From an uncultured Acidobacteriota bacterium (GTDB lineage Bacteria; Acidobacteriota; Vicinamibacteria; Vicinamibacterales; CAVVIG01): a DNA stretch of 64,000 nt. How positions within the stretch are numbered: position 1 is the first letter of the stretch; each line of letters begins with the position of its first letter. A program made the translations under genes and the position numbers. Location: contig CAWBXO010000001.1 in NCBI GenBank assembly GCA_963792785.1, positions 531,336 through 595,335 on the forward strand, read 5' to 3'. Positions 1 to 64,000 of this stretch are shown here, in pieces. The notes under the pieces were generated by a model, which saw only the letters and a list, made by a program, of their open reading frames with translations, was not told where the DNA came from and searched no databases.

Positions 1-1623
1 CCGGAGAAGCCCGCGCGCCAGCGCGCGGAGAACGCGCCCGCCGCGGCGCCCATGTTCGGCGCGCTCAAGGCGCTCGCCGCGGCCAAGCCGCGCGTCAAGA
101 TGCCGGAGCGCCCGCTGCCGCTCCCCGACCCGGAGCCCGTCGCGAAGGCGCCGGCCGAGCGGCGCAAGGGCGAGTTCACGCTGCCGCCGCTCGCGCTCCT
201 CGACGCCACGCGCGTCGAGCGCAAGATCGACGAGCGCGAGCTGATGGAAGGCGCGCGCCTCCTCGAGGAGAAGTGCCGCGAGTTCTCCGTGGAAGGCTCC
301 GTCGTCCAGATCCATCCCGGGCCGGTCGTCACCACCTACGAGTTCAAGCCCGACGCCGGCGTGAAGTACTCGAAGATCACCGGCCTCGCCGACGACCTCT
401 GCCTGGCCATGCAGGCGGAGTCCGTCCTCATCGATCGCATTCCGGGCAAGTCGACCGTCGGCATCCAGATCCCGAACCAGACGCGCGAGCCGATCTCGCT
501 GCGCGAGCTGCTCGAGTCGGAGGCGTATCGCAAGTCGACCGCGAAACTCACCATCGCCCTCGGCAAGACGATCCACGGCGAGCCTTTCGTCGCCGATCTG
601 GCCACGATGCCGCACCTGCTGATCGCCGGCTCCACCGGCGCGGGCAAGTCGGTCGGCATCAACGGCATGCTCACGAGCATCCTCTACCGCGCCACGCCCG
701 ACGATGTGCGGATGATCATGATCGACCCCAAGCGCCTCGAGCTGGGGATGTACGAGGACATCCCGCACCTGATGACGCCGGTCGTCGTCGATCCCAAGCA
801 GGCGTCGAACGCCCTGCGGTGGGCCGTGCGCGAGATGGAGGAGCGCTACAAGACCCTCGCCGCCGAAGGCGTGCGCAACATCGAGCAGTACAACCGCAAC
901 ATCGCGCACGCGCTCGCGGAGGGCGGCAAGGAGCACGAGGGCGAGATCCCGAAGCCCCTGCCCTACATCGTCGTCGTGATCGACGAGCTGGCGGACCTCA
1001 TGATGGTGGCGAGCAACGAGGTCGAGGAATCGATCGCCCGGCTCGCGCAGATGGCCCGCGCCGTCGGCATCCACCTCATCCTGGCGACGCAGCGGCCCTC
1101 GGTGGACGTGATCACCGGGCTCATCAAGGCGAACCTGCCCGCGCGCCTCTCGTTCCGCGTGTCGTCGAAGATCGACTCGCGCACGATTCTGGACTCGAAC
1201 GGCGCCGAGCAGCTGCTCGGCAAGGGCGACATGCTGTTCATGCCGCCCGCCTCGTCGCGCTTCGTGCGCCTTCACGGTCCGTATATCTCGGAGCAGGAGA
1301 CCGCGCGCCTCGCGAGCTACCTGCGCAAGCAGGGCAAGCCGACGTACGACGAGACCATCACCGCGGATGAGAAGACGACGGTCGACGGGATCGAGATGGA
1401 GAAGGACGACCTCTACGACGACGCGGCGCGCATCGTCGTCGGCAGCGGCCAGGCGTCGATCTCGTACCTGCAGCGGCGGCTGCGCATCGGGTTCAGCCGC
1501 GCCGCCCGGCTCGTGGACATGATGGAGATGGAGGGCCTGGTCTCCCCCGCCGCCGGCGGCAAGGCGCGCGACGTGCTGGTCGACAAGGGCTACTTCGAGG
1601 AAGTGGACGCCCAGCTGCGATGA
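1..1623 (+). CDS. ftsK: DNA translocase FtsK (5' part lies before the window)
   Basis: Frame open from position 1; MPHLLIAGSTGAGKS Walker A, IVVVIDELADLM Walker B, ATQRPSVDVITGLIKAN, gamma domain SISYLQRRLRIGFSRAARLVD. Confidence 0.97.
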   Translation, partial: PEKPARQRAENAPAAAPMFGALKALAAAKPRVKMPERPLPLPDPEPVAKAPAERRKGEFTLPPLALLDATRVERKIDERELMEGARLLEEKCREFSVEGSVVQIHPGPVVTTYEFKPDAGVKYSKITGLADDLCLAMQAESVLIDRIPGKSTVGIQIPNQTREPISLRELLESEAYRKSTAKLTIALGKTIHGEPFVADLATMPHLLIAGSTGAGKSVGINGMLTSILYRATPDDVRMIMIDPKRLELGMYEDIPHLMTPVVVDPKQASNALRWAVREMEERYKTLAAEGVRNIEQYNRNIAHALAEGGKEHEGEIPKPLPYIVVVIDELADLMMVASNEVEESIARLAQMARAVGIHLILATQRPSVDVITGLIKANLPARLSFRVSSKIDSRTILDSNGAEQLLGKGDMLFMPPASSRFVRLHGPYISEQETARLASYLRKQGKPTYDETITADEKTTVDGIEMEKDDLYDDAARIVVGSGQASISYLQRRLRIGFSRAARLVDMMEMEGLVSPAAGGKARDVLVDKGYFEEVDAQLR

Positions 1624-3311
1624 CACGACGCGCCCGCGCGGCCACCGGCGTGATCCTGGCGGCGGCCTTCCTGGCCGCCACGCCGGGCCTCGTCCGCGCG
1701 GCGGATACCGCCGCCAGCCTCTACACGGCGGCGTACGAGCAGGAGAAGGCCGCCCGACAGGCGTTCACCGACGGCACGCGCGAAGAGGCCCTGGCCGACC
1801 TGCGCCGGACCGTCGACGCCTTCGAGCAGGTCGTGCGGCGCTTCCCGCGCAGCGGCTACTGCGACAACGCGCTGTGGGAGGCGGGCGTGCTCTCGCTCGA
1901 CGGCTACGACCTGTTCGGCGAGACACGCGACCGCGACACCGGCGTGAACGACCTCACGTGGCTGACACGGGAGTACCCCCACAGCAGCCTCATCAAGGAC
2001 GCGCCGCAGCAGATCGCGCGCGCGAGCCGCGACACGAAGCAGGTCGCGGAGATCAAGAGCGTCCATCGGACGCGTCTCGCCGACGGCGTCCGTGTGACCA
2101 TCCAGCTCGATGCCGAGGTGCCCTTCCACGAGGAATGGCTCGATGGCCCCTCGCGCGTCTTCATCGACCTCGCCTCCACGCGCGCCGCGAAGAACCTCCA
2201 GGACCAGACGATCCGGTTCGACGGCGACGACGACGTGATCCACGAGATCCGGTTCGGCCGTCACCCGAACAACACCACGCGCGTCGTGCTCGACGCGCAG
2301 GGCGTCGCCGACTACAGCGTGTACCCGCTGTACGACCCGTTCACGATCGTCATCGACGTGTTCCGGCAGCCGACGCAGATGGCGAGCGCCACAACCGAAG
2401 CCGCGCCCGCCGACCCGCCGCCGCCCCAGCCCGAGACGCCCGCGCCGGCACGGGCGACGCCCGAACCCGCGGCCGTCGTCCCCGCGGTCGCGCAGCCGGT
2501 GCCGCCGTCGGAGCCCGTCCGGACCGCCGCCGTGCGGCCGCCGGACACGGCCCCGCCGCCCACGCCGCCAGCCGCCAACGGGCGCGGCGGCTTCTCGATG
2601 GCGCGGCAGCTTGGCCTGAGCGTGTCCCGCATTGTGATCGACCCGGGCCACGGCGGCCACGACCCCGGCACCAAGGGCAAGGGCATCGACGAGGCGGAAC
2701 TGGTGCTCGACATTGCGCTGCGGCTGGAGAAGCTGCTCAAGCAGACGCCGGGCCTCGAGGTGATCCTGACGCGCCGGACCGACGAGTTCGTGCCGCTCCA
2801 GGAGCGCACGGCCATCGCGAACCGGGAGGGCGCCGATCTCTTCCTCTCGATTCACGCGAACGCGAGCACGAACACGCACGCGGCGGGCATCGAGACGTAC
2901 TTCCTCAACTTCGCGACCAACCTCAGCGCGAAGGCCGTGGCCGCCAGGGAGAACGCGGCCTCCGGGCAGGCCATGGGCGAGCTGCCCGACTTCGTGAAGT
3001 CGATCGCCCTGAACAACAAGCTGGATGAATCGCGGGATTTCGCGTCCGAGGTCCAGGGCTCACTCGTCGAGCGCGCCAAGGGGGCGAACAGGGCGCTGAC
3101 CGACCGCGGGGTGCGGCAGGCGCCCTTCGTGGTGCTCATCGGCGCCGCGATGCCGAGCGTCCTGGCCGAGGTGGGCTTCGTGAGCAACAACCAGGAAGCG
3201 AAGCTGCTCAAGACGTCGAACTACCGCCAGCGCATCGCCGAAGCGCTCTACAACGCCATCCTGAAGTATCAGATGTCGCTGGGCACGCCGAAAGCCGTCG
3301 CCCAGCAGTAG
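1620..3311 (+). CDS. amiC: N-acetylmuramoyl-L-alanine amidase (AmiC-like: TPR-like N-terminus, AMIN domain, Pro-rich linker, Amidase_3)
   Basis: Signal peptide; IVIDPGHGGHDPG, ADLFLSIHANA, MPSVLAEVGF amidase motifs; ATGA overlap with ftsK. Confidence 0.9.
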   Translation: MTRRARAATGVILAAAFLAATPGLVRAADTAASLYTAAYEQEKAARQAFTDGTREEALADLRRTVDAFEQVVRRFPRSGYCDNALWEAGVLSLDGYDLFGETRDRDTGVNDLTWLTREYPHSSLIKDAPQQIARASRDTKQVAEIKSVHRTRLADGVRVTIQLDAEVPFHEEWLDGPSRVFIDLASTRAAKNLQDQTIRFDGDDDVIHEIRFGRHPNNTTRVVLDAQGVADYSVYPLYDPFTIVIDVFRQPTQMASATTEAAPADPPPPQPETPAPARATPEPAAVVPAVAQPVPPSEPVRTAAVRPPDTAPPPTPPAANGRGGFSMARQLGLSVSRIVIDPGHGGHDPGTKGKGIDEAELVLDIALRLEKLLKQTPGLEVILTRRTDEFVPLQERTAIANREGADLFLSIHANASTNTHAAGIETYFLNFATNLSAKAVAARENAASGQAMGELPDFVKSIALNNKLDESRDFASEVQGSLVERAKGANRALTDRGVRQAPFVVLIGAAMPSVLAEVGFVSNNQEAKLLKTSNYRQRIAEALYNAILKYQMSLGTPKAVAQQ

Positions 3312-3314
3312 ACG

Positions 3315-3551
3315 CTAGAACCGCAAACCCTCGGAACCCTCCGAGCGCTCGGAGGCTCTTCGATCAAGTTCGTGCTTCGCGAAGATAAACGCCGCGACGA
3401 CAATCCCGAACAGGATCGCGCCGATGACGATGACGCCGGTGAGGCCGAGCGAGCCAAACAGCACATCGGCCAGGCCCTGCAGGTCGTTCGTCTGCTCGAT
3501 CGGGGCGAGGTTGACGATGATGGGCGCGTCGGGCGGAGGCTGAAACAGCAC
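3315..3551 (-). CDS. Small hypothetical membrane protein
   Basis: 78-aa ORF directly downstream of pepA with one long hydrophobic segment (LFGSLGLTGVIVIGAILFGIVVAAFIF). Confidence 0.6.
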   Translation of the reverse strand: MLFQPPPDAPIIVNLAPIEQTNDLQGLADVLFGSLGLTGVIVIGAILFGIVVAAFIFAKHELDRRASERSEGSEGLRF

Positions 3552-3553
3552 GG

Positions 3554-5068
3554 CTAGGAGCCAATCGCGGCCCAGCGCTCAACCGCGCAGGCGAGCTCGG
3601 CCAGGGTGCGGACCGCGACGCCGCTCGGTCCCTTGGGCAGATACGGCTTCGCCTCCTCCGCCCACGCCGTGCCGGCGATGTCCAGATGCGCCCACGGCAG
3701 GCCGCCGGAAAACTCCTTCAGGAACATCGCCGCCGTCACGGCCCCGGCCGGCCGCCCGCCGGTGTTCGTCAGGTCGGCGATCTCGCTCTTCAGTTGATCG
3801 CGGTACTCCGGAAACAGCGGCAACGGCCACACGCGATCCCCGGCCTCGTTCGCGATCTGCCGGATGATGTCGACCCACGCGTCCGAGGACCCGAACAGCC
3901 CGGACGTGATCTTTCCCAGCGCGACGACACACGCGCCCGTGAGCGTCGCGACATCGACGAGGTGGGTCGCGCCCTGCCGCCGCGCGTACCAGAGCCCGTC
4001 CCCCAGGATCAGCCGCCCCTCGGCGTCCGTGTTGATGACCTCGACGGTCTTGCCGCTCGCGCCGGTCAGGATGTCCCCGGGCTTGATCGCGCGGCCGCCC
4101 GGCATGTTCTCCGTGGTCGGGATGATCCCCACGACCCGGACGCGCGGCGCGAGCTGCGCGATCGCGCGCATCGCGCAGACGACGGCCGCCCCGCCGGCCA
4201 TGTCGTCCTTCATGCGCTCCATGCCATCAGCCGGCTTGATCGAGATCCCGCCGGAGTCGAACGTCACGCCCTTGCCGACCAGTCCGAGCACCGGCGACGC
4301 CGGCGCCCCGGGCGGGTCGTAGCGCAGAACGATCACTCGCGGCGGCTCGCTGCTGCCCCGCGCCACGCCGAGGAGGAGGCCCATCCCGAGTTGCTCGATC
4401 TCGTCGGGCCCCAGCACTTCCGCGCTGAGGTGCGGGCCCTGCGCGATGGCCACCGCGCGGCGGGCGAATTCGGTCGGCGTGAGGCGGTTGCCCGGCTCAT
4501 TGGCGAGCCCGCGCGCCAGGTTGCTGCACTGGCCGAGCAGGCGCCCCCGCCCGGCGGCCGCGTCGTGGCCCTTGGGGCCGGCGACCGTCCAGACCGGCGG
4601 CGGGAAGACGACGTCCGTGGTCTTGTAGGACCCGCCGTTGAACTCGGCGAGCGTGAGGCCTTCGGCGATTGCCTGAACCCGATGCCCCGGCTCGGACGCG
4701 CCATCGGCGTGCACCAGGAACGCGGCCCGCGCGATCCGGCGCTGCCGCACCGCCAGTCCGGCGGCGAAGGCCAGGCGCCTGGCCCCGAAGTCTGAATACG
4801 CCGGTGAGGGCCCGCCGCCGATGAGGAACAGCCGGCGTGCCTTCCATCCGCGATCAGTCACCGGCGCCACGAACAACTCGTACGCCGCTCCGGTGAACTC
4901 GCCCGACGTGATGGCGCGCGCGATTTCGCCGCCCGAGGCGGCGTCGAGTCCCGGCACCGCGTCGGGCGCGCCGCCTTCGAACCACGGGACGACGATCGCG
5001 TCCGCGTCGATCGCGGCGGGAGCCCGGTCGGTGTAGGTCAGGAACTCGGCGGTTTCGGTCGGCGCCAT
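3554..5068 (-). CDS. pepA: Leucyl aminopeptidase (M17)
   Basis: VGKGVTFDSGGISIK, MKDDMAG, NTDAEGRL, WAHLDIAG motifs; start placed at ATG 5068. Confidence 0.95.
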   Translation of the reverse strand: MAPTETAEFLTYTDRAPAAIDADAIVVPWFEGGAPDAVPGLDAASGGEIARAITSGEFTGAAYELFVAPVTDRGWKARRLFLIGGGPSPAYSDFGARRLAFAAGLAVRQRRIARAAFLVHADGASEPGHRVQAIAEGLTLAEFNGGSYKTTDVVFPPPVWTVAGPKGHDAAAGRGRLLGQCSNLARGLANEPGNRLTPTEFARRAVAIAQGPHLSAEVLGPDEIEQLGMGLLLGVARGSSEPPRVIVLRYDPPGAPASPVLGLVGKGVTFDSGGISIKPADGMERMKDDMAGGAAVVCAMRAIAQLAPRVRVVGIIPTTENMPGGRAIKPGDILTGASGKTVEVINTDAEGRLILGDGLWYARRQGATHLVDVATLTGACVVALGKITSGLFGSSDAWVDIIRQIANEAGDRVWPLPLFPEYRDQLKSEIADLTNTGGRPAGAVTAAMFLKEFSGGLPWAHLDIAGTAWAEEAKPYLPKGPSGVAVRTLAELACAVERWAAIGS

Positions 5069-5138
5069 GCGGGATCTCGCCTCCAAACGTTGTACAATAT
5101 CGTAGATCGGCTCGGCGCTTTCAGGGGAAACGCGCGCC

Positions 5139-5573
5139 ATGCATATCAGGACATTTCGAAGCACGGTGGTCACGGCTTGCGCGCTGCTGGCCGCGACGGC
5201 GGTCGCCACCGCCGCGGGCCGTGCCGCCCGCGCCGACGAGGAGAAGCCGAAGCTCGTCGTGACCGCGCGTCCAAGCGTCGCGATCGCGCCGGCCACGGTC
5301 CGCTTGAGCGCGGAGCTCGTGGGGGGCGCGAACGACTTCGAGGACTTCTACTGCCCGACGGTCATCTGGGACTGGGACGATGGCACCGTGTCCGAGTCGA
5401 GCACCGACTGCCAGCCCTACCAGCCCGGCGTCTCGGAAATCCGGCGGCACTTCACCGTCGAACACAAGTTCCGCGCCGGCAGCTATCGTGTCCTGTTCAG
5501 CCTCAAGAACCGCGACAAGGAAGTGGCGGCCACGACCGTACGCCTTCAAATTCGGCCCGGCTTTCCTGACTGA
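5139..5573 (+). CDS. Exported hypothetical protein (PKD/Ig-like beta domain possible)
   Basis: Ala-rich signal peptide; WDWDDGT and H.F..G.Y.V pattern reminiscent of PKD; two Cys. Confidence 0.6.
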   Translation: MHIRTFRSTVVTACALLAATAVATAAGRAARADEEKPKLVVTARPSVAIAPATVRLSAELVGGANDFEDFYCPTVIWDWDDGTVSESSTDCQPYQPGVSEIRRHFTVEHKFRAGSYRVLFSLKNRDKEVAATTVRLQIRPGFPD

Positions 5574-5577
5574 GCCG

Positions 5578-5952
5578 TCAGGACTCGATCTCCACCTCCA
5601 CGAACCCCTCCGGGCCAGGCCGGAACAGTCGCGCGGCTGCCGCGCCGCTGCCCAGCCCGATCACCAGATACAACATCTCGTCGTACCACGCCTCGGCGCG
5701 ATCCGTCGGCGACGGCTCCGGGCCGCCAGTCGGGTGGGAGTGATAGAAGCCGCAGACCTCGACGCCCGACGTGCGCGCGTCCCGGCGTGCCGACACGTGG
5801 TCGTGCGGGTCGATGACGAAGCGGCGCATCGGGTCCTCGGCGATGTTCCGCGCCCGAACGGCGCGAACGATTGACGCCGTCGTGCCGATCAGCAGGCCGC
5901 AGCACTCGGCGGGAGCGGCGTCGCGCGCGTGCGCGGTGATGGCCTCGAGCAC
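5578..5952 (-). CDS. Mov34/MPN/JAMM (M67) metallopeptidase
   Basis: ECCGLL and HSHPTGGPEPSPTD = JAMM HxHx7Sx2D motif; start uncertain. Confidence 0.9.
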   Translation of the reverse strand: MLEAITAHARDAAPAECCGLLIGTTASIVRAVRARNIAEDPMRRFVIDPHDHVSARRDARTSGVEVCGFYHSHPTGGPEPSPTDRAEAWYDEMLYLVIGLGSGAAAARLFRPGPEGFVEVEIES

Positions 5953-5978
5953 GCCGGGGCCGATCGCGACGGCCTCCC

Positions 5979-7169
5979 TCAGACCGCCTCCACCACCATG
6001 GCGATCCCCATGCCGCCGCCGATGCAGAGCGAGGCCACGCCGCGGCGCAGCGAGCGCGCCCGCATCGCATAGATCAGCGTCGTCAGGATCCGCGCGCCGC
6101 TGGCGCCCACCGGGTGGCCGAGCGCGATGGCGCCGCCGTTGACGTTGACCTTCGCGGGGTCGATCTTCAGCTCGCGCACGACCGCGACCGACTGCGCGGC
6201 AAACGCCTCGTTCAGCTCGAACAGATCGATGTCGCCGATCGCCAGGCCCGCGCGGTCGAGCGCCTTGCGGATCGCCGGGATCGGCCCCAGGCCCATCACC
6301 ATCGGATCCACGCCCGCCACGGCGTACGAGACCACCCGCGCGAGCGGCGCCGCGCCGAGCGCCTTGGCTCTCGCCAGGGTCGTCACCACGGTGGCCGAGG
6401 CGCCGTCGTTGATGCCCGACGCCGTGCCCGCCGTGACCGTCCCGTCCTTCTTGAAGGCCGGCTTGAGCGCCGCGAGCGTCTCCGCCGTCGTGCCCGGCCG
6501 GATGTATTCATCGCGGTCGACCCGGGTCGGCTCGCCCTTCTTCTTCGGCACCAGCACGGGCACGATCTCGGCGTCGAACGATCCGTCGCCGGCGGCGCGC
6601 GCCGCCTTCTGCTGGCTCGACGCCGCGAAGGCGTCCTGATCGGCGCGCGAGATCGCGTTCCGCGTGGCGACTTCCTCCGCCGTGATCCCCATGTGGCACG
6701 AATGGATCGCGCACGTCAGGCCTTCGCCAACCATCGCGTCGATCATCTCGGCGTTACCCATGCGGTACCCCCACCGGGCGCCCTTCAGCAGATACGGCGC
6801 GCCGGACATCGATTCGGTGCCGCCGGCCACGACCAGTTCGGCCGCACCGGCATGAATCGACTCCGCCGCGTGGATCACCGACTGCAGGCCGGAGCCGCAG
6901 ACGCGATTGACCGTCTCCGCGGGCACTTCGACCGGAATCCCGGCGCCGAGCGCGGCCTGCCGCGCCACGTTCATCCCCGTACCCGCCTGGATCACGCATC
7001 CCATGTACACGTCGTCCACCTGGTCGGGCTTCACCTTCGCGCGCACCAGCGCTTCGCGGATCGCGACGGTGCCGAGTTCGGCCGCGCTGACGTCCCGGAA
7101 GACGCCGCCGAACGATCCGATCGGCGTGCGGCAGGCGGAGAGGATGACGGCATCGAGCGACTGGGGCAT
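5979..7169 (-). CDS. Acetyl-CoA C-acetyltransferase (thiolase)
   Basis: [36 protein letters not shown] motifs. Confidence 0.95.
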
Positions 7170-7173
7170 GGGA

Positions 7174-8070
7174 CTATGGCCTCCGTGAGAGGATCTCGCG
7201 CCAGCGGCGCGCTTCCGTGAAGACCTCGGTGAGGCGATCGCCGTCGCCGAGATCGCGGCGCAGGTCGGACAGAATGCCAATCAGCACGTCGAGCGCGGGG
7301 CCGATCTCGTCGGCGTTGGTGGCGGTGATGTCGGCCCAGATATCCGGCGGGCTCGACGCGAGTCGCGTCGTGTCGTGCAGGCCCCGCCCGGCCAGCGCGA
7401 GGGCCTCGTCGCCGACGGCCTCCCCGACCACCTGCATGAGCGCGCTCGCGGTGAGCTGTGGCAGGTGACTCAGGTACGCCACCAGCCGATCGTGCGCGGC
7501 GGGGGGCATCACGCGGGGCACCGCGCCGAGCGCCTCGATGAACGCGGAGAGCTTCTCCACTGCCGTGCCGCTCGCCTCGCTGGAAGGCGTCAGCAGCCAC
7601 GGCCGGCCTTGGAAGAGATCCGGCCGCGCGTGCTCGAGCCCGCCGGCGGCGGCTCCGGCCAGCGGATGCCCGCCGACGAACGTGAACCGGCCCGGCAGGC
7701 CCATCGCCGCCTCGACGGTCGCGCGCTTCGTGCTGCCCGTGTCGGTCACGACGGCGGCCTGCCGCACGTTCTCGTCCAGTTCCGCCATCAGAGCGACATT
7801 CTGCCGCACGGGCGCGGCGAGGATCACGAGGTCGGCTTCCGCCAGGACCACGAGGTCGTCCGCCGCCACGTCGATGGCATGGAGGCGCATCGCCGTCTCG
7901 AGGACGTCCTTGTTGTCCACCGCGATGACGAGCGCCGTCGGCCAGATCTGCCGCGCGGCCATCGCGATGGATCCGCCGATCAGCCCGAGGCCGACGATGC
8001 CCACCTTGTCGAAGATCGGCGGCGCGCCACCGGGCGCCGGCCGGCCGGGCTGGATGACCGGAAGCTCCAC
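7174..8070 (-). CDS. tyrA: Prephenate/arogenate dehydrogenase
   Basis: [11 protein letters not shown] Rossmann fold, [26 protein letters not shown]; GTG start 8070. Confidence 0.92.
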
Positions 8071-8072
8071 GC

Positions 8073-9119
8073 CTAGCTGCCCCATCCCCGGCGCGTCACC
8101 GGCTCGAGGCAAATCGATCGGCCAATCGCCGGCGCGATGATGCGCAGCTCGGCCATGAGCCGGTCGAACTGTCCCGGAAACATCGACTGCGCGCCGTCGC
8201 TGAGCGCGTGATCCGGATCGCAGTGCACCTCGATGAGCAGGCCGTCGGCCCCCGCCGCGATCGCGGCGCGGGCGACGGGCGCGACCTTGTCCCGCCGGCC
8301 GATCGCGTGGCTCGGATCCACGATGACGGGCAGATGGCTCAGCTTCTTCACGATCGGAATCGCGGCGATGTCGAGCGTGTTGCGCGTGGCGGTCTCGAAC
8401 GTGCGGATGCCGCGCTCGCACAGCACCACGTCCGTGTTGCCGCCGCTCAGCACGTACTCCGCCGACAGGAGCCATTCCTCGATCGTCGCCGAGATGCCGC
8501 GCTTGAGCAGGACGGGCTTCCTGACGTGACCCAGCTCGCGGAGCAGCGTGAAGTTCTGCATGTTCCGCGCGCCGACCTGAAACATGTCGGCGTAGCCGCC
8601 AATCAGCTCGATCTGGCTGACGTCCATCACTTCCGTCACGAGCTGGAGGCCCTCGCTGTTGCAGGCGTCCCGCATCAGCTTGAGTCCCTCCTCGCCCAGG
8701 CCCTGGAAGCTGTACGGCGAGCTGCGCGGCTTGAACGCCCCGCCGCGGAAGATCTTGGCGCCGGCGCGGCGCACCGCCGCCGCCGTCGTCCGGACCTGCG
8801 TCTCGTTCTCGGCGGAGCACGGCCCGGCCATGACGATGACCTCGTCGCCGCCGATGCGGACGTCGCCGACCGAGACGACGGTGTCCTCCGACTTGAACGT
8901 CCGGCTCGCCAGCTTGTACGGCTCCGAGATCCGGACCACCTCGCGCACGCCGTCGAGCACCTCGATGAGGCCGGGGTCCGGGCGGGTCTGCCCGACGACG
9001 CCGAGCACCGTCCGCGTGATGCCGGTCGACCGGTGCACGTCCATCCCCATCTCCACGAGCCGCGCGACCACCTGTTCGATCTGCGTCTCGGTGGCCCGTT
9101 CGTCCATGATTACGACCAT
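8073..9119 (-). CDS. aroF: DAHP synthase type I-beta with N-terminal regulatory ferredoxin/ACT-like domain
   Basis: AGPCSAE, GGAFKPRSSPYSFQG, QVGARNMQNF, CERGIRTFE, DPSHA. Confidence 0.95.
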   Translation of the reverse strand: MVVIMDERATETQIEQVVARLVEMGMDVHRSTGITRTVLGVVGQTRPDPGLIEVLDGVREVVRISEPYKLASRTFKSEDTVVSVGDVRIGGDEVIVMAGPCSAENETQVRTTAAAVRRAGAKIFRGGAFKPRSSPYSFQGLGEEGLKLMRDACNSEGLQLVTEVMDVSQIELIGGYADMFQVGARNMQNFTLLRELGHVRKPVLLKRGISATIEEWLLSAEYVLSGGNTDVVLCERGIRTFETATRNTLDIAAIPIVKKLSHLPVIVDPSHAIGRRDKVAPVARAAIAAGADGLLIEVHCDPDHALSDGAQSMFPGQFDRLMAELRIIAPAIGRSICLEPVTRRGWGS

Positions 9120-9130
9120 TACCGTGTCCT

Positions 9131-9154
9131 CGCGGACCTGAAGGTCCGCACTAC
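9131..9154 (-). repeat. GTAG-type REP-like palindrome
   Basis: Minus strand GTAGT-GCGGACCT-TC-AGGTCCGC-G; GTAG tetranucleotide followed by perfect 8-bp stem. Confidence 0.6.
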
Positions 9155-9450
9155 GACTCGTCTTCCTGTATGACGCGGCGCTCGAGCCTGCGCGCCTCGT
9201 CGATGATGCGTTCGAACAGCCGGGCGATCGCGTCCGGCCCGAGGGGGCCTTCGGCCGCGACGCTCCGGACGTGCGCCAGCACGTCCTTCTCCCGGTTCGG
9301 CTGGTAGACCTCGAGCCCGGCCTCGCGCTTCAGCTGCCCGATCTCGCAGGCGCGGCGCGCCCGCTCGTTCAGCAGGCGAACCAGCACCTCGTCGACGCGA
9401 TCGATGTCGCGCCGCAGCTCGTCCAGCCTCTCCTCAAGCGTGCTCGCCAT
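9151..9450 (-). CDS. Chorismate mutase (AroQ type II)
   Basis: LDELRRDIDRVDEVLVRLLNERARRACEIGQLK...YQPNREKDVL. Confidence 0.92.
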   Translation of the reverse strand: MASTLEERLDELRRDIDRVDEVLVRLLNERARRACEIGQLKREAGLEVYQPNREKDVLAHVRSVAAEGPLGPDAIARLFERIIDEARRLERRVIQEDES

Positions 9451-10252
9451 CCTCACCTCTCAGCCACCGCACGTGGCGTTCCAGCCGCGCGCCGAGCTCG
9501 GGCGCGTCGCCGATCTCGCCGATGAGCGACACCAGCGCGCTGCCGACGACCGCCGCGTCCGCGTACCGGCAGATCTGGGCGACATGCTCCGGCCGCGACA
9601 CGCCGAAGCCGAGCGCCAGCGGCATCTCCGTGAGGCGCCGGATCCGGGCGGCCAGCGTCGCGGCGCTGTCGGCCACCTGGTCGCGCGCGCCGGTCACGCC
9701 CAGGCGCGAGATGCCATAGAGAAAGCCCCGCCCCAGCTCCGCCGCCCGCCGGATGCGCGCGTCCGTCGTCGTCGGGCTCAACAGGAAGATCGTATCGATC
9801 CCGCGCGCCGCCAGCGTCTCACGAAAGCCCCCGGCCTCCTCGATCGGCAGGTCGAGCGCCAGGACGCCGTCGACGCCCGCGTCGGCGGCCCGATCCGCGA
9901 AGGCCTCGGCGCCCAGGCGCAGGATCGGGTTCGCATAGCTGAAGATCACGACCGGCGCCCGCAGCTGGTCGCGGACCCGCTTCACCATGGCCAGCGAGGC
10001 CGTGAGGCTCCCGCCCGCCGCCAGCGCCCGCTCGGTGGCGCGCTGAATCGCCGGGCCGTCCGCCATCGGATCCGAGAACGGCACGCCGACCTCGATCACG
10101 TCGGCGCCACCCCGATCCAGCGCGAGCAGGACTTCAGCCGAGCGATCCGGCGTCGGATCTCCGGCGGTCGTGAACGTGACCAGGCCGGGCCGCCGTTCCG
10201 CGCGAATCCGGTCGAACGCCTCGCCGATCCGTGCGCTCGTGCGGACCGTCAT
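9434..10252 (-). CDS. trpA: Tryptophan synthase alpha
   Basis: [41 protein letters not shown]. Confidence 0.96.
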
Positions 10253-11469
10253 CCCATCTCCGTGCCGAGCGCCTTCGCGACCGTGTGCACGTCCTTGTCG
10301 CCCCGGCCCGACAGGTTCACGAGCAGGATCGCGTCGCGTCCCAGCGTGGGCGCCAGCGTGCTCGCATAGGCAATCGCATGCGAGGACTCGAGCGCCGGCA
10401 GGATCCCCTCGAGCTTCGCCAGCGTCTGGAACGCGTCGAGGGCCTGCGTGTCGGTGACGGAGCCGTATTCGGCGCGTCCGAGCGCGCGCAGCCACGCGTG
10501 CTCGGGGCCGACGGCCGCGTAGTCGAGGCCCGCCGAGATCGAGTGCGTCGGCTCGATGTTCCCGTTCTCGTCCTGCAGCACGAACGTGCGCGTTCCCTGC
10601 AAGACGCCCGCGCTGCCGCCGGAGAAGCGCGCGGCATGCCGCCCGCGCACGATCGCCTCACCGCCCGCCTCGACGCCGATCAACCGGACGCCGCGATCCT
10701 CGATGAACGAATCGAAGATCCCCATGGCGTTGCTGCCACCGCCCACGCACGCCACGATCGCGGTCGGCAGCCTCCCGGTGCGCTCGAGGATCTGGGCTTT
10801 CGCCTCGCGGCCGATCACGGCCTGGAACTCGCGGACCATCAGCGGGTACGGATGCGGGCCGAGGACCGAGCCAAGCAGGTAATGCGTGTCGCCGACGTGC
10901 GTGACCCAGTCGCGCATCGCCTCGTTGATGGCGTCCTTCAGGGTCCGGCTGCCGCCGTCGACGCGCAGCACCTCCGCGCCGAGGAGCCGCATCCGGAAGA
11001 CGTTCAGCGCCTGGCGCGCCATGTCCTCGGCGCCCATGTAGACATGGCACTCGAGGCCCAGCAGCGCGCACGCCGTCGCCGTCGCCACGCCGTGCTGCCC
11101 CGCGCCGGTCTCAGCGACGATGCGGCGCTTGCCCATCCGGACGGCGAGGAGCGCCTGACCGAGGGCGTTGTTGATTTTGTGCGCGCCGGTGTGCGTCAGG
11201 TCCTCGCGCTTCAGGAACACGCGCGCGCCGCCCCACGCCTCGGTCAGGCGCGCGGCCTCGCTGAGCGGCGTCGGCCGCCCCACGTAATCCTTGAGCAGCC
11301 GATCCAGCTCTGCGTGAAACGCGGGATCCGCGCGCGCCTCGAGATATGCGCGCTCGAGCTGCTCCACCGGCTCGACCAGCGTCTCCGGCACGAACCGTCC
11401 GCCGAACTCGCCGAAATACCCGCGCGCGTCCGGATCGCGCCGGCCGGCCGCCGCCTCCGCAGGAGTCAT
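10249..11469 (-). CDS. trpB: Tryptophan synthase beta
   Basis: [17 protein letters not shown] lysine, [23 protein letters not shown]. Confidence 0.98.
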
Positions 11470-12077
11470 CGCCCTTCCTCCGCCGCGGCCCGCGCGGCCG
11501 CGATCAGTGCCCGCATCTTTCCATGATCCTTCACCCCGGGCGCCGATTCCACCCCCGAGGACACGTCGATCCCGTACGGCCGCACCCGGGCAATGGCGTC
11601 GGCCACGTTCTCCGGCGTCAGTCCGCCGGCCAGCAGCAGGCGCCGCCGCCGGGCCAGCGCCGCCGCCGCGTCCCAGTCACCCGTCCGCCCGGTGCCACCG
11701 CGTCGCTCGCGATCGCGGGCGTCGAGCAGCAGCGTCACGCGCGCGGGCCAGCCCTCCGCGTCCGCTTCCCCGGCGACCGACTTGATCGCCGGCGCGACGA
11801 GCGCGGCCAGAACGCCGGGAGCCTCGTCGCCGTGCAGCTGCACGGCGCCCAGGCGGACGCGACTGGCGGTTTCGTTGACGGTCTCGACCGGCTGATCGAC
11901 GAACACGCCGACCGTGGTCACGAACGGCGGTAGCGCCGACGCGATCGCCCGCGCCGTGTCCGCGGTGATGCAGCGGGGGCTCTTCGGCCAGAAGATGAAG
12001 CCGAGCGCGTCGGCGCCCGCCTCGACGGCGGCCTCGGCGTCGGCCGCGCGGGTGATGCCGCAGATCTTGATCAGCAC
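11466..12077 (-). CDS. trpF: Phosphoribosylanthranilate isomerase
   Basis: [30 protein letters not shown]. Confidence 0.95.
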
Positions 12078-12877
12078 GCCGCCCCCTCGCCGATCAGCCG
12101 CTCGAGCGCCGCCGCCGGATCCGGGTCGAGCATCAGGCGCTCGCCGACGAGGAAGGCGCGGTAGCCGAGGCCGCGCAGCCGCTGCAGGTCGGCGGCGCTC
12201 TTGAGGCCGCTTTCGCTCACCGCGATCACCCCGCGCGGAATCCGGGCGATCAGGCGATCGGACGCTGCCACATCGACCGCCAGCGTCCGCAGATTGCGAT
12301 TGTTGACGCCGACGATGCGCGCGCCCGCGTCGAGCGCCGGGGCCAGTTCGGCCTCGCCGTGCACTTCCACGAGTGCGTCGAGCCCGAGCTCCGTGGCGCG
12401 CCCCAGCAGGAATGCCAGTTCGGCGGGCTGGAGGGCCGCGACGATCAGCAGGACCGCCGCCGCGCCGTTGGCGCGGGCCTCGAAGAGCTGGTATTCCGAC
12501 ACCAGGAAGTCCTTCCTGAGCACCGGCAGCGCGACGGCGCCGCTGACCTCCCTGAGGTGGTCCAGCGATCCGTCGAAGAACGTCGGTTCAGTGAGGCACG
12601 AGATGGCCGCCGCGCCGCCGCGCTCGTACTGGCGCGCGATGGCCGCCGGCTCGTATGCCGCCATCAGGACGCCGCGCGACGGCGAGCGACGCTTGCACTC
12701 GGCGATGACGTTCACATGCCCCGGCCGCGCCAGCGCGGCCTCGAACCGCCCGCCCCGGGGCGCCACGGCCTCCGCCCGATGCGCGACCGCGGCCAGCGGC
12801 TCGCGGCTCGCGCGGGCCTCCACGGTTCGGCGCGTGGCCGCGACGATCGTCGCCAGCAGGTCCGCGTCGCGGCTCAC
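12071..12877 (-). CDS. trpC: Indole-3-glycerol phosphate synthase
   Basis: VIAECKRRSPSRG, LRKDF, GVNNRNL, VSESG; GTGA overlap with trpD. Confidence 0.95.
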   Translation of the reverse strand: MSRDADLLATIVAATRRTVEARASREPLAAVAHRAEAVAPRGGRFEAALARPGHVNVIAECKRRSPSRGVLMAAYEPAAIARQYERGGAAAISCLTEPTFFDGSLDHLREVSGAVALPVLRKDFLVSEYQLFEARANGAAAVLLIVAALQPAELAFLLGRATELGLDALVEVHGEAELAPALDAGARIVGVNNRNLRTLAVDVAASDRLIARIPRGVIAVSESGLKSAADLQRLRGLGYRAFLVGERLMLDPDPAAALERLIGEGAAC

Positions 12878-13905
12878 CGGCGCCCTCCGTCGACCGGCGT
12901 GTTCGACACGGACGCGAGGTGCTCGAGCACGGCCGCCGCTTTCCCGTCGTCGATGGCCGAGGCGGCCAGGGCCAGGCCGTCTTCGATCGACGCGACCGCG
13001 CCGGCCACGAACAGCGCCGCCGCCGCGTTGAGCCGCACGACGTCGCGCGCCCCGCCTCGCGCGCCGGCCAGCACGCGGCGGATGATGGCCGCATTCTCGG
13101 CGGCGTCGCCGCCCGCGATATCCGCCGCCGACGCCTTCGCGACCCCGACGTCCGAGGGGTGCAGGTAAAACGTCCGCACCGTGCCCTCGCGGCACTCCGA
13201 GATCTTGGTGTAGCCGGTCGGCGAAATCTCGTCGATCCCGTCGGCGCCGTGCACGACCCAGGCGCGCTCGGATCCCAGGAGCAGCAGCGCGCGCGCCACC
13301 AGTTCCGTGAACTCCGGACGCGGCACGCCGACGATCTGCCGCCGGGCACCCGCCGGGTTCGTCAGCGGCCCGAGCAGGTTGAACGCGGTGCGCACGCCAA
13401 GGTCCTTGCGCGCCTGCGCCGCGTGTTTCATGGCCGGGTGGAACGTCGGCGCGAAGAAGAACGCGATCCCCACCTCCTCCAGGCAGCGCTCGACGACGGC
13501 CGGCGGCGCCGTCACGGCCACGCCCAGGGCCTCGAACACGTCCGCGCTGCCCGATCGGCTCGAGACCGACCGGTTGCCGTGCTTCGCGACCCGGACGCCG
13601 CAGGCCGCCACCACCAGCGCCGCGCAGGTCGAGATGTTGAACGTGCCGGAGCGATCGCCGCCGGTGCCGCACGTGTCGAACACCGGATCGAACCGCTTCG
13701 ACGGCTGGATCGCGTGCGCGCGCATCACGCGGGCCAGGCCCACGATCTCGGCCGGCCGCTCGCCCTTCATCGCGAGGCCGACGAGGAGGCCCGCCAGCTG
13801 CGCCGGCGCGGCCCGGCCCTCCATCACCTCGGTCATCGCGGCCGCGGCTTCCTCGGTCGTGAGGTCCTCGCGGCGCGTCAGCTTCTCGATCAGGTTCGCA
13901 AACAT
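12874..13905 (-). CDS. trpD: Anthranilate phosphoribosyltransferase
   Basis: DTCGTGGD, FNIST, KHGNRSVSSRSGSAD, FNLLGPLTNP. Confidence 0.97.
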   Translation of the reverse strand: MFANLIEKLTRREDLTTEEAAAAMTEVMEGRAAPAQLAGLLVGLAMKGERPAEIVGLARVMRAHAIQPSKRFDPVFDTCGTGGDRSGTFNISTCAALVVAACGVRVAKHGNRSVSSRSGSADVFEALGVAVTAPPAVVERCLEEVGIAFFFAPTFHPAMKHAAQARKDLGVRTAFNLLGPLTNPAGARRQIVGVPRPEFTELVARALLLLGSERAWVVHGADGIDEISPTGYTKISECREGTVRTFYLHPSDVGVAKASAADIAGGDAAENAAIIRRVLAGARGGARDVVRLNAAAALFVAGAVASIEDGLALAASAIDDGKAAAVLEHLASVSNTPVDGGRR

Positions 13906-13912
13906 GGCGGCC

Positions 13913-14485
13913 TCAGCGGCGATCCTCGAGGAAGTTGCGGAGGATCCGGTGTCCCTCGCCCGTCAGAATCGACTCCGGATGGAACTGCACGCCGACGATC
14001 GGAAACGTCCGGTGCCTCAGGCCCATGATCGTGCCGTCCTCCCGCGTGCGCGCGGTGATCTCGAGGACGTCCGGCAGCCCGGCCTCCGCCACGACCAGCG
14101 AGTGATACCGGGACGCCACGAACGGCCCATCGATGCCGGTGAACACGCCGGCCGCGTTGTGCTCGATTGTGGATGTCTTGCCGTGCATCGGCACCGAGGC
14201 GCGGACGACGTTCCCGCCGAAGGCGGCGCCGATCGCCTGATGGCCCAGGCAGACGCCGAGAATCGGCGTCCGGTCCCCCAGCGCCCGGATCAGCGCGATC
14301 GTCACGCCGGCGTCCTCGGGCCGCCCCGGACCCGGCGAGATCACGATGCGCTCCGGCTGCCGCGCGGCGATCTCGCCGACGGTCGCGGCGTCGTTGCGCG
14401 TGACCTCGACCTGCGCGCCGAGTTCGCCCAGGTACTGCACGAGGTTGTAGGTAAACGAATCGTAGTTATCGAGAACGAGCACCAT
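13913..14485 (-). CDS. trpG: Anthranilate synthase component II (glutamine amidotransferase)
   Basis: LDNYDSFTYNL, SPGPG, GVCLGHQ, GVQFHPES. Confidence 0.95.
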   Translation of the reverse strand: MVLVLDNYDSFTYNLVQYLGELGAQVEVTRNDAATVGEIAARQPERIVISPGPGRPEDAGVTIALIRALGDRTPILGVCLGHQAIGAAFGGNVVRASVPMHGKTSTIEHNAAGVFTGIDGPFVASRYHSLVVAEAGLPDVLEITARTREDGTIMGLRHRTFPIVGVQFHPESILTGEGHRILRNFLEDRR

Positions 14486-14487
14486 GA

Positions 14488-15960
14488 CTAGAGTCCCTGC
14501 TCGGCCAGCTCGAGCGCCCGCAGGAGCGCCCGCGCCTTGTCGCGCGTCTCTTCGTATTCGGCCGTGGGGTTCGAATCCATCACGATACCCGCGCCCGCCT
14601 GCACGTACGCCTTCCCCCCCGACATGATCACCGTCCGGATCGCGATGCAGAAATCGAGGTTGCCCGCGAAATCGACGTAGCCCACGGCGCCGGCGTACAG
14701 GCCGCGCCCCGACGGCTCGAGGTCGCGGATGATCTGCATCGCCCGCACTTTCGGCGCCCCCGACACGGTGCCGGCCGGGAAGCACGACACCAGCGCGTCG
14801 AGCCGATCGCGATCCGACGCCAGCCGGCCCTCGACGATCGAGGTCAGGTGCATCACGTGCGAGAAGCGCTCGAGGCCCATGAACTGCGGCACGCGCACCG
14901 AGCCGAACTCGCAGACGCGCCCGACGTCGTTGCGCCCGAGGTCGACGAGCATCACGTGCTCGGAGCGTTCCTTCTCGTTGCGCTTCAGCTCCTCGGCCAG
15001 CCGCTGATCCTCCTCCGCGGACTTGCCCCGAGGCCGCGTCCCGGCGATCGGGTGCGTTTCCACGCGCGAGCCCTCGACGCGCACGAGCATCTCGGGCGAG
15101 GATCCGACGACCGACACGCCGCCCATGCGGATGAAATACATGTAGGGCGACGGATTCACGTGGCGCAGCGCGCGATACACCGTGAAGGGGTCGGCCGTGA
15201 CGTCGGCCTCGAAGCGCTGCGACAGGACGACCTGATAGATGTCGCCCGCCGCGATGTGCTCCTTCGCGGTCCGGACGTTGGCCTCGAACGCCTCGCGCGT
15301 GTGGTTCGACCGGAACTGCACGTCGCCGCCGCGGGCCGGGCGCCCGCGCGACAGGCTGCGCTCGAGCTCCCGCTCGAGGAACTGGATCTTGGCGCACGCG
15401 AACTGATAGAGCGCCTCGAGGTCGTCGTCCGCCGTGACGCGCGCGTTCGCGATGATCAGGATCCGGTGCTGCACGTGATCGAACGCGAGCACCGTATCGA
15501 ACAGCATGAACCCCGCGTCGTCCGCCGCGTCGGGCGAGGTGCCCAGGTCCCCGAGCACCGGCTCGAACCACGTCGACGCGCCGTAGCCGAAGTAGCCCAC
15601 CGCGCCGCCGGTGAACCGCGGCAGGTCGGGCACGAACGGCGACCGGTAGTCCGCCATCAGGCCGCGGAGCGTCTCGACGAACGGGCGCTCGCTCTCGGTG
15701 ATCGTCCCGTTCCGCTCGATCGTCGTGCGGCCGCCGCGGGCGCGCAGGATGAGGAACGGGTCCTTTCCGAGGAACGAGTACCGCCCCACGTGCTCCCCGC
15801 CCTCGACGCTCTCGAGCAGGAAGGCGTAATCGGCGTCTTCGGCGATCGCGAGGAACGCGGACACCGGCGTCAGGAGGTCGGCGACGATCTCCTTGCAGAC
15901 CGGCACGAACGTGCCGCGCCGCGCGAGCTCCTTGAATGTGTCGAACGACGTGATTTTCAT
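14488..15960 (-). CDS. trpE: Anthranilate synthase component I
   Basis: FLLESVEGG, GDIYQVVLSQRF, NPSPYMY, EHVMLVDLGRND, PAGTVSGAPK. Confidence 0.97.
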   Translation of the reverse strand: MKITSFDTFKELARRGTFVPVCKEIVADLLTPVSAFLAIAEDADYAFLLESVEGGEHVGRYSFLGKDPFLILRARGGRTTIERNGTITESERPFVETLRGLMADYRSPFVPDLPRFTGGAVGYFGYGASTWFEPVLGDLGTSPDAADDAGFMLFDTVLAFDHVQHRILIIANARVTADDDLEALYQFACAKIQFLERELERSLSRGRPARGGDVQFRSNHTREAFEANVRTAKEHIAAGDIYQVVLSQRFEADVTADPFTVYRALRHVNPSPYMYFIRMGGVSVVGSSPEMLVRVEGSRVETHPIAGTRPRGKSAEEDQRLAEELKRNEKERSEHVMLVDLGRNDVGRVCEFGSVRVPQFMGLERFSHVMHLTSIVEGRLASDRDRLDALVSCFPAGTVSGAPKVRAMQIIRDLEPSGRGLYAGAVGYVDFAGNLDFCIAIRTVIMSGGKAYVQAGAGIVMDSNPTAEYEETRDKARALLRALELAEQGL

Positions 15961-17408
15961 CGGTTGAACTCCGCGAGCGCGTGCGCGGCGGCCTCGCGCA
16001 TGAGGGCGGCCGGCGGCCGCGTGCCCGTCCACCACTCGAACTGGTCCCGCGCCTGCGCGACCAGCATCTCCAGGCCGCCGATAACGCGACAGCCGGCCCG
16101 CTCCGCGTCCGCGAGCAGGCGCGTGCTCGCCGGGTTGTACACAAGGTCGTACACGGTGTCGCCGGTGAGGCCCTCGGCCGGCATCGGCGACTCGTCCACG
16201 CGCGGGTGCATGCCGATCGGCGTGCAGTTGACCAGGAGGTCCCAGCTGCCCGGCTCCGGCGGCCACGGGCCGGTCGCGCCGTCCACGAGCACGGCCACCA
16301 GTTCGGCGCGGCTCTGCTGACGGGCGTGGACGCGGACCGTCGCGCCGCTCGACGCGAGGGCCACGGCCACGCTGCGCGCCGATCCGCCGGCGCCCAGAAT
16401 CGACGCGCGCCGCCCGCGCAGCGCCGACGCGTCGCCGAGCGGTGCGAGAAAGCCGCCCACGTCCGTATTGCCGCCGAGCCAGCGCCCGTCCACCATCGAA
16501 ATGGTGTTCACGGCGCCGATACGGCGAGCGATCGAATAGACCTCGTCGACCCGATCGCAGAGGTCCACTTTATAGGGCGTCGTCACGCTGGCGCCCTTCA
16601 CGCCGAGCCCGCGGGCGAAGGTCATGAAGTCGTCGGCGTCCGCCGCCGCGAACGGCAGATACACGGCGTCGCGACGGATCGCCTGGAACGCCGTGTTGTG
16701 CATGGCCGGCGAGACCGAGTGCGCGACGGGCTGGCCGACCAGGCCATAGACCTCGGTGGCGTCGCCGATGCTGCGGAACCGGTACAGATCGAGCAGCGCC
16801 GCAGCCGACAACTGACCGACCGCCCGCTCGTCGCCGGCGTACGTCCACGCCGATCCGATCCGCGAGGCCAGCACCCGCGTCGCGACACCGGCCTCGCCCA
16901 TCCCGATGAGGACGACGGCTCCGTCGCGCGCGACACGCGGGCCGAGCGTGAACAGCGCGAGCGCGTCGGAGAGCCGGCGCGCCTGCACGGCCACCTTCAC
17001 GACCTCCGCACCGGTGGACCGCATCGCGCGGATCCGGTCCTCGAGGTCCGCGGGCACGCCGTCGAAATCGTGGCTCGAGAGGATCACGCGGCGGCCGGCC
17101 GTGCGCGCGACCAGGTCGTCGAATCCCGCGCGCCATTCGACGTCGACGTACTCGGCGCCGAGCGCGACCGCCTCACCGAGGAGGCGGCGCCGCTCTTCCT
17201 CACTGCCCGTGAAGCGGCCGCCCTCCCACGCGGGGCGGCAGGTGACGACGACCGGGACGCGGCGTCCGGCGAGCGCCCCGCCGACGTTCGGATCAGAGAC
17301 CGCGTCGAGGCGCAACTCGACCAGATCGGCGTCCGCGACCTCGTCGCGCCGCCGTCTGAGCTCGGCCGTCGTGCCGGCCGTCACGGTGATACACACGCGT
17401 GTGCGCAT
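15957..17408 (-). CDS. aroDE: Bifunctional type I 3-dehydroquinate dehydratase / shikimate dehydrogenase (AroDE)
   Basis: N-terminal DLVELRLD...TCR...EGG...SSHDF (DHQase I); C-terminal HSVSPAMHN, SVTTPYK, GAVNT, NTD, GAGGSA, YDLVYNP (AroE). Confidence 0.92.
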   Translation of the reverse strand: MRTRVCITVTAGTTAELRRRRDEVADADLVELRLDAVSDPNVGGALAGRRVPVVVTCRPAWEGGRFTGSEEERRRLLGEAVALGAEYVDVEWRAGFDDLVARTAGRRVILSSHDFDGVPADLEDRIRAMRSTGAEVVKVAVQARRLSDALALFTLGPRVARDGAVVLIGMGEAGVATRVLASRIGSAWTYAGDERAVGQLSAAALLDLYRFRSIGDATEVYGLVGQPVAHSVSPAMHNTAFQAIRRDAVYLPFAAADADDFMTFARGLGVKGASVTTPYKVDLCDRVDEVYSIARRIGAVNTISMVDGRWLGGNTDVGGFLAPLGDASALRGRRASILGAGGSARSVAVALASSGATVRVHARQQSRAELVAVLVDGATGPWPPEPGSWDLLVNCTPIGMHPRVDESPMPAEGLTGDTVYDLVYNPASTRLLADAERAGCRVIGGLEMLVAQARDQFEWWTGTRPPAALMREAAAHALAEFNR

Positions 17409-17412
17409 AAAT

Positions 17413-17450
17413 AAAAAAAGCCTCTTCAACCAGGAAGGATGAAGAGGCTT
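17413..17450 (-). terminator. Intrinsic terminator of the aro/trp attenuator
   Basis: Minus strand AAGCCTCTTCA-N11-TGAAGAGGCTT followed by T-tract, a few nt before the aroDE ATG. Confidence 0.88.
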
Positions 17451-17476
17451 GGGAAACTCCGCCGCACGGTGGCAGT

Positions 17477-17572
17477 TCAGGCCAAGGCGGTCGCCTCTTC
17501 AGAGAAGCCCCAATACCACCGCCACGCGGACGTCGTCGTCAGCGCCGACAGCTCAAAACCGTGCGGAGACAT
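17477..17572 (-). CDS. trpL: Attenuator leader peptide, 31 aa MSPHGFELSALTTTSAWRWYWGFSEEATALA
   Basis: Hand-translated; three Trp codons within W-R-W-Y-W; contains TGAAGAGGC complementary to the terminator 5' arm. Confidence 0.85.
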   Translation of the reverse strand: MSPHGFELSALTTTSAWRWYWGFSEEATALA

Positions 17573-17666
17573 GGGTTCTCGGCCAGCCACAATGGAAGCG
17601 ACGATAGCCCATTTCTCCTTGACCCGCAAGCACTTCTTTCCGAATGTATAATGGCTTCAGGCACCC

Positions 17667-19547
17667 ATGACAGCACGGTTTTTCCCGGTCCTGACGTTCG
17701 TGCTGGCCGGAGGGCTGGGCGTCGCGACCCTCTCGCTGCAGGCGCAGACCCCGGCGGCCGCCACCGGCGTCATGGCGACCTCGGAGGTGCGGCCCGGGAT
17801 GGTGGGGATCGGCCGCACGGTCTTCGAGGGCACGCACGTCGAGGAGTTCCAGGCGCACATCCTCGGCGTCCTGCAGAACCTCATGGGCCCGAACCGCACG
17901 CTGATCATCGCGCGGCTCGAAGGCGGCCCCCTCGCCGACACCGGCGTCATCGCCGGCATGAGCGGCAGCCCGGTCTACATCGACGGCCGCCTCATCGGCG
18001 CCGTCTCCTACTCGCTCGGCAGCTTCTCGAAGGAGCCGCTCGCCGGCATCACGCCGATCTCGGAGATGATCGACGCGACGGCGCTCGATCGCCCGCGCCC
18101 GGCGGGCGCGCGCGTGCACCTCGACTTCCCGGCGGCGCCCGGCGCCCTGGTCGCCGCCTTCCGGCGCGCGCTCAACTGGAACCGGCCCTTCGCCGACCGC
18201 GCGGGCGACAGCCGCCTGCTCGGCGCCGCGAGCGTTTCGGGCCTCGACGCCGGCGAGCTCGGCACGCTGCTGCGGCCGATTGCGACGCCGCTCGTCATGT
18301 CGGGGTTCGACGCCGACGTGGCCGATCTGCTGGGCTCGGCGTTCCGCGATCAGGGTTTCGTGCCGATGGGCGGCGGCGGTCCGGCGGGCCCGGCCCCCGG
18401 CGAGATGCCGTACGAGGGCCCGCTCAAGCCGGGTGACGCCGTCGGCGTCGAGCTCGTCAACGGCGACCTCCTGCTCGGCGCGACCGGCACGATCACGCAG
18501 GTCGACGGCGATCGCGTCTACGCGTTCGGCCATCCGCTCTACAACCTCGGGCCGACCGAATTTCCGATGACGCGCGCGTACGTCTACACGGTGCTCCCGA
18601 GCCTCTCGTCGTCGATGAAGCTGTCGTCGACCGGCGAAGTGATCGGCACGTTCCTGCAGGATCGCGCGACCGCGATCGCCGGCCGGCTCGGCAAGGGCCC
18701 GCGGATGATTCCGGTGACCATCACGCTCGACTCCGAGCGCGATCAGCCACGGACCTTCCATTTCGGCGTCGTGCGCGATCAGCTCTTCACGCCGCTCATG
18801 GCCTACACCACGATCCTCAACACGATCGGGTCCTACGAGCGGCAGATGGGCACGGCGACCTACGAGGTGTCGGGCTCCGCGTCGCTCCGCTCGCACGAGG
18901 CCATCACGTTCGACAACCTCTTCTCGGGCGACTCGGCGTCGATGGGCGCGGCCGCCTACGTCGTGGCGCCGATCACGTTCCTGATGGACAACGAGTTCGA
19001 GACGGTCGACGTCGAGCAGATCGATCTCACGATCCACGCGAGCGAGGAGCCGCGCACGGCGACGCTCGAGCGCGTGTGGCTCGACGACCCGCGGCCGCGG
19101 CCCGGGCACGTCGTGCCGTTGAAGGTCCTGCTCCGCACCTACCGCGGCGAGGACGTCCTGCGCACCCTGCCGATCCGGATCCCCGAGAACGCCACCGGCA
19201 CGCTGTCGCTGGTCGTGGCCGACGGCGAGCGGCTGGGCGAGGCCGAACAGCGCGAGGCGCGGATGCCGCAGCAGACGCGGGACGTCGCGCAGACGATTCG
19301 CGCCCTCAACCGGGCGCGGCGCAACAACACGCTCTACGTGAAGCTGCTCGGCGCGCAGTCCGGCGCGGTGGTCGGCGGCGAGCTCCTGCCCGCGCTGCCG
19401 CCCTCCGTCCTCGCGGTCCTGCAGGCGGATCGCAACAGCGGCAGCTTCAACCCGCTCTACAGCACGACGCTCGGTGAATGGGAGCTGCCGACCGAGCACG
19501 CCGTGAGCGGCGCCCGGACCCTGACGGTGACCGTCGCGCCGAACTAA
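17667..19547 (+). CDS. Exported SpoIVB-like peptidase (S55 family)
   Basis: Signal peptide; GVIAGMSGSPVYIDGRLIGAVS; AFGHP; TATAAT at 17647-17652 upstream. Confidence 0.85.
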   Translation: MTARFFPVLTFVLAGGLGVATLSLQAQTPAAATGVMATSEVRPGMVGIGRTVFEGTHVEEFQAHILGVLQNLMGPNRTLIIARLEGGPLADTGVIAGMSGSPVYIDGRLIGAVSYSLGSFSKEPLAGITPISEMIDATALDRPRPAGARVHLDFPAAPGALVAAFRRALNWNRPFADRAGDSRLLGAASVSGLDAGELGTLLRPIATPLVMSGFDADVADLLGSAFRDQGFVPMGGGGPAGPAPGEMPYEGPLKPGDAVGVELVNGDLLLGATGTITQVDGDRVYAFGHPLYNLGPTEFPMTRAYVYTVLPSLSSSMKLSSTGEVIGTFLQDRATAIAGRLGKGPRMIPVTITLDSERDQPRTFHFGVVRDQLFTPLMAYTTILNTIGSYERQMGTATYEVSGSASLRSHEAITFDNLFSGDSASMGAAAYVVAPITFLMDNEFETVDVEQIDLTIHASEEPRTATLERVWLDDPRPRPGHVVPLKVLLRTYRGEDVLRTLPIRIPENATGTLSLVVADGERLGEAEQREARMPQQTRDVAQTIRALNRARRNNTLYVKLLGAQSGAVVGGELLPALPPSVLAVLQADRNSGSFNPLYSTTLGEWELPTEHAVSGARTLTVTVAPN

Positions 19548-19550
19548 CTC

Positions 19551-19690
19551 GGGATTGGGGATTAGGGGATAGGGATTAGTTGACTCACACTGCGACGCTG
19601 CGCCAGTAACAGCGAGATCCTAATCGCCAATCCCAACCTCAACTTCTAAGCCCTAACCCCTAAGCCCTAACCCCTAAGCCCTAACCCCTA
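19551..19690. repeat. Heptameric tandem repeats with inverted arms
   Basis: GGGATTGGGGATTAGGGGATAGGG at 19551-19574; 16-bp inverted match (1 mismatch) at 19619-19634; alternating CCCTAAC/CCCTAAG at 19646-19690. Confidence 0.85.
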
Positions 19691-19692
19691 CA

Positions 19693-21930
19693 ATGATCAC
19701 CTCCCCCCTCCGCCCCCGGCGCCCGGCGCTCATCATCGCCGGGCTGGCTGTCTTCGCCCTGTCGCTCGCCGCCTCCTCGCCGCGCTTCTTCGAGGCCGTC
19801 ACGCAGGCCGACTTTCTCAAGGGCGATCTCACGGACCTGGCCGTCGACGCCCAGGGCCGGCTGAGCCTCGGCTTCGCCACCGAGGCGATCTACGAAACCG
19901 CGTCGCCCTTCGTCTGGGCGCTCGCCGCCGGTCCGGGCGGCGCCGCCTATCTCGGCAGCGGCAACGATGGCCGCGTGTTCCGCGTCGACGCCACCGGCCA
20001 GGGCTCGGTCCTCTTCGATGCCGCCGAGCTCGAGGTCCACGCGCTGGCGCCGGGCCCCGACGACAGCCTGTTCGTCGGCACGTCGCCCCAGGGGCGCATC
20101 TACAAGGTCGCGCGGGACGGCACCGCGGCGACCTTCTTCGATCCCGACGCCACGTACATCTGGGCGCTTGCCGTCGACCGCGCGGGCAACCTCTACGCGG
20201 CCACGGGCGAGGGCGGCGTCATTTACAAGATCGCGCCCGACGGGACCGGCGCGCCCTTCTACACGACGCGCACGACGCACGCGCTCGCGCTCGCGTTCGA
20301 CGGCGCGGGCAACCTGCTGGTCGGCACGGGCTCGCCGGGGCGCGTCATCCGCGTGGATCCGCAAGGCAAGGGCTTCGTCCTGCTCGACTCGTCGTTCGAG
20401 GAGATTCACATGCTCCGCTTCGACAGCGCCGGCCAGCTGTACGCGGCGGCCATCAACGGCGGCGCCCAGCCGGCGTCCGCGGCCCAGCCCGTGCCTGCGC
20501 CCTCGACGAGCTCGCAGGGCAACCAGCCCGTCGCCACGGTGTCCACCGAGGTGACCGCCGTCGTGGTCGCCGACTCGAGCTCCACGCAGGCGGCGCCCGC
20601 GGCCTCCCGCGACGACCGGCGGCTACCCAAGGGCGCGCTCTACCGGATCGCGCCGAACGGCCTCTGGGACGAAATCTGGGAGTCGCGTGACGACACGCCG
20701 TACGACGTGGCCTTCGAGCCGGACGGCGCGCTGCTCGTCGCCACGGGGAACAACGGCCGCATCTTCCGCCTCGACGGCGATCCGCTGCAGCCGACGCTGG
20801 TCGCGCGCGCGCCGGCCCGGCAGGTGACGGCGTTCCTCCGCGACGCGCAGGGCCGCCTCCGCTACGCCACGGCCAATCCGGGCAAGCTGTTCAGCCTCGC
20901 GTCGACGCGCGCGGCCACGGGCACGTACGAGTCGCAGCCGCTCGACGCCGAGACCGTCTCCACGTGGGGCGCGATCTCCTGGCGCGGCACGATCCCGGCG
21001 GGATCGAGCGTCCGCATCGCCACCCGCAGCGGCAACACCGAGACGCCCGACGACACGTGGAGCGACTGGTCCGCTGCCTACGCCGACGCGGACGGCTCCC
21101 CGATGTCGAACCCGAACGCGCGCTACCTCCAGTGGCGGGCGGTCTTGAGCGGATCGGGCGCTGGCCCGGTCCTGACCTCCGTGCGGGCCGCGTACCTGCA
21201 GCGCAATCTCCGGCCGACCGTGCGCACCGTCACGGTGCACCCGCCCGGCATCGTCTTTCAGAAGCCGTACAGCACCGGGGATCCGGAACTTGCCGGCTTC
21301 GCGAGTCAGTCGACGCCCGATCAGCGGCTCAACGCCGAGGCCACCGGCAGCAACGGCGGCGCGGGGCTCGGGCGCCGCGTCTACGAGAAGGGTCTCGAGA
21401 CGATCACCTGGCGCGCCGACGACGACAACGGCGACGACCTGCGCTATGACATCCTCTACCGCCGGGAAGGCCAGACCGACTGGACGGCGCTCCGCCGCGG
21501 CGTGACCGACACGATTCTGGTGTGGGATACCTCGACGGTGCCGAACGGGACGTACTTCGTGAAGGTGGTCGCGTCCGACGCGCCGTCCAACGCGCCGGCG
21601 GCCGCGCTTGCCGGCGAGTTGTCGAGCGCGGCGTTCGAGGTCGACAACACCCCGCCCGCGATCGCGGTCGGCGCCACGCGCGTGGCGAACGGGCGGACGA
21701 TCGTCAGCTTCGACGTCCGCGACGATCACTCACCCATCGAGCGCGTCGAGTATTCACGGGACGGGGTCGAGTGGCAGGGGGTGTTTCCGACCGACGGGAT
21801 CGCCGACTCACGTCTGGAGCACTACGAGCTGACGGTCGACGGCGCGCTCGACGCGCGCGGCCTGACGCTGCGCGCGATGGACGCGATGAATAACGTCGCC
21901 ACGGCGCACGTCGAGCGCGCCGCGCCTTAA
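19693..21930 (+). CDS. Exported beta-propeller protein with C-terminal FN3/Ig-like domains
   Basis: Repeated WALA...G..Y.ATG..G.I..I.PDG blades; WDTSTVPNGTYFVKVVASD FN3-like segment. Confidence 0.75.
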   Translation: MITSPLRPRRPALIIAGLAVFALSLAASSPRFFEAVTQADFLKGDLTDLAVDAQGRLSLGFATEAIYETASPFVWALAAGPGGAAYLGSGNDGRVFRVDATGQGSVLFDAAELEVHALAPGPDDSLFVGTSPQGRIYKVARDGTAATFFDPDATYIWALAVDRAGNLYAATGEGGVIYKIAPDGTGAPFYTTRTTHALALAFDGAGNLLVGTGSPGRVIRVDPQGKGFVLLDSSFEEIHMLRFDSAGQLYAAAINGGAQPASAAQPVPAPSTSSQGNQPVATVSTEVTAVVVADSSSTQAAPAASRDDRRLPKGALYRIAPNGLWDEIWESRDDTPYDVAFEPDGALLVATGNNGRIFRLDGDPLQPTLVARAPARQVTAFLRDAQGRLRYATANPGKLFSLASTRAATGTYESQPLDAETVSTWGAISWRGTIPAGSSVRIATRSGNTETPDDTWSDWSAAYADADGSPMSNPNARYLQWRAVLSGSGAGPVLTSVRAAYLQRNLRPTVRTVTVHPPGIVFQKPYSTGDPELAGFASQSTPDQRLNAEATGSNGGAGLGRRVYEKGLETITWRADDDNGDDLRYDILYRREGQTDWTALRRGVTDTILVWDTSTVPNGTYFVKVVASDAPSNAPAAALAGELSSAAFEVDNTPPAIAVGATRVANGRTIVSFDVRDDHSPIERVEYSRDGVEWQGVFPTDGIADSRLEHYELTVDGALDARGLTLRAMDAMNNVATAHVERAAP

Positions 21931-22748
21931 GCGATCTTCTTTTCGGGAAGGGGATCGGCCGGCTTCTCTGGTGCGGGCTCGGGCTCTGGCGCGGGGGCCT
22001 CAATCGGCCGCACGGTCGTGTTCGCCACCAGCCAGACCATGTTCACCGCAACCGGCCCGGCGTCGGACACCGCCGGCTCGAAGCGCGCCTCGGCGACGGC
22101 GTCCATCACGCCTTCGATCCGCCCGGCCTCGCCCACCCACTTGCCTCCCCGGGCGTGGAGGAACTCGACGCCCGAGATGCGCCCTTCACGCGTCACGACG
22201 GCCGCCAGCGCGAACACGGCGTCGTCTTCGGAGACGGTCCGCCGGGTGGCGGAGGCCAGGTCGAGCACGCGCGGCATCTGCACGCGTCCGTAATTCGACA
22301 CCGGGTTCTCGTTCGAGCCGGGCGAGCTCAGGATGCTGACGATGCCACCGAGTGAATCCGGACGCACGGTGGTGGCGAGGTGCAGCGTACCGAACATGAT
22401 CGTCGCGAAGACCAGCGTGGCCACCGCTGCGCTGAGCCCCGCGTACACCAGGTGCATGTCGTCGAAGAGGTCGCGCACGCGCACCGAAAACGCCGCGCTG
22501 GCCTCGACCTCCGCGCGGCTCACCACGGACGACTCGAAGATCTCGGCTTCGTTGCCCGTGAGCGTGAAGTGCGCGGACGCCGACCGCCGGAGGTCGGCGC
22601 GCAGCGTTTCCAGCTCCGTCAGCGTCACGGCGCACGCGTCGCAGGAGTCGAGATGCACGCCGACGGCGATCTGCTCGCCGATCGGCAGTTCCTCGTCGTG
22701 GTAGGCCTCGAGGAGGCGCCGGGCCACCTTGCAGGTGAGCGGCGTCAT
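21927..22748 (-). CDS. zf-HC2 anti-sigma factor with TM helix and TonB-C-like C-terminal domain
   Basis: HLDSCDAC zinc motif; one TM; VVTREGRISGVEFL...ARFEPA..PVAV; ATGA overlap with sigma factor. Confidence 0.78.
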   Translation of the reverse strand: MTPLTCKVARRLLEAYHDEELPIGEQIAVGVHLDSCDACAVTLTELETLRADLRRSASAHFTLTGNEAEIFESSVVSRAEVEASAAFSVRVRDLFDDMHLVYAGLSAAVATLVFATIMFGTLHLATTVRPDSLGGIVSILSSPGSNENPVSNYGRVQMPRVLDLASATRRTVSEDDAVFALAAVVTREGRISGVEFLHARGGKWVGEAGRIEGVMDAVAEARFEPAVSDAGPVAVNMVWLVANTTVRPIEAPAPEPEPAPEKPADPLPEKKIA

Positions 22749-23395
22749 CGTCCGCTCACTTCCCGCAACTCGGCGCGCAGGGCCTGCCGCGCCCGCGTGA
22801 GGCGCGACTTCACGGTGCCGATCGCGACGCCGAGCGAGTAGCCGATTTCCTCGTAGCTGAGGCCGTCGATCTCGCGCAGCACGACGGCCGTGCGCTGGTC
22901 GAACGGAAGACGCCCGAGCGCCGCCCAGAGCTGATCCGCCAGTTCCTTGCGGGCGAGCGCGCGCTCGGGCGTGACGTCTGGACCCGAAATCCGGTCGCCG
23001 TGGACGGCGATGTGCTCGTCGAGCGAGACCTGATCGTTGCGATGACGTCGGCGCCAGAACCGATGCCGGTTGCACGCCTGGTTGACCGCGATCCGGTAGA
23101 TCCAGGTGCGCAGGCTGGAGTGGCCGCGGAAGCTGTGGATCGTGCGGAACACGCGAAGGAAGACTTCCTGGGAGAGGTCGAGGGCTTCATCCCGGTCGCC
23201 CAGCAGGTTCATCGCGAGCTGGACCACCATCCGCTGGTGCTCGCCGACCAGTTCGCTGCAGGCGATCTGATCGCCGGCGACGCACCGGCGCACCAGCGCC
23301 GCATCGTGGCCTTCGACGCCTGACCAGACGGCGGTTCGCACGTCCTTCACTGAGAGCTCCGAGACAGCGGCATAGGCCCGGGTAACTCGTTCCAC
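22745..23395 (-). CDS. ECF sigma-70 factor
   Basis: DLSQEVFLRVF, SSLRTWIYRIAVN (region 2); GLSYEEIGYSLGVAIGTVKSRLTRAR (region 4); start uncertain. Confidence 0.93.
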   Translation of the reverse strand: MERVTRAYAAVSELSVKDVRTAVWSGVEGHDAALVRRCVAGDQIACSELVGEHQRMVVQLAMNLLGDRDEALDLSQEVFLRVFRTIHSFRGHSSLRTWIYRIAVNQACNRHRFWRRRHRNDQVSLDEHIAVHGDRISGPDVTPERALARKELADQLWAALGRLPFDQRTAVVLREIDGLSYEEIGYSLGVAIGTVKSRLTRARQALRAELREVSGR

Positions 23396-23457
23396 TATAT
23401 CGGACTTAGACCCCGACTGCGACTGAAAGTTCCAGGTTACGATAAAGCATCTAGACC

Positions 23458-24832
23458 ATGCGCTGGATCACCCTCGTCCTGGTCGGCCTTCTGCTCGCCG
23501 GCGCCGGCGGGGTCGCCGTCTACCAGGCCGCCCGCAGCGAGCGCGACTACCGGGCTCTGCTCGCCCAGGGCGATACCGCCCTGGGCGAGGAGCAGACCTT
23601 CGGCGCCATCGAGGCCTACAGCGGCGCCATCGCCCTGCGGCCCGCCTCCATGCTCGCGCACCTCCGCCGGGGCGAGACCTACGAACGCCGCGGCGAGCTC
23701 GAGGAGGCGGTGCGGGACTTCCGGAAGGCGGCTCAACTGGACGGGACCGCGCCCCGCCCGCTCGACGAGTTGGGCGACGTGCAGTACCGGCTTCAGCGCT
23801 ATGAACGCGCGGCCGACAGCTACACGCGCTACCTGGCGCTCGACAATCGGTCGGCCCGGGTCGACTACAAGCTCGGGCTCGCGCGGTATCGGGCCGGTGA
23901 CACCCCGGCCGCCCTCGAAACGCTGCAGCGGGCGGTGGATCTCGACGACCAGTTTGCCGACGCCTACTACCTGATGGGTGTCTGCCTCCGCGATGCCGAC
24001 CGGCGCGCCGACGCCCTGCCCGCCCTGGAGCGGGCGGTCTCGCTCTCCCCCGGGCTCATTCCCGCCCGCGAGGAGCTCGCCGATCTCTACACCGACCTCG
24101 GGCGCTCGGCCGACGCGCTCGATCAGCTCGCAGACCATCGCGGGGCTCGATCGCGGCCGCGTCGAGCGTCAGGTGGCGGTGAGCCTCGCCCACGCGAGCG
24201 CGGGCAACGCGGATCTCGCCGTGCTCACACTCGGCAACGCGCTCGAGCGGACGTCGGGCCAGCCGCTGCTCTATGAGGCGCTCGGCCGGGTGTGGCTGGA
24301 TCTGGCGCGCCGCCACGACTCGGTCGCGCTCGGCAAGGCGCTCGAGGCGCTCGGACGGGTGGCGTCGAGCCCCGCCGCCTCGAGCGGCGCGCTGCTGCTC
24401 TACGGCCAGGCCCTGCAGCTCGACGGCCAGGCGGACGCCGCGGAGCGGACGCTCCAGCAGGCCGCCTCGCGCGAGCCCATCGCGCCGGCCGCCCTGCGCG
24501 CGTACGCCGACGCCGCGACGGCTGGGAACCACTTCGAGGACGCCCGCGAGGCGCTGATGAAATATCGCGCGCTCGTGACCGACGGCAACGACGCCGCGCG
24601 CATGTCGGAAATCGCGGAACTGTCCTCGCGCCTGCACGACGATCAGGGGGCGGCCGCCTGGTTCGGCCGCGCCCTCGAGCTGGCGCCCGACAACGTCCGC
24701 GCGCTCGCCGGCCTGGCCGAAGCACAGCTCGGTCTGGGCCTCACCGACACGGCGCGGGCCACCACCGAGCGCGGCCTGCAGATCGCCCCCGACAACGCGC
24801 GCCTGCGCGCCGTCGCCCAGCGCCTACACTAG
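23458..24832 (+). CDS. TPR-repeat protein, interrupted by an apparent +1 frameshift near 24130
   Basis: TPR repeats continue across ORFs 23458-24276 and 23978-24832; removing one base in CTCGCAG restores DQLQTIAGLD. Confidence 0.75.
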
Positions 24833-25642
24833 CTCCCGCGCCTTCGTCCCGCGCGCCATTTTCGGATCGGCCCAGTCGCGCAGCCCGTCGCCCAGAAAAT
24901 TGAAGCCGAGGACGAGCAGCGCGATCGCGAGGCCCGGGAACAACGTGAGGTGCGGCGCGTCGAGCAGGTGCGCGCGACCGCCGTTCAGCATCGTGCCCCA
25001 GCTGGGCGTGGGCGGCTGGACGCCGAGCCCCAGGAAGCTGAGCGCGGCCTCCCCGAGAATCGCGCCCGCCATGCCGAGCGTGCCCTGGACGACGACGGCC
25101 GGCAGCGCCAGCGGGATCACGTGCCGCCACAGGATCCGCGGCGCGCCCGCGCCGAGCGCCCGCGCCGCCTGCACGTACTCGAGCTCGCGCGCGCGCAGCG
25201 CCTGCCCGCGCACCAGGCGCGCGTAGCCGACCCACCCGCCGATCGTCAGCGCGATCAGCACGTTGCGCAGGTTCGGCCCCAGCACGGCGACCAGCGCAAT
25301 CGCCAGCAGCAGCCCCGGGAACGCCAGCAGCATGTCGATCACGCGGCTGATCACATCGTCCACGAGGCCGCCGAAGTAGCCGGCGACCGCGCCGAGCGTC
25401 GTGCCGACGCTGGCCGACACGCCGACGACGGTGATGCCCACGAGGAACGAGATCCGCGCGCCCAGCAGGACGCGCGAGAAGATGTCGCGGCCGAGCTCGT
25501 CCAGCCCGAAGGGATGCGCCAGGCTCGGACCGGCCAGGCGCAGGGCCAGGTCCTGGGCCGCCGCGTCGAACGGCGCAAGCGTGGGCCCGAGGATGGCCGC
25601 GAGCGCCGCCACGAGCACGATGAAGCCGCCGACCTTCAGCAT
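24824..25642 (-). CDS. Peptide/nickel ABC transporter permease (DppC/OppC)
   Basis: HPFGLDELGRD, EYVQAARALGA EAA loop, EAALSFLGLG, PSWG. Confidence 0.93.
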   Translation of the reverse strand: MLKVGGFIVLVAALAAILGPTLAPFDAAAQDLALRLAGPSLAHPFGLDELGRDIFSRVLLGARISFLVGITVVGVSASVGTTLGAVAGYFGGLVDDVISRVIDMLLAFPGLLLAIALVAVLGPNLRNVLIALTIGGWVGYARLVRGQALRARELEYVQAARALGAGAPRILWRHVIPLALPAVVVQGTLGMAGAILGEAALSFLGLGVQPPTPSWGTMLNGGRAHLLDAPHLTLFPGLAIALLVLGFNFLGDGLRDWADPKMARGTKARELV

Positions 25643-25648
25643 CGCGCC

Positions 25649-26569
25649 CTACTCATAGCGGATCCGCGGGTCCAGCAGGCCGTACACGAGGTCGGTGACG
25701 AGGTTCACCGAGACGTACGTCACCGCGATGAGCAGGATGCAGCCCTGCACGACGGGATAGTCGCGAAAGCTGATCGACTGGATGAGCAGCCGGCCGACAC
25801 CGGGCCAGGCGAAGATCGTCTCGGTGATGACGGCGCCCGTGAGCAACATGCCGACCTGCAGGCCGAGAATCGTCACGATCGGGATCAGACTGTTCCGGAA
25901 CGCGTGCACGATCACGCTGCGCACGCGGGAGACGCCGCGCGCGCGCGCGGCCAGCACGTACAGCTCGCGCAGCTCCTCGAGGACGCTCGCGCGCGTCATG
26001 CGCGCCAGCACCGCCGCCAGAGGCGCGCCCAGCGTGATCCCCGGCAGGACGAGATGGGCCAGCGTCCCCCGGCCCGACACCGGCAGCCAGCCCAGCTCGA
26101 CGGAAAACACGATCGCCAGGAGCGGCCCCAGCCAGAAGTTGGGAATCGAGATGCCGAGCAGCGCGACGACGGTGGCGGCATAGTCCACGCCCGTGCCGGC
26201 GCACGAGGCGGCCAGCAGGCCGAGCGGCAGCGCGATCAGAATCGCCACGCCCATCGCCACCACTGCGAGCTCGGCCGTCGCGGGCAGCCGCTCCGCGATC
26301 GCCGCCGTGACCGGCTGGTTCGTCCGCAGCGAGGTGCCGAGATCGCCGGCCGCAAGGTGCCGGATGTAGTGCTCGTACTGCACGAGCAGCGGTTGATCGA
26401 GGCCCAGGCGCACCCGCAGATCCGCGACGTCGGCCGGCGACGCGCTCTCGCCGAGCATCGCCTGCACGGGATCGCCCGGGACCAGATGGATCAACAGAAA
26501 GACCAGCGTCGCGACGCCGAGGATCACGGGAACCGTGAGCAGCAGCCGGCGGGCGATGAACGCCGTCAT
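25649..26569 (-). CDS. Peptide/nickel ABC transporter permease (DppB/NikB)
   Basis: PGDP, GDLGTS, SIPNFWLG, HAFRNSLIP, ETIFAWPGVG, RDYPVVQG. Confidence 0.93.
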   Translation of the reverse strand: MTAFIARRLLLTVPVILGVATLVFLLIHLVPGDPVQAMLGESASPADVADLRVRLGLDQPLLVQYEHYIRHLAAGDLGTSLRTNQPVTAAIAERLPATAELAVVAMGVAILIALPLGLLAASCAGTGVDYAATVVALLGISIPNFWLGPLLAIVFSVELGWLPVSGRGTLAHLVLPGITLGAPLAAVLARMTRASVLEELRELYVLAARARGVSRVRSVIVHAFRNSLIPIVTILGLQVGMLLTGAVITETIFAWPGVGRLLIQSISFRDYPVVQGCILLIAVTYVSVNLVTDLVYGLLDPRIRYE

Positions 26570-29500
26570 GCGCGGGTCTGGATTCCGAGCCGTTTCATGA
26601 GCTTCGTCAGCCCCTGCCGCGACACGCCGAGCTCGCTCGCCGCGCGCGTGTGATGTCCGCCGGCGCGCGCCAGCGCGCCCCGGACGAACCGTTCCTCGAA
26701 CGCCCGGCGCGCCTGGTCGAGGCGCAGCGGCTCACCGGGCGCCTCGCTGACGTCTGGCGGCAGCGCGGTCGGCGGCACGACGCCCCGCTTCGCGCAGCGA
26801 ACCGCCAGCGCCGCCAGCACGTTCTGCAGCTCCCGGACGTTGCCGGGCCAATGATAGCGCGTGAGCGCCGCCATCGTACCCGCCGCCAGCACCGCGCGCG
26901 ACCCGACGCGCCCGGTCGCCTCGCGCCAGTACGCCTCGACGAGCGGCGGCACGTCCTCGCGCCGGTCGCGCAGCGGCGGCACCCGGATCCGGACCACGTC
27001 GAGGCGGTACAACAAGTCCGCGCGAAACCGGCCCGCCTCGACGTCCCGCCGCAGATCCCGGTTGGTGGCCGCCACGACGCGCGCGTCCACGCGGCGCAGG
27101 GCCGACTCGCCCAGGCGGCGCACCTCGCCGTCCTGCACGACGCGCAGCAGCTTCGCCTGCGCCCGCGGCGACAGCTCGGCGATCTCGTCGAGAAAGAGCG
27201 TGCCGCCGTGGGCGTCCTCGAAGACGCCCGCCCGTTCGCCCGCCGCTCCGGTGAACGCGCCGCGCGCGTGGCCGAAGAGCTCGGACTCGACGAGGTCCTC
27301 CGGCAGCGCCGCGCAGTTGATCGACACGAACGCGCGGTCGCGTCGCGGCCCGCGGGAATGGAGCGCGCGCGCCACGAGTTCCTTGCCGCTGCCGCTCTCG
27401 CCTTCAACCAGGACGGGGAACGGCGCCGGCGCGGCCTGCGCGACGGCGTCGCGGACCCGCTGGAGCGCATCGCTCGTGCCGATCAGCGCGTCGGGCCCCG
27501 CTCCGGCCGCGGCACGCCGGGAGGCCCGCATCGACGCGACCACCGGCGCCAGCGCGGCGGCGACGGGACCGAGCGCCGCAAGCGGGGCCGAGCGCACCGG
27601 CGCCGCGCCCAGCGGCCAGACCACGCCCACCGCGCCAATCACGTCGCCGGCATAGAGGATCGGGGCTGCTTCGACCCCCGGCCCCTGGCGCACGGCCGGT
27701 GCCACGGCCACGCCGGCGGCGATTGCGCGTCCGGCGGCCTCGCTGGGAACGCCGGCCCCGTCCGACGCGATGACGGCGGGCTCGCTCGCGGCCGGGACGA
27801 AAACGGCGACGCCGGCGGCCCGCACGTCGCGCCGCAGCCGGCCGCACGCCTCGCGGAGCACCGCCGCCTCGTCCCCGGCGGCCTGACAGGCCTGCAGGAT
27901 GTCCACGAGGCACGGCGCCAGACCGCTCGTCCCGCCGCCGCTCGCCGCCAACCCGCGCGCCGCCGCCGGCACGAGCCAGACGAGCCCGGCCAGTCCCGTG
28001 CCGGTGATGTGCCGCTCGACGATGGTTTTCACCGCCGCCTGGCCGGCGACGAGGTCGCGCATCAGCTTGATCTTCGCGCGCAGCAGCGGGGGCAGGCACG
28101 GCAGCAGCCGGATCGGCACCCGCAAGGCGAGGGAGGCGGCGGCCGGTTCTCCGTCGCGGCGATGGGCCTCGGCCAGCAGAACGCGAGCGGTCACCGCCAG
28201 CATCGGCAGGCGGTCTTCGACCGCCGCGGACAGCGCCGCGCCCGCGGCCGCGCGGGCCGCCTCGGTATCGCCGGCGGCCAGGTGCACCCAGGCTGCCGCG
28301 GCGGCGCCGAGCGCTCGCGCGCCGCGTGCCGCGCTGCCCCTCGCCCTGGACGCGCAGCCGTGCGCGAGGTCCAGCCGCCCGACGGACGCCGCCGCCCGCG
28401 CCCGCAGCGCAAGCGCGCGGGCATCGGTCCACTCCTCCCCGCCGGCCCGCTCGCGAGAGGCGTCCCCGTCCAGCAGATCGGCCGCTTCGGCGAAGCCGCC
28501 GCGCCACCACAGACAGCGCGCGAGCTCGACCCGCACGGCACGCGCGCCGGCATCGTCGCCCGGAACGGGCGCGGCCGCGGCGGTGCGCAGCAGCTCCTCG
28601 GCCTCATCGAGGCGCCCGAGGTCGATGCGCGCCCGCGCCGACATCGCCGCGAGCGCCAGCGGGCCGCCGTCGAGCGAAGCGCCTCCGGGCAGCCGCGCGG
28701 CCGGCTCCAGCACCGTCAACGCATCGCGAGGCCTCCCCCGCCCGACGAGCGCCGACGCAAGCGCCAGCGCGCCTGTCACCGCCGGCTCGCGGAGCCCGCG
28801 CCGTTCGGCGGCGCCAATCGCCTGTCGCAGGCGGCGCTCGCCGGCGGCGCGCCGGCCCGCCGCCAGCAGAGCCTGGGCCGTCGCAATCTGCTCCCGAACG
28901 TGCGCGTCGGCCGACGGATCGATCCGCGCCCAGCGATGCACCGGCGGCGGCCCGCTCAGTTCGCCCAGGCCGTAGGTCGCGCGCTGCTCGGCGGCCCGGA
29001 CGGCGCGGTCGCGGCACGCCGTGTCCTGGCCCCTCGCGGCCGCGCGCGGCCTCAGCAAGATGCGATCGACACCGTCCACGTCGGCCTGCGCCGCGCCGAT
29101 GGCGACCCGCGGCCGGGGGGACCGCAGGGCCTGCGTGACGAGCGCCGCCCACAGCCGCTGAAAGCGCGGGCGGTCCGATTGCCCCGCGAACGACTCCGCC
29201 AGCAGGCAGAGCGATCGCTCCCGAAGAACCGCCTCGACAACGGGCGTCGATCCGCCGGTGTCGGCCAGCTCCAGCGCCATGGGCACGAAGCCGCCCAGCC
29301 GCGCGAGGCGCGCCGCGCGGATCAGGGCGGCGCCCCGCGCGCCCGGCGATGCGCCCTGCACGGCGACAATCCGCGCCGCCGCCGCGGCCTCGTGTTCCGC
29401 GGGATCGAAGAGGCGCGCGATCAACCGATCCACGCGCGCCGCGTCGGACCATCCCGGCGCGCGCGGCATCGGCCCGGGCGGCGGCCCGCTCCACGCCTCG

Positions 29501-29706
29501 AAGACGCCGCCGCGACCGTCCGTCCCGTAGTCGACGAGCGTGGACGGACCCGGCCCACCGAGCGCCGCGTCACATGCCTCGCTCCAGGCGATCTGTTCCC
29601 GGACGGCCCCGGCCGGGCGTCGCACGATCCACACGGGCCGCGCCGAGGCCAGATCGATGGCGCGTCCGGGCTCCTCGAGCACCATGAACCGATCGGCGAA
29701 CAGCAC
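26566..29706 (-). CDS. Large sigma-54-dependent activator (bEBP) with long degenerate N-terminal region
   Basis: GESGSGKE, ESELFGHARGAFTGA, LFLDEIAE, FRADLLYRL, WPGNVREL, Fis HTH; start (GTG ~29706) uncertain. Confidence 0.85.
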   Translation of the reverse strand: MLFADRFMVLEEPGRAIDLASARPVWIVRRPAGAVREQIAWSEACDAALGGPGPSTLVDYGTDGRGGVFEAWSGPPPGPMPRAPGWSDAARVDRLIARLFDPAEHEAAAAARIVAVQGASPGARGAALIRAARLARLGGFVPMALELADTGGSTPVVEAVLRERSLCLLAESFAGQSDRPRFQRLWAALVTQALRSPRPRVAIGAAQADVDGVDRILLRPRAAARGQDTACRDRAVRAAEQRATYGLGELSGPPPVHRWARIDPSADAHVREQIATAQALLAAGRRAAGERRLRQAIGAAERRGLREPAVTGALALASALVGRGRPRDALTVLEPAARLPGGASLDGGPLALAAMSARARIDLGRLDEAEELLRTAAAAPVPGDDAGARAVRVELARCLWWRGGFAEAADLLDGDASRERAGGEEWTDARALALRARAAASVGRLDLAHGCASRARGSAARGARALGAAAAAWVHLAAGDTEAARAAAGAALSAAVEDRLPMLAVTARVLLAEAHRRDGEPAAASLALRVPIRLLPCLPPLLRAKIKLMRDLVAGQAAVKTIVERHITGTGLAGLVWLVPAAARGLAASGGGTSGLAPCLVDILQACQAAGDEAAVLREACGRLRRDVRAAGVAVFVPAASEPAVIASDGAGVPSEAAGRAIAAGVAVAPAVRQGPGVEAAPILYAGDVIGAVGVVWPLGAAPVRSAPLAALGPVAAALAPVVASMRASRRAAAGAGPDALIGTSDALQRVRDAVAQAAPAPFPVLVEGESGSGKELVARALHSRGPRRDRAFVSINCAALPEDLVESELFGHARGAFTGAAGERAGVFEDAHGGTLFLDEIAELSPRAQAKLLRVVQDGEVRRLGESALRRVDARVVAATNRDLRRDVEAGRFRADLLYRLDVVRIRVPPLRDRREDVPPLVEAYWREATGRVGSRAVLAAGTMAALTRYHWPGNVRELQNVLAALAVRCAKRGVVPPTALPPDVSEAPGEPLRLDQARRAFEERFVRGALARAGGHHTRAASELGVSRQGLTKLMKRLGIQTRA

Positions 29707-29805
29707 GCGCGCGCACGGTGCAAGATCCCGTCCGCCGCGAAACGCCCGGGAACGCGGCGCCGGCGTCCGGGAGGGCGAAGGAACTTCGTATAAAATGAAC
29801 GGCGA

Positions 29806-31009
29806 ATGCTGCGATTTCTGACCGCTGGCGAGTCGCACGGCAGGGCGCTCGTCACGATTCTCGAAGGCGTCCCGGCCGGCCTCGTCATCGACTTCGACGC
29901 GGTGACGCGCGATCTGCGCCGGCGCCAGGGCGGCTACGGGCGCGGGCGCCGTCAGGCCATCGAGTGCGATCGCGCCGAGGCGATCTCGGGCATCCGCCAC
30001 GGCCGGACCACCGGCGGACCGATCGCGCTCGAGATCCCGAACAAGGACTGGGAGAACTGGCAGCGGACAATGTACGTCGAGACGGAGATGCCGGACGCGG
30101 CCTCCGGATCCGACCGCCCGCTGGTCACGCGGCCGCGGCCCGGGCACGCCGACCTCGCCGGCGCGGTGAAGTACGGCCAGGACGACATCCGCAACATCCT
30201 CGAACGTGCCAGCGCGCGTGAAACCGCCGCGCGCGTCGCCGTCGGCGCCATCGCGCGGCAGCTCCTCGGCGCCGTCGGCACGGAAATCGGCAGCCACGTG
30301 ATTTCGATCGGCAGCGTGTCGATCGAGCACCCGCTCGCGATCACCTTCGACACCGTCCGGGCGCTCGATCCCGACAGCCCCCTCCACTGCGCCGACGAGG
30401 CCGTCGAGCGGCAGATGGTCGCCGCGATCGATCGCGCGCGAGAGGCCGGCGACACGCTCGGCGGCAGCTTCGAGGTGATCGCCCACCGGCGTGCCCGTCG
30501 GCCTCGGCAGCCACGTGCAATGGGATCGCAAACTGGACGGCCGCCTCGGTCAGGCCCTGATGTCCATCCCGGCGATCAAGGCCGTCGGCATCGGGGCCGG
30601 CCCCCGCGTCGCCGAGCTCCCGGGCTCCCAGGTCCACGACGAAATCGTCCTGTCGGAAGGCGGCGTCCTGCCGGGCCTCGGCCGGCCGACCAACAACGCG
30701 GGCGGCCTCGAGGGCGGCATCACCAACGGCGAGGATCTCCGCGTCACCGCGTACATGAAACCCATCGCCACGCTGATGAAGCCGCTGCGCTCCGTCGACC
30801 TTTCGACGATGACCAGCAGCCCGGCCACGATCGAGCGCAGCGACGTCTGCGCCGTGACGGCGGCGTCCGTCGTCGGCGAAGCCATGGTCGCGATCGTGCT
30901 CGCGATGGCCCTGGTGGAAAAGTTCGGCGGGGACACGGTCGAGGAGCTCGTCGCCAACTGGCACGCCTTTCAGGCCCGGACTGCCGGCCGGCTCGCGAAG
31001 AGCCGGTGA
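29806..31009 (+). CDS. aroC: Chorismate synthase, apparent +1 frameshift near 30487
   Basis: TAGESHG, RPRPGHAD, ERASARETA; after removing one C: AHGVPVGLGSHVQWDRKLD, NNAGGLEGGITNG, MKPIATL, ERSDVC. Confidence 0.93.
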
Positions 31010-31031
31010 ATCCGCCGCGCGCGCGGCTCGC

Positions 31032-31541
31032 ATGCTGAGACCGATCCTCAAGTACGGCGCCCAAGCGCTTCACGGACCCGCCAAGCCCGTGGAGGCCCTG
31101 ACACCCGAGATCGACGCCCTGATCGGGGACATGATCGAGACCATGTATGCCGCGCCGGGCGTGGGACTGGCGGCGCCGCAGGTCGGCGTGCCCCTCCGCA
31201 TCTTCGTCGTCGACATCTCCGTGGGCCGCGACGCCGGCGGCCTCATCGTCATGGTCAACCCCGAGTTCGTCTCGCAGGACGGGACGCAGCTCGAGGAGGA
31301 AGGCTGCCTGAGCGTGCCCGGATTCGAGGCGACGGTGCTCCGACCTGCGCGGGTCGTCGTGCGCGGGATGGGCCGCGACGGCTCGATGCACGAGCAGACG
31401 GGCACGGGCCTGCTCGCCCGCGCGTTCCAGCACGAGATGGACCATCTCGACGGACGGCTCTTCGTCGACCGGCTCCGCGGCATCAAGCGCGACCTCATCG
31501 TGCGCAAAATCAAGAAACTCACCCGCGCGGGGAAATGGTGA
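31032..31541 (+). CDS. def: Peptide deformylase
   Basis: GVGLAAPQVG, EGCLS, QHEMDHLDG. Confidence 0.97.
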   Translation: MLRPILKYGAQALHGPAKPVEALTPEIDALIGDMIETMYAAPGVGLAAPQVGVPLRIFVVDISVGRDAGGLIVMVNPEFVSQDGTQLEEEGCLSVPGFEATVLRPARVVVRGMGRDGSMHEQTGTGLLARAFQHEMDHLDGRLFVDRLRGIKRDLIVRKIKKLTRAGKW

Positions 31542-32491
31542 GCGGGCGCGCGCTCCGTATCGCGTTCTTCGGAACGCCTGAATTCGCCGTGCCGACGCTC
31601 GATCTGCTGCGGGCCTCCCGGCATCAGGTGGTCGGCGTCGTCACGCAGCCCGACCGCCCGCGCGGCCGCGGCCAGAAGACGTCCGCGGCTCCGGTGAAGG
31701 CGGCGGCCATCTCGGCGGGCGTGCCGGTGCTCCAGCCGGCGCACCTGAAGGACCCCGCGTTCCTCGCCGCCCTCGCGGCCTGGCGGCCGGATCTCGGCGT
31801 CGTGGCCGCCTACGGGCGCATCCTCACCGACGCCCTCCTGGCCCTGCCGCCGCTCGGCATGGTGAATGTGCACGCGTCGCTGCTGCCGCGGTACCGCGGC
31901 GCCGCGCCCGTCCATCGCGCCGTCATGGCCGGCGAGACGGCCACCGGCGTGACGATCATGCGGGTCGTGCAGGCCCTGGACGCGGGCCCGATGCTGGCCG
32001 CGGCGCCGCGGCCGATTGGCGTCGACGAAACGAGCGCGGATGTCGAGCGCGATCTGGCGCGCCAGGGGGCCGCCCTCCTCGTCGCGACCGTCGACGCCCT
32101 GGCGGACGGCGACGCGCGCGAAACGCCGCAGGACGACGCGGCCGCCACCTACGCCCCGCGCATCACGCGGGAGGACGGCGTCATCGACTGGAGCCGCCCG
32201 GCCACCGACCTGCACAACCAGGTGCGCGGGCTGTACCCCTGGCCGCACGCGTGGTCGTATCTCGACGGCAAGCGCATCATCATCCTCCGGTCGCGCCCGA
32301 TCGACGGGGTGCCGCCGGCGCCGCCGGGCACGATCCTCGACGCGGGCGGCGATTCGCTGGTCGTCACGGCCGGCCGCGGCGGGCTCGCCCTCCTGACGCT
32401 CCAGCCCGAGGGCCGCCGGGCGATGCCGCCCCGCGACTTTCTCGCCGGGCACACGCTGCCGCAGGGCGCCGCCTTCACGGCCGCGCCATGA
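31535..32491 (+). CDS. fmt: Methionyl-tRNA formyltransferase
   Basis: FFGTPEFA, VTQPDRPRGRG, NVHASLLPRYRGAAP, LDAGP. Confidence 0.96.
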   Translation: MVSGRALRIAFFGTPEFAVPTLDLLRASRHQVVGVVTQPDRPRGRGQKTSAAPVKAAAISAGVPVLQPAHLKDPAFLAALAAWRPDLGVVAAYGRILTDALLALPPLGMVNVHASLLPRYRGAAPVHRAVMAGETATGVTIMRVVQALDAGPMLAAAPRPIGVDETSADVERDLARQGAALLVATVDALADGDARETPQDDAAATYAPRITREDGVIDWSRPATDLHNQVRGLYPWPHAWSYLDGKRIIILRSRPIDGVPPAPPGTILDAGGDSLVVTAGRGGLALLTLQPEGRRAMPPRDFLAGHTLPQGAAFTAAP

Positions 32492-33852
32492 TCGCGCCGG
32501 CGCGCGTCGCGGCCTACAACGCCCTGCGGGCGATCGCGTCGGAACGCGCGGATCTCCCGTCCGCGCTCGCGCGGTCGCGTGAGCGTCTCGTGGACCCGCG
32601 GGACCGCGCCCTGGCCGCGGAGATCGCGATCGGCGTGGAACGCTGGCGTGCCACGCTCGATCACGTCGTCGGCGTGATGGCGGCGCGGCCTCTCGCGCGC
32701 CTGGATCCCGAAGTCCTCGACATCCTGCGTCTCAGCGCCTACCAGCTCCTCCACCTCACGCGCGTCCCCGCGTCGGCCGTCGTGGACGATGCCGTCGAGC
32801 TGACGCGGCGCGCCGGCAAGCGCAGCGCCGCGGGCCTCGTGAACGCGGTGCTGCGGCGGATCTCGCGACAGCGCCGGTCGCTGCCGCTGCCGGCGCGGCC
32901 CGACGGCCCCGAAGATCGCGAGGCCGTGCTTCGCTATTTCACGATCGCGCTGTCGCATCCCCGCTGGCTCGCCGAACGGTGGCTCGACCGGCTCGGCTTC
33001 GAACGGGCCGAAGCCTGGCTCCGCTTCGACAACGCACCCGCGCCCGTCACGCTGCGGCCGTATCCGTTCCGCACCGACCGCGCCACCCTCGTCGCCGCGC
33101 TCGAGGCCGAGGGCGTTCACGTGCATCCGGGACGCTACGCGCCCGACGCCCTGATCGTCGACGAGGGCGTCCCCCTCGCGTCGGCGGGGCTCGCCGAGCT
33201 GTTCGCGGTCCAGGACGAGGCCTCGCAGCTCGTCGCCCTCGCGGCCGGCACGCCGCCGGGACGCCGTGTCCTCGACGCCTGCGCCTCTCCCGGCGGCAAG
33301 GCCGCGGCGCTCGCCGCCGCCATGGACGGCACGGGGCTCCTCGTGGCCACCGACGTCCGCGATCGGCGTGTCGCGCTGCTGGCCGACACGGTCCGCGCCA
33401 GCGGCGCGCCCAACGTCCGCGTGCTGCAGGCCGACCTGCTGTCGCCGCTGCCCTTCGGGCCCGTCTTCGACTGCGTGCTCGTGGACGCGCCCTGCTCGGG
33501 CCTCGGCACGCTGCGGCGCGATCCGGACATCCGCTGGCGGCGGACCGCGGACGACCTGCCGGCGCTGGCGGCCGCGCAGCGGACGATGATTGCGAATGCC
33601 GCCGCCGTCGTGGCGCCCGGCGGCCGGCTCGTCTACGCCACCTGCTCGAGCGAGCCCGAGGAAAACGACGACGTGGTCGACGCGTTTCTCGGCGGCACGC
33701 CCGCCTTCCGCGCGCTCGATCTCCGGAGCGCGTCGGCGCTGCCGGCCGACGTCCTCGACGAACGCGGCCGCCTGCGGACCGCGCCCGATCGTCACGGCCT
33801 CGAGGCCTTCTTCGCGGCGGCGCTCGAGCGCGTCCAGCGCCCGCAGTTGTAG
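32488..33852 (+). CDS. rsmB: 16S rRNA m5C967 methyltransferase
   Basis: NusB-like N-terminus; QDEASQL, LDACASPGGK, DAPCSGLG, VYATCS. Confidence 0.93.
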   Translation: MIAPARVAAYNALRAIASERADLPSALARSRERLVDPRDRALAAEIAIGVERWRATLDHVVGVMAARPLARLDPEVLDILRLSAYQLLHLTRVPASAVVDDAVELTRRAGKRSAAGLVNAVLRRISRQRRSLPLPARPDGPEDREAVLRYFTIALSHPRWLAERWLDRLGFERAEAWLRFDNAPAPVTLRPYPFRTDRATLVAALEAEGVHVHPGRYAPDALIVDEGVPLASAGLAELFAVQDEASQLVALAAGTPPGRRVLDACASPGGKAAALAAAMDGTGLLVATDVRDRRVALLADTVRASGAPNVRVLQADLLSPLPFGPVFDCVLVDAPCSGLGTLRRDPDIRWRRTADDLPALAAAQRTMIANAAAVVAPGGRLVYATCSSEPEENDDVVDAFLGGTPAFRALDLRSASALPADVLDERGRLRTAPDRHGLEAFFAAALERVQRPQL

Positions 33853-33867
33853 TACGATTTGACGCGC

Positions 33868-34590
33868 ATGGCCCTTCGAACCCGCGTGTGGAGCGCGGGC
33901 AAGCTTCTGATCCTCGCCGGCGCCCTCATGGCCACGTACCTCGTCTTCGCCGGCGTGGCGATGCGCCTCGCCCTGCGCGCCCGCGAGGTGCAGGTCCCCG
34001 ACCTCGTCAATCGCACGGCAGCCGAAGCGACGTCGATGGCCGAGGCCGTCGGCCTCGCCGCGCAGGTCGACGAGACCGCGCGCCCCGATCCGCATATCGC
34101 CGCGGGCCGCGTGGTCGCGCAGACGCCGGAGCCCGGGTCCGTGACGCGCCGGGCGCGCCAGGTGCGCCTCTGGTTGAGCGCCGGATCCAGCGCCGCGACG
34201 GTGCCCGCGCTCGCCGGGGAAAGCCAGCGCACCGCCGAGCTGCAGCTCGCCCAGGCCGGCTTGCTCGTCTCGGCGATCTCGGAGATTCGATCCACGTCGT
34301 ACCCGCCCGATGCGGTCGTCGCCCAGGACCCGCCGCCCCACGCGGCGGCCGCCGGTGTGGCGCTGCTCGTGAATCGCGGCGAGCTCAGCACGACGTACGT
34401 GATGCCGGATCTGATCGGCGTGAACGGCGAGCGCGCGGCCGACGTGCTGCGCAATCGCGGCTTTCGCGTCGCCGTCGTGGGCTCGACGCCGTATCCCGGC
34501 GTGGATGCCGGCGTCGTGATCCGCCAGAATCCGCAGGCCGGGTTCCAGATCGGGCCCGGCGAGCCGATTGCCCTCGAGGTGAGCCGGTGA
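33868..34590 (+). CDS. PASTA-domain membrane protein
   Basis: N-terminal TM then three VPDL/VPAL/MPDL...V..Q.P..G repeats. Confidence 0.85.
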   Translation: MALRTRVWSAGKLLILAGALMATYLVFAGVAMRLALRAREVQVPDLVNRTAAEATSMAEAVGLAAQVDETARPDPHIAAGRVVAQTPEPGSVTRRARQVRLWLSAGSSAATVPALAGESQRTAELQLAQAGLLVSAISEIRSTSYPPDAVVAQDPPPHAAAAGVALLVNRGELSTTYVMPDLIGVNGERAADVLRNRGFRVAVVGSTPYPGVDAGVVIRQNPQAGFQIGPGEPIALEVSR

Positions 34591-35270
34591 GCGTGCTGCT
34601 TGCGCCGTCGATTCTCTCGGCCGACTTCGCCGCGCTCGGCGACGCCATCGCGGCGGCCGAGCGCGGCGGCGCCGACCTGATTCACGTCGACGTGATGGAC
34701 GGCCACTTCGTGCCGAACATCACGATCGGCCCGCCGGTCGTGCGCTCGATCCGCAAGGTGGCCCACGTGCCGCTCGACGTGCACTTGATGATTCAGGATC
34801 CGGATCGCTACATCGAGGCGTTCGCCGAGGCGGGGGCCGCGATGATCTCGGTCCACGTCGAGGTGCTGCCGCACCTCCACCGCACCCTCCAGGCGATCAA
34901 GGCGCTCGGCGTGAAGGCGGGCGCCGTGCTCAACCCGTCGACGCCCGTAGTGATGCTCGAAGAGGTCGCCGCCGACGTCGACTTCGTGCTCGTGATGTCC
35001 GTCAACCCGGGCTTCGGCGGCCAGACGTTCATCCCGCGCAGCGAGACGAAGGTCCGCGAGGTGCGCGCGCTGCTCGACCGCGCCGGCAACCCCGGCGCCG
35101 TGGAGATCGACGGCGGGATCGATCGCCAGACCGTCTCGCGCGTGGTCGCCGCCGGCGCGCGCATCCTCGTCGCGGGCTCGGCCGTCTTCCACAGCCCCGA
35201 CCCCGAGCGCGCCGTGCGCGAGCTCAAGGCCGCGGCCATCGCCGCGCTGCCCTCCCCGGCCGCCCGGTGA
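34587..35270 (+). CDS. rpe: Ribulose-phosphate 3-epimerase
   Basis: APSILSADF, HVDVMDGHFVPN, DVHLMI, MSVNPGFGGQ, EIDGG. Confidence 0.97.
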   Translation: MSVLLAPSILSADFAALGDAIAAAERGGADLIHVDVMDGHFVPNITIGPPVVRSIRKVAHVPLDVHLMIQDPDRYIEAFAEAGAAMISVHVEVLPHLHRTLQAIKALGVKAGAVLNPSTPVVMLEEVAADVDFVLVMSVNPGFGGQTFIPRSETKVREVRALLDRAGNPGAVEIDGGIDRQTVSRVVAAGARILVAGSAVFHSPDPERAVRELKAAAIAALPSPAAR

Positions 35271-35686
35271 CCGACACCATCAGCGGCTCCCGCGTCCGGG
35301 TGCGCTACGCCGAGACCGACAAAATGGGCGTGGTCTATCACTCGAACTACTTCGTCTGGTTCGAGGTGGCGCGTACCGACCTGCTGCGCCGCGCCGGCTG
35401 GAGCTATAAGGAGATGGAAGCCGACGGGTTCGCGCTGCCCGTCATCGAGGCGCGCTGCGAGTACCGCCAGCCCGCGCGCTACGACGACGAACTCGATGTC
35501 CAGGCGACCGGACACCTGCTCTCCGCCGTCCGCGTCCGCTTCGACTACGTCATCGTGCGTCCCGCCGACGCGCTGACGATCGCCGCCGGGCACACGGTGC
35601 ACGCCGCGCTCGACCGCTCCGGGCGGCCGTGCCGGCTCCCGGCGCGCGTCCAGGCGGCGCTCGGGCGCGTGGAGGAACCGTCGTGA
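35267..35686 (+). CDS. Acyl-CoA thioesterase (YbgC/FadM hot-dog family)
   Basis: VRYAETDKMGVVYHSNYFVWFEVAR. Confidence 0.9.
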   Translation: MTDTISGSRVRVRYAETDKMGVVYHSNYFVWFEVARTDLLRRAGWSYKEMEADGFALPVIEARCEYRQPARYDDELDVQATGHLLSAVRVRFDYVIVRPADALTIAAGHTVHAALDRSGRPCRLPARVQAALGRVEEPS

Positions 35687-36630
35687 AGGCCCTCGTGACC
35701 GGCGCGGCCGGCTTCATCGGTTCCACGCTGGCCGAGCACCTCGTCGCGCGCGGCGCCGACGTGGTCGGCCTCGACTGTTTCACGGACTACTATCCGCGGG
35801 CCGCCAAGGAGCGCAACCTGGCGGCGCTGCGCGCAATGGCGGGCTTCCGCTTCGTCGAAGCCCGGATCCAGGACGCCGACCTGCCGGGCCTCCTGCGCGA
35901 CCGGACCCACGTCTTCCACCTGGCGGCGCAGGCCGGGGTCCGCAAGAGCTGGGGACGCGATTTCGACGTCTATACCGTGAACAACGTGGAAGCCACCCAG
36001 ATCCTGCTCGAAGCCGCCGCGCCGCTGGGGCTCGAGCGGTTCGTCTACGCGTCCAGTTCGTCGGTCTACGGCGATCGCGTCGCGATCCCGATGCGGGAAG
36101 ACGCCCTGCCGCAGCCGGTCTCGCCGTACGGCGTGACCAAGCTCGCGGCCGAGCAGCTCTGCTACCTCTACCACGTCAACTACGGCGTCCCGACGGTGTC
36201 GCTGCGGTATTTCACGGTCTACGGCCCGCGCCAGCGGCCGGACATGGCGTTCCACAAGATCCTGCGATCGACGATGCGGGGCGAGTCGTTCCACCTCTTC
36301 GGGGACGGCGGGCAGACACGCGACTTCACGTTTGTCGCCGACGCCGTCGCCGCGACGGCGGCCGCGGGCGACCGGGGCGTTCCGGGGGCCGTGTACAATA
36401 TCGGTGGTGGTTCGCGTGTCTCGATGAACGAGGTCATCGAGCTCATCGGCCGCGTCTCCGGCCGGGCGCCGGCGGTGATCGTCGATCCCGTGCAGAAGGG
36501 CGACATGCGCCACACCTACGCGGACACGACGGCCGCGCGCCGCGACCTCGGCTTTTCACCAGGGACCACGCTCGAGGAGGGCCTGCGCGCCGAGTACGGC
36601 TGGCTGCAGGACGTGCTGACGCGCTCATGA
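35683..36630 (+). CDS. NAD-dependent nucleotide-sugar epimerase/dehydratase
   Basis: TGAAGFIG, HLAAQAGVR, ASSSSVYG, YGVTK, YGPRQRPDMA. Confidence 0.92.
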   Translation: MKALVTGAAGFIGSTLAEHLVARGADVVGLDCFTDYYPRAAKERNLAALRAMAGFRFVEARIQDADLPGLLRDRTHVFHLAAQAGVRKSWGRDFDVYTVNNVEATQILLEAAAPLGLERFVYASSSSVYGDRVAIPMREDALPQPVSPYGVTKLAAEQLCYLYHVNYGVPTVSLRYFTVYGPRQRPDMAFHKILRSTMRGESFHLFGDGGQTRDFTFVADAVAATAAAGDRGVPGAVYNIGGGSRVSMNEVIELIGRVSGRAPAVIVDPVQKGDMRHTYADTTAARRDLGFSPGTTLEEGLRAEYGWLQDVLTRS

Positions 36631-37448
36631 TTCACGCCATTCGCCGACTCCATCCCGCGCTGCCCGCCGCCTGGCTCGCGCTCGTCGCCGCGGCCGCGCT
36701 GACCGCCGGCGGCTGCGCCTCCTCCGGCCGCAGCGGCGTGCCCCCCGGCACGCTCGAGCCCGACCGCTTTCTCTACGAGCGCGGCATGGAGGCCTTGAAC
36801 AACCGCAAATGGCTCACCGCGCGCGAGTACCTCACCGAGGTGTTCGAGACGTACACGCAGAGCCAGTTCCGGCCCGACGCCAAGCTGGGCATCGGCGACA
36901 CGTTCATGGGCGAGGGCAGTCCGGAAGCGCTCGTCACCGCGATCGGCCACTACTCCGAGTTCCTGCAGTTCTATCCGACCCATCCGCGCGCGGACTACGC
37001 GCAGTTTCACCTCGCCCTCGCGCACTTCCGCGAGATGCGCGGCGCGCAGCGCGACCAGACCGAGACGAAGAACGCCATCCAGGAGTTCGAAACGTTCATC
37101 TCGCGCTACCCCAACAGTCCGCTGATGCCCGAGGCGCGCCAGCACCTGCGCGAGGCCAAAGACCGCCTCGACGAGCACGAGTTCGACGTCGGCCTCTTTT
37201 ACTTCCGGGTCCAGTGGTGGGCGGGGGCCATCGAGCGATTCCAGGGCCTGCTGAAGGACGACCCCGACTACACAAGTCGCGACGACGTGTACTACTACCT
37301 GGGCGAATCGCTGCTCAAGGTGAACCGGAAGGCCGAGGCGCTGCCGTACTTCTCGCGCCTCATCGACGAGTTCGAGCAGAGCGATCGCCTCGACGACGCG
37401 CGGAAGCGCGTCGCCGAGCTCCAGGCGTCGGGCGACGTCCCGAAGTGA
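36627..37448 (+). CDS. bamD: Outer membrane protein assembly lipoprotein BamD
   Basis: Lipobox AGGC; TPRs with FLQFYPTHPRADYAQ, RDQTET, YPNS. Confidence 0.88.
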   Translation: MIHAIRRLHPALPAAWLALVAAAALTAGGCASSGRSGVPPGTLEPDRFLYERGMEALNNRKWLTAREYLTEVFETYTQSQFRPDAKLGIGDTFMGEGSPEALVTAIGHYSEFLQFYPTHPRADYAQFHLALAHFREMRGAQRDQTETKNAIQEFETFISRYPNSPLMPEARQHLREAKDRLDEHEFDVGLFYFRVQWWAGAIERFQGLLKDDPDYTSRDDVYYYLGESLLKVNRKAEALPYFSRLIDEFEQSDRLDDARKRVAELQASGDVPK

Positions 37449-38012
37449 CTACTGCGGCCGGGGCCCGATCAGGGTGCTGAAGCGCTTGAAGTAGTCGCCC
37501 GCCGAGATCAGCGCCGTCGCGAGCACCACCCACAGCGCGCCCTGTCCGATGAGCAGCAACAGCCCGCGCTGGTGCTGTCCCAGAATCAACGCCAGGATCG
37601 CCACCACCTGCGCGACCATCTTCAGCTTGCCGAGGCGCGAGGCGGGAACGGCGATGCCGCGCGCGTAGGCCAGGCTCCGCAGCGCGGTCACCGCGAACTC
37701 CCGTCCGATGATCACCGCGACGATCCACGCGGGCGCGAGCTCCATCTGCACGAGGGAGATCAGCGCCGCCGACGTCAGGAGCTTGTCGGCGAGCGGGTCG
37801 ATCACCTGGCCGAGCGGCGTGATCTGATGGCGCCGGCGGGCCAGATACCCGTCCAGCCAGTCCGTGATCGAGGCCAGCCCGAAGATGGCGGCGCCCACCA
37901 GCTCCTTGGGCATCCCGAGGACCTGGCGGCCTTCGAACTTCGTCAGCAGCACGACGACGAGCAGCGGCACGAGGAAAATGCGCGAGACCGTGAGGGAGTT
38001 GGGCAGGTTCAT
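37449..38012 (-). CDS. pgsA: CDP-diacylglycerol--glycerol-3-phosphate 3-phosphatidyltransferase
   Basis: NLPNSLT, TDWLDGYLARR...G..DPLADK, GKLK. Confidence 0.93.
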   Translation of the reverse strand: MNLPNSLTVSRIFLVPLLVVVLLTKFEGRQVLGMPKELVGAAIFGLASITDWLDGYLARRRHQITPLGQVIDPLADKLLTSAALISLVQMELAPAWIVAVIIGREFAVTALRSLAYARGIAVPASRLGKLKMVAQVVAILALILGQHQRGLLLLIGQGALWVVLATALISAGDYFKRFSTLIGPRPQ

Positions 38013-38050
38013 GCGCGGCGCCGGCCACATGATATCATTGGGAGTTTGCA

Positions 38051-39103
38051 ATGAAGGCGATACTCCTCGCGGGCGGCAAAGGCACGCGTCTGCGGCCCCT
38101 CACCATCCACACGCCGAAGCCCATCGTCCCGATCTTCGATCGGCCGTTCCTGCGCTACCAGATCGACCTGCTGCGCACGGTCCCGGAAATCGACGAGGTG
38201 GTGCTCAGCCTCAACTACCAGCCCCGGCGCATCGAGGAGATCTTCGCTGACGGCGCGGGCCTGGGCCTGGCCGTGCGCTACGTCGTCGAACCGGCGCCCC
38301 TCGGGACCGCCGGCGCGGTCCGCTACGCCGGCGAGGCGCTGCACGAGTCCGTCGTGGTCTTCAACGGCGACGTCCTGACCGACCTCGACCTGGGGGCCGT
38401 GATCGCCCTCCACCGGCAGCGCAAGGCGAAGGCGACGATCGTCCTCACACCGGTCGAGAATCCCGCGGCCTACGGCCTCGTCGAGACCGACGCGGCCGGT
38501 AACATCACCCGGTTTCTCGAGAAGCCGGACCCGGCGCAGATCTCCTGCAACACGATCAACGCCGGCATCTACATCCTCGAGCCCGACACGTTCGACCGCA
38601 TCCCGAAGGACACCGCGTGGTCGATCGAGCGGAGTTTCTTTCCGTCGCTCATCGAACGCGGCGAGACCTTCGTGGCGTACGTGGACGGCGGCTACTGGAT
38701 CGACATCGGCACGCCCGAGAAGTACATGCAAGTGCACCGTGACATCATGGACGGGCGGTATCATCGGGCGCGGCCGGCCGCGGCCGACGGCCGGTGGATT
38801 CACGAGTCGGCCCGGATCGACGAGGCCGCCGTCATCGAGGGCCCCGTGTTCGTGGACGAAGGGGTGGTCGTGAAGGCCGGCGCCCGCCTCGGGCCGTACA
38901 GCGTCCTCGGCCGACAGTGCCACATCGAGGAACACGCCGTGATCGACGGCTCCATTATCTGGTCCAATACGCGGGTCGGGCAGGAAGCCGTCGTCCGGCA
39001 GTCGATTCTCGGCCGGCACTGTCACATCGGGCGGAACGCGCTCGTCGAGCACGGCGTCGTGCTCGGTGACAAGTCCCAGGTCACCGATTACAGCCGCCTG
39101 TAG
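38051..39103 (+). CDS. NDP-sugar synthase (mannose-1-phosphate guanylyltransferase-like)
   Basis: LAGGKGTRLRPLT.PKP, EPAPLGTAGA, WIDIGTPE, C-terminal hexapeptide repeats. Confidence 0.9.
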   Translation: MKAILLAGGKGTRLRPLTIHTPKPIVPIFDRPFLRYQIDLLRTVPEIDEVVLSLNYQPRRIEEIFADGAGLGLAVRYVVEPAPLGTAGAVRYAGEALHESVVVFNGDVLTDLDLGAVIALHRQRKAKATIVLTPVENPAAYGLVETDAAGNITRFLEKPDPAQISCNTINAGIYILEPDTFDRIPKDTAWSIERSFFPSLIERGETFVAYVDGGYWIDIGTPEKYMQVHRDIMDGRYHRARPAAADGRWIHESARIDEAAVIEGPVFVDEGVVVKAGARLGPYSVLGRQCHIEEHAVIDGSIIWSNTRVGQEAVVRQSILGRHCHIGRNALVEHGVVLGDKSQVTDYSRL

Positions 39104-39111
39104 GCCCACGC

Positions 39112-40479
39112 ATGACTGACGCGCCGACGCTGGACCCCTCGATCTTCAAGGCCTACGACATCCGCGGCCTCTACCCCGGGGAGGTGAACGAGGCGGCCGC
39201 CCGCGCGGTGGGCGCCGGGTTCATCGCGTATCTCGGCGCCAGGCGGATCGCCGTCGGGCGCGACATGCGCCTCTCCTCCCCCGCCCTCGCCGAGGCCTTC
39301 ATCGACGGCGCCACGTCGGCCGGCGCGGACGTGGTCGACTACGGGATGATCGCGACCGACATGCTCTATTTCGCCGTGGCCACCGACGGGCTCGACGGAG
39401 GCGTGCAGGTGACCGCCTCCCACAATCCGAAGCAGTACAACGGCCTCAAGATGGTCCGGCGGGAAGCGCTGCCCCTGAGCGGCGACGAGGGACTCGGCGA
39501 GATCCGCGACCTGATCGCCTCGGGCCGGCTGCCGCCGCCCGCGGCGGCCCGCGGCCGCGTCGACACGCGCAATGTGCTGGACCCGTACGTCGAGCACGTC
39601 ATGTCGTTCATCGATCCGTCCGTCATCAGGCCCTTCAACGTCGTGCTCGACGCCGGCAGCGGGATGGCGGGCCTCGTGGCGCCCCGGCTCTTCGACCGCC
39701 TGCCCTGCCGCACGACCCGGCTCTGTTTCGACATCGACGGGCGCTTCCCCAACCACGAGGCCAACCCGCTCATCGAGGAAAACCGCCGCGACATCGTCGA
39801 GCAGGTCGTCGCCGAGGGCGCCGACATCGGGATCGCGTGGGACGGCGACGCCGACCGCTGCTTCTTCGTCGACGGCTCGGGCGAATTCATCTCGGGCGAT
39901 TTCATCACGGCCCTCCTGTCGGAGGCCTTCCTGCTGAAGACGCCGGGCGCCACCGTGATCTACGACCTGCGCGCCAGCCATGCGGTGAAGGACACGGCGG
40001 AGGCGCTCGGCGGCGTGGCGCTGATGAACCGGGTGGGACATGCGTTCTTCAAGCGGCGGATGCGCGAGACCAACGCGGTCTTCGGCGGCGAGGTCACGGG
40101 GCATTACTACTTCCGCGAGAACTTCTACGCGGACAACGGCTTCGTCCCGGCGCTGCTGATCCTGGAGCTGATGTCGAAGAAGGGCCTGAGCCTTCGGGAT
40201 CTCATGGCGCCGCTGCGGAACCGCTATTTCATCTCCGGCGAGATCAACACGAAGGTCGCGAGCATGGACGCGGTGCCCGCGAAGCTGGATCTCATCGCCC
40301 GGCGGTACGCCGACGCCTCCCAGTACACGCTGGACGGTCTGTCGATCGAGTACGCCGACTGGCACTTCAACGTGCGGCCGTCGAACACCGAGCCCCTGCT
40401 GCGGCTGAACCTGGAAGCCGCGACGCCGGAGATGATGGCCGCGAAACGCGACGAGATCCTGGCGCTGATTCGGTCGTGA
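39112..40479 (+). CDS. Phosphomannomutase/phosphoglucomutase
   Basis: FKAYDIRG, TASHNP, DGDADR, GEVTGH, VRPSNTEP. Confidence 0.95.
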   Translation: MTDAPTLDPSIFKAYDIRGLYPGEVNEAAARAVGAGFIAYLGARRIAVGRDMRLSSPALAEAFIDGATSAGADVVDYGMIATDMLYFAVATDGLDGGVQVTASHNPKQYNGLKMVRREALPLSGDEGLGEIRDLIASGRLPPPAAARGRVDTRNVLDPYVEHVMSFIDPSVIRPFNVVLDAGSGMAGLVAPRLFDRLPCRTTRLCFDIDGRFPNHEANPLIEENRRDIVEQVVAEGADIGIAWDGDADRCFFVDGSGEFISGDFITALLSEAFLLKTPGATVIYDLRASHAVKDTAEALGGVALMNRVGHAFFKRRMRETNAVFGGEVTGHYYFRENFYADNGFVPALLILELMSKKGLSLRDLMAPLRNRYFISGEINTKVASMDAVPAKLDLIARRYADASQYTLDGLSIEYADWHFNVRPSNTEPLLRLNLEAATPEMMAAKRDEILALIRS

Positions 40480-40504
40480 TAGACTCGCCCGACGGCTCCC
40501 GAAC

Positions 40505-40578
40505 GCGGGCTTAGCATAGTGGTAATGCCCTGGCTTCCCAAGCCAGATAGACGGGTTCGATCCCCGTAGCCCGCTCCA
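40505..40578 (+). tRNA. tRNA-Gly(CCC)
   Basis: Acceptor GCGGGCT/AGCCCGC, anticodon arm CTGGC-TTCCCAA-GCCAG, GGTTCGATCC T-arm, encoded CCA. Confidence 0.95.
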
Positions 40579-40609
40579 TATTTTCTCGCGTCCGGCACCA
40601 GTTGGGAGT

Positions 40610-41674
40610 CTAGTGCCGCGGCGTCAGCCTCTCGACCGCGGCGGGAAGATCCGTATCGTCCGGACCGACGATCTCGACCAGACGACCGTCCGCCCCGATC
40701 AGCGCCACAGCCGGAAGACGCCGAATGCCGAACACGCGAAACGCCTGTCCGTCGCTGTCGACAGCCATTGGCACACGCGGCTTCATTCGCGCTTCATACG
40801 AAGCGAGACCTTTCGGCGTCGTCCAGAGATGCGCCACAACGCCAAGCCAGCCGATCGCGGGAGCCCGTGACAGCTCAGCGACCTGTTCGCGAACGCGGCG
40901 GCACGCCTCGACCGTCTTCGGCTCGGTGTCCTTCAGATAACTTTCGCACCACACCGACGTAAACACGATCGCGCGGGGCCGCTCCGTGGCGCCGCGCGCG
41001 AACCGCACCGGCCCATCGCTGGCGCCTCGCAGGTCAAGATCCGGCACGAGATCGCCCGGCTTCAGCGTCTGGAGGGTTGGGACGTTCGCCGTTTCGATCC
41101 GTGTGCGCGTCGTGTCGTCTGCAAGCACCCGCCGAATGGCCGCATCGAGCTGCGGGCCGTCCTGATGCCCGGCATACGCAATCCGGCCATCGCGGCCGAT
41201 CAGCACGTGAAATGGCGTGGCCTCCATCTTGAGCCAGGCACCGAGGCTTCCGTCATCAATCGCGACCGGCATGCGCAGCTTCGCCTGGCTCACGAACGCT
41301 CGGACCTTGGCGACATCGTCGCCGATACCTGCGTCGATGGCCACGATCTGCATGCGATCACCGAACGTCTCGTAGATCTTCTCGAACCCCGGCATCTGGG
41401 CCCGGCACGGGATGCAGTAGGTGGCCCAGAGCTTGAGGTAGACCGGCTTGCGACCGTAGTTGTCCACGATATTGATCGTGCCGCCGTCGATCGCCCGTAA
41501 GTTCATCGAAGGAGCGGGCATGCCGACCAGACGTGCGAGCTCCGGATCTTCGGCGATGTATCCAGAGTCGCCGGGTTTGGCCGCTGGATACTTCTGGCGC
41601 TGACCGGCAGCACTCGCCATGCTGCCGATGATGCAGAGGCAGATCCAGGGAAAGGCAATATATCGATTCTGCAT
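40610..41674 (-). CDS. Exported tandem TlpA/redoxin-domain protein
   Basis: Signal peptide; domain 1 KLWATYCIPC (CxxC); domain 2 SVWCESYL...EAC; FGIRRLP. Confidence 0.8.
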   Translation of the reverse strand: MQNRYIAFPWICLCIIGSMASAAGQRQKYPAAKPGDSGYIAEDPELARLVGMPAPSMNLRAIDGGTINIVDNYGRKPVYLKLWATYCIPCRAQMPGFEKIYETFGDRMQIVAIDAGIGDDVAKVRAFVSQAKLRMPVAIDDGSLGAWLKMEATPFHVLIGRDGRIAYAGHQDGPQLDAAIRRVLADDTTRTRIETANVPTLQTLKPGDLVPDLDLRGASDGPVRFARGATERPRAIVFTSVWCESYLKDTEPKTVEACRRVREQVAELSRAPAIGWLGVVAHLWTTPKGLASYEARMKPRVPMAVDSDGQAFRVFGIRRLPAVALIGADGRLVEIVGPDDTDLPAAVERLTPRH

Positions 41675-41689
41675 AAGAGAATGCGCCTG

Positions 41690-41734
41690 AGCGTATCAAG
41701 TCCGGTCTCATGCGTTGTGTTGCAGTATGTTGCG
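41690..41734 (-). promoter_or_regulatory. Candidate third copy of island regulator box plus -10
   Basis: CGCAAC-ATAC-TGCAAC-N23-TACGCT upstream of the redoxin gene. Confidence 0.45.
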
Positions 41735-41821
41735 GATTCGCGGTGCGGGGATCGCATCCTGGCGCGCGGCTGTGGGGTGTAGAATCGAGCCGAGCGAATG
41801 GCATTACACGTCAGACTGTTT

Positions 41822-42289
41822 ATGAAGCGCGCCCTGATGCTCGCGTTGTTTGTTGGGTTGCAGACCGTGGCGTCTCCAGCGCGGGCGGCGGAACCGCTGG
41901 TTGGACTCTGGCGCCTGCAGCTCCAGGAGATCAACGGCCAACAGGGCAACGCCGAGCCCATGGCTTTGCAGATTTCCCAAGCTGGGGACAAGTTGACGTT
42001 CGCATTTTCCGTGCCCATGCCCGACATCTACTTCGTGACCACCACGTATACGCTGCGCCTGGACGGTTCCAGCGCCAACATCGTGAACGGAAACGATCAG
42101 GTCATCGGAACCATCCAGATGACGCGCGGAATTGCCGGCCAGTACACCCTGACGATGAAGGGCCCAAACATGCCGGACGCCCAGGGGACGCTCACCGTCT
42201 CCGCTGACGGGAAGACCCTCACCAGCGAATCCACTGCCACCCGGTCAGGCCGCACCGTCCATTCCAAGCAAACCTTCACACGCGATTGA
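41822..42289 (+). CDS. Exported hypothetical protein (lipocalin-like beta barrel possible)
   Basis: Signal peptide ...ARA-AE; LVGLWRL and TVSADGKTLT patterns. Confidence 0.65.
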   Translation: MKRALMLALFVGLQTVASPARAAEPLVGLWRLQLQEINGQQGNAEPMALQISQAGDKLTFAFSVPMPDIYFVTTTYTLRLDGSSANIVNGNDQVIGTIQMTRGIAGQYTLTMKGPNMPDAQGTLTVSADGKTLTSESTATRSGRTVHSKQTFTRD

Positions 42290-43434
42290 GCCTTCTTCGA
42301 CGTTACGTTCGCCGACCGCAAACTCTCTTTCTCCGGCGGGCGATTTTCGGAGTGCATTTGTTCGTGGGCATCGTCGCCGGGCTTTACCTCTCGATCATGG
42401 GGGTGACCGGATCGCTGTTGGTGTTTCGTCCAGAGCTCAACGCCCTTCACCTTCCGAAACAGTGGCGCGCCCTGAGAACATCGTCGCCGGTCAACCCCGG
42501 TGCGGTTGTCGCGCGTCTTCACGCAGACTATCCGGCCGTCAGAATCGTCTCCCTCGAGGCGCCGAGCGCCTTCAATCCCACTTTCGTCGCGACGCTTTCA
42601 GGGGCAGGGCGTACTGTCGTCGCGTGCGATCCCACCACCGGGGTGGTGCTGGGGCCGGTGCCGCCGGCCGCTGCGTGGCTGACCTTCGTGCGCAGGCTGC
42701 ACGAAACGCTGCTGATCGGCGGGAGCGGTCGCACGTGGAATGGGGTCGGGGCAGCCCTTCTCCTCCTGCTTGCGGCGACCGGGTTGGGGAACTGGTGGCC
42801 AGGGGTACGCAACTGGCGGCGCGCTCTTCGAGTGGGCCTCCGATTTGGCTGGCGCCGAATCAATTTCGACCTGCACCGGGCGGCCGGCTTCTGGGCGCTC
42901 CTGCTACTCACGTCTTGGGCGGTCAGCGGAATCTATTTCGCGTGGACGCGTCCGGTCTTTGCGCTGGTCAACTCGTGGTCGCCGATCGTCTCGGCCCGCC
43001 CTCCGGCGGTCGTCGCGACGCCGAGCCCGAACGCCTCTCCGCCGGACCTGAACGCTCTGATTGCGCGCGCGTCCGCGATCGATCCGGGCACTCGCTGGAG
43101 CGGGATCTTCTTCCCCTTCAGCAATCGGGCTCCGCTTGAGATCATCATGCGTCGCACCGGCGGTACGGGCCGTGAATACGAGGATACCGTCTACTTCAAT
43201 CCGTACACCGGCGAGCATCTCGCAACGTGGCGATACGGCGTGAACGAGAGCCTCGGAGATTGGTTTGTCTGGCTGCAGATCCCGCTACACTTCGGCACCT
43301 CCTGGGGGCTGCCCATCCAAGTGATCTGGGCCGCCGCCGGGCTGGTGCTTCCGCTGCTCGCGATCACGGGATTGGTGATGTACTGGAACCGCGTACTGAG
43401 ACACAGACTGAAGCGGTGGCGCCGCGCACAGTGA
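42286..43434 (+). CDS. PepSY-associated TM helix domain protein
   Basis: HLFVG...TGSLLVF, LHETLL, DLHRAAG, LHFG, ITGLVMYW; TTG start overlapping upstream stop. Confidence 0.88.
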   Translation: MSLLRRYVRRPQTLFLRRAIFGVHLFVGIVAGLYLSIMGVTGSLLVFRPELNALHLPKQWRALRTSSPVNPGAVVARLHADYPAVRIVSLEAPSAFNPTFVATLSGAGRTVVACDPTTGVVLGPVPPAAAWLTFVRRLHETLLIGGSGRTWNGVGAALLLLLAATGLGNWWPGVRNWRRALRVGLRFGWRRINFDLHRAAGFWALLLLTSWAVSGIYFAWTRPVFALVNSWSPIVSARPPAVVATPSPNASPPDLNALIARASAIDPGTRWSGIFFPFSNRAPLEIIMRRTGGTGREYEDTVYFNPYTGEHLATWRYGVNESLGDWFVWLQIPLHFGTSWGLPIQVIWAAAGLVLPLLAITGLVMYWNRVLRHRLKRWRRAQ

Positions 43435-43537
43435 CGATAGGGCCCATTCGTCCCGCACGTCGACACAATCCTGATCGAAAGTGAGTAGAGGTGAACGACG
43501 CACGTCGCGCGCCCCTACTCACGCTAGCCCGTCGACG

Positions 43538-43946
43538 CTACCAGGACAGATGCTTCGATACGGCCAGGCCCTTCGGGACGAACGACACTGATGCCGACCG
43601 TCCGTGCCGCGTACCAAGAAACAGCAACGCGCCACCTGCTGCGACCACCGCCGCCCCCCCACCGACAAGGTTGGGATTCGAGGTCTTGCTCACGTCAGCC
43701 GGCGTGACGTACCTTTCCATCCGACGTGTGCAGCAGTCCCCACAGCGTCATTCCCATGCCTACGGCGACCAGGCCCCCGCCCGACCACACCATGCCACTG
43801 TGGCTGGTCGTGCCCGCGGGCTGCTGCAACGCCTGCGCCTGCGCCTTCGCCACCCTCTCGACGCTCGCGCCAAAATCATCCGCGAACGCGGATCCCGCCA
43901 GCCCCAGGATGCAGGCGGCAGCCACTACGACTTGTGCCGGTTTCAT
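43538..43946 (-). CDS. Exported/membrane hypothetical protein, apparent +1 frameshift near 43712
   Basis: ORFs 43695-43946 and 43538-43720 join into signal peptide plus two Gly-rich hydrophobic segments ending in Trp if one G in AAGGTAC is removed. Confidence 0.55.
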
Positions 43947-43963
43947 GTGTCTCGTCCTCCCGG

Positions 43964-46729
43964 TCAGAATCGAATCTTGGCGCCGAGCATGGCGCGGCGT
44001 GGATAGGTGAACGACGAGGGCGCGCCGAATGCACTGGAGGTGCCGAGCATCGAAATGATGCCCTCCGCCGTGTCGGCGTTCGTGAGGTTCAGGATGTCCG
44101 CGAACAGATCGGCCTGCAATCCGGCGTTATTGAGCCTGAACGACTTCTGCAGACGCATGTCCACGAGATTGAGGCTGGCCACACGCCGGCTACCGTCCAG
44201 CGGCTCCACGTCGATCGTCGGAGAAGAGGCGAACCCGAGACCGGATACGCGGATCTGGCGGGCCCAGGGACGACCCGTCTGATGCTGAATGTTCGTCGAC
44301 ACCAGAATGCCGTACGGGAGCTGGTACAGGAACTGAACCTTCGCCACGACCGGACGATCCCCAATCAGCCGACCGTCGGTGTTGACCAAGTCGTTTGGGC
44401 CGTCTGGAAATCGGCCGAACGAGCGCGGTATCTCCTCCTGGCCAGACGTGGGCGAGCGGTTGCTCGACGGGAGTCGGCCAGTGGACTTCGACAGGACCAG
44501 CGAGAAGGTGCCCTGCCACCGGTTTGCCATCCGCTTGGTCAACACGAACGTCGCGCCCTGATAGCGAGTGTACAGGCCGGGCAAGTTCGTCATGGAGAAG
44601 ACGCTTTGGCTGACGGGCGTGAGCAACTTGTAGACCATGACCGTCGAGCCCGTCGCCTCCGCACCGGTTGAGTCGACGTAGGGCACTTGCGCGTCCTGCC
44701 CGGTCGTGTCGGCCCACCCGGGATAATCGTGCCCGCGCTTGTACACGTAGTTCACCTGGAGACCGAGATTCGGAATCAGTTGCTGTTCCAGCTGAACAAT
44801 GACTTGATCGTTATACGGGGCGCGGTAATTCGGGTCCACCTGGAGCTGCAGGCTGCTGCTCGTCGTCTGGAATTTGGATCGATTCCCGGCGGCGTCAACG
44901 TTGAACGTGGAGACCGGCGTCACGCCAGGCGCAACGGCGCTGAAATCCGAAAGCAGCGGGCCGCGATAGTCCCGCCCGTAGTGCGCCTTCACGACAGTAT
45001 TGCTGTCGCTGTCGACCTGCCAGTTCACGCCGACGCGCGGAGACACGGCCTTCCAATTGAACAGATGTCCGCTGTCCTGAGTGAACGCGCCGGTCTCATT
45101 CGAGTTGGCGTCGAGGACGGGCATGGCCTGGAACTTGCCGTAACTGTAGTCGTACCGGATACCCAGATTCAGCGTGACCCGGTCGAGGCGGTACGTATCG
45201 TCCACGTAGGTGCCCACCGAACCGATGAGGCCGGGCGAGTGGTATGGGAGTTGGGTGGTTCCGGTCGACTGCTGACCCGTCACACTGAAGATGTCGATGG
45301 TGTCGTTGTTGTACGTCACCGAGTCCTGGCCGCCATCGTTGTACTGCAGGCCGAACTTCAGGTCGTGGCTCCCGCCCCCGAAGTCATCGACGTACTTGCC
45401 AATCTTGACCGACGTGCCCCTGCGCCACGACTTCGATGAGTTGAACCCCGAGACGCCCCCCGTGACGACGCCCGTGTCGTTGTCGGTGACCTGCGGAGTG
45501 CCAGGCACCTGTCCCGGGATGAACGGAGAATTGGCGTTCTTGGCAAAGTCCCCGGAGTACCGGGCTTCCAGGAACATCGACGACGACATGGTGTACATGT
45601 ACACGAAATTCGGCGTTGGGTTGTCGCCGTGCCCAGACGAGAGCGTGCTCAACGCCACCAGCGGGTTGCTGGTGTTGGGGGGCAGCGCCCAGTAGTCGTC
45701 GTGCATGCCGTGCATGATCCGCTGCTTCGGCGTAATCTGGTAGGTCAGTTTATAGAACAGCCGCTTGGCAATGGATGGCGTCGCCGCGGAGGGCGCGAAT
45801 CCGGTCGATGCGAAGGTGTCATCCTGGTCCTGATACAATCCAAAGAACCAGAACTTGTCCCGGATCATCGGACCAGACAACTGCCACGTCGTGTCGGTAA
45901 ACTTCTTCCGGTAATACGGAAAACCGCCGTCTTGTGCGTCAGTCGTGTTGCGGCCCGTCAAGGCGTTGGGCTGGACGTACAGATTTCCGTCTCCGTGAAA
46001 CAGATTCCCCCCCTCGCGGGTGACGATGTTGAAGACGGCCCCCTCGACGTTTCCGTACTCCGCGGACGCCCCCAGTTGGAGGACCTCCACTTGTTCCACG
46101 GCATCCGTGTTGGGCCACGCCCATCCTCCACCGTTCCCAGGAGCAGAAATATCAGTGCCGTCGAGGAGATACGAGTTGGCATTCACGCTGCTGCCCATCG
46201 ACTGCGCGTTGGTCGTCCCTCCCGACGTGGACGTCGACTGGCTGACACCGGGCGCCGAGTTAATCAAGTCAAAAAAGGAGAACCGTCTGACGGGAGCGCT
46301 CTCCACCCACTGCTTGTCGTAGTTGGTACTCACCTGAGAACTCGACACACTGACTAAGGGCGTCGCGCCCGTGACAGTAATGTTTTCCTCAAGAGTGCTC
46401 ACACTCAGGGCGATCGGCAGGGTCACCGTCCCGCCGACCCCGACGGTGATGCCGGCACGAGTGACGGTGGAAAAGCCGCTCAGCGTTGCTTCCACGCTGT
46501 AGGTGCCAGGCGAAAGGTTGGGGAACCGGTAGTTTCCAGTGCCGGACGTGACGTCGACGGTTCCCGCGGAGGGAAGGGTCGCGCCATGGAGTGTCACTGT
46601 CACGCCGGGCAGCACGCCGCCAGACGAGTCGGCTACCGTCCCGACAATTTCGCCGGTGGTTCGCTGTGCATGCGCCGGGGACGCAACCAGCAGCGCCACC
46701 GCACAAATGGCCGCCACAAAGACCTTCAT
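43964..46729 (-). CDS. TonB-dependent receptor (Oar-like, carboxypeptidase-regulatory N-domain)
   Basis: GTVADSSGGVLPGVTVT, ASAEYG plug motif, TLNLGIRYD, SPRVG, C-terminal LGAKIRF. Confidence 0.92.
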   Translation of the reverse strand: MKVFVAAICAVALLVASPAHAQRTTGEIVGTVADSSGGVLPGVTVTLHGATLPSAGTVDVTSGTGNYRFPNLSPGTYSVEATLSGFSTVTRAGITVGVGGTVTLPIALSVSTLEENITVTGATPLVSVSSSQVSTNYDKQWVESAPVRRFSFFDLINSAPGVSQSTSTSGGTTNAQSMGSSVNANSYLLDGTDISAPGNGGGWAWPNTDAVEQVEVLQLGASAEYGNVEGAVFNIVTREGGNLFHGDGNLYVQPNALTGRNTTDAQDGGFPYYRKKFTDTTWQLSGPMIRDKFWFFGLYQDQDDTFASTGFAPSAATPSIAKRLFYKLTYQITPKQRIMHGMHDDYWALPPNTSNPLVALSTLSSGHGDNPTPNFVYMYTMSSSMFLEARYSGDFAKNANSPFIPGQVPGTPQVTDNDTGVVTGGVSGFNSSKSWRRGTSVKIGKYVDDFGGGSHDLKFGLQYNDGGQDSVTYNNDTIDIFSVTGQQSTGTTQLPYHSPGLIGSVGTYVDDTYRLDRVTLNLGIRYDYSYGKFQAMPVLDANSNETGAFTQDSGHLFNWKAVSPRVGVNWQVDSDSNTVVKAHYGRDYRGPLLSDFSAVAPGVTPVSTFNVDAAGNRSKFQTTSSSLQLQVDPNYRAPYNDQVIVQLEQQLIPNLGLQVNYVYKRGHDYPGWADTTGQDAQVPYVDSTGAEATGSTVMVYKLLTPVSQSVFSMTNLPGLYTRYQGATFVLTKRMANRWQGTFSLVLSKSTGRLPSSNRSPTSGQEEIPRSFGRFPDGPNDLVNTDGRLIGDRPVVAKVQFLYQLPYGILVSTNIQHQTGRPWARQIRVSGLGFASSPTIDVEPLDGSRRVASLNLVDMRLQKSFRLNNAGLQADLFADILNLTNADTAEGIISMLGTSSAFGAPSSFTYPRRAMLGAKIRF

Positions 46730-46825
46730 CGCTCAACACCCTCCCACCGAAAACACTCCGCAAACCAGAGGCGCCTGGTTCCGCGCCGGGTCGGCTCGAG
46801 GAGTTCCCAGTTAAGCCGCGCAGGA

Positions 46826-46871
46826 CTACCTTAGGGCAACAGCGGTTACGCAGACGTTGCAAGTTGTGGCA
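46826..46871 (-). promoter_or_regulatory. Regulator box plus -10 of TonB-dependent receptor
   Basis: TGCCAC-AACT-TGCAAC-N21-CTAAGGTAG; same blocks and spacing as at 56488-56533. Confidence 0.7.
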
Positions 46872-46956
46872 GGGAGGCGACAGAAATGGGCGCCGATCCA
46901 CCGCTCCGGCGCTTTGCGGGGTGGCCTAGGGAGAAAGCGACCGGAATCCGGAGTGT

Positions 46957-47652
46957 TCAGGACTCCGATTCGTTGAAGGTCAGGCAGTAGCCGTCGCCGT
47001 GAACAGTATGAATGAACTCAGGAACATGAGGATCTGGCTCGACCTTGGCGCGCAGCCGTTTGACCGCGTAGTCCACGGCCCGGGTGGTCGGCTCGTCGGG
47101 AAATCCCCAGACTTCGCGCAGCAGTTCGGAACGGTGCACGACCCGGCCCCTCCGCTCGGCCAGATAGGACAGCAAATCGAATTCCCGCCGCGTGAGGTGA
47201 ATCTTTCCGGAGCCACCGGTCGCCGTCAGGGCCCTGAAGTCGACAGTCACCCGACCGAGACGCAGCCTCTCGACCATGCTCCTGGCTCGGCGAAGAACCA
47301 CCAGGATGCGTGCCCTGAGTTCATCGAAGTCAAAGGGTTTCGTAATGTAGTCGTCGGCGCCGGCCTCGAGGCCCCGCAGCTTGTCGGCCTTCTCATTGCG
47401 CACGGTGAGCATGATGACCGGTGTGGAGCCTCCCCGACTGATGAGACGGCACAACTCAACACCGTCCCATCCCGGCAGCACCACATCGAGCAACACGAGG
47501 TCCGGCGCCGACGCGCGCACAGACTTGAGAGCGGACTGTCCGTCCCCGGCGCGTTCTATCTCGAAGCCGGCGAACGTCAGATTGTCGGCCAGCACCCGCG
47601 CCAGAGCGGCATCGTCCTCGACGACAAGAATCCGTTTCCTGTGCGCGGCCAC
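46957..47652 (-). CDS. OmpR/PhoB-family response regulator
   Basis: ILVVEDD, DLVLLDVVLP, GADDYITKPF, wHTH LTRREFDLL...TVHGDGY. Confidence 0.95.
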   Translation of the reverse strand: MAAHRKRILVVEDDAALARVLADNLTFAGFEIERAGDGQSALKSVRASAPDLVLLDVVLPGWDGVELCRLISRGGSTPVIMLTVRNEKADKLRGLEAGADDYITKPFDFDELRARILVVLRRARSMVERLRLGRVTVDFRALTATGGSGKIHLTRREFDLLSYLAERRGRVVHRSELLREVWGFPDEPTTRAVDYAVKRLRAKVEPDPHVPEFIHTVHGDGYCLTFNESES

Positions 47653-47697
47653 GGCGCTGCGATGCTACCACGCCCGGTGGCGGGAAAATCACAGGGT

Positions 47698-49215
47698 TCA
47701 CGGTCGAATTGACGAGCTGGATTCCTCGTCTCGGACCAGCACCTGATGCGCCATCAGCACGGAAAGCCCCGCCAGCAGTTCGCGTGGCGCGGCCTCGCCC
47801 ACGGCGTTCCGATAGGCATCTACGAGTCCCTGCAGATCCCGCACATGCGGCACCAACCGGATCAATTCCGGCAGGTTCACGCCTGCTGCGAATCGAATGG
47901 GAAAACCGATGCGGGGCACGACAATGGCCTCCCGCAAGAGCACCTCATGACCTTCAATCGACGGGACAGGCTCGAATCGGAGCCCCTCGCTCGGGCGCAG
48001 CCGCAAAGCGGGAGCGTCACGGAGATTCGCGAACGCCGTCCGGACCCTCCCGTCGCGAGCAAGCTGGCTGTCCGTGATCTCGTGACCGAAGCCTTCGGGC
48101 ACGTCGGGCCCTGCACTCGCGCGGCGGTCCCAGAACGCGTGCCCGTGTTCGACACTCGCAGCTTCGAAAAATCCGGCCGCCTGGCGGCGGCACGCCGCAT
48201 AGACGATCCGCTCCCGCTGATTGTAGAAATCGGTGGCCGCACCCGCCATCTCCGGCTTGCCGAGGGAGGTATGCGCGACAACGGCCGCTCGCCATGCCGA
48301 GAGCAGCGCCTTCCTGATACCGCCGGACGACAGGGGATCGATGAAGGATGCGGCGTCCCCGACGAGAAGAAGCCCTGAGTCCGCGGCGCGTTCCACGTCG
48401 TACGGTGATGCGTCGCACGCCCATGGGCGCGTGACCTGTCTCGCGCGCTTCAGATGCCGGGTCATGGCTGTCGCCTTCTCCAGGTGCCGCGCGTAGACGA
48501 ACCTCAAGTCCGTCTTCCCGTCGGCGCGACTGGGCTCAACCATCACCGTGCACTGACGGCGGCTGGCAGACAAGGGCACCGACCAGGCCCATCCGTCGCG
48601 GTAGCTCTCCACGAAGGTATGCGAGACCTCACTGGCCGGCCACTCTCCCTGGCCGTCCCACTCCGCCACGATGGCCAGCGTCCGGTATCCGCCCGTTTGA
48701 CGCCGGAAGCCGTTCCGAGCGGCGACGCCTGCGCGCCCGGAGCAGTCGAGCACGCATCGTGCCTGGTAGGTCGCTCGGTTGCCGGACCGGCGATGACACG
48801 CGACGTGAAACGGGCCGGAGCCGGTGACATTCTGGACCCGGCCGAGGACGAGGGAGGCGCCCGACCGTCGGGCAAAACGCCGCAGAACGCGGTCGAATGC
48901 CGGGCGGGGCACGTGGTAGCCGTGCGTGTCGGTCGTGGTCGTGGTCCGACGCCCAGCCCAGGCCGACACATTCCCGTCGTTCGGATGGAAGCCGGCCGCC
49001 TCTATCAGTTCACTCTGCCCAAGAAACTCGAACAGCTTCCGGGTCCCGGCCGGGAGCGACTCCGCGAGGCAAGGGCCCCGTGCCTCGTCGTGAAGAAGCG
49101 CGACGGACCAGTCCCAGGAAGCCAGGAGACCGGCGGCGGTTGCGCCGGCTGGACCTCCCCCAATCACCAGCACGTCGACCGTTCCCGGAGGCTCCGTCCC
49201 GCGTCGCGCTGTCAC
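47698..49215 (-). CDS. qhpG: FAD-dependent monooxygenase, QhpG-like (CTQ biogenesis)
   Basis: VIGGGPAG, DCSGR, GWAW, GDAASFIDPLSSGG; coupled to qhp operon. Confidence 0.8.
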   Translation of the reverse strand: MTARRGTEPPGTVDVLVIGGGPAGATAAGLLASWDWSVALLHDEARGPCLAESLPAGTRKLFEFLGQSELIEAAGFHPNDGNVSAWAGRRTTTTTDTHGYHVPRPAFDRVLRRFARRSGASLVLGRVQNVTGSGPFHVACHRRSGNRATYQARCVLDCSGRAGVAARNGFRRQTGGYRTLAIVAEWDGQGEWPASEVSHTFVESYRDGWAWSVPLSASRRQCTVMVEPSRADGKTDLRFVYARHLEKATAMTRHLKRARQVTRPWACDASPYDVERAADSGLLLVGDAASFIDPLSSGGIRKALLSAWRAAVVAHTSLGKPEMAGAATDFYNQRERIVYAACRRQAAGFFEAASVEHGHAFWDRRASAGPDVPEGFGHEITDSQLARDGRVRTAFANLRDAPALRLRPSEGLRFEPVPSIEGHEVLLREAIVVPRIGFPIRFAAGVNLPELIRLVPHVRDLQGLVDAYRNAVGEAAPRELLAGLSVLMAHQVLVRDEESSSSIRP

Positions 49216-49934
49216 GTTGTCGGACCCACCGGCGCAGGCAGTCCGTCTCGCATCACCGCAAGAATCTGTTCAATGCCGGCCCCGGGCGACGCTTCGAGCG
49301 CGCGCGCCACGAAGCCGGTAGCGTTGGCCACCGCAAAGCTGATCCCGCTCAGGTTGCGCTCGCGTGGCACATTCGGGATGTCTCTCGGGTACCCCGACGC
49401 GTGCACGACGACGCGTCCCGCGGCCTCGCCAATCCGATACGAATGGCGGTCGCACGTCCAATCGAGGCAGACCGGCACGACGCCGTCCAGGCTGCCCGGC
49501 AGCCACTGCACTCCCCCGTCCTCCATCGCCGCCACGAGCGTGACTCCGCGCGCGGAGGCCCGCCGGACGGCCTCCTGCAAGAACGGCCGATGCGCCGGGT
49601 TCGCCGTCCCGAGGCTCAGGTTGATGACTCGCGCGCCCAGGGCGCAGGCTTCGTCGAGGCCCTTGACCAGCGCGCCCACGTCGGTCACGAGTCTGCGCCA
49701 GAAGATCTTGACGACGAGAATCGTTGCGTCCGGGGCCTTCTCGCGGATCGCCGCCGTCACCGCCGTCCCGTGGCCGAGCGAATCGACGATGTCCGAATCA
49801 CGAAATCCGTCCTCCTTGATCGCCGTTCCATCGGCCACGCCGCCGACGTGCGGATGCGCGGCATGCACGCCGCTGTCGACGATGGCCACGCGAACGCCGC
49901 GTCCTGTGTACTGACTCAGATACATGCCTGCCAC
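49212..49934 (-). CDS. qhpE: Subtilisin-like S8 leader peptidase, QhpE-like
   Basis: VAIVDSG, GHGT, NLSLG, SGISFA triad; short, no signal peptide; inside qhp operon. Confidence 0.85.
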   Translation of the reverse strand: MAGMYLSQYTGRGVRVAIVDSGVHAAHPHVGGVADGTAIKEDGFRDSDIVDSLGHGTAVTAAIREKAPDATILVVKIFWRRLVTDVGALVKGLDEACALGARVINLSLGTANPAHRPFLQEAVRRASARGVTLVAAMEDGGVQWLPGSLDGVVPVCLDWTCDRHSYRIGEAAGRVVVHASGYPRDIPNVPRERNLSGISFAVANATGFVARALEASPGAGIEQILAVMRDGLPAPVGPTT

Positions 49935-49936
49935 AC

Positions 49937-51646
49937 TCAGGACGCGAACAGCGCGGCGAACGCCCCGCCGCGCGCGTGCAGATCCGAAGGGCGGCCCTGC
50001 TCGATGATGCTGCGCTCCGCCAGCACGACCACGCGATCGGCCGAGGACGCGAGCGCCAGGTGATGCGTAATCAGGATCGTCGTCCGGTCCCGCATGACCC
50101 GCGCGTAGCCGGCCAGCACCTGCTGCTCAGCGACCGGGTCCAGAGCCGCCGTCGGTTCGTCCAGCACCAGCACATCGGGGTTGAGCAGAAGCGCGCGCGC
50201 GACCGCCACTCGCTGCCGCTCTCCCGCCGACAGTGCCGCGCCGCGCTCGCCGACAATCGTGCGCAGGCCCTCCGGCAGCCGCGCAATCAGCTCGTCCACG
50301 CCGGCGCTGCTGGCCGCGTGCCGGACGTCCTCATCCGATGCGTCCGGTCGCGCATATCGAATATTCTCGGCGATGCTCACATGGAACAGCACAGGCTGCT
50401 GGTCCACCAGCACAACGTGGCGGCGCAGATCCTCGAGTGCCAGATCTCGAATGTCATGGCCGTCCAGGCGGATGCATCCCCCGTCGGGATCGATCAGTCT
50501 GACCAGGAGGTCGGCGATGGTCGACTTGCCGCTGCCGCTTGATCCGACCAGGGCCAGCGTCTCGCCAGGCAAGACGCGAAAGGAGACGTCCTCGAGAATC
50601 TGCCCTCGGCCCAGGTCCAGGCTCACGCCCTGGAACTCGATCGCTCCGTCAACGTGTTCCAGCCGGCGCGGTTCGACACGCTCGACGACGTCTGGAGGCA
50701 GGTCGAGAAGCTCGTGGACCCGGGCGAGCGACACCTGGACGGTGGCCAGACTCCCGTACAGCCCCATCAGGGCCTGGACGGGCTGGAAGAGCCTCATGTA
50801 GTACGCCATGAACGCCACGAACGTGCCGAGACTCATCGTCTCCGCGATGACGCGGTGTCCGCCATAGAGAAACGCCGCCGCGGTGCCGACCGCCAGGATC
50901 GTGCCTGGCGCGCCGCCAGACAGGTACGACCAGAGCTGCATCGACATCAGCGCCTCGACAAACGCATCGTTATAGCCGCGGAAGCGCTGACTTTCCCGCT
51001 CCTCCGCGTTCGACGTCACAACCAGTCGCATGCCCTGCAGGCTTTCGATGAGGAAACTGCCGGTGGCCGCGCTGGCCTCGCGAACCTTTCGAACGTGGGC
51101 AGCCAGCGTCGCACGGGTGCGCTCCAGCACCCAGACCGCGATCGGCACGACCGCGACGCCGATCAGCGCCAGGCGCAGGTCGAGCCAGCACATTGCGGCG
51201 AGGCTGCCGACGAGGAAGAAACAGTTGCCAACCCACGACAGGAGCGATTCCGCGGCCACGCGTTGGATCTCGCCGACGTCGTTATTGATCCGGGCGAGGA
51301 TGTCCCCAAGTGGCATGCGCGCGTAGAAACGCGGAGACAGGCGCTGCAGGTGTCGATACAGCGCCAGCCGCATGTCGAAGAGGACCTCGGCAGACACACG
51401 CGTATATCGCAGACCCGTCAAGGCGGTCAGCAGAAAGCCGGCGACGGAAGTGAGGGCGAAGAGGGTGACGATTCCGACGAGCCAGCGCTCGTCGTGACCG
51501 ACGAGCGCCCGATCGATGAGGAGCTTGGAGAAGTATGGAAGGGTCAGGGCCAGCGCCGTATTCAGCAGGCTCAGCCCGACGACGAGCGCGAGTCGCCGCC
51601 AATACGGAAGAACGTAGGCCAGCGCGCGCCGGAACTCCCTGGACAT
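49937..51646 (-). CDS. qhpF: ABC exporter (TM plus ATPase), QhpF-like
   Basis: GSSGSGKST, LSAGERQR, LDEPT; directly downstream of qhpC. Confidence 0.85.
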   Translation of the reverse strand: MSREFRRALAYVLPYWRRLALVVGLSLLNTALALTLPYFSKLLIDRALVGHDERWLVGIVTLFALTSVAGFLLTALTGLRYTRVSAEVLFDMRLALYRHLQRLSPRFYARMPLGDILARINNDVGEIQRVAAESLLSWVGNCFFLVGSLAAMCWLDLRLALIGVAVVPIAVWVLERTRATLAAHVRKVREASAATGSFLIESLQGMRLVVTSNAEERESQRFRGYNDAFVEALMSMQLWSYLSGGAPGTILAVGTAAAFLYGGHRVIAETMSLGTFVAFMAYYMRLFQPVQALMGLYGSLATVQVSLARVHELLDLPPDVVERVEPRRLEHVDGAIEFQGVSLDLGRGQILEDVSFRVLPGETLALVGSSGSGKSTIADLLVRLIDPDGGCIRLDGHDIRDLALEDLRRHVVLVDQQPVLFHVSIAENIRYARPDASDEDVRHAASSAGVDELIARLPEGLRTIVGERGAALSAGERQRVAVARALLLNPDVLVLDEPTAALDPVAEQQVLAGYARVMRDRTTILITHHLALASSADRVVVLAERSIIEQGRPSDLHARGGAFAALFAS

Positions 51647-51675
51647 GCAGACAGATCAGGCGCGCGACTGGCCCA

Positions 51676-52011
51676 TCACGGAAACACGAGGTCCAGCTTG
51701 CGCCAGTCCTTCTGCGCGGCCGCGCAGCTGCTCGTCCAGTTGGGAGCGTGATTGAGCTGGTCCGGCACCTGTGCGGGCCAGAAGCAACCAATGTGGCAGT
51801 CGAAGATGTCGCGCTCGACGGGCTGGCACAGGCCCGCGGTGCCGCCGCTTCGATCGGCTTCCCACCCTGGCGAGAACACCAGGGAACAGCCCAACGGGAT
51901 ATGCGGCGGTGCCGGCGCCTGCCCCTGCAAGGCCACCACGTCGCCATCGGGGCCGGCCACCTGCGTCTTGACCCTGTGCGCTTTCCGGTTAATCGCCTTC
52001 AGATGTGTCAC
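51676..52011 (-). CDS. qhpC: QHNDH gamma-subunit precursor (CTQ peptide)
   Basis: Leader HLKAINRKA...DVVAL; GC....PGWE, LCQPVERD, C...CFWPAQVPD, DWRKL.VFP. Confidence 0.93.
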   Translation of the reverse strand: MTHLKAINRKAHRVKTQVAGPDGDVVALQGQAPAPPHIPLGCSLVFSPGWEADRSGGTAGLCQPVERDIFDCHIGCFWPAQVPDQLNHAPNWTSSCAAAQKDWRKLDLVFP

Positions 52012-53456
52012 AGGACTGCCTCCGCCCTGGCTTCGTCTCGATCAAATCGAGCCAGGAAACTAGGATTTCGTTCTGACAGCTCACCATATACCTGCAGGCA
52101 CGTGTCGGTCCAGCCACGAATCCAATCGCAGTAATGCAGGTTCGGCCGTTCGGTCGAGCCGTACCGCACGTAGGCCTCATGGTAGCACCCGCCCGAGCAC
52201 AGGGGCCGGGCCCAGCAGACGCTGCAGTCGGTCTTGTCGGCAATCTGGTGCGTCTCGAGAAATGCGGCCTGGGTCTCGCGGTCAATCCCGTCGCGCACCG
52301 TGCCGAACTTGTGCGTATCCGAGCCGGCGAACCGGTGGCACAGGGCCACGTCCCCCTCGGTCGACACGCCGAGCAGTCCGAGTCCGGCTCCGCAGGGATA
52401 CGCCTTGCTGACCCCCTTGTGAATCTCTTCCAGGGTGTCCTTGATATTCGAGAACCCGTGATGCTGGTTGCGGACCGCCGCCTCCTGGAAGTCACGCGCG
52501 AGGGCGCGAAACTGTTCCAGCATCCGATCGAATCCTCGCTCGCCAATGGCGTACTGCAGCGTTGGGGACGTCGTCACCGGGGCAAACCCGACTTCCCAGA
52601 ATCCGATTTCATCGGTGAGATGCTGGTAGATGCGCGAGACGTCGAGGGTGTCCGACGTGAGGGTGACCCGAGCGCCGATGGGCCGGCTCCGATGGCGACG
52701 AAGCAACTCCTTGATCTTGGGCAGCACGACATCGTAGCTGCCCTCGCCGTTGTGGAAGACGCGGAACTTGTCCTGCATCTCGCGCGGGCCGTCGATCGAA
52801 ATCGTGACGCCCACCTCGTTCTCGGCGAGGAATTCGATGATCTCCGGACGAAGGAGCGTCGCGTTGGTGGTCAGGCTGAAATCGATTAGCTTGCCGCACT
52901 CGGCCGCACGCCGGCGCCCGTACGCGATGGTCTTCTCGAGCACGGGAAAGTTCAGCAGCGTCTCACCGCCGAAGAACGTCAGGTGCGCGATCTGACCGCT
53001 TTCCCTCAACAGGAATTCAACACTTTCACGCGCCGTCTCCTCGCTCATGAACTTGGCCTGCTTGCCGTGCGCCGTGTCCACGATCTTGTCTTCGCCGTAC
53101 TCATAGCAGTACGTGCACGCGAGGTTGCACTGATTGGTGACGTTCAAGACCATCGTGCTCAGCGGGAACGACGTCACCGGCAGCATACGCGGCGCCACGG
53201 GCTCCGGTTGGTGCTCATAGCCTACAGCGCGAACATCGAGCAGATCGGCCAGCGCCCCCTTGATCACCTCGGGCGGGAACCGGTCCGCGAGGGCGGCCAC
53301 CAACTCGGTCTCGGATCGCGGGGCTTCGACGACCGCCTCCAGCGTCGCCGCCGAGGGATCATCCAGCGCGAAAATCGCCGCGCTCGGCACCAGGTAGACG
53401 AAGCTCCGGCCCCCAGCCTGAAAGTGATGGAACTCCCTCGGCACCAGCGCGATCAT
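52008..53456 (-). CDS. qhpD: Radical SAM/SPASM thioether-forming maturase
   Basis: N-terminal PqqD/RRE-like domain; CNLACTYC; FFGGETLL; SPASM CGAG...C...CSVCWARPLCSGGC. Confidence 0.93.
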   Translation of the reverse strand: MIALVPREFHHFQAGGRSFVYLVPSAAIFALDDPSAATLEAVVEAPRSETELVAALADRFPPEVIKGALADLLDVRAVGYEHQPEPVAPRMLPVTSFPLSTMVLNVTNQCNLACTYCYEYGEDKIVDTAHGKQAKFMSEETARESVEFLLRESGQIAHLTFFGGETLLNFPVLEKTIAYGRRRAAECGKLIDFSLTTNATLLRPEIIEFLAENEVGVTISIDGPREMQDKFRVFHNGEGSYDVVLPKIKELLRRHRSRPIGARVTLTSDTLDVSRIYQHLTDEIGFWEVGFAPVTTSPTLQYAIGERGFDRMLEQFRALARDFQEAAVRNQHHGFSNIKDTLEEIHKGVSKAYPCGAGLGLLGVSTEGDVALCHRFAGSDTHKFGTVRDGIDRETQAAFLETHQIADKTDCSVCWARPLCSGGCYHEAYVRYGSTERPNLHYCDWIRGWTDTCLQVYGELSERNPSFLARFDRDEARAEAVL

Positions 53457-55264
53457 CGGCCCGTCTCCTCGGGGAGCCACCGGATGTACAGAGGCGGACT
53501 CACCAACAGATGAGCACGGGCTTTGAGCGGCGGCGCGGCCGGCGTCCCCCCGCCCGGGTTCTGAAGATACGTCGCCACCGCCCACACATCGCCGATATTG
53601 TCGGTCCCATTTCGACGCTTCGGGTTCGGTCCCTCGATGTTCGGCGTGAACAGGCCTGTGACTTCATCGATGGCACCGACGAAGTCCTTGTCGTCGTCGT
53701 GGTACGTCGCGGTGTACTCTTCGATGCTCCATGTCACGTCGACAGGGCCGAGCTCGATGTCGTCGGCCGTACCAGGCTGCTTGTCGGGCCCGTTCGCATA
53801 CGCGTGCGCCTCGAACTGCTGGAACTGCTTCGGGACGGTGACGCCGCCCACGCGAGCGAGGCCGGACTCCGGTAGCACTTTGATGAAATCGACCGTCGAG
53901 TACACCGCGATGGTGGCCTCGCCGGTCGCGCCCGCCAACAGAACCGTGCGGCGACCTGGTGCGGCATCCGTAGCCACCGAAATCGACACGACCACCTGAT
54001 CAGCCGTCGTGCTCGTCACCCTATCGACGGTCACGCCTGGACCGAGGCTCAGATCGGCCGGAGCCACGCTCGCGGGCAAGTTGGCACCGAACAGGTGCAG
54101 TTCCTGGCCGGAACTGCCAGCCTGGACCATCGGCTGGGCCACGCCAAGCACGACGGGATCGGACCCGAGGCGTTGAAGGTCGACGTCCACACCGAACTCG
54201 TCCTGCGCGCCCGCGAACCATCGGCCGCTCGCATGCCGCCAATCCTTGTCGATGAACAGCACCTCTCGCCAGTCGCTCGGAGCGTCGGACGCCGGCGTCG
54301 ACAGCTGCGTCGCCGGTGTTGCTCCGGGGTCGGAAGACCGCCCTCGCCACTGGAACCCGGTGTACACAATCGCGCGCCCCTGCCGCGTGACCGCCCGGCC
54401 GGTCCGCGCATAGGTGAGAGTCGTCTCGGTGGTGAACTCGGCGCTGGCGGCGTCACCGGACGGCCGGATGGTCACCACACCGAACACAGGCCCCTTGCCC
54501 GCCTGATCGCCCTTGAACGCCCATCGACCTTCGAGTCGAGGCGGGCGCATCGTGGCGGACCAGGCGTCCCAGGCCGGCGTCCTCAGCGGAAAGGCCTTGG
54601 ACAGTTCGTCGATCGCCTTGTCCATCGGCTGTCGAGTGTCCCGGGGCGCCGCGTCGTCACCCTGCCCGCCGGAACCCCTCCCCCCGCCCAGGAACACCTG
54701 CGAATCCGCCAAGGGGTAGTAACCCCGGTGCATCGCGACCAGGAGGCCCCATTCGTCCTTCGTTCGGCGCTGCGAAATGACCCGGCCCATCGAATGACAG
54801 GCACTGCACGTCTGCTCGGTGGCCTTGTCGCTGTAGTGGTATTCAATCATCCGGTGCTCGACTTCGAAGTCCGCCGGCTTCGCCTCCTCGGGCGCCAAGC
54901 CTTGATGATCTGCCAGATACCGCACGACAGCCCGCGCCTCCTCTGGCTCGATGTTCAGCCCGTTCAGGCTGATCATGCGCTTCACCGTCTCTTCCCAGCC
55001 CTCAGGCGTCATCCGGACCGTGGAGATTCGACTCAGTCGCCCCTGATCGTCAGGTCGATGGCAGGTGCCGCATTTCCGCGTGACGGTACTGTCCGCGATT
55101 GGAAACCCCTCATCTTCGGGCTTCGTGTCCGCTTTCACAGCGGCCTGCCCCCCCGCGGCGGATCCGCGCTGGGCCGACGCCGGGGCCGACGCGAGCAAGA
55201 TAGCGAGGCCGAGCGCCCATCCCAGGCGCTCCACGTGTTGCAGGCGATGGTGTCTCAGGAGCAC
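53453..55264 (-). CDS. qhpA: QHNDH alpha subunit (diheme c)
   Basis: Signal peptide; CGTCH and CSACH; RMTPEGWE, GFQWRG, LARVGG, GPNPKR; start uncertain. Confidence 0.92.
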   Translation of the reverse strand: MLLRHHRLQHVERLGWALGLAILLASAPASAQRGSAAGGQAAVKADTKPEDEGFPIADSTVTRKCGTCHRPDDQGRLSRISTVRMTPEGWEETVKRMISLNGLNIEPEEARAVVRYLADHQGLAPEEAKPADFEVEHRMIEYHYSDKATEQTCSACHSMGRVISQRRTKDEWGLLVAMHRGYYPLADSQVFLGGGRGSGGQGDDAAPRDTRQPMDKAIDELSKAFPLRTPAWDAWSATMRPPRLEGRWAFKGDQAGKGPVFGVVTIRPSGDAASAEFTTETTLTYARTGRAVTRQGRAIVYTGFQWRGRSSDPGATPATQLSTPASDAPSDWREVLFIDKDWRHASGRWFAGAQDEFGVDVDLQRLGSDPVVLGVAQPMVQAGSSGQELHLFGANLPASVAPADLSLGPGVTVDRVTSTTADQVVVSISVATDAAPGRRTVLLAGATGEATIAVYSTVDFIKVLPESGLARVGGVTVPKQFQQFEAHAYANGPDKQPGTADDIELGPVDVTWSIEEYTATYHDDDKDFVGAIDEVTGLFTPNIEGPNPKRRNGTDNIGDVWAVATYLQNPGGGTPAAPPLKARAHLLVSPPLYIRWLPEETGR

Positions 55265-55286
55265 GGTCAGATCCTATTCGCGATTA

Positions 55287-56441
55287 CTAACGCGGGGCGC
55301 CGGCCCCGCGCGCAGCTCGAGCGGGCACGACATGAAACGAGCTGTAGGGCATATCCGTGTCCATGGTGATCGTGCGGAGATACTTGAAATCCGAAGTGTC
55401 GTACAGATCGATCGTGCGGCCCGCCTCGTAGATGTAGAGCACCTGGCCGCTGGTGCTGACCTGGATGGCCATCCGAGGCCGGCCGTCGAAGGAAATTTTC
55501 TTCTCCACTTTCCCACCGTCGATATCCACCAGCCACATCTGATAGTCGTCGATCGCCTGCGCGAGGATGTAGCCTCGCTTGTGGTCTGGCGACACCGCGA
55601 AGCTCAGGCGAAGATCGTCTGGCGCCGGGCCAATCGGCACAAAGTCGACCGAACGCTTCGTGAGGTCAATTCGTCCCACGCCCACGATTCGCCTGTTCGC
55701 AACGGGATCCTGGACCGTGAACAGGGCCGTGAAGTAGGCCGGATCCTCGTACGCATCCTCCTGCGACCCGAGACTCCCCGAGCCCATGCCTGGCTCGATC
55801 GGGAGAGACATGTCCCAGTGATCGACCTGCGTCAGCGTCGAGGCGTCGAGAATGAGGATGTCCCGGCCGAACACGTACAGCAGTTTGCCATCCGGCGAGA
55901 ACCGCAGGTTGAATCTGGTGGTGCCCGGTCCGTCCGGCGGGGGAACCGTCTTGACGACCTGATGCGTCGTCAGATCGTACAGCACGAGTTGTGTCGGCTC
56001 GATTTCAAAGCGATCGATCAGCTTCTTAACCGGCTGAATCCCCACCGCCATGAAATGCTGTTGGGGGTCGACTGCGTACCCTCGAACGCGAACCTTCGCG
56101 CCCGGCTCGCTGAGCGCGAAGGTGTCGACGCTCTGTTTCTTTTCAACGTCGACCACCTCGAAGTGCTCCATGTCCCAATTGAGCGCGTACAGCCGGGTCG
56201 CGTCGCTCGACACCTGGACCTGATAGGGAACGCCTGTCGTCAGGTGAATCGACGCGACCTTCTCCGTCGCTTCGTCGATGGCCAGAATGTCGCCGGTGTA
56301 CGCGCCGACATACAATGTCCCGTCGCCGAGGACGACCTTCGGCGGCGCTCCGGCACCCGTAACCATCCAGGCGACCAGCAAGAGGCCACTAGCGCGGACA
56401 GTCTTCATGAGCCACGTCGCACGACGCGTCGCTACATCCAC
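55287..56441 (-). CDS. qhpB: QHNDH beta subunit-like beta-propeller
   Basis: Signal peptide; YVTN-like blades (FSPDGKLLYV, VSPDHKRGY, STSGQVLYI); first gene of operon; start GTG 56441 or ATG 56408. Confidence 0.75.
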   Translation of the reverse strand: MDVATRRATWLMKTVRASGLLLVAWMVTGAGAPPKVVLGDGTLYVGAYTGDILAIDEATEKVASIHLTTGVPYQVQVSSDATRLYALNWDMEHFEVVDVEKKQSVDTFALSEPGAKVRVRGYAVDPQQHFMAVGIQPVKKLIDRFEIEPTQLVLYDLTTHQVVKTVPPPDGPGTTRFNLRFSPDGKLLYVFGRDILILDASTLTQVDHWDMSLPIEPGMGSGSLGSQEDAYEDPAYFTALFTVQDPVANRRIVGVGRIDLTKRSVDFVPIGPAPDDLRLSFAVSPDHKRGYILAQAIDDYQMWLVDIDGGKVEKKISFDGRPRMAIQVSTSGQVLYIYEAGRTIDLYDTSDFKYLRTITMDTDMPYSSFHVVPARAARGAGAPR

Positions 56442-56487
56442 CGCTTCCCCTCTTTCGTTCAGGCTCAGGGCGCCCATGTAATCTCGT

Positions 56488-56533
56488 CTACCTTAGACGA
56501 CTGCGCATCCCTTCGAAGTTGCAAATTGTGGCA
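56488..56533 (-). promoter_or_regulatory. Regulator box plus -10 of qhp operon
   Basis: TGCCAC-AATT-TGCAAC-N21-CTAAGGTAG. Confidence 0.7.
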
Positions 56534-56634
56534 TATCGCCGCGGCCCTCTTCTTGTTGGCCTACCATCAGGCGGGACGTCATTTTCCGCTTCCGCGCGCT
56601 CGAGAGAGACTGACCTGGGACATACTGACACACT

Positions 56635-57661
56635 GTGGAGACCACGACACGCAACGGTCTGCGTACACCCCGTCCCTCGGACATCGACACGCCGACATCC
56701 CTGTCGGTTCGGCTCTGGACGGTCGTCGTGGCGGCAGCGTTGGGGCTTGGCGCCGGCTGCACCACGCCCCAGCCGACACCGCCGACGACCCTGACCATTG
56801 GGACCGGGTGGGAAGACGGGGTGTGGGGTATCGTGGGCCAGGCGCTCGCGGATCAGGTACCGCCGCCATCTTCCAAACACCGCCGTCTCCAGCCGGCCCC
56901 TCTCGGACCTCGAGTTCAAAGTCGACGCCCTGGAGCGCGGCGACCTGGATTTGGCGTTGGTCGATTCCGAAACGGCTTATCGGGCGTACGAGACGGGCAC
57001 GGACGCCAACCCGTCGCCGCACACGAAGCTCCGCGCCATTTCGGTGCTCTTCCCCACGGTCGTGCAGATTGTCGTCCGGCGCGACGCCGAGATCACCTCG
57101 ATCGCGCAACTCCGCGGAAAGCATCTGGACGTCGGGCCCAAAGGCGGCTACGCCGACGAGGCCGCCCGACTCATTCTCGACAGCTACGGGCTGAGTTACT
57201 CCAGCGTCCATGTTTCGTTCGATGCGACGCCTCGCCCCGAGCAAGCGCTCCGCGACCACGAACTCGACGCGGTCGCGTTCTGGATGCCCCTGCACCATCC
57301 ATCGATCACTCGCGTCGTGAACGCGCTCCCGACCGATGTGCTCCCTCTGGATCGGGAGCACATCGGCATCCTTCAAAGCCACAGTCATTTCTTGAAGTCC
57401 ACGATCATTCAGGCCGGCACGTACCCCAATCAGACAAGCGACGTGCTGACCGTCGGTGAGGATGTGTTGCTCCTTTGCCGGCAGGGCCTGCCGGAAGCCC
57501 TCGTTCGCACGCTGACCCAGATCCTCTTCGACGCGGCGCCAGAACTGCAGCGCGCGCACCCGGCGGCCGCGAGCCTCGACGTGAGCAGCGGGCCCACGGC
57601 CTCCATCCCTCTGCATCCTGGCGCAGCTCGCTATTACCGCGAGCGGGAGCTGTTGAAGTGA
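56635..57661 (+). CDS. TAXI-family solute-binding lipoprotein, apparent +1 frameshift near 56857
   Basis: Lipobox LGAGC; LTIGTG..DGVW; KLRAI..LFP..VQIVVR; I.AGTYPNQ; IPLHPGAARYYRE. Confidence 0.82.
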
Positions 57662-57698
57662 CCTCGGCTCCCCGCCCCGGCGCCGACTTCCGCGTGCA

Positions 57699-59396
57699 AT
57701 GAAGCGGCTTCTTTTCCGCTGGACGAAGGGTGGGCCGGCGCTGATCCTGGCCAGCGGCACGGCGTTGGTGACGCTGTTCACGTTCGGCCTGGGATTCTGG
57801 GCGACACGACAGTGGAGGGACAGTACCGCCCAGGCCGCACAGACCCGCGGCGAAGAGGCCGTCGCCCTCCTCGCAGAGGCTCTGCAGCGGGACATGAAGG
57901 GCGGACAGACATCGGTGCTCCTGCCGATCAACCGTCCCCTTCTCGAGGAGGCTACGCTGTATGATCTGGCCGACGAGTTCGCGAGGGGCTTCGCCAGGTT
58001 CCCCTACCTCGAGTCGTTCTTTGTCTGGAGACGCTCGGAGGACTCCGCTTCCACTTACTTCTTCAGCCGCGCTGATCGGATGCCACCCTGGGACAGCGGG
58101 GAGACGATTGGCGACCCGTACCCTGTCGTCATTCGGCGGAATCCTGCGCCCATGCTGCCGGTCCTGACGCAAGTACATCAGGAAACGGCGCACTACACTC
58201 CTTTCGCCGCATCCAGCTTTTCTTCCTCTGGCTCCAGCTACCAGGTGTTCGTCCAACGCTTCTATGACGGGCGTCCGCCAGACAGCCAGATGACCGCGCT
58301 CATCGGCTTTACCGTGAACCTCGCTTGGGTCCGACAACACTATTTCGGCGACTTCATCGAGCAGATGCACGGGATCATCGGCGACCGCACGATTGGGATT
58401 CGTATCGTTGATCAGGATGGCTCGATCATCGCGGCCTCCGGCCCCCCGATCACTGTCGCCCCCATCCATACCCGCCGCTTTCCGCTCGCCTTCATCGATC
58501 GCGCCCTCATTCCAGGCCCAGACGCGCCTGCGGTGCCACAATGGGCCGTGCAGGTGGACGTCACGAACCAGGTGGCGCTGTCCGCCGCTGGCATCGGCAC
58601 GTTCTGGACGCTGACCCTGCTGGGTATCGCCGCCCTCATGACCTTCTCCGGCCTCGCCCTCACCGTGCGGTCGACGAACGCTGCCGCCGACCTCGCAGCC
58701 TCGCACGCCGAGTTCGTCTCGACAGTGACCCATGAGATGAAGACCCCGCTCTCTCTCATTCGTCTTGCCAGCAAGACGCTGGCGACGGGACGCTACGAGT
58801 CCGCGGAGGCAACCATCGCAGATTATGGCCGACTCCTGACCACCGAAGCCGGTCGACTGACGCGACTCATCGACAACGTGCTGTGCTTTGCCAGATTCAC
58901 CAACGCGGCCTCCCCGTACCACTTCGAGCGCGTGGACGTCTCGGAACTCATCCAGGAGTGCGTCGGTCGCTTCAAGCCTGAGCTCGATCTCGCCGGCTTC
59001 GAAATCACGACGAATCTGCCGGTGGAGAGCCTCGAGATTCGCGCCGACCGGGTGCTCATGCTCCAGGTCTTTGACAACCTTATTGACAACGCGGCCACAC
59101 ACGCCGCGCCGGGCCGCGTGCTGACTCTCACGGTCACACACCGAGACGCAGCCATCCACATCACCTTTTGTGACGCCGGCCCGGGGATTGCGCCAACAGA
59201 CCTGCCCCATGTCTTTGACAAGTTCTACCGCGGGGGCAATGCGCGGCACCGTGGCAGCGGCCTTGGCCTGGCGATCGTGCTGCGCATCGTGACGGATCAC
59301 GGCGGGCGTGTCACCGTCCAGAGCGTGGAAGGCCGAGGCGCGACGTTCGAAGTAGTGCTGCCGGAGTGGAACGACACGTTACTGGATGATGCCTGA
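57699..59396 (+). CDS. Membrane sensor histidine kinase
   Basis: Two TMs around ~270-aa periplasmic domain; VTHEMKTPL H-box; NLIDNA, DAGPGI, FDKFYRG, GSGLGL. Confidence 0.95.
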   Translation: MKRLLFRWTKGGPALILASGTALVTLFTFGLGFWATRQWRDSTAQAAQTRGEEAVALLAEALQRDMKGGQTSVLLPINRPLLEEATLYDLADEFARGFARFPYLESFFVWRRSEDSASTYFFSRADRMPPWDSGETIGDPYPVVIRRNPAPMLPVLTQVHQETAHYTPFAASSFSSSGSSYQVFVQRFYDGRPPDSQMTALIGFTVNLAWVRQHYFGDFIEQMHGIIGDRTIGIRIVDQDGSIIAASGPPITVAPIHTRRFPLAFIDRALIPGPDAPAVPQWAVQVDVTNQVALSAAGIGTFWTLTLLGIAALMTFSGLALTVRSTNAAADLAASHAEFVSTVTHEMKTPLSLIRLASKTLATGRYESAEATIADYGRLLTTEAGRLTRLIDNVLCFARFTNAASPYHFERVDVSELIQECVGRFKPELDLAGFEITTNLPVESLEIRADRVLMLQVFDNLIDNAATHAAPGRVLTLTVTHRDAAIHITFCDAGPGIAPTDLPHVFDKFYRGGNARHRGSGLGLAIVLRIVTDHGGRVTVQSVEGRGATFEVVLPEWNDTLLDDA

Positions 59397-59442
59397 CCGA
59401 CCCGCGTGCGCCGCGATCCGAGTCAGGACGGAGGAATCGACC

Positions 59443-60348
59443 ATGACTGCCAGGCTCAGACAGACTTGCGTTTGCGTGGCCGCGACCGTTGCGTGCGGCT
59501 CCGTCATCCTCCACGCCCAGCAGGACCGCTCCCTCGCCGGCAGCATTCGCATCGCCAACCACTACCGCGTCGCGGCCGATGTGACGTACCTGACCGTCGG
59601 CGGCGTCGCAGACACACTCGATGTGTATCAGTCGCGAGACGCGCGGACGCCGCGCCCGACGCTAATCTTTATTCACGGCGGCAACTGGGTCGGCGGGAGC
59701 AAGACGGCCAGCTCCCTCATGATCCTGCCCTTCCTCGACATGGGCTGGAATGTCGTCAACATCGATTACCGGCTGCTGCGCACCGCACCGGCGCCGGCCG
59801 GAGCGGACGACTGCTTCTGCGCGCTGCGCTGGGTCTACCAGCACGCGAGGGACTACAACATCGACACGTCGCGGCTCGTCGTGAGCGGGAACTCGGCCGG
59901 TGGACAGCTCGCGCTGCTTCTCGCCATGGCGCCGCCCACGGCCGGCTTCGGCGCCGACTGTCCTGGCCCGGAGGCGCTCTCCGTGTCCGGCGTCATCAAT
60001 TGGTACGGTTTCTCGGATCTCGTGGATCTCCTCGAGGGCCCCGACGCCCGCCCCGCCGTCCAAGCGTGGATCGGAGACGGGCCGAACCGCGCACAACTGG
60101 CCCGCCGTCTATCGCCAGCAACCTACGTCAGAAAGGACAACCCGCCGATTCTGACGATTCAGGGAGACGCGGACCCAACTTCCCCGTACCCGTACTCGGT
60201 TCACCTGCACGAAGAACTGCGCAAGGCAGGCGTGCCCAACCAACTGCTGACGATCCCGGGCGGGAAGCACGGCGGCTTTACCGACGAGGAGACCGACACG
60301 ATCTACCTGACAATCCAGCAGTTTCTGAGCGCACACAATCTGCGGTGA
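59443..60348 (+). CDS. Exported alpha/beta hydrolase (HSL/BD-FAE-like)
   Basis: GGAGG SD; signal peptide; HGG, GNSAGG nucleophile elbow, GDAD, GKHG. Confidence 0.88.
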   Translation: MTARLRQTCVCVAATVACGSVILHAQQDRSLAGSIRIANHYRVAADVTYLTVGGVADTLDVYQSRDARTPRPTLIFIHGGNWVGGSKTASSLMILPFLDMGWNVVNIDYRLLRTAPAPAGADDCFCALRWVYQHARDYNIDTSRLVVSGNSAGGQLALLLAMAPPTAGFGADCPGPEALSVSGVINWYGFSDLVDLLEGPDARPAVQAWIGDGPNRAQLARRLSPATYVRKDNPPILTIQGDADPTSPYPYSVHLHEELRKAGVPNQLLTIPGGKHGGFTDEETDTIYLTIQQFLSAHNLR

Positions 60349-60436
60349 CCATGCGCGCCCATCACGCGGGGAGTGCCGCGCCAGTCGGGCGGTCAACGCA
60401 TCAATCCCCCGCTCAATCCCCGGCGCCGGCGGTAAG

Positions 60437-61561
60437 ATGGCCTCGCTCATGGCCGCCTCGCCCCCGCGCCTCTTCAAGACGCTCCGAGACGACGTCGTCG
60501 TCGTCTACCAGGACGTGCGCAAGCGCGGCGCGCGCCGCGCCATTGGCGGCACCGTCGCCAATATCGAGTCGTTCTACCTGCACGAGGACGACCGGAAGCG
60601 CCTGGAGGGCATGCGCCCGTTCCGGCGCTCCGTCCGGCGGATCTCCTGGTTCATCAAGGGCCTGCTGCTCAAGCTGACGCCGGCGCGGCGCGTGATGCTC
60701 GCCGCCGCCCTGCTGTACCTGCTGCTCGGCATCCTGCGCATCGACATCGGCACGATCCACATCCGGCCGCTCGCGCCCGCCCTCGTCGGCAACGCGCTGC
60801 TGCTCACGGTGCTGGCCCTCGAGCTGAAGGACAAGCTGGCGGCGCGCGACGAGCTCGAGGCGGGCCGCGCGGTGCAGCTCGCCCTCATGCCAGGCGAGAG
60901 CCCCGCCGTGCCGGGCTGGGACATCTGGCTCTACACCCGTCCCGCCAACGACGTCGGCGGCGACCTGGTCGATCACCTTCCCCTGGATGACACGCGCCAT
61001 GTCGTCGCGCTCGGCGACGTGGCCGGCAAAGCGCTGCCCGCGGCGCTCCTGTCCGTGAAACTGCAGGCGACCCTGCGCGCGCTCGCCCCGCACTTCGAGA
61101 ACCTCGGCGACCTCGCCGCGGACGTCAACCGCATCCTCTACCGCGATGGCCTGCCGTCACGCTTCGCGTCGCTCGTGTACCTGCAGATCGGCGCCCATTC
61201 GGGACACGTGCGGGTGCTGAACGCCGGACACATGCCGCCGCTGATCGTGCGGGGCACCGTCGTGACCGCGATGCCGCGCGGCGGGATCGTGCTCGGCATC
61301 ATGCCCGACGCGACGTTCGCCGAGCAGCCGATCGACCTCGGCCCCCGCGACGCGGTGATCGTCTATTCGGACGGCGTCAGCGAGGCGATGAACGAAGCCG
61401 GCGACTTCTTCGGCGAGGAAGGTTTGCTCGCCGCGATCTCCCCCACCCAGTGGGCATCGGCGCAGGCGGTCGGCACCCGCATCCTCGACGCCGTCGACCG
61501 TTTCGTCGGCGAGGCGCCGGTGCACGACGACATCTCGCTGATGGTCCTGCGCCGGAACTAA
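60437..61561 (+). CDS. Membrane-anchored PP2C/SpoIIE (RsbU-like) phosphatase
   Basis: Two TMs; DVGGDL, LGDVAGK, NAGH, YSDGVSEA, DDIS. Confidence 0.92.
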   Translation: MASLMAASPPRLFKTLRDDVVVVYQDVRKRGARRAIGGTVANIESFYLHEDDRKRLEGMRPFRRSVRRISWFIKGLLLKLTPARRVMLAAALLYLLLGILRIDIGTIHIRPLAPALVGNALLLTVLALELKDKLAARDELEAGRAVQLALMPGESPAVPGWDIWLYTRPANDVGGDLVDHLPLDDTRHVVALGDVAGKALPAALLSVKLQATLRALAPHFENLGDLAADVNRILYRDGLPSRFASLVYLQIGAHSGHVRVLNAGHMPPLIVRGTVVTAMPRGGIVLGIMPDATFAEQPIDLGPRDAVIVYSDGVSEAMNEAGDFFGEEGLLAAISPTQWASAQAVGTRILDAVDRFVGEAPVHDDISLMVLRRN

Positions 61562-61810
61562 CCACAGAGGCACGGAGACACGGAGACCGGAACGTGGATC
61601 GCCGGACGCGGGTTCGACGCGGCCGGCCCGCGAAGCGGGCCCGGCGTACAAACGAACGAGGCCCGTTGATGCAAGCCCGGAGTTCGTGTGGCTTGCATCA
61701 ACGGGCCTCGTTCGTTTTGTACGGCCGCCTTTGGCGGCCCGCGTCGGTCACGACTCAGCGCGACGCTCGTCTTCGTGCGTCTTCGTGTCCTTCGGGCCTT
61801 CGTGGTTGCC
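61562..61810. repeat. Structured intergenic element with 33-bp inverted repeat and flanking 9-mer repeats
   Basis: CGTACAAACGAACGAGGCCCGTTGATGCAAGCC (61645-61677) vs its complement at 61690-61723 (one extra T); side hairpins; CACGGAGA and CTTCGTG repeats. Confidence 0.75.
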
Positions 61811-61825
61811 TTTTCGTGATCCGGG

Positions 61826-62527
61826 TCAGCCCTTCGGGTTGAAGCGGTACCCCACCCACGGCTCGGTCACCAGGAAGCGCGGCGCGCCCGGATCCGGCTC
61901 GAGCTTCTTGCGCAACTGCCCCATGAACACGCGCAGGTACTCCGGCTGCTCCTGTGACGCCTCGCCCCACACGGCCTCGAGCAGCGTCTTGTGCGTGATC
62001 ACGCGATCCGGGTGGCGCGCCATGTAGACGAACAGCTCGAACTCCTTCGGCGTCAGCCGCACTTCCTGGCCGCGCACGTGGACCCGCCGCGACTCCAGGT
62101 CCACGCGGAAGTCGCCGACCTCGAACGACGCCATCTCGCTTGCCGGTGCCGAGTGGCGCCGCAGCGCCACGCGCACCCGGGCCATCAGCTCGTCGATCCC
62201 GAACGGCTTGGTCACGTAATCATCGGCGCCGGAGTCGAGCGCCTCAACCTTCGCGCGCTCCTCCCCCTTCACCGACAGCACGATGATCGGCACGTTCGAC
62301 ACGGTCCGAATGCGCCGGCAGAGCTCGATGCCATCCATGTGCGGCATGAACAGGTCCGTGATGACCAGTTCGGGCCGCCATTCTCCGAAGCTCGCGAGCG
62401 CCGTCTCGCCCTCGTCGGCGGTCCGGACCTGATAGCCCTGGCTCGTCAGCACCGTCCGCAGCACGCGCGTGATCTGCGGCTCGTCGTCGACGACCAGCAC
62501 CTTCGATTTCTCGGTAGTCGTAGCCAT
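61826..62527 (-). CDS. kdpE: KdpE-like response regulator
   Basis: VLVVDDEPQI, KVEALDSGADDYVTKPF, EYLRVFMGQLRKKLE, TEPWVGYRF. Confidence 0.88.
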   Translation of the reverse strand: MATTTEKSKVLVVDDEPQITRVLRTVLTSQGYQVRTADEGETALASFGEWRPELVITDLFMPHMDGIELCRRIRTVSNVPIIVLSVKGEERAKVEALDSGADDYVTKPFGIDELMARVRVALRRHSAPASEMASFEVGDFRVDLESRRVHVRGQEVRLTPKEFELFVYMARHPDRVITHKTLLEAVWGEASQEQPEYLRVFMGQLRKKLEPDPGAPRFLVTEPWVGYRFNPKG

Positions 62528-62531
62528 GCGT

Positions 62532-63686
62532 TCACTCCACCCCGGCGGCCGTCCCCGATTCCTGCGAGGCATCGGCCGCAACCGGCAACGTCATCGCGAC
62601 GGCGGCGCCACGGTCACGTCGCGGTTCGAACCAGATCCGCCCGCCCAGCGACTCGACGAGCCGCCGGGCAACGGGCAAACCCAGCCCGACACCGCCCCGG
62701 CGCGAGTCGTGGGGCTCGCGTCCGGGCACTCTGAAGAACTTCTCGAACACACGCTCGCGGTACTCCTCGGGAACGCCCGGCCCCTCGTCCGTCACGCTCA
62801 CGCGGACGTACGGGCCGTCCTCCCGCTTCGCCTGCACCCAGATCGTGGTGTCCGGCGGCGAGTACTTGCTCGCGTTGTCGAGCAGCGAATACAGCACCTC
62901 GACCGCCGACGGCGTGTCCACGGCCACCAGCGGCAGATCCGCGTCCAGATCGACCTCGACGCGGTGATCCTTCGTCACCGTCTGCGCCCGCGCGACGCTC
63001 GCCTTCACCACGTCCTCGAGTGCGGAGCTGACAAGCCGGGGCGCCTCGCGTTCCGCCGACGACAACCCCTCGATGAACCGGTTGAGCCGGTCGGACTCCT
63101 CGTCGATTACCGACAGCAGCTCTTCCTGGTTCTCGCGGCTCAGGCCGATCGTGCCGACCCGCTCCTCGGCGCCGATGAGCGCCGTCACTGCCGCCTTGAT
63201 CGACGTGAGCGGCGTGCGCAGGTTGTGGTGCAGCGCCTCGAGGAGCGCCGCCTTCAACTGCTCGCTGCGGCGGGCCGCCTCCGCCGCGCTCGCGCGATCG
63301 AACGCCGACTGCAGCTCGTGGTACAGCCGCTCGATCTCCAGCCGGCCCTCCTGCGCCTCGACGTGCCGCCGCTCGGCCCGCGCCGACAGCTCGCCCACGA
63401 CGACCGCGGTGGCCGCGAACGAGAGGAACGCGATCCAGTCGGTGATGTCGCCGGTCGAAAGGCCGATGGGCGCCAGGAAGAAATACGCGTACGTCACGGT
63501 CGAGCAGACCGTCGCCGCGAGCGCCGGCCCCGTATTCCACGTGCGGGCGATGACCAGGACGAGGAGCAGCAGCAGCGGCACGAGCGCGCGCGCGCTGACG
63601 GAAGGAAATTGATGGAGGGCAAAGACGAACAGCGTCGGCGCTCCGGACGCCAACAGGTACTCCGCCCAGCGCGGGAGCCGACCCAC
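62532..63686 (-). CDS. KdpD-like sensor kinase (DUF4118 TM domain plus HisKA/HATPase only)
   Basis: Four TMs with YFFLAP; EQLKAALL..L.HNLRTPLTSIK; DEGPGV; FEKFFR; GVGLGL. Confidence 0.85.
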   Translation of the reverse strand: MGRLPRWAEYLLASGAPTLFVFALHQFPSVSARALVPLLLLLVLVIARTWNTGPALAATVCSTVTYAYFFLAPIGLSTGDITDWIAFLSFAATAVVVGELSARAERRHVEAQEGRLEIERLYHELQSAFDRASAAEAARRSEQLKAALLEALHHNLRTPLTSIKAAVTALIGAEERVGTIGLSRENQEELLSVIDEESDRLNRFIEGLSSAEREAPRLVSSALEDVVKASVARAQTVTKDHRVEVDLDADLPLVAVDTPSAVEVLYSLLDNASKYSPPDTTIWVQAKREDGPYVRVSVTDEGPGVPEEYRERVFEKFFRVPGREPHDSRRGGVGLGLPVARRLVESLGGRIWFEPRRDRGAAVAMTLPVAADASQESGTAAGVE

Positions 63687-63711
63687 GGCCTGATTATAGT
63701 CAGCACGGCGC

Positions 63712-64000
63712 CTATTGCGGCGGCGAACCGGCGGCTTCCCGAAGGATCTTCACCCCCGCGCTGGTGCCGATCCGCGTGGCGCCCGCCGCCACCATCGCGC
63801 GCAGGGCGGCCAGGTCGCGCACGCCCCCCGACGCCTTCACACCCATGTCGGCACCCACCACGTGGCGCATCAGGGCCACGTCGGCGACCGTGGCCCCGCC
63901 GGGCCCGAAGCCCGTCGACGTCTTCACGTAGTCGGCGCCCGCGGCCTTGGCCAGCGTGCAGGCCGTCACCTTCTGCTCGTCGGTCAGCAGCGCCGCCTCG
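63712..64000 (-). CDS. deoC: Deoxyribose-phosphate aldolase (3' part)
   Basis: [29 protein letters not shown]. Confidence 0.92.

Follow-up and report, generated by a model that had tools for sequence, protein, structure and literature searches.

Window positions 40579-60447 form a 19.9 kb genomic island, directly 3' of a tRNA-Gly gene, that holds a complete and intact qhp gene set together with a TonB-dependent receptor (TBDR), a sensory module and several exported proteins. We propose, with a probability of roughly 0.55, that this relocatable island provides a self-contained pathway for scavenging amines under the control of a signal, with a canonical quinohemoprotein amine dehydrogenase (QHNDH) at its centre. 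The window is the whole 64,000-nucleotide stretch of DNA that was analysed, from a soil acidobacterium. Its genome is referred to as G000 and that of a congener as G001; other G numbers denote genomes and L numbers wider loci. The features concerned are as follows.

40505-40578, plus strand: tRNA-Gly (CCC), located with ARAGORN
40579-60447, no strand: genomic island, 19.9 kb, from an empty site in G001 and a GC3 shift
40610-41674, minus strand: exported tandem thioredoxin-fold protein (redoxin), with AhpC-TSA/Redoxin and ResA subfamily matches
41719-41733, minus strand: weak element copy with two mismatches, 45 nt upstream of the redoxin ATG
41798-42289, plus strand: 163-aa exported protein paired with PepSY_TM, conserved beside it in G001
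42286-43434, plus strand: PepSY_TM inner-membrane protein (PF03929, 183 bits)
43695-43946, minus strand: 83-aa protein with signal peptide and C-terminal hydrophobic segment, directly after the TBDR
43964-46729, minus strand: Oar-like TBDR (CarboxypepD_reg, Plug and OMP_b-brl_4 domains)
46828-46871, minus strand: promoter-like element before the TBDR (TGCCACAAnTTGCAAC, 21 nt, CTAAGGT)
46957-47652, minus strand: OmpR-family response regulator (RR), final gene of the qhp operon, from domain and family searches
47698-49215, minus strand: qhpG, flavin monooxygenase (NF049967, 233.5 bits, cut-off 240)
49212-49934, minus strand: qhpE, subtilisin-like protease (NF049966, 164.4 bits, cut-off 165)
49937-51646, minus strand: qhpF, ABC exporter (ABC_membrane and ABC_tran domains)
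51676-52011, minus strand: qhpC, gamma subunit precursor (NF037958, 124.9 bits, cut-off 50)
52008-53585, minus strand: qhpD, radical SAM/SPASM maturase (TIGR03906, 570 bits, cut-off 453); true start probably near 53435
53453-55264, minus strand: qhpA, dihaem alpha subunit (TIGR03908, 457 bits, cut-off 274)
55287-56477, minus strand: qhpB, beta-propeller subunit (TIGR03907, 69.5 bits, cut-off 223, full-length match); probable start Met24, position 56408
56490-56533, minus strand: promoter-like element before qhpB, same sequence and spacing as the TBDR copy
56635-57661, plus strand: TAXI-type binding protein, frameshifted near 56858 (NMT1_3, 161 bits over 56798-57661)
57699-59396, plus strand: sensor histidine kinase (HK; HisKA, HATPase_c) with a periplasmic domain of about 265 aa
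59386-60348, plus strand: exported alpha/beta serine hydrolase, BD-FAE and hormone-sensitive-lipase-like (PF20434, 174.6 bits)

The island and its qhp genes

The borders leave little doubt that 40579-60447 is a relocatable island at the 3' end of tRNA-Gly. At the left flank the alignment to G001 ends at window 40578, and genome alignment shows the counterpart site in G001 to be empty, with window 30006-40578 and 60448-64000 only 94 bp apart. GC3 is 0.76-0.84 for the island genes and 0.89-0.95 for the flanking genes. Window 41822-60349 has a counterpart in G001 with 78-83% nucleotide identity at a different tRNA; this block adjoins tRNA-Lys, and the corresponding site in G000 is empty. Neither an integrase nor an att-like direct repeat was found in the island. 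The sequence-only reading had placed an island after tRNA-Gly and treated its genes as one unit: the clean borders, empty congener site and GC3 shift make the first point more strongly than the sequence alone could, and a single discrete island, recurring over 41822-60349 at another tRNA, upholds the second.

All seven genes, qhpA-G, lie on the minus strand with qhpG at the lowest coordinate, which gives the transcription order B-A-D-C-F-E-G-RR; domain searches found every gene that had been listed, in that order and with the OmpR-type regulator. QhpA, QhpC and QhpD score at or above their family cut-offs, QhpE and QhpG no more than 7 bits below theirs, and QhpF is 57-74% identical to the gene at the same position in the qhp clusters of relatives. 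QhpA has four domains and two CxxCH motifs for its two haems. In an alignment with the references 1JJU_C and 1JMX_G, QhpC keeps all the cross-link partners of 1JJU_C: four Cys, the Trp and the Asp/Glu residues. QhpB matches 1JJU_B at an E value of 2e-8, and its low family score is common to all five relatives tested (60-73 bits), including those with the standard order. With the cross-link residues retained and the low score shared, the earlier suggestion of a variant QHNDH with different specificity is not supported, and the island very probably encodes a functional enzyme of the canonical type.

In this respect, the locus resembles those of Paracoccus denitrificans and Pseudomonas putida (1JJU/1PBY, 1JMX/1JMZ), with which it shares all seven genes, the Cys, Trp, Asp and Glu cross-linking positions of the gamma subunit, a dihaem four-domain alpha subunit, and the radical-SAM maturase, flavin monooxygenase, subtilisin-like protease and ABC exporter. 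It differs from them in its gene order, its tRNA linkage, a co-located TBDR that appears to be co-regulated, and a beta subunit distant from 1JJU_B, as in all relatives tested. Its regulator also differs, being an OmpR-type RR that we propose to be the partner of a TAXI-dependent kinase, with no AraC-type gene seen, and it has no nearby acceptor gene. The selected island ORFs gave no match to an AraC-type domain, a separate cytochrome c or a cupredoxin, in agreement with the sequence-only reading, and within the island there is no gene for an electron acceptor, an aldehyde dehydrogenase or an inner-membrane transporter.

The B-first order had been put forward as a possible recurring feature of a clade. 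It was seen only in G000 and G001, that is, in one genus, and at none of the 80 other loci; L051, G019 and G020 fall in the same QhpD clade as the window. Variability of qhp arrangement is already on record (Oozeki et al. 2021).

The receptor and the element shared with qhpB

The TBDR orthogroup is well separated, with orthologues at 46% identity or more and paralogues at 39% or less. Within the order, 8 of 15 qhp-bearing genomes have an orthologue, as do 2 of the 26 that lack qhp; in 7 of the 15 the orthologue adjoins qhp or sits inside it, so that the proposed linkage does recur. In G015 and G018 it is embedded in the operon between qhpG and qhpA, and it adjoins qhp at two of the 80 wider loci (L051 and L068). 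Such linked clusters make up 5 of the 9 rows in one QhpD clade and 4 of the 11 in a second. The clusters of G015, G018, L051 and L068, from other Vicinamibacterales-like Acidobacteriota, are arranged G-TBDR-small-A-D-C-B. Their TBDR belongs to the orthogroup of the island receptor (49-57% identity), and the small protein encoded after it, where one was detected, also corresponds to that of the island. Their TBDR lies within the operon and their core is A-D-C-B, whereas the island TBDR follows the RR under its own element copy, and only the island operon is bracketed by TAXI-HK and RR. Homologues of the 83-aa protein follow the TBDR orthologue at 6 of 12 orthologue loci (L034, L051, L043, L048, L037 and L042). 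The overlapping ORF at 43491-44006(+) was rejected as spurious, the real gene after the TBDR being the 83-aa one.

A different account of the island is that an ordinary qhp operon travels with unrelated passengers, as a mosaic without joint function, in which the TBDR, the small protein and PepSY_TM would handle a different nutrient (peptides or a metal chelate, for instance) and TAXI-HK-RR would control something else. Several observations are in keeping with this. Seven of the 15 genomes with qhp in the order gave no TBDR orthologue, and none was seen within 10 kb at 78 of the 80 wider qhp loci, so the importer is not required for QHNDH generally. Orthologues distant from qhp, in G025, G027 and G036, adjoin peptidases, sulfatase-TPR proteins and amino-acid genes, and Oar-like TBDRs are numerous, with 14 to 292 first-look candidates per genome. 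Against it, the TBDR is embedded in the operons of G015 and G018, and in G000 and G001 alike a promoter-like element stands ahead of qhpB and again ahead of the TBDR, with sequence and spacing unchanged in spacers that have otherwise diverged. Those are the only two sites with exact copies in either genome. Passengers without joint function are thus weighed against, and we regard that account as rather unlikely.

In G020, which belongs to another genus, the three exact and five one-mismatch copies are confined to the contigs of qhp, TAXI-HK-RR and C100. This links qhpD with the TAXI-HK-RR contig and again opposes the passenger account. One copy is 125 nt upstream of qhpD, the element also precedes a BD-FAE hydrolase gene, two copies precede a stretch with a cupin and a redoxin orthologue, and some have no clear gene downstream. 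G015 has a copy between the RR and a TBDR that departs from the original pattern at two positions. The weak copy on the redoxin side of the island is not significant alone (19 matches at up to three mismatches, 10.7 expected). With a widened pattern, one-mismatch matches were no commoner than those of a reversed-pattern control (for example, 3 vs 7 in G000), and weight is therefore given only to exact and clustered matches. A sigma-factor promoter, or a binding site for a different regulator, would also fit the element. Co-regulation of qhp and the TBDR is likely, and the suggested coupling to the outer membrane gains from both the genome-unique element and the adjacency in 7 of 15 genomes.

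Import of the QHNDH substrate, or of a precursor, by the TBDR is a tentative proposal, at a little under even odds. An Oar-like receptor may instead act outward: in Myxococcus xanthus, Oar is reported to be needed for the protease PopC to be secreted (PMC6434023). The island TBDR has the same architecture, with a CarboxypepD_reg domain ahead of plug and barrel, and the island encodes an exported hydrolase that such a receptor might release to the medium, or it might act in envelope assembly. The likeness to Oar is one of architecture, the TBDR having no PDB sequence match, TBDRs built in this way outnumber every other type in these genomes, and in other genera the TBDR lies within qhp where the hydrolase gene is absent. 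An outward role is therefore very improbable here, in contrast to the uptake role that we propose.

The TAXI-kinase-regulator module

Binding-protein-dependent two-component sensors are exemplified by TorT-TorS and LuxP-LuxQ, and the island resembles them in having a periplasmic binding-protein gene right before a kinase with a large periplasmic domain. It differs in having a TAXI-type (NMT1_3) binding protein and a kinase sensor domain that matched no named family. At 17 of 20 TAXI places in the order this sensor domain directly adjoins TAXI, and an RR orthologue follows TAXI-HK at all three complete loci, with a flavin amine oxidase, gamma-glutamyltranspeptidase, an Oar-like TBDR, an M20 peptidase and OPT as neighbours. 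The island RR is 64-67% identical to the RRs after TAXI-HK in G015, G010 and G020; it ends the qhp operon yet is orthologous to TAXI-HK-linked regulators, a further point against unrelated passengers. TAXI-HK-RR is a conserved three-part module, and a general one: it also occurs in qhp-less genomes (G010, G016 and others). The linkage of TAXI, HK and hydrolase specifically to qhp, as first supposed, is not borne out.

Folding TAXI with the sensor domain gave a complex score of 0.37 (best of three controls, 0.01), with contact agreement of at least 79% between runs and partner pLDDT of at least 88. This is weak support: 58 of 80 solved complexes and 2 of 110 mismatched pairs get to that mark, but only 7 of the 80 solved complexes, and both of the mismatches that passed, scored 0.60 or under. 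Compared with the G001 copy, which is intact at 346 aa, the TAXI gene carries a +1 frameshift: its N-terminal part, with signal peptide and first strand, is read in a different frame, from 56635 to about 56858. Since the gene is frameshifted in the assembly, the sensor may be broken here; equally, the frameshift may be an assembly error. Apparent frameshifts also occur in qhpB and the hydrolase of G001. The ORF at 56579-57931(-) was discarded as spurious. It is reasonably probable that TAXI-HK-RR regulates the locus.

Proposed pathway and accessory genes

In the proposed pathway, the periplasmic TAXI protein would load a ligand and engage the periplasmic domain of the kinase, which would signal to the OmpR-type regulator. 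The regulator, or a factor that works with it, would activate two promoters in which TGCCACAAnTTGCAAC and a TAnnnT box are a constant distance apart, one driving qhpBADCFEG-RR and the other the Oar-like TBDR and its 83-aa partner. The TBDR would move a scarce or bulky amino compound over the outer membrane; QhpD, QhpG, QhpF and QhpE would mature and export QhpC; and QhpABC would convert a primary amine to aldehyde and ammonium, passing electrons via two haems to an acceptor encoded elsewhere. The exported hydrolase may free the amine from an ester or amide, and the ResA-like redoxin may hold the haem-binding cysteines of QhpA reduced.

The island recalls the TBDR-centred CUT loci of Xanthomonas (PMC1790865) and Sus-like PULs, in which an energised importer in the outer membrane, enzymes in the periplasm and a sensor of their own share one co-regulated locus. 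The island lacks their SusD-like lipoprotein and glycoside hydrolase, its periplasmic enzyme being an amine dehydrogenase. In the strict sense "PUL-like" fails, with the SusD partner absent and a close PepSY_TM orthologue in G001 alone. Of the sequence-only reading as a whole, an amine-importing unit of PUL type, the single unit and the TBDR link stand; the variant enzyme, the B-first order as a clade feature, the linkage of TAXI, HK and hydrolase to qhp in particular, and the strict PUL are not supported.

The hydrolase begins with a segment resembling a signal peptide and carries the motifs HGG and GNSAGG, and its gene overlaps the kinase stop codon. Unmasking of an amide substrate gains circumstantial support from G020, where element copies precede both qhpD and the BD-FAE hydrolase gene, and Amidohydro_3, penicillin-amidase and Amidase genes lie close to element-bearing genes; the hydrolase of G020 is only 26% identical to that of the island. 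We consider it doubtful that the island hydrolase has this role.

The first redoxin domain is TlpA/ResA-like with a CIPC motif, and the second has no CxxC. Among the 41 genomes of the order, orthologues (75% identity) were found in G000 and G020, in both beside element-bearing genes, a point for the pathway proposed here. None was found in G001, which favours the passenger account. PepSY_TM, whose sole close orthologue is in G001 (79%, all others 43% or less), favours it likewise.

PepSY_TM proteins are often tied to TonB-dependent iron uptake, and the redoxin has its best named match in ResA, which acts as a reductant in cytochrome c maturation. Both would suit a reading in which iron or haem for the dihaem QhpA, and not an amine substrate, is what the TBDR, PepSY_TM and redoxin bring in or handle. 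PepSY_TM, however, does not travel with qhp beyond this genus, TBDR orthologues elsewhere lie by genes for peptidases and for enzymes acting on amines or amino acids and not by iron genes, and siderophore-receptor NCBIfam models match the TBDR only over short plug stretches (23-32 bits, cut-offs 493-700). Iron or haem supply is accordingly a poor prospect beside amine scavenging. The 163-aa protein encoded next to PepSY_TM has no Pfam or NCBIfam match, and in the Atlas it falls only in unnamed Acidobacteriota clusters.

Borders and gene content of the island

The best account of the 20-kb segment that follows a tRNA-Gly gene in the window is a mobile, self-regulated amine-scavenging unit. Within it, a canonical quinohemoprotein amine dehydrogenase (QHNDH, encoded by the qhp genes) would be controlled together with an energized outer-membrane importer, and this co-control would be exerted by a TAXI-dependent three-component system.

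Features of the island and its left border (window coordinates)
40505-40578, tRNA-Gly(CCC), just before the island
40579-60447, the island
40610-41674, minus strand, redoxin, a tandem thioredoxin-fold protein
41798-42289, plus strand, 163-aa exported protein of no named family
42286-43434, plus strand, PepSY_TM protein, paired with the 163-aa protein
43964-46729, minus strand, Oar-like TonB-dependent receptor (TBDR)
46828-46871, minus strand, promoter-like element before the TBDR gene
46957-47652, minus strand, OmpR-type response regulator
56490-56533, minus strand, promoter-like element before qhpB
57699-59396, plus strand, histidine kinase

All of the genes listed in the sequence-only reading were located by Pfam and NCBIfam scans of the window. 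These include the full qhp set and OmpR-type regulator that it had claimed, which lie on the minus strand in the order qhpB, A, D, C, F, E, G, and then the regulator, with intergenic gaps of -4 to 45 nt. A 227-nt gap separates the regulator gene from that of the TBDR, which is followed by an ORF for an 83-aa protein. To the right of qhpB, the plus strand encodes a TAXI binding protein, the kinase, and an exported BD-FAE serine hydrolase whose gene overlaps the stop codon of the kinase gene. In the left part of the island, beside the redoxin, the PepSY_TM protein has its sole close orthologue in the congener (genome G001) and was rejected as a conserved partner; it and the 163-aa protein, which matches unnamed clusters only in the Atlas, look like genus-specific passengers. 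Two further long ORFs, at 56579-57931 (minus strand) and 43491-44006 (plus strand), were set aside as antisense artefacts. No AraC-type domain, as in QhpR (an accessory rather than a defining component), was detected in the island ORFs scanned, and an OmpR-type regulator takes that place. A Sus-like PUL is recognized by its SusC/SusD pair; no SusD-type domain, and so no such pair, was found among the island ORFs, and the description of the locus as PUL-like is not supported in the strict sense.

The segment is a real genomic island, as had been proposed: it is inserted at the 3′ end of the tRNA gene, the site is empty in a relative, and its composition is deviant. The GC3 of its genes is 0.76-0.84, compared with 0.89-0.95 on both flanks, where the genes are of housekeeping type. 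Window positions 30006-40578 and 60448-64000 align to G001 at 77-83% identity and lie only 94 bp apart there; therefore, that site lacks the 19.9 kb that run here from the end of tRNA-Gly to a SpoIIE gene. A homologous block is present on another G001 contig, with 83% identity over 12.7 kb and 83% over 4.2 kb, and 78% for the pair of 163-aa and PepSY_TM genes, relative to which the 43535-60349 segment is inverted in G001. This block lies ∼3 kb from a tRNA-Lys, and the corresponding site is nearly empty in the genome that holds the window (G000). Domain scans of the island ORFs gave no integrase domain, no att-like direct repeats were found flanking the island, and a search of a plasmid collection with the island gave no match. 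Between the island copy and tRNA-Lys in G001 (locus L132, 2790-4784) there are a weak rve integrase-core fragment (E 0.002), a LapA-domain ORF, and an ORF for a HigB-like toxin.

Just outside the island, window 60437-63686 encodes a SpoIIE-type phosphatase and a second two-component pair, an OmpR-type regulator with a DUF4118 kinase; these are core-genome genes that G001 shares at its empty site. Elsewhere in the window, a 1321-aa sigma-54 activator is encoded at 26566-30531 (minus strand), with a long N-terminal region lacking a Pfam match.

The dehydrogenase and its gene order

On the evidence of its sequence, the enzyme appears to be a canonical, ordinary QHNDH, and the earlier suggestion of a variant was rejected. 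Alignment of QhpC with the solved gamma subunits 1JJU_C and 1JMX_G shows conservation of all four Cys, of the Trp that forms the quinone, and of the Asp/Glu residues that act as thioether partners in the cross-links. QhpC scores 124.9 bits against NF037958 (cut-off 50) and QhpA, the diheme alpha subunit, 457 bits against TIGR03908 (cut-off 274), with domains I-IV all present according to Pfam and two CxxCH heme motifs. QhpB, the putative beta-propeller subunit, scores only 69.5 bits against TIGR03907 (cut-off 223), for a match that spans model positions 6-328 of 338. This is a lineage-wide property, with 60-73 bits in all five relatives tested, including loci of standard order and Gemmatimonadota; QhpB is 38-48% identical to the gene in the B position of relatives. 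The maturation set QhpD/E/F/G is present: QhpD scores 570 bits (cut-off 453), QhpE and QhpG fall marginally under their cut-offs (164.4 against 165 and 233.5 against 240), and QhpF is a full-length ABC exporter.

Oozeki et al. (2021) place the qhp operon in more than 1300 species and describe its gene arrangement, in both order and strands, as variable. As a clade trait, the B-first order was rejected on comparison with relatives. Among the 15 loci that 14 further genomes of the order contain, B-A-D-C occurs only in the congener, and it is found in none of 80 wider loci from GTDB species collected with a QhpD alignment (Acidobacteriota, mostly Vicinamibacterales, with Gemmatimonadota further out). 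In this wider set, qhpA directly precedes qhpD in 76 loci, and D-C-A-B-F-E-G occurs in two.

Matches to QhpB by tblastn cross four stop codons in L052 (5016-6125) and one in L055 (11870-12928), which suggests assembly errors in those MAG contigs. Locus L039 (genome G017, contig C335, 1587-7183) has the order qhpG-D-F-E, in which D and F are only 190 nt apart; qhpC, A, and B were not detected on this 9.7-kb contig, which may carry a partial or second qhp set.

The receptor and the TAXI-kinase-regulator module

The TBDR has a signal peptide, CarboxypepD_reg and plug domains, and a large barrel (Pfam), ends in Phe, and is Oar-like by domain architecture; it had no match among PDB sequences. Its orthogroup is sharply split across the 41 genomes of the order searched, with identities of 46-91% for orthologues and of 39% or less for paralogues. 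Orthologues are present in 8 of 15 genomes with qhpD compared with 2 of 26 without, and adjoin qhp in 7 of the 15 qhp-bearing genomes. In two of these (G015 and G018), the receptor gene is flanked by qhpG and qhpA, with all three on one strand, and two further cases (L051 and L068) come from the wider 80-locus sample. In the QhpD tree, the window and G001 fall within a 9-row clade (SH-aLRT 100) with five TBDR-linked rows, and a second group of four such rows lies within an 11-row clade. Of the features whose recurrence in a clade was to be tested, the TBDR-qhp link recurs, in two QhpD clades, and the B-first order does not.

Of 12 loci with a TBDR orthologue, 6 have the gene for the 83-aa protein after it, one of these 6 without qhp. 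Orthologues distant from qhp adjoin S15, M28, and M14 peptidases, aldehyde dehydrogenase, flavin amine oxidase, a DAO-type oxidase, an amino-acid permease, and sulfatase-TPR proteins. In the library searched, one of the papers that contain both QHNDH and TonB-dependent names QHNDH in its reference list only. In the window, the presumed 5′ leader of the TBDR gene contains a GC-rich hairpin with a T-rich tract behind it (46770-46787, minus strand), which could be an attenuator, or chance.

The TAXI protein (NMT1_3, 161 bits) is split in the window by a +1 frameshift near 56858 (56840-56880), with its export signal encoded in the upstream frame; the G001 copy is intact at 346 aa. Because G001 also shows split tblastn matches, in qhpB and the hydrolase, a long-read indel error rather than a real pseudogene is a live alternative for this frameshift. 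No TRAP membrane component adjoins TAXI in the island. Homologues of TAXI were located at 20 sites across the 41 genomes, and in 17 cases the next gene encodes the kinase sensor domain. The TAXI-kinase pairing is a family trait across the order. At the three complete closest loci (G015, G010, and G020), the module is completed by a response regulator 64-67% identical to that of the window; regulators at other loci are 29-39% identical. Given this orthology to regulators linked to TAXI and the kinase, the regulator encoded last in the qhp operon is the partner of the kinase encoded beyond its other end. In those genera, the genes downstream of the module encode an Oar-like TBDR, together with gamma-glutamyltranspeptidase, and a flavin amine oxidase; G020 also has genes for an M20 peptidase and another gamma-glutamyltranspeptidase in the vicinity.

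Complex prediction hints that TAXI may bind the periplasmic domain of the kinase. The G001 TAXI protein with the kinase periplasmic domain scored 0.37 against 0.01 for the best of three controls. For comparison, 58 of 80 solved complexes passed the mark, as did 2 of 110 mismatched pairs; scores of 0.60 or less were given by both mismatches that passed and by only 7 of those 80 complexes. The runs agreed in at least 79% of contacts, with partner pLDDT of at least 88. The kinase sensor domain belongs to no named family and matches unnamed clusters only in the Atlas, and a literature search for TAXI binding proteins with histidine kinases found none on topic, as judged by titles. A second, paralogous TAXI-kinase pair (27-33% identity) is located outside the window in the same genome (L148, G000:C1:1143105-1145077).

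A shared element and a candidate dispersed regulon

The sequence TGCCACAAnTTGCAAC, followed after 21 nt by CTAAGGT, precedes both qhpB and the TBDR gene and points at the gene in each case, likewise in G001; the two spacers are otherwise unrelated. In each of G000 and G001, the exact 16-mer is limited to these two sites. With the pattern derived from these genomes, three exact and five one-mismatch copies were found in G020, confined to three contigs: the qhp contig, the contig of the TAXI-kinase-regulator module, and contig C100. On the qhp contig, which also has two Amidase genes upstream, one copy lies 125 nt before qhpD and one before an Oar-like TBDR gene. On C100, one copy precedes a BD-FAE hydrolase gene and two precede a stretch with a cupin and a redoxin 75% identical to that of the window, whose orthologue was found only in G000 and G020 (2 of 41 genomes); three Amidohydro_3 genes, a penicillin-amidase gene, and a PQQ dehydrogenase gene are nearby.

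Several of the copies in G020 are not followed by a clear gene, and one-mismatch matches to a pattern widened after the G020 copies had been seen were no commoner than those of a reversed-pattern control. A two-mismatch copy 45 nt before the window's redoxin start, non-significant in the mismatch search, is only suggestive of a further element. Sigma-54 promoters follow the rule GG-N10-GC, and this reading of the element was rejected on spacing; the regulator also lacks a sigma-54 domain. A simple promoter scan of 43400-47800 gave 0 promoter-like sites, and terminator-like sites were uninformative.

In a broader reading, to which we give a probability of little more than one in three, a TAXI-dependent three-component system in a Vicinamibacterales-like branch would drive a dispersed amide-to-amine-to-aldehyde regulon through one promoter element of fixed geometry, with its core packaged in this genus on a tRNA-hopping island. 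Such a regulon would comprise Oar-type TonB-dependent importers, exported or periplasmic amidases, acylases, and esterases, a dedicated redoxin, and QHNDH. The periplasmic unmasking of amines that had been proposed is possible but weakly supported.

QHNDH has so far been studied as a stand-alone periplasmic enzyme, with small amines diffusing in freely. Known facts on the enzyme itself are not overturned. If the dispersed-regulon reading is true, it would provide the first case in which energized uptake across the outer membrane serves a periplasmic amine dehydrogenase specifically, and the first of a TAXI protein as a kinase co-sensor. Three points would change the stand-alone picture. The recurrence and apparent co-regulation of the importer suggest that QHNDH serves abundant soil Acidobacteriota in scavenging nitrogen compounds that are scarce or bulky. 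The link to amidase-type genes in G020 points to a pool of bound amines as the true source of substrate. The TAXI-kinase-regulator module would represent a binding-protein-dependent sensor of a new class. The island is also a compact 20-kb unit that could be moved to a tractable host.

The G020 genes on C100 form a dense cluster (L138, 700-18200), in which five copies of the element are interspersed among genes for penicillin amidase, cupin, the redoxin orthologue, BD-FAE hydrolase, the start of a TBDR, PQQ dehydrogenase, and the three Amidohydro_3 proteins, one of them split.

Follow-up and report, generated by a model that had tools for sequence, protein, structure and literature searches.

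A direct-repeat box shared by a qhp operon and a TonB-dependent receptor gene as a candidate response-regulator site in the Vicinamibacterales

Does the recurrence of one promoter-like motif in front of a qhp operon, for quinohemoprotein amine dehydrogenase (QHNDH), and of a TonB-dependent receptor gene mean that both answer to a single regulator? In the window (the whole 64,000-nt stretch of DNA analysed here, from a soil acidobacterium), the minus strand reads at 46871..46826, and again at 56533..56488, as a 16-nt block, 21 unrelated bases and CTAAGGTAG, and the 16-nt blocks of the two copies differ at one base (C/T). Two 5-nt half-sites, GCCAC and GCAAC, make up a 15-nt box. Their direct repeat with a 10-bp period and the fit of TAAGGT to a TAnnnT -10 element are just as the first-pass annotation had described them. 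The elements concerned are:

46856..46870, minus strand: box 1 (15-nt core), 86 nt past the end of the regulator gene, preceding the TonB-dependent receptor gene
46828..46833, minus strand: -10 hexamer TAAGGT predicted for the receptor promoter, at 22 nt from box 1
56518..56532, minus strand: box 2, the same 15-nt core with the one variable base different, upstream of the qhp operon
56490..56495, minus strand: -10 hexamer TAAGGT predicted for the qhp promoter, at 22 nt from box 2

With TAAGGT taken as the -10 hexamer (-12..-7), the 15-nt core falls at about -49..-35. The upstream block had been placed over the -35 position; its 10-bp repeat stands, but the core abuts the upstream edge of the -35 rather than covering it. 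Transcription would then start near 46821 for the receptor gene and near 56483 for the qhp operon. Small shares of the locus are present in three soil-metagenome DNA runs and in no listed RNA run. Neither intergenic region contains a usable -35 (a scan for consensus sigma-70 -35/-10 pairs gave 0 promoter-like sites), and an Rfam scan of 40000-61000 returned nothing at the two sites, its sole match being a tRNA at 40505-40575. In a comparison with genome G001, box, -10 and ribosome-binding site are retained at both sites and similarity is lost upstream of the box, as the footprint at box 1 illustrates; the G001 qhp promoter has TAACGT where TAAGGT stands here.

The motif is rare. With up to 3 mismatches allowed, the window contains two matches to the 46-nt pattern, and 100 shuffles that preserve its dinucleotide composition contain none. 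Mismatch scans of the entire genome (4,538,355 bases, 69% G+C) found 2 matches to the 16-mer at 0 or 1 mismatch, 3 at 2 and 14 at 3, and the downstream block was absent from all 12 extra matches at up to 3 mismatches. A looser composite pattern hit the same 2 places genome-wide and nothing more. Weaker sites, too divergent for mismatch scans of this kind, may still exist in the genome. The bipartite motif thus occurs exactly twice in the window and exactly twice in 4.54 Mb, which is far from common, and the sequence re-reading, the shuffles and the genome scan all bear out the earlier description of two identical motifs with equal spacing and unrelated spacers.

The genes around the two sites had been called correctly in the first-pass annotation, since Pfam and NCBIfam recover the regulator, the receptor and the qhp set:

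43964..46729, minus strand: TonB-dependent receptor (CarboxypepD_reg + Plug + barrel, Pfam), first gene after box 1
46957..47652, minus strand: OmpR/PhoB-family response regulator (Pfam), last gene of the qhp operon, proposed box binder
47698..49215, minus strand: qhpG, flavin monooxygenase (NF049967, 233.5 bits, just under the cut-off of 240)
49212..49934, minus strand: qhpE-like subtilisin-type protease (Pfam)
49937..51646, minus strand: qhpF-like ABC exporter (Pfam)
51676..52011, minus strand: qhpC, QHNDH gamma subunit (PF08992, 1.4e-32)
52008..53585, minus strand: qhpD, radical SAM maturase (Pfam)
53453..55264, minus strand: qhpA, QHNDH alpha subunit, dihaem (PF09098, PF14930, PF09099, PF09100)
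55287..56477, minus strand: qhpB-like beta-propeller subunit, first gene after box 2 (TIGR03907, 69.5 bits, below the cut-off of 223.2)
56798..57661, plus strand: TAXI-family solute-binding protein, divergent from the qhp promoter (PF16868, 5.9e-47; TIGR02122, 162 bits)
57699..59396, plus strand: sensor histidine kinase, HisKA + HATPase_c (Pfam)
59386..60348, plus strand: BD-FAE/alpha-beta hydrolase esterase, after the kinase gene; a homologue lies behind a box in G020

The stretch 47698-56477 therefore holds a qhpB-A-D-C-F-E-G set that qualifies as a QHNDH cluster: qhpA, C, D, E, F and G are recognised and only the qhpB-like gene is weak. The latter likely starts at the GTG at 56441, because G001 conserves this GTG and its ribosome-binding site; the TAXI gene may also start further upstream than called. 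The receptor is 54% identical to a receptor encoded beside the qhp genes of G020.

The regulator combines a receiver domain (Response_reg, PF00072, 1.4e-29) with a winged helix (Trans_reg_C, PF00486, 7.3e-26), and its best solved relatives are MtrA, RpaA and RegX3. It misses every NCBIfam equivalog cut-off (best MtrA, 216 vs 300, and PhoB, 184.7 vs 296.2). Membership in the Pho regulon was considered and rejected (TIGR02154, 184.7 bits vs a cut-off of 296.2; NF007546, 138.9 vs 471); the box is also unrelated in sequence to the pho box. The regulator's nearest loci are seven from Vicinamibacterales/Acidobacteriota (L095-L101, 59-84% identity), beyond which only distant paralogues (at most 43%) are found.

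We compared the box with known sites of OmpR/PhoB-family activators (the PhoB pho box, OmpR, PhoP, the RpaA/RpaB HLR1, GlnR/AfsQ1). As in these, a receiver and winged-helix regulator is at hand, tandem direct-repeat half-sites lie about one helical turn apart (10 bp, within the 10-11 bp expected), and a -10 occurs without a -35, the box standing beside the -35 position at a set distance from the -10. The half-sites of GlnR and AfsQ1 boxes have the form GnnAC, and so do those found here, although GlnR-type boxes have an 11-bp period and the present one 10 bp. The classical pho box ends ~10 nt from the -10, whereas the gap is 22 nt here; box sequence and target genes also differ from those of the known sites. 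That an OmpR-type activator box can replace the -35 is a textbook principle, of which the present box would be a well-supported new instance.

Comparison across the order was carried out on a sample of 401 genomes. The composite pattern (box, 21-23 nt, TAnnnT) gave 15 clustered matches in 7 of the 401 genomes, against 4 scattered single matches for the reversed pattern used as control. Over all loci compared, 20 of 40 distinct core matches (up to 1 mismatch) are followed by TAnnnT at 22-24 nt (22 nt in 15, 23 nt in 4 and 24 nt in 1), an element present at such an offset at 0.37% of random genome positions. These 20 sites are spread over 10 genomes, and their half-sites are invariant except for the middle base of the second (A or C). 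Against this pattern, one G020 site has CAGAAT instead of TAnnnT. A view in which the two copies arose by recent duplication of a promoter module, or by chance, and share no regulator could draw on the exact 9-nt identity around the -10, which is specific to this genus (elsewhere only TAnnnT is retained). This explanation is scarcely credible, given that the two 21-nt spacers are unrelated, that shuffling yields no match and that the 20 distinct sites in 10 genomes have unrelated spacers too.

In 9 of these genomes a box follows the end of an orthologous regulator gene (64-84% identical), on the same strand and at a distance of 25-104 nt; in the tenth, G020, the nearest box is ~1.9 kb downstream of the regulator gene, with one gene between. 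The regulator is the only DNA-binding protein common to all annotated loci. Behind the boxes lie qhp genes, TonB receptors, dimethylformamidase-like proteins, amidohydrolases, a gamma-glutamyltranspeptidase and a redoxin, targets that fit one theme. In G001 and G020 as well, the orthologous receptor and qhp genes each stand behind a box, which supports the earlier proposal that receptor and QHNDH form one regulon.

A tree of 30 regulators separates those that bear this box (box-A) as one group, with support 100/98. At 11 of the 30 loci, a variant (box-B), both half-sites of which have a central G, lies just downstream of the regulator gene, with TAnnnT at 21-23 nt. Box-A and box-B regulators differ at positions 192, 195 and 198, in a stretch aligned to the RTVDV(T/H)IRRLR segment of WalR and VicR, which we take to be the recognition helix; 12 further alignment columns outside the helix separate them too. 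The box type changes just once on the tree, and the correspondence between helix and box is therefore a single evolutionary event. The pairing has exceptions. The G010 regulator, placed inside the box-A group and with box-A helix residues, lacks a box within 18 kb even when 2 mismatches are allowed (and its genome has no 16-mer match at up to 1 mismatch), and no box was seen near a second G357 regulator (65% identical, contig C13). In the genome studied here, a 56%-identical paralogue (contig C1, 1145755-1146423) has one box-B-pattern match nearby, on the opposite strand and lacking a -10; this G+C-rich pattern gives many chance matches. Altogether, the adjacent orthologues, the tree and the sister variant box favour the link proposed in the first-pass annotation, and the response regulator at 46957-47652 most likely docks at the box.

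The same comparison bears on a further possibility, that an alternative sigma factor reads the upstream block as its -35-type element (ECF-like, or as a degenerate sigma-54 -24/-12 pair). The sigma-54 consensus is TGGCAC-N5-TTGC, which the letters of the block resemble, and the proximal half holds TTGCAA, matching TTGACA at 4 of 6 positions. However, 3 nt and not 5 separate the blocks and GC replaces GG, which breaks the GG-N10-GC rule; the conserved sigma-70-type TAnnnT lies at 22-24 nt, more than a -35 would allow; no sigma factor gene occurs among the ORFs annotated at box loci; and the box type tracks the regulator clade. We regard a sigma-factor element as very improbable.

Our preferred reading, to which we give a probability of about 0.8, is that both sites are activator-dependent promoters at which the box docks the regulator, with the kinase and the TAXI protein acting upstream in signalling. 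A periplasmic signal, probably an amine or amide, would lead the kinase at 57699-59396, probably together with the TAXI protein, to phosphorylate the regulator, which would bind the box as a head-to-tail dimer. Bound regulator would recruit RNA polymerase to both promoters in place of a usable -35, so that the QHNDH operon and the receptor gene would be switched on together, with positive feedback because the qhp operon includes the regulator's own gene. With 22 nt between box and -10, a wider gap than at the classical pho box, the way in which polymerase would be contacted is uncertain.

Alternatively, the box might be an operator, with both promoters repressed by the regulator or by a different factor and their transcription resting on unrecognised elements. 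The sign of regulation cannot be read from sequence alone, and the box is near enough to the core promoter to hinder polymerase. Still, it lies upstream of the -35 position and overlaps neither the -10 nor the start, a usable -35 is missing from both regions, and a constant 22-24 nt separates box and TAnnnT at 20 sites, a spacing that a face-of-helix contact with polymerase predicts and that a repressor does not need. Repression is thus improbable, if a little less so than the sigma-factor element, and we infer activation by the regulator.

The signalling half of the activator reading draws on gene neighbourhood. A TAXI solute-binding protein gene lies beside boxes in G000, G001, G020, G059, G257, G015 and G312; in the first six it is succeeded by a gene for a histidine kinase (HisKA + HATPase_c). 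The corresponding ORF of G312 is cut off where the examined stretch ends, has no Pfam match and would be the kinase gene; only the binding-protein gene is confirmed there. As G010 also has the TAXI protein-kinase gene pair, the pair is confirmed in seven genomes. The kinase at 57699..59396 is the presumed partner of the regulator by gene linkage alone. Sensor kinases stimulated by solute-binding proteins are the subject of a review (PMC8050422); as in such systems, the binding-protein gene here is directly upstream of the kinase gene, and from gene order alone the TAXI protein at 56798..57661 is a likely co-sensor.

For the qhp operon of Paracoccus denitrificans, an AraC-type regulator, QhpR, has reportedly been described. 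There as here, a dedicated regulator gene ends the cluster and amine induction is presumed; here, in contrast, a two-component OmpR-type regulator comes with a TAXI protein and a kinase, and control is proposed to extend to a TonB-dependent receptor gene. Within the collection of papers searched, a literature search on QHNDH and response regulators produced genome papers and none on such regulation, going by titles and abstract openings; one on qhpR gave nothing related among the matches listed, and one on Vicinamibacter and TonB-dependent transport nothing on this regulon among the matches listed, again by titles and abstract openings.

Acidobacteriota are abundant in soil and mostly uncultured, and to our knowledge almost nothing has been established about their promoters and regulons. 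The present locus pairs a regulator with a box in a concrete way that can be tested, and about 20 target promoters are predicted in 10 genomes; the related regulators, whose boxes are one base apart per half-site, should be useful for studies of winged-helix DNA recognition. By linking a TonB-dependent receptor with amine oxidation in the periplasm, the locus also suggests a route of organic-nitrogen uptake and use. Only tentatively, we suggest that the TAXI protein-kinase-regulator cassette and its box may constitute a mobile organic-nitrogen scavenging regulon of the Vicinamibacterales, in which TonB-dependent receptors would actively carry small amines or amides over the outer membrane and feed them in the periplasm to QHNDH, dimethylformamidase-like proteins, amidohydrolases and gamma-glutamyltranspeptidase, and in which box-A and box-B would reflect a retargeted helix. 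If so, the pair of boxes would represent a natural recognition-helix change (A/Y/K-R-S vs S/H-N/A) retargeting one half-site base, and amines or amides would be a new substrate class for TonB-dependent receptors.

The minus-strand stretches 46871..46826 and 56533..56488 each consist of a 16-nt block, 21 unrelated bases and then CTAAGGTAG, with a single C/T difference between the two 16-nt blocks. At up to three mismatches, the full 46-nt pattern had two matches in the window, and 100 dinucleotide-preserving shuffles yielded none; together with a re-reading of both sites, this upholds the first-pass annotation, which had described a two-site bipartite motif with equal spacing and unrelated spacers. 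The motif also proved rare, with only two full sites in the 4,538,355 bases (69% G+C) of the surrounding genome. A search of that genome for the 16-mer gave 2 matches with no or one mismatch allowed, 3 with two and 14 with three; the second block is absent after all 12 extra matches (scan at up to three mismatches), and a looser composite pattern finds the same two places only. The pair is thus confirmed as far beyond chance.

On the minus strand, the order is box 2 (core 56518..56532), the qhp genes of quinohemoprotein amine dehydrogenase (QHNDH), the regulator, box 1 (core 46856..46870) and the receptor:

55287-56477, minus, qhpB-like beta-propeller gene, first after box 2
53453-55264, minus, qhpA
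52008-53585, minus, qhpD, radical SAM
51676-52011, minus, qhpC
49937-51646, minus, ABC exporter gene
49212-49934, minus, subtilase gene
47698-49215, minus, qhpG
46957-47652, minus, OmpR/PhoB-family response regulator gene, before box 1
43964-46729, minus, TonB-dependent receptor gene with an N-terminal CarboxypepD_reg domain, after box 1
56798-57661, plus, TAXI-family solute-binding protein gene, divergent from box 2
57699-59396, plus, histidine kinase gene (HisKA/HATPase_c)
59386-60348, plus, BD-FAE esterase gene

Because the kinase gene lies on the plus strand beyond box 2, the presumed kinase partner is across the qhp promoter and does not adjoin the regulator. The regulator scores below every NCBIfam equivalog cut-off (best MtrA, 216 bits vs 300) and is an equivalog of no named regulator. 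Elsewhere in the window, a tRNA gene (40505-40575, plus; Rfam RF00005, 64.5 bits) adjoins a redoxin gene (40610-41674), a homologue of which sits behind two boxes in the related genome G020.

The conserved core of each box is 15 nt long and reads GCCAC, five bases (AA and three variable) and GCAAC, a pair of 5-nt half-sites that repeat every 10 bp. TAAGGT begins 22 nt past the core; if it is the -10 hexamer (-12 to -7), the core falls at about -49 to -35. The bases at the would-be -35 hexamer are unlike TTGACA, a sigma-70 consensus scan found no promoter in either intergenic region, and Rfam gave no match at either site. In an alignment with G001, from the same genus, the DNA 5' of each box has diverged, and conservation begins at the box and ends slightly past the -10. 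The best reading is that both sites are class-II-like, activator-dependent promoters; repression from the boxes, an alternative sigma factor, and duplication or chance as the source of the pair are, even taken together, unlikely. Under activation, a tandem dimer of the phosphorylated regulator would occupy both half-sites, at about -49 to -35, and recruit polymerase to a promoter having a -10 only. The regulator's gene closes the qhp operon, so the regulator would amplify its own expression. The kinase and TAXI-protein genes are transcribed divergently from the qhp promoter. The box is alike in principle to OmpR/PhoB-type boxes, but it is not a pho box.

Before qhpB, conservation with G001 restarts at a ribosome-binding site rich in purines and at a GTG (56439-56441). 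This GTG, 36 nt downstream of the first ATG of the open reading frame (56475-56477), is kept and the ATG is not, so the qhpB leader is likely about 40 nt. Translation from the GTG would place an RR pair and, after it, a hydrophobic stretch at the N-terminus of the QhpB-like protein. Two overlapping terminator-like hairpins (46756-46787, minus; 0.4 expected in shuffles) fall within the predicted receptor-gene leader and could act there as an attenuator; G001 preserves this stretch poorly.

A search of 40 relatives with the complete 46-nt pattern (up to three mismatches) picked out G001, where two sites are spaced 9.7 kb as in the window, and G020. When 401 sampled genomes of the order Vicinamibacterales (Acidobacteriota) were scanned, the 16-mer by itself (up to one mismatch) showed no overall enrichment (22 genomes matched, the control at least as frequent), so many isolated one-mismatch matches are chance, and sites were counted as real only when a -10 was also present. 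The composite of box, 21-23 nt and TAnnnT gave 15 clustered matches in 7 genomes, against 4 scattered single matches for the reversed pattern. Across all loci examined, the core at up to one mismatch yielded 40 distinct sequences, 20 of them followed by TAnnnT, which begins 22 nt past the box at 15 sites, 23 nt at 4 and 24 nt at 1; by comparison, 0.37% of random positions in the window's genome have it at that spacing. The remaining 20 are largely isolated singletons, and one of them is a G020 site with CAGAAT where TAnnnT would be. The 20 sites span 10 genomes (the window's own G000, G001, G020, G059, G357, G257, G193, G015, G312 and the L096 MAG contig), which are related and hence not independent samples; G020 has 8 sites over three contigs and G312 has 2.

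The regulator belongs to a large family in the 401 genomes (53-84% identity; 74 genomes at E <= 1e-70). Its seven best non-self matches (65-84% identity, E <= 4.3e-98) fall in exactly the seven other sampled box-carrying genomes, and each adjoins a box. At 8 of the best 30 loci and at L096, a same-strand box lies 25-104 nt beyond the 3' end of the regulator gene; in G020, one unannotated 578-aa gene separates the two. Annotated loci with a TAXI-protein gene are those of G001, G020, G059, G257, G015, G312 and G010, and in the first four a histidine kinase gene is confirmed beside it. The adjacent 560-aa (G015) and 557-aa (G010) ORFs were taken as kinases by position, and the ORF after the TAXI-protein gene in G312 is a fragment, cut off where the analysed stretch ends, with no Pfam match. 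No DNA-binding protein besides the regulator is common to the annotated loci.

On a maximum-likelihood tree of 30 regulators, the 9 that go with the window-type box (box A) are split from the rest by a branch with 100/98 support. Members of this group come from genome families f1, f2 and f5. Third-codon-position G+C is 0.76-0.84 in the qhp, receptor and two-component genes (40610-60348) and 0.91-0.95 in the flanks (38051-40479 and 60437-62581); the two observations suggest that the cassette moves horizontally. The G010 regulator lies inside the box-A group with box-A helix residues, yet a search of the surrounding 18 kb (up to two mismatches) found no box, and a genome-wide one found no 16-mer match at up to one mismatch. 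Its locus (L175, 9187-14421) is an operon of TAXI-protein (PF16868), kinase-sized ORF, regulator-sized ORF and flavin amine oxidase (PF01593), a further link of the group to amines. A second G357 regulator (65% identity) has no box nearby.

In other Vicinamibacterales genomes, 11 of the 30 regulator loci examined (within L076-L094) have a variant box directly 3' of the regulator gene: both half-sites carry G at their middle position, and TAnnnT follows 21-23 nt later. A twelfth locus has this box but lacks a clear -10. Such an arrangement implies that regulator gene, box and target operon, in that order, are a family-wide layout. The regulators of the two box types separate without overlap at 15 alignment columns, three of which (192, 195 and 198; A/Y/K-R-S in box A vs S-L/H-N/A) align within the RTVDV(T/H)IRRLR segment of WalR and VicR, which we take to be the DNA-recognition helix of this family. 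Since box type switches once only on the tree, the match is one event, not repeated covariation, and a correspondence of helix residues to box type is suggestive only.

Behind the boxes lie qhp genes (G000, G001, G020, G357), TonB-dependent receptors (G000, G001, two in G020, G257, G193, G015, G312, and as second gene in G059), N,N-dimethylformamidase-like proteins (G020, G059, G312) and, in G020, amidohydrolases, a redoxin and a BD-FAE esterase; gamma-glutamyltranspeptidase follows the receptor gene in G257, G193 and G015. The window receptor shares 54% identity along its whole length with a G020 receptor and only 27% with two other box-controlled receptors. That G020 receptor gene sits behind its own box and just 5' of its genome's qhp genes, so the receptor-QHNDH pairing is conserved across two genera. 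Large Pfam-less proteins of 578-753 aa are encoded inside box-controlled operons of G020 (L038, 2285-4375; L040, 7839-9575) and G312 (L176, 5585-7846 and 403-2478), and are unannotated members of the predicted regulon.

The Paracoccus qhp cluster is reported to use an AraC-type regulator. Literature matches listed for qhpR were all unrelated, and those joining QHNDH with a response regulator were, as far as their available text goes, genome papers only. The common theme of the predicted targets is amine and amide breakdown outside the cytoplasm; altogether, this is a predicted regulon, well supported, in a little-studied phylum.
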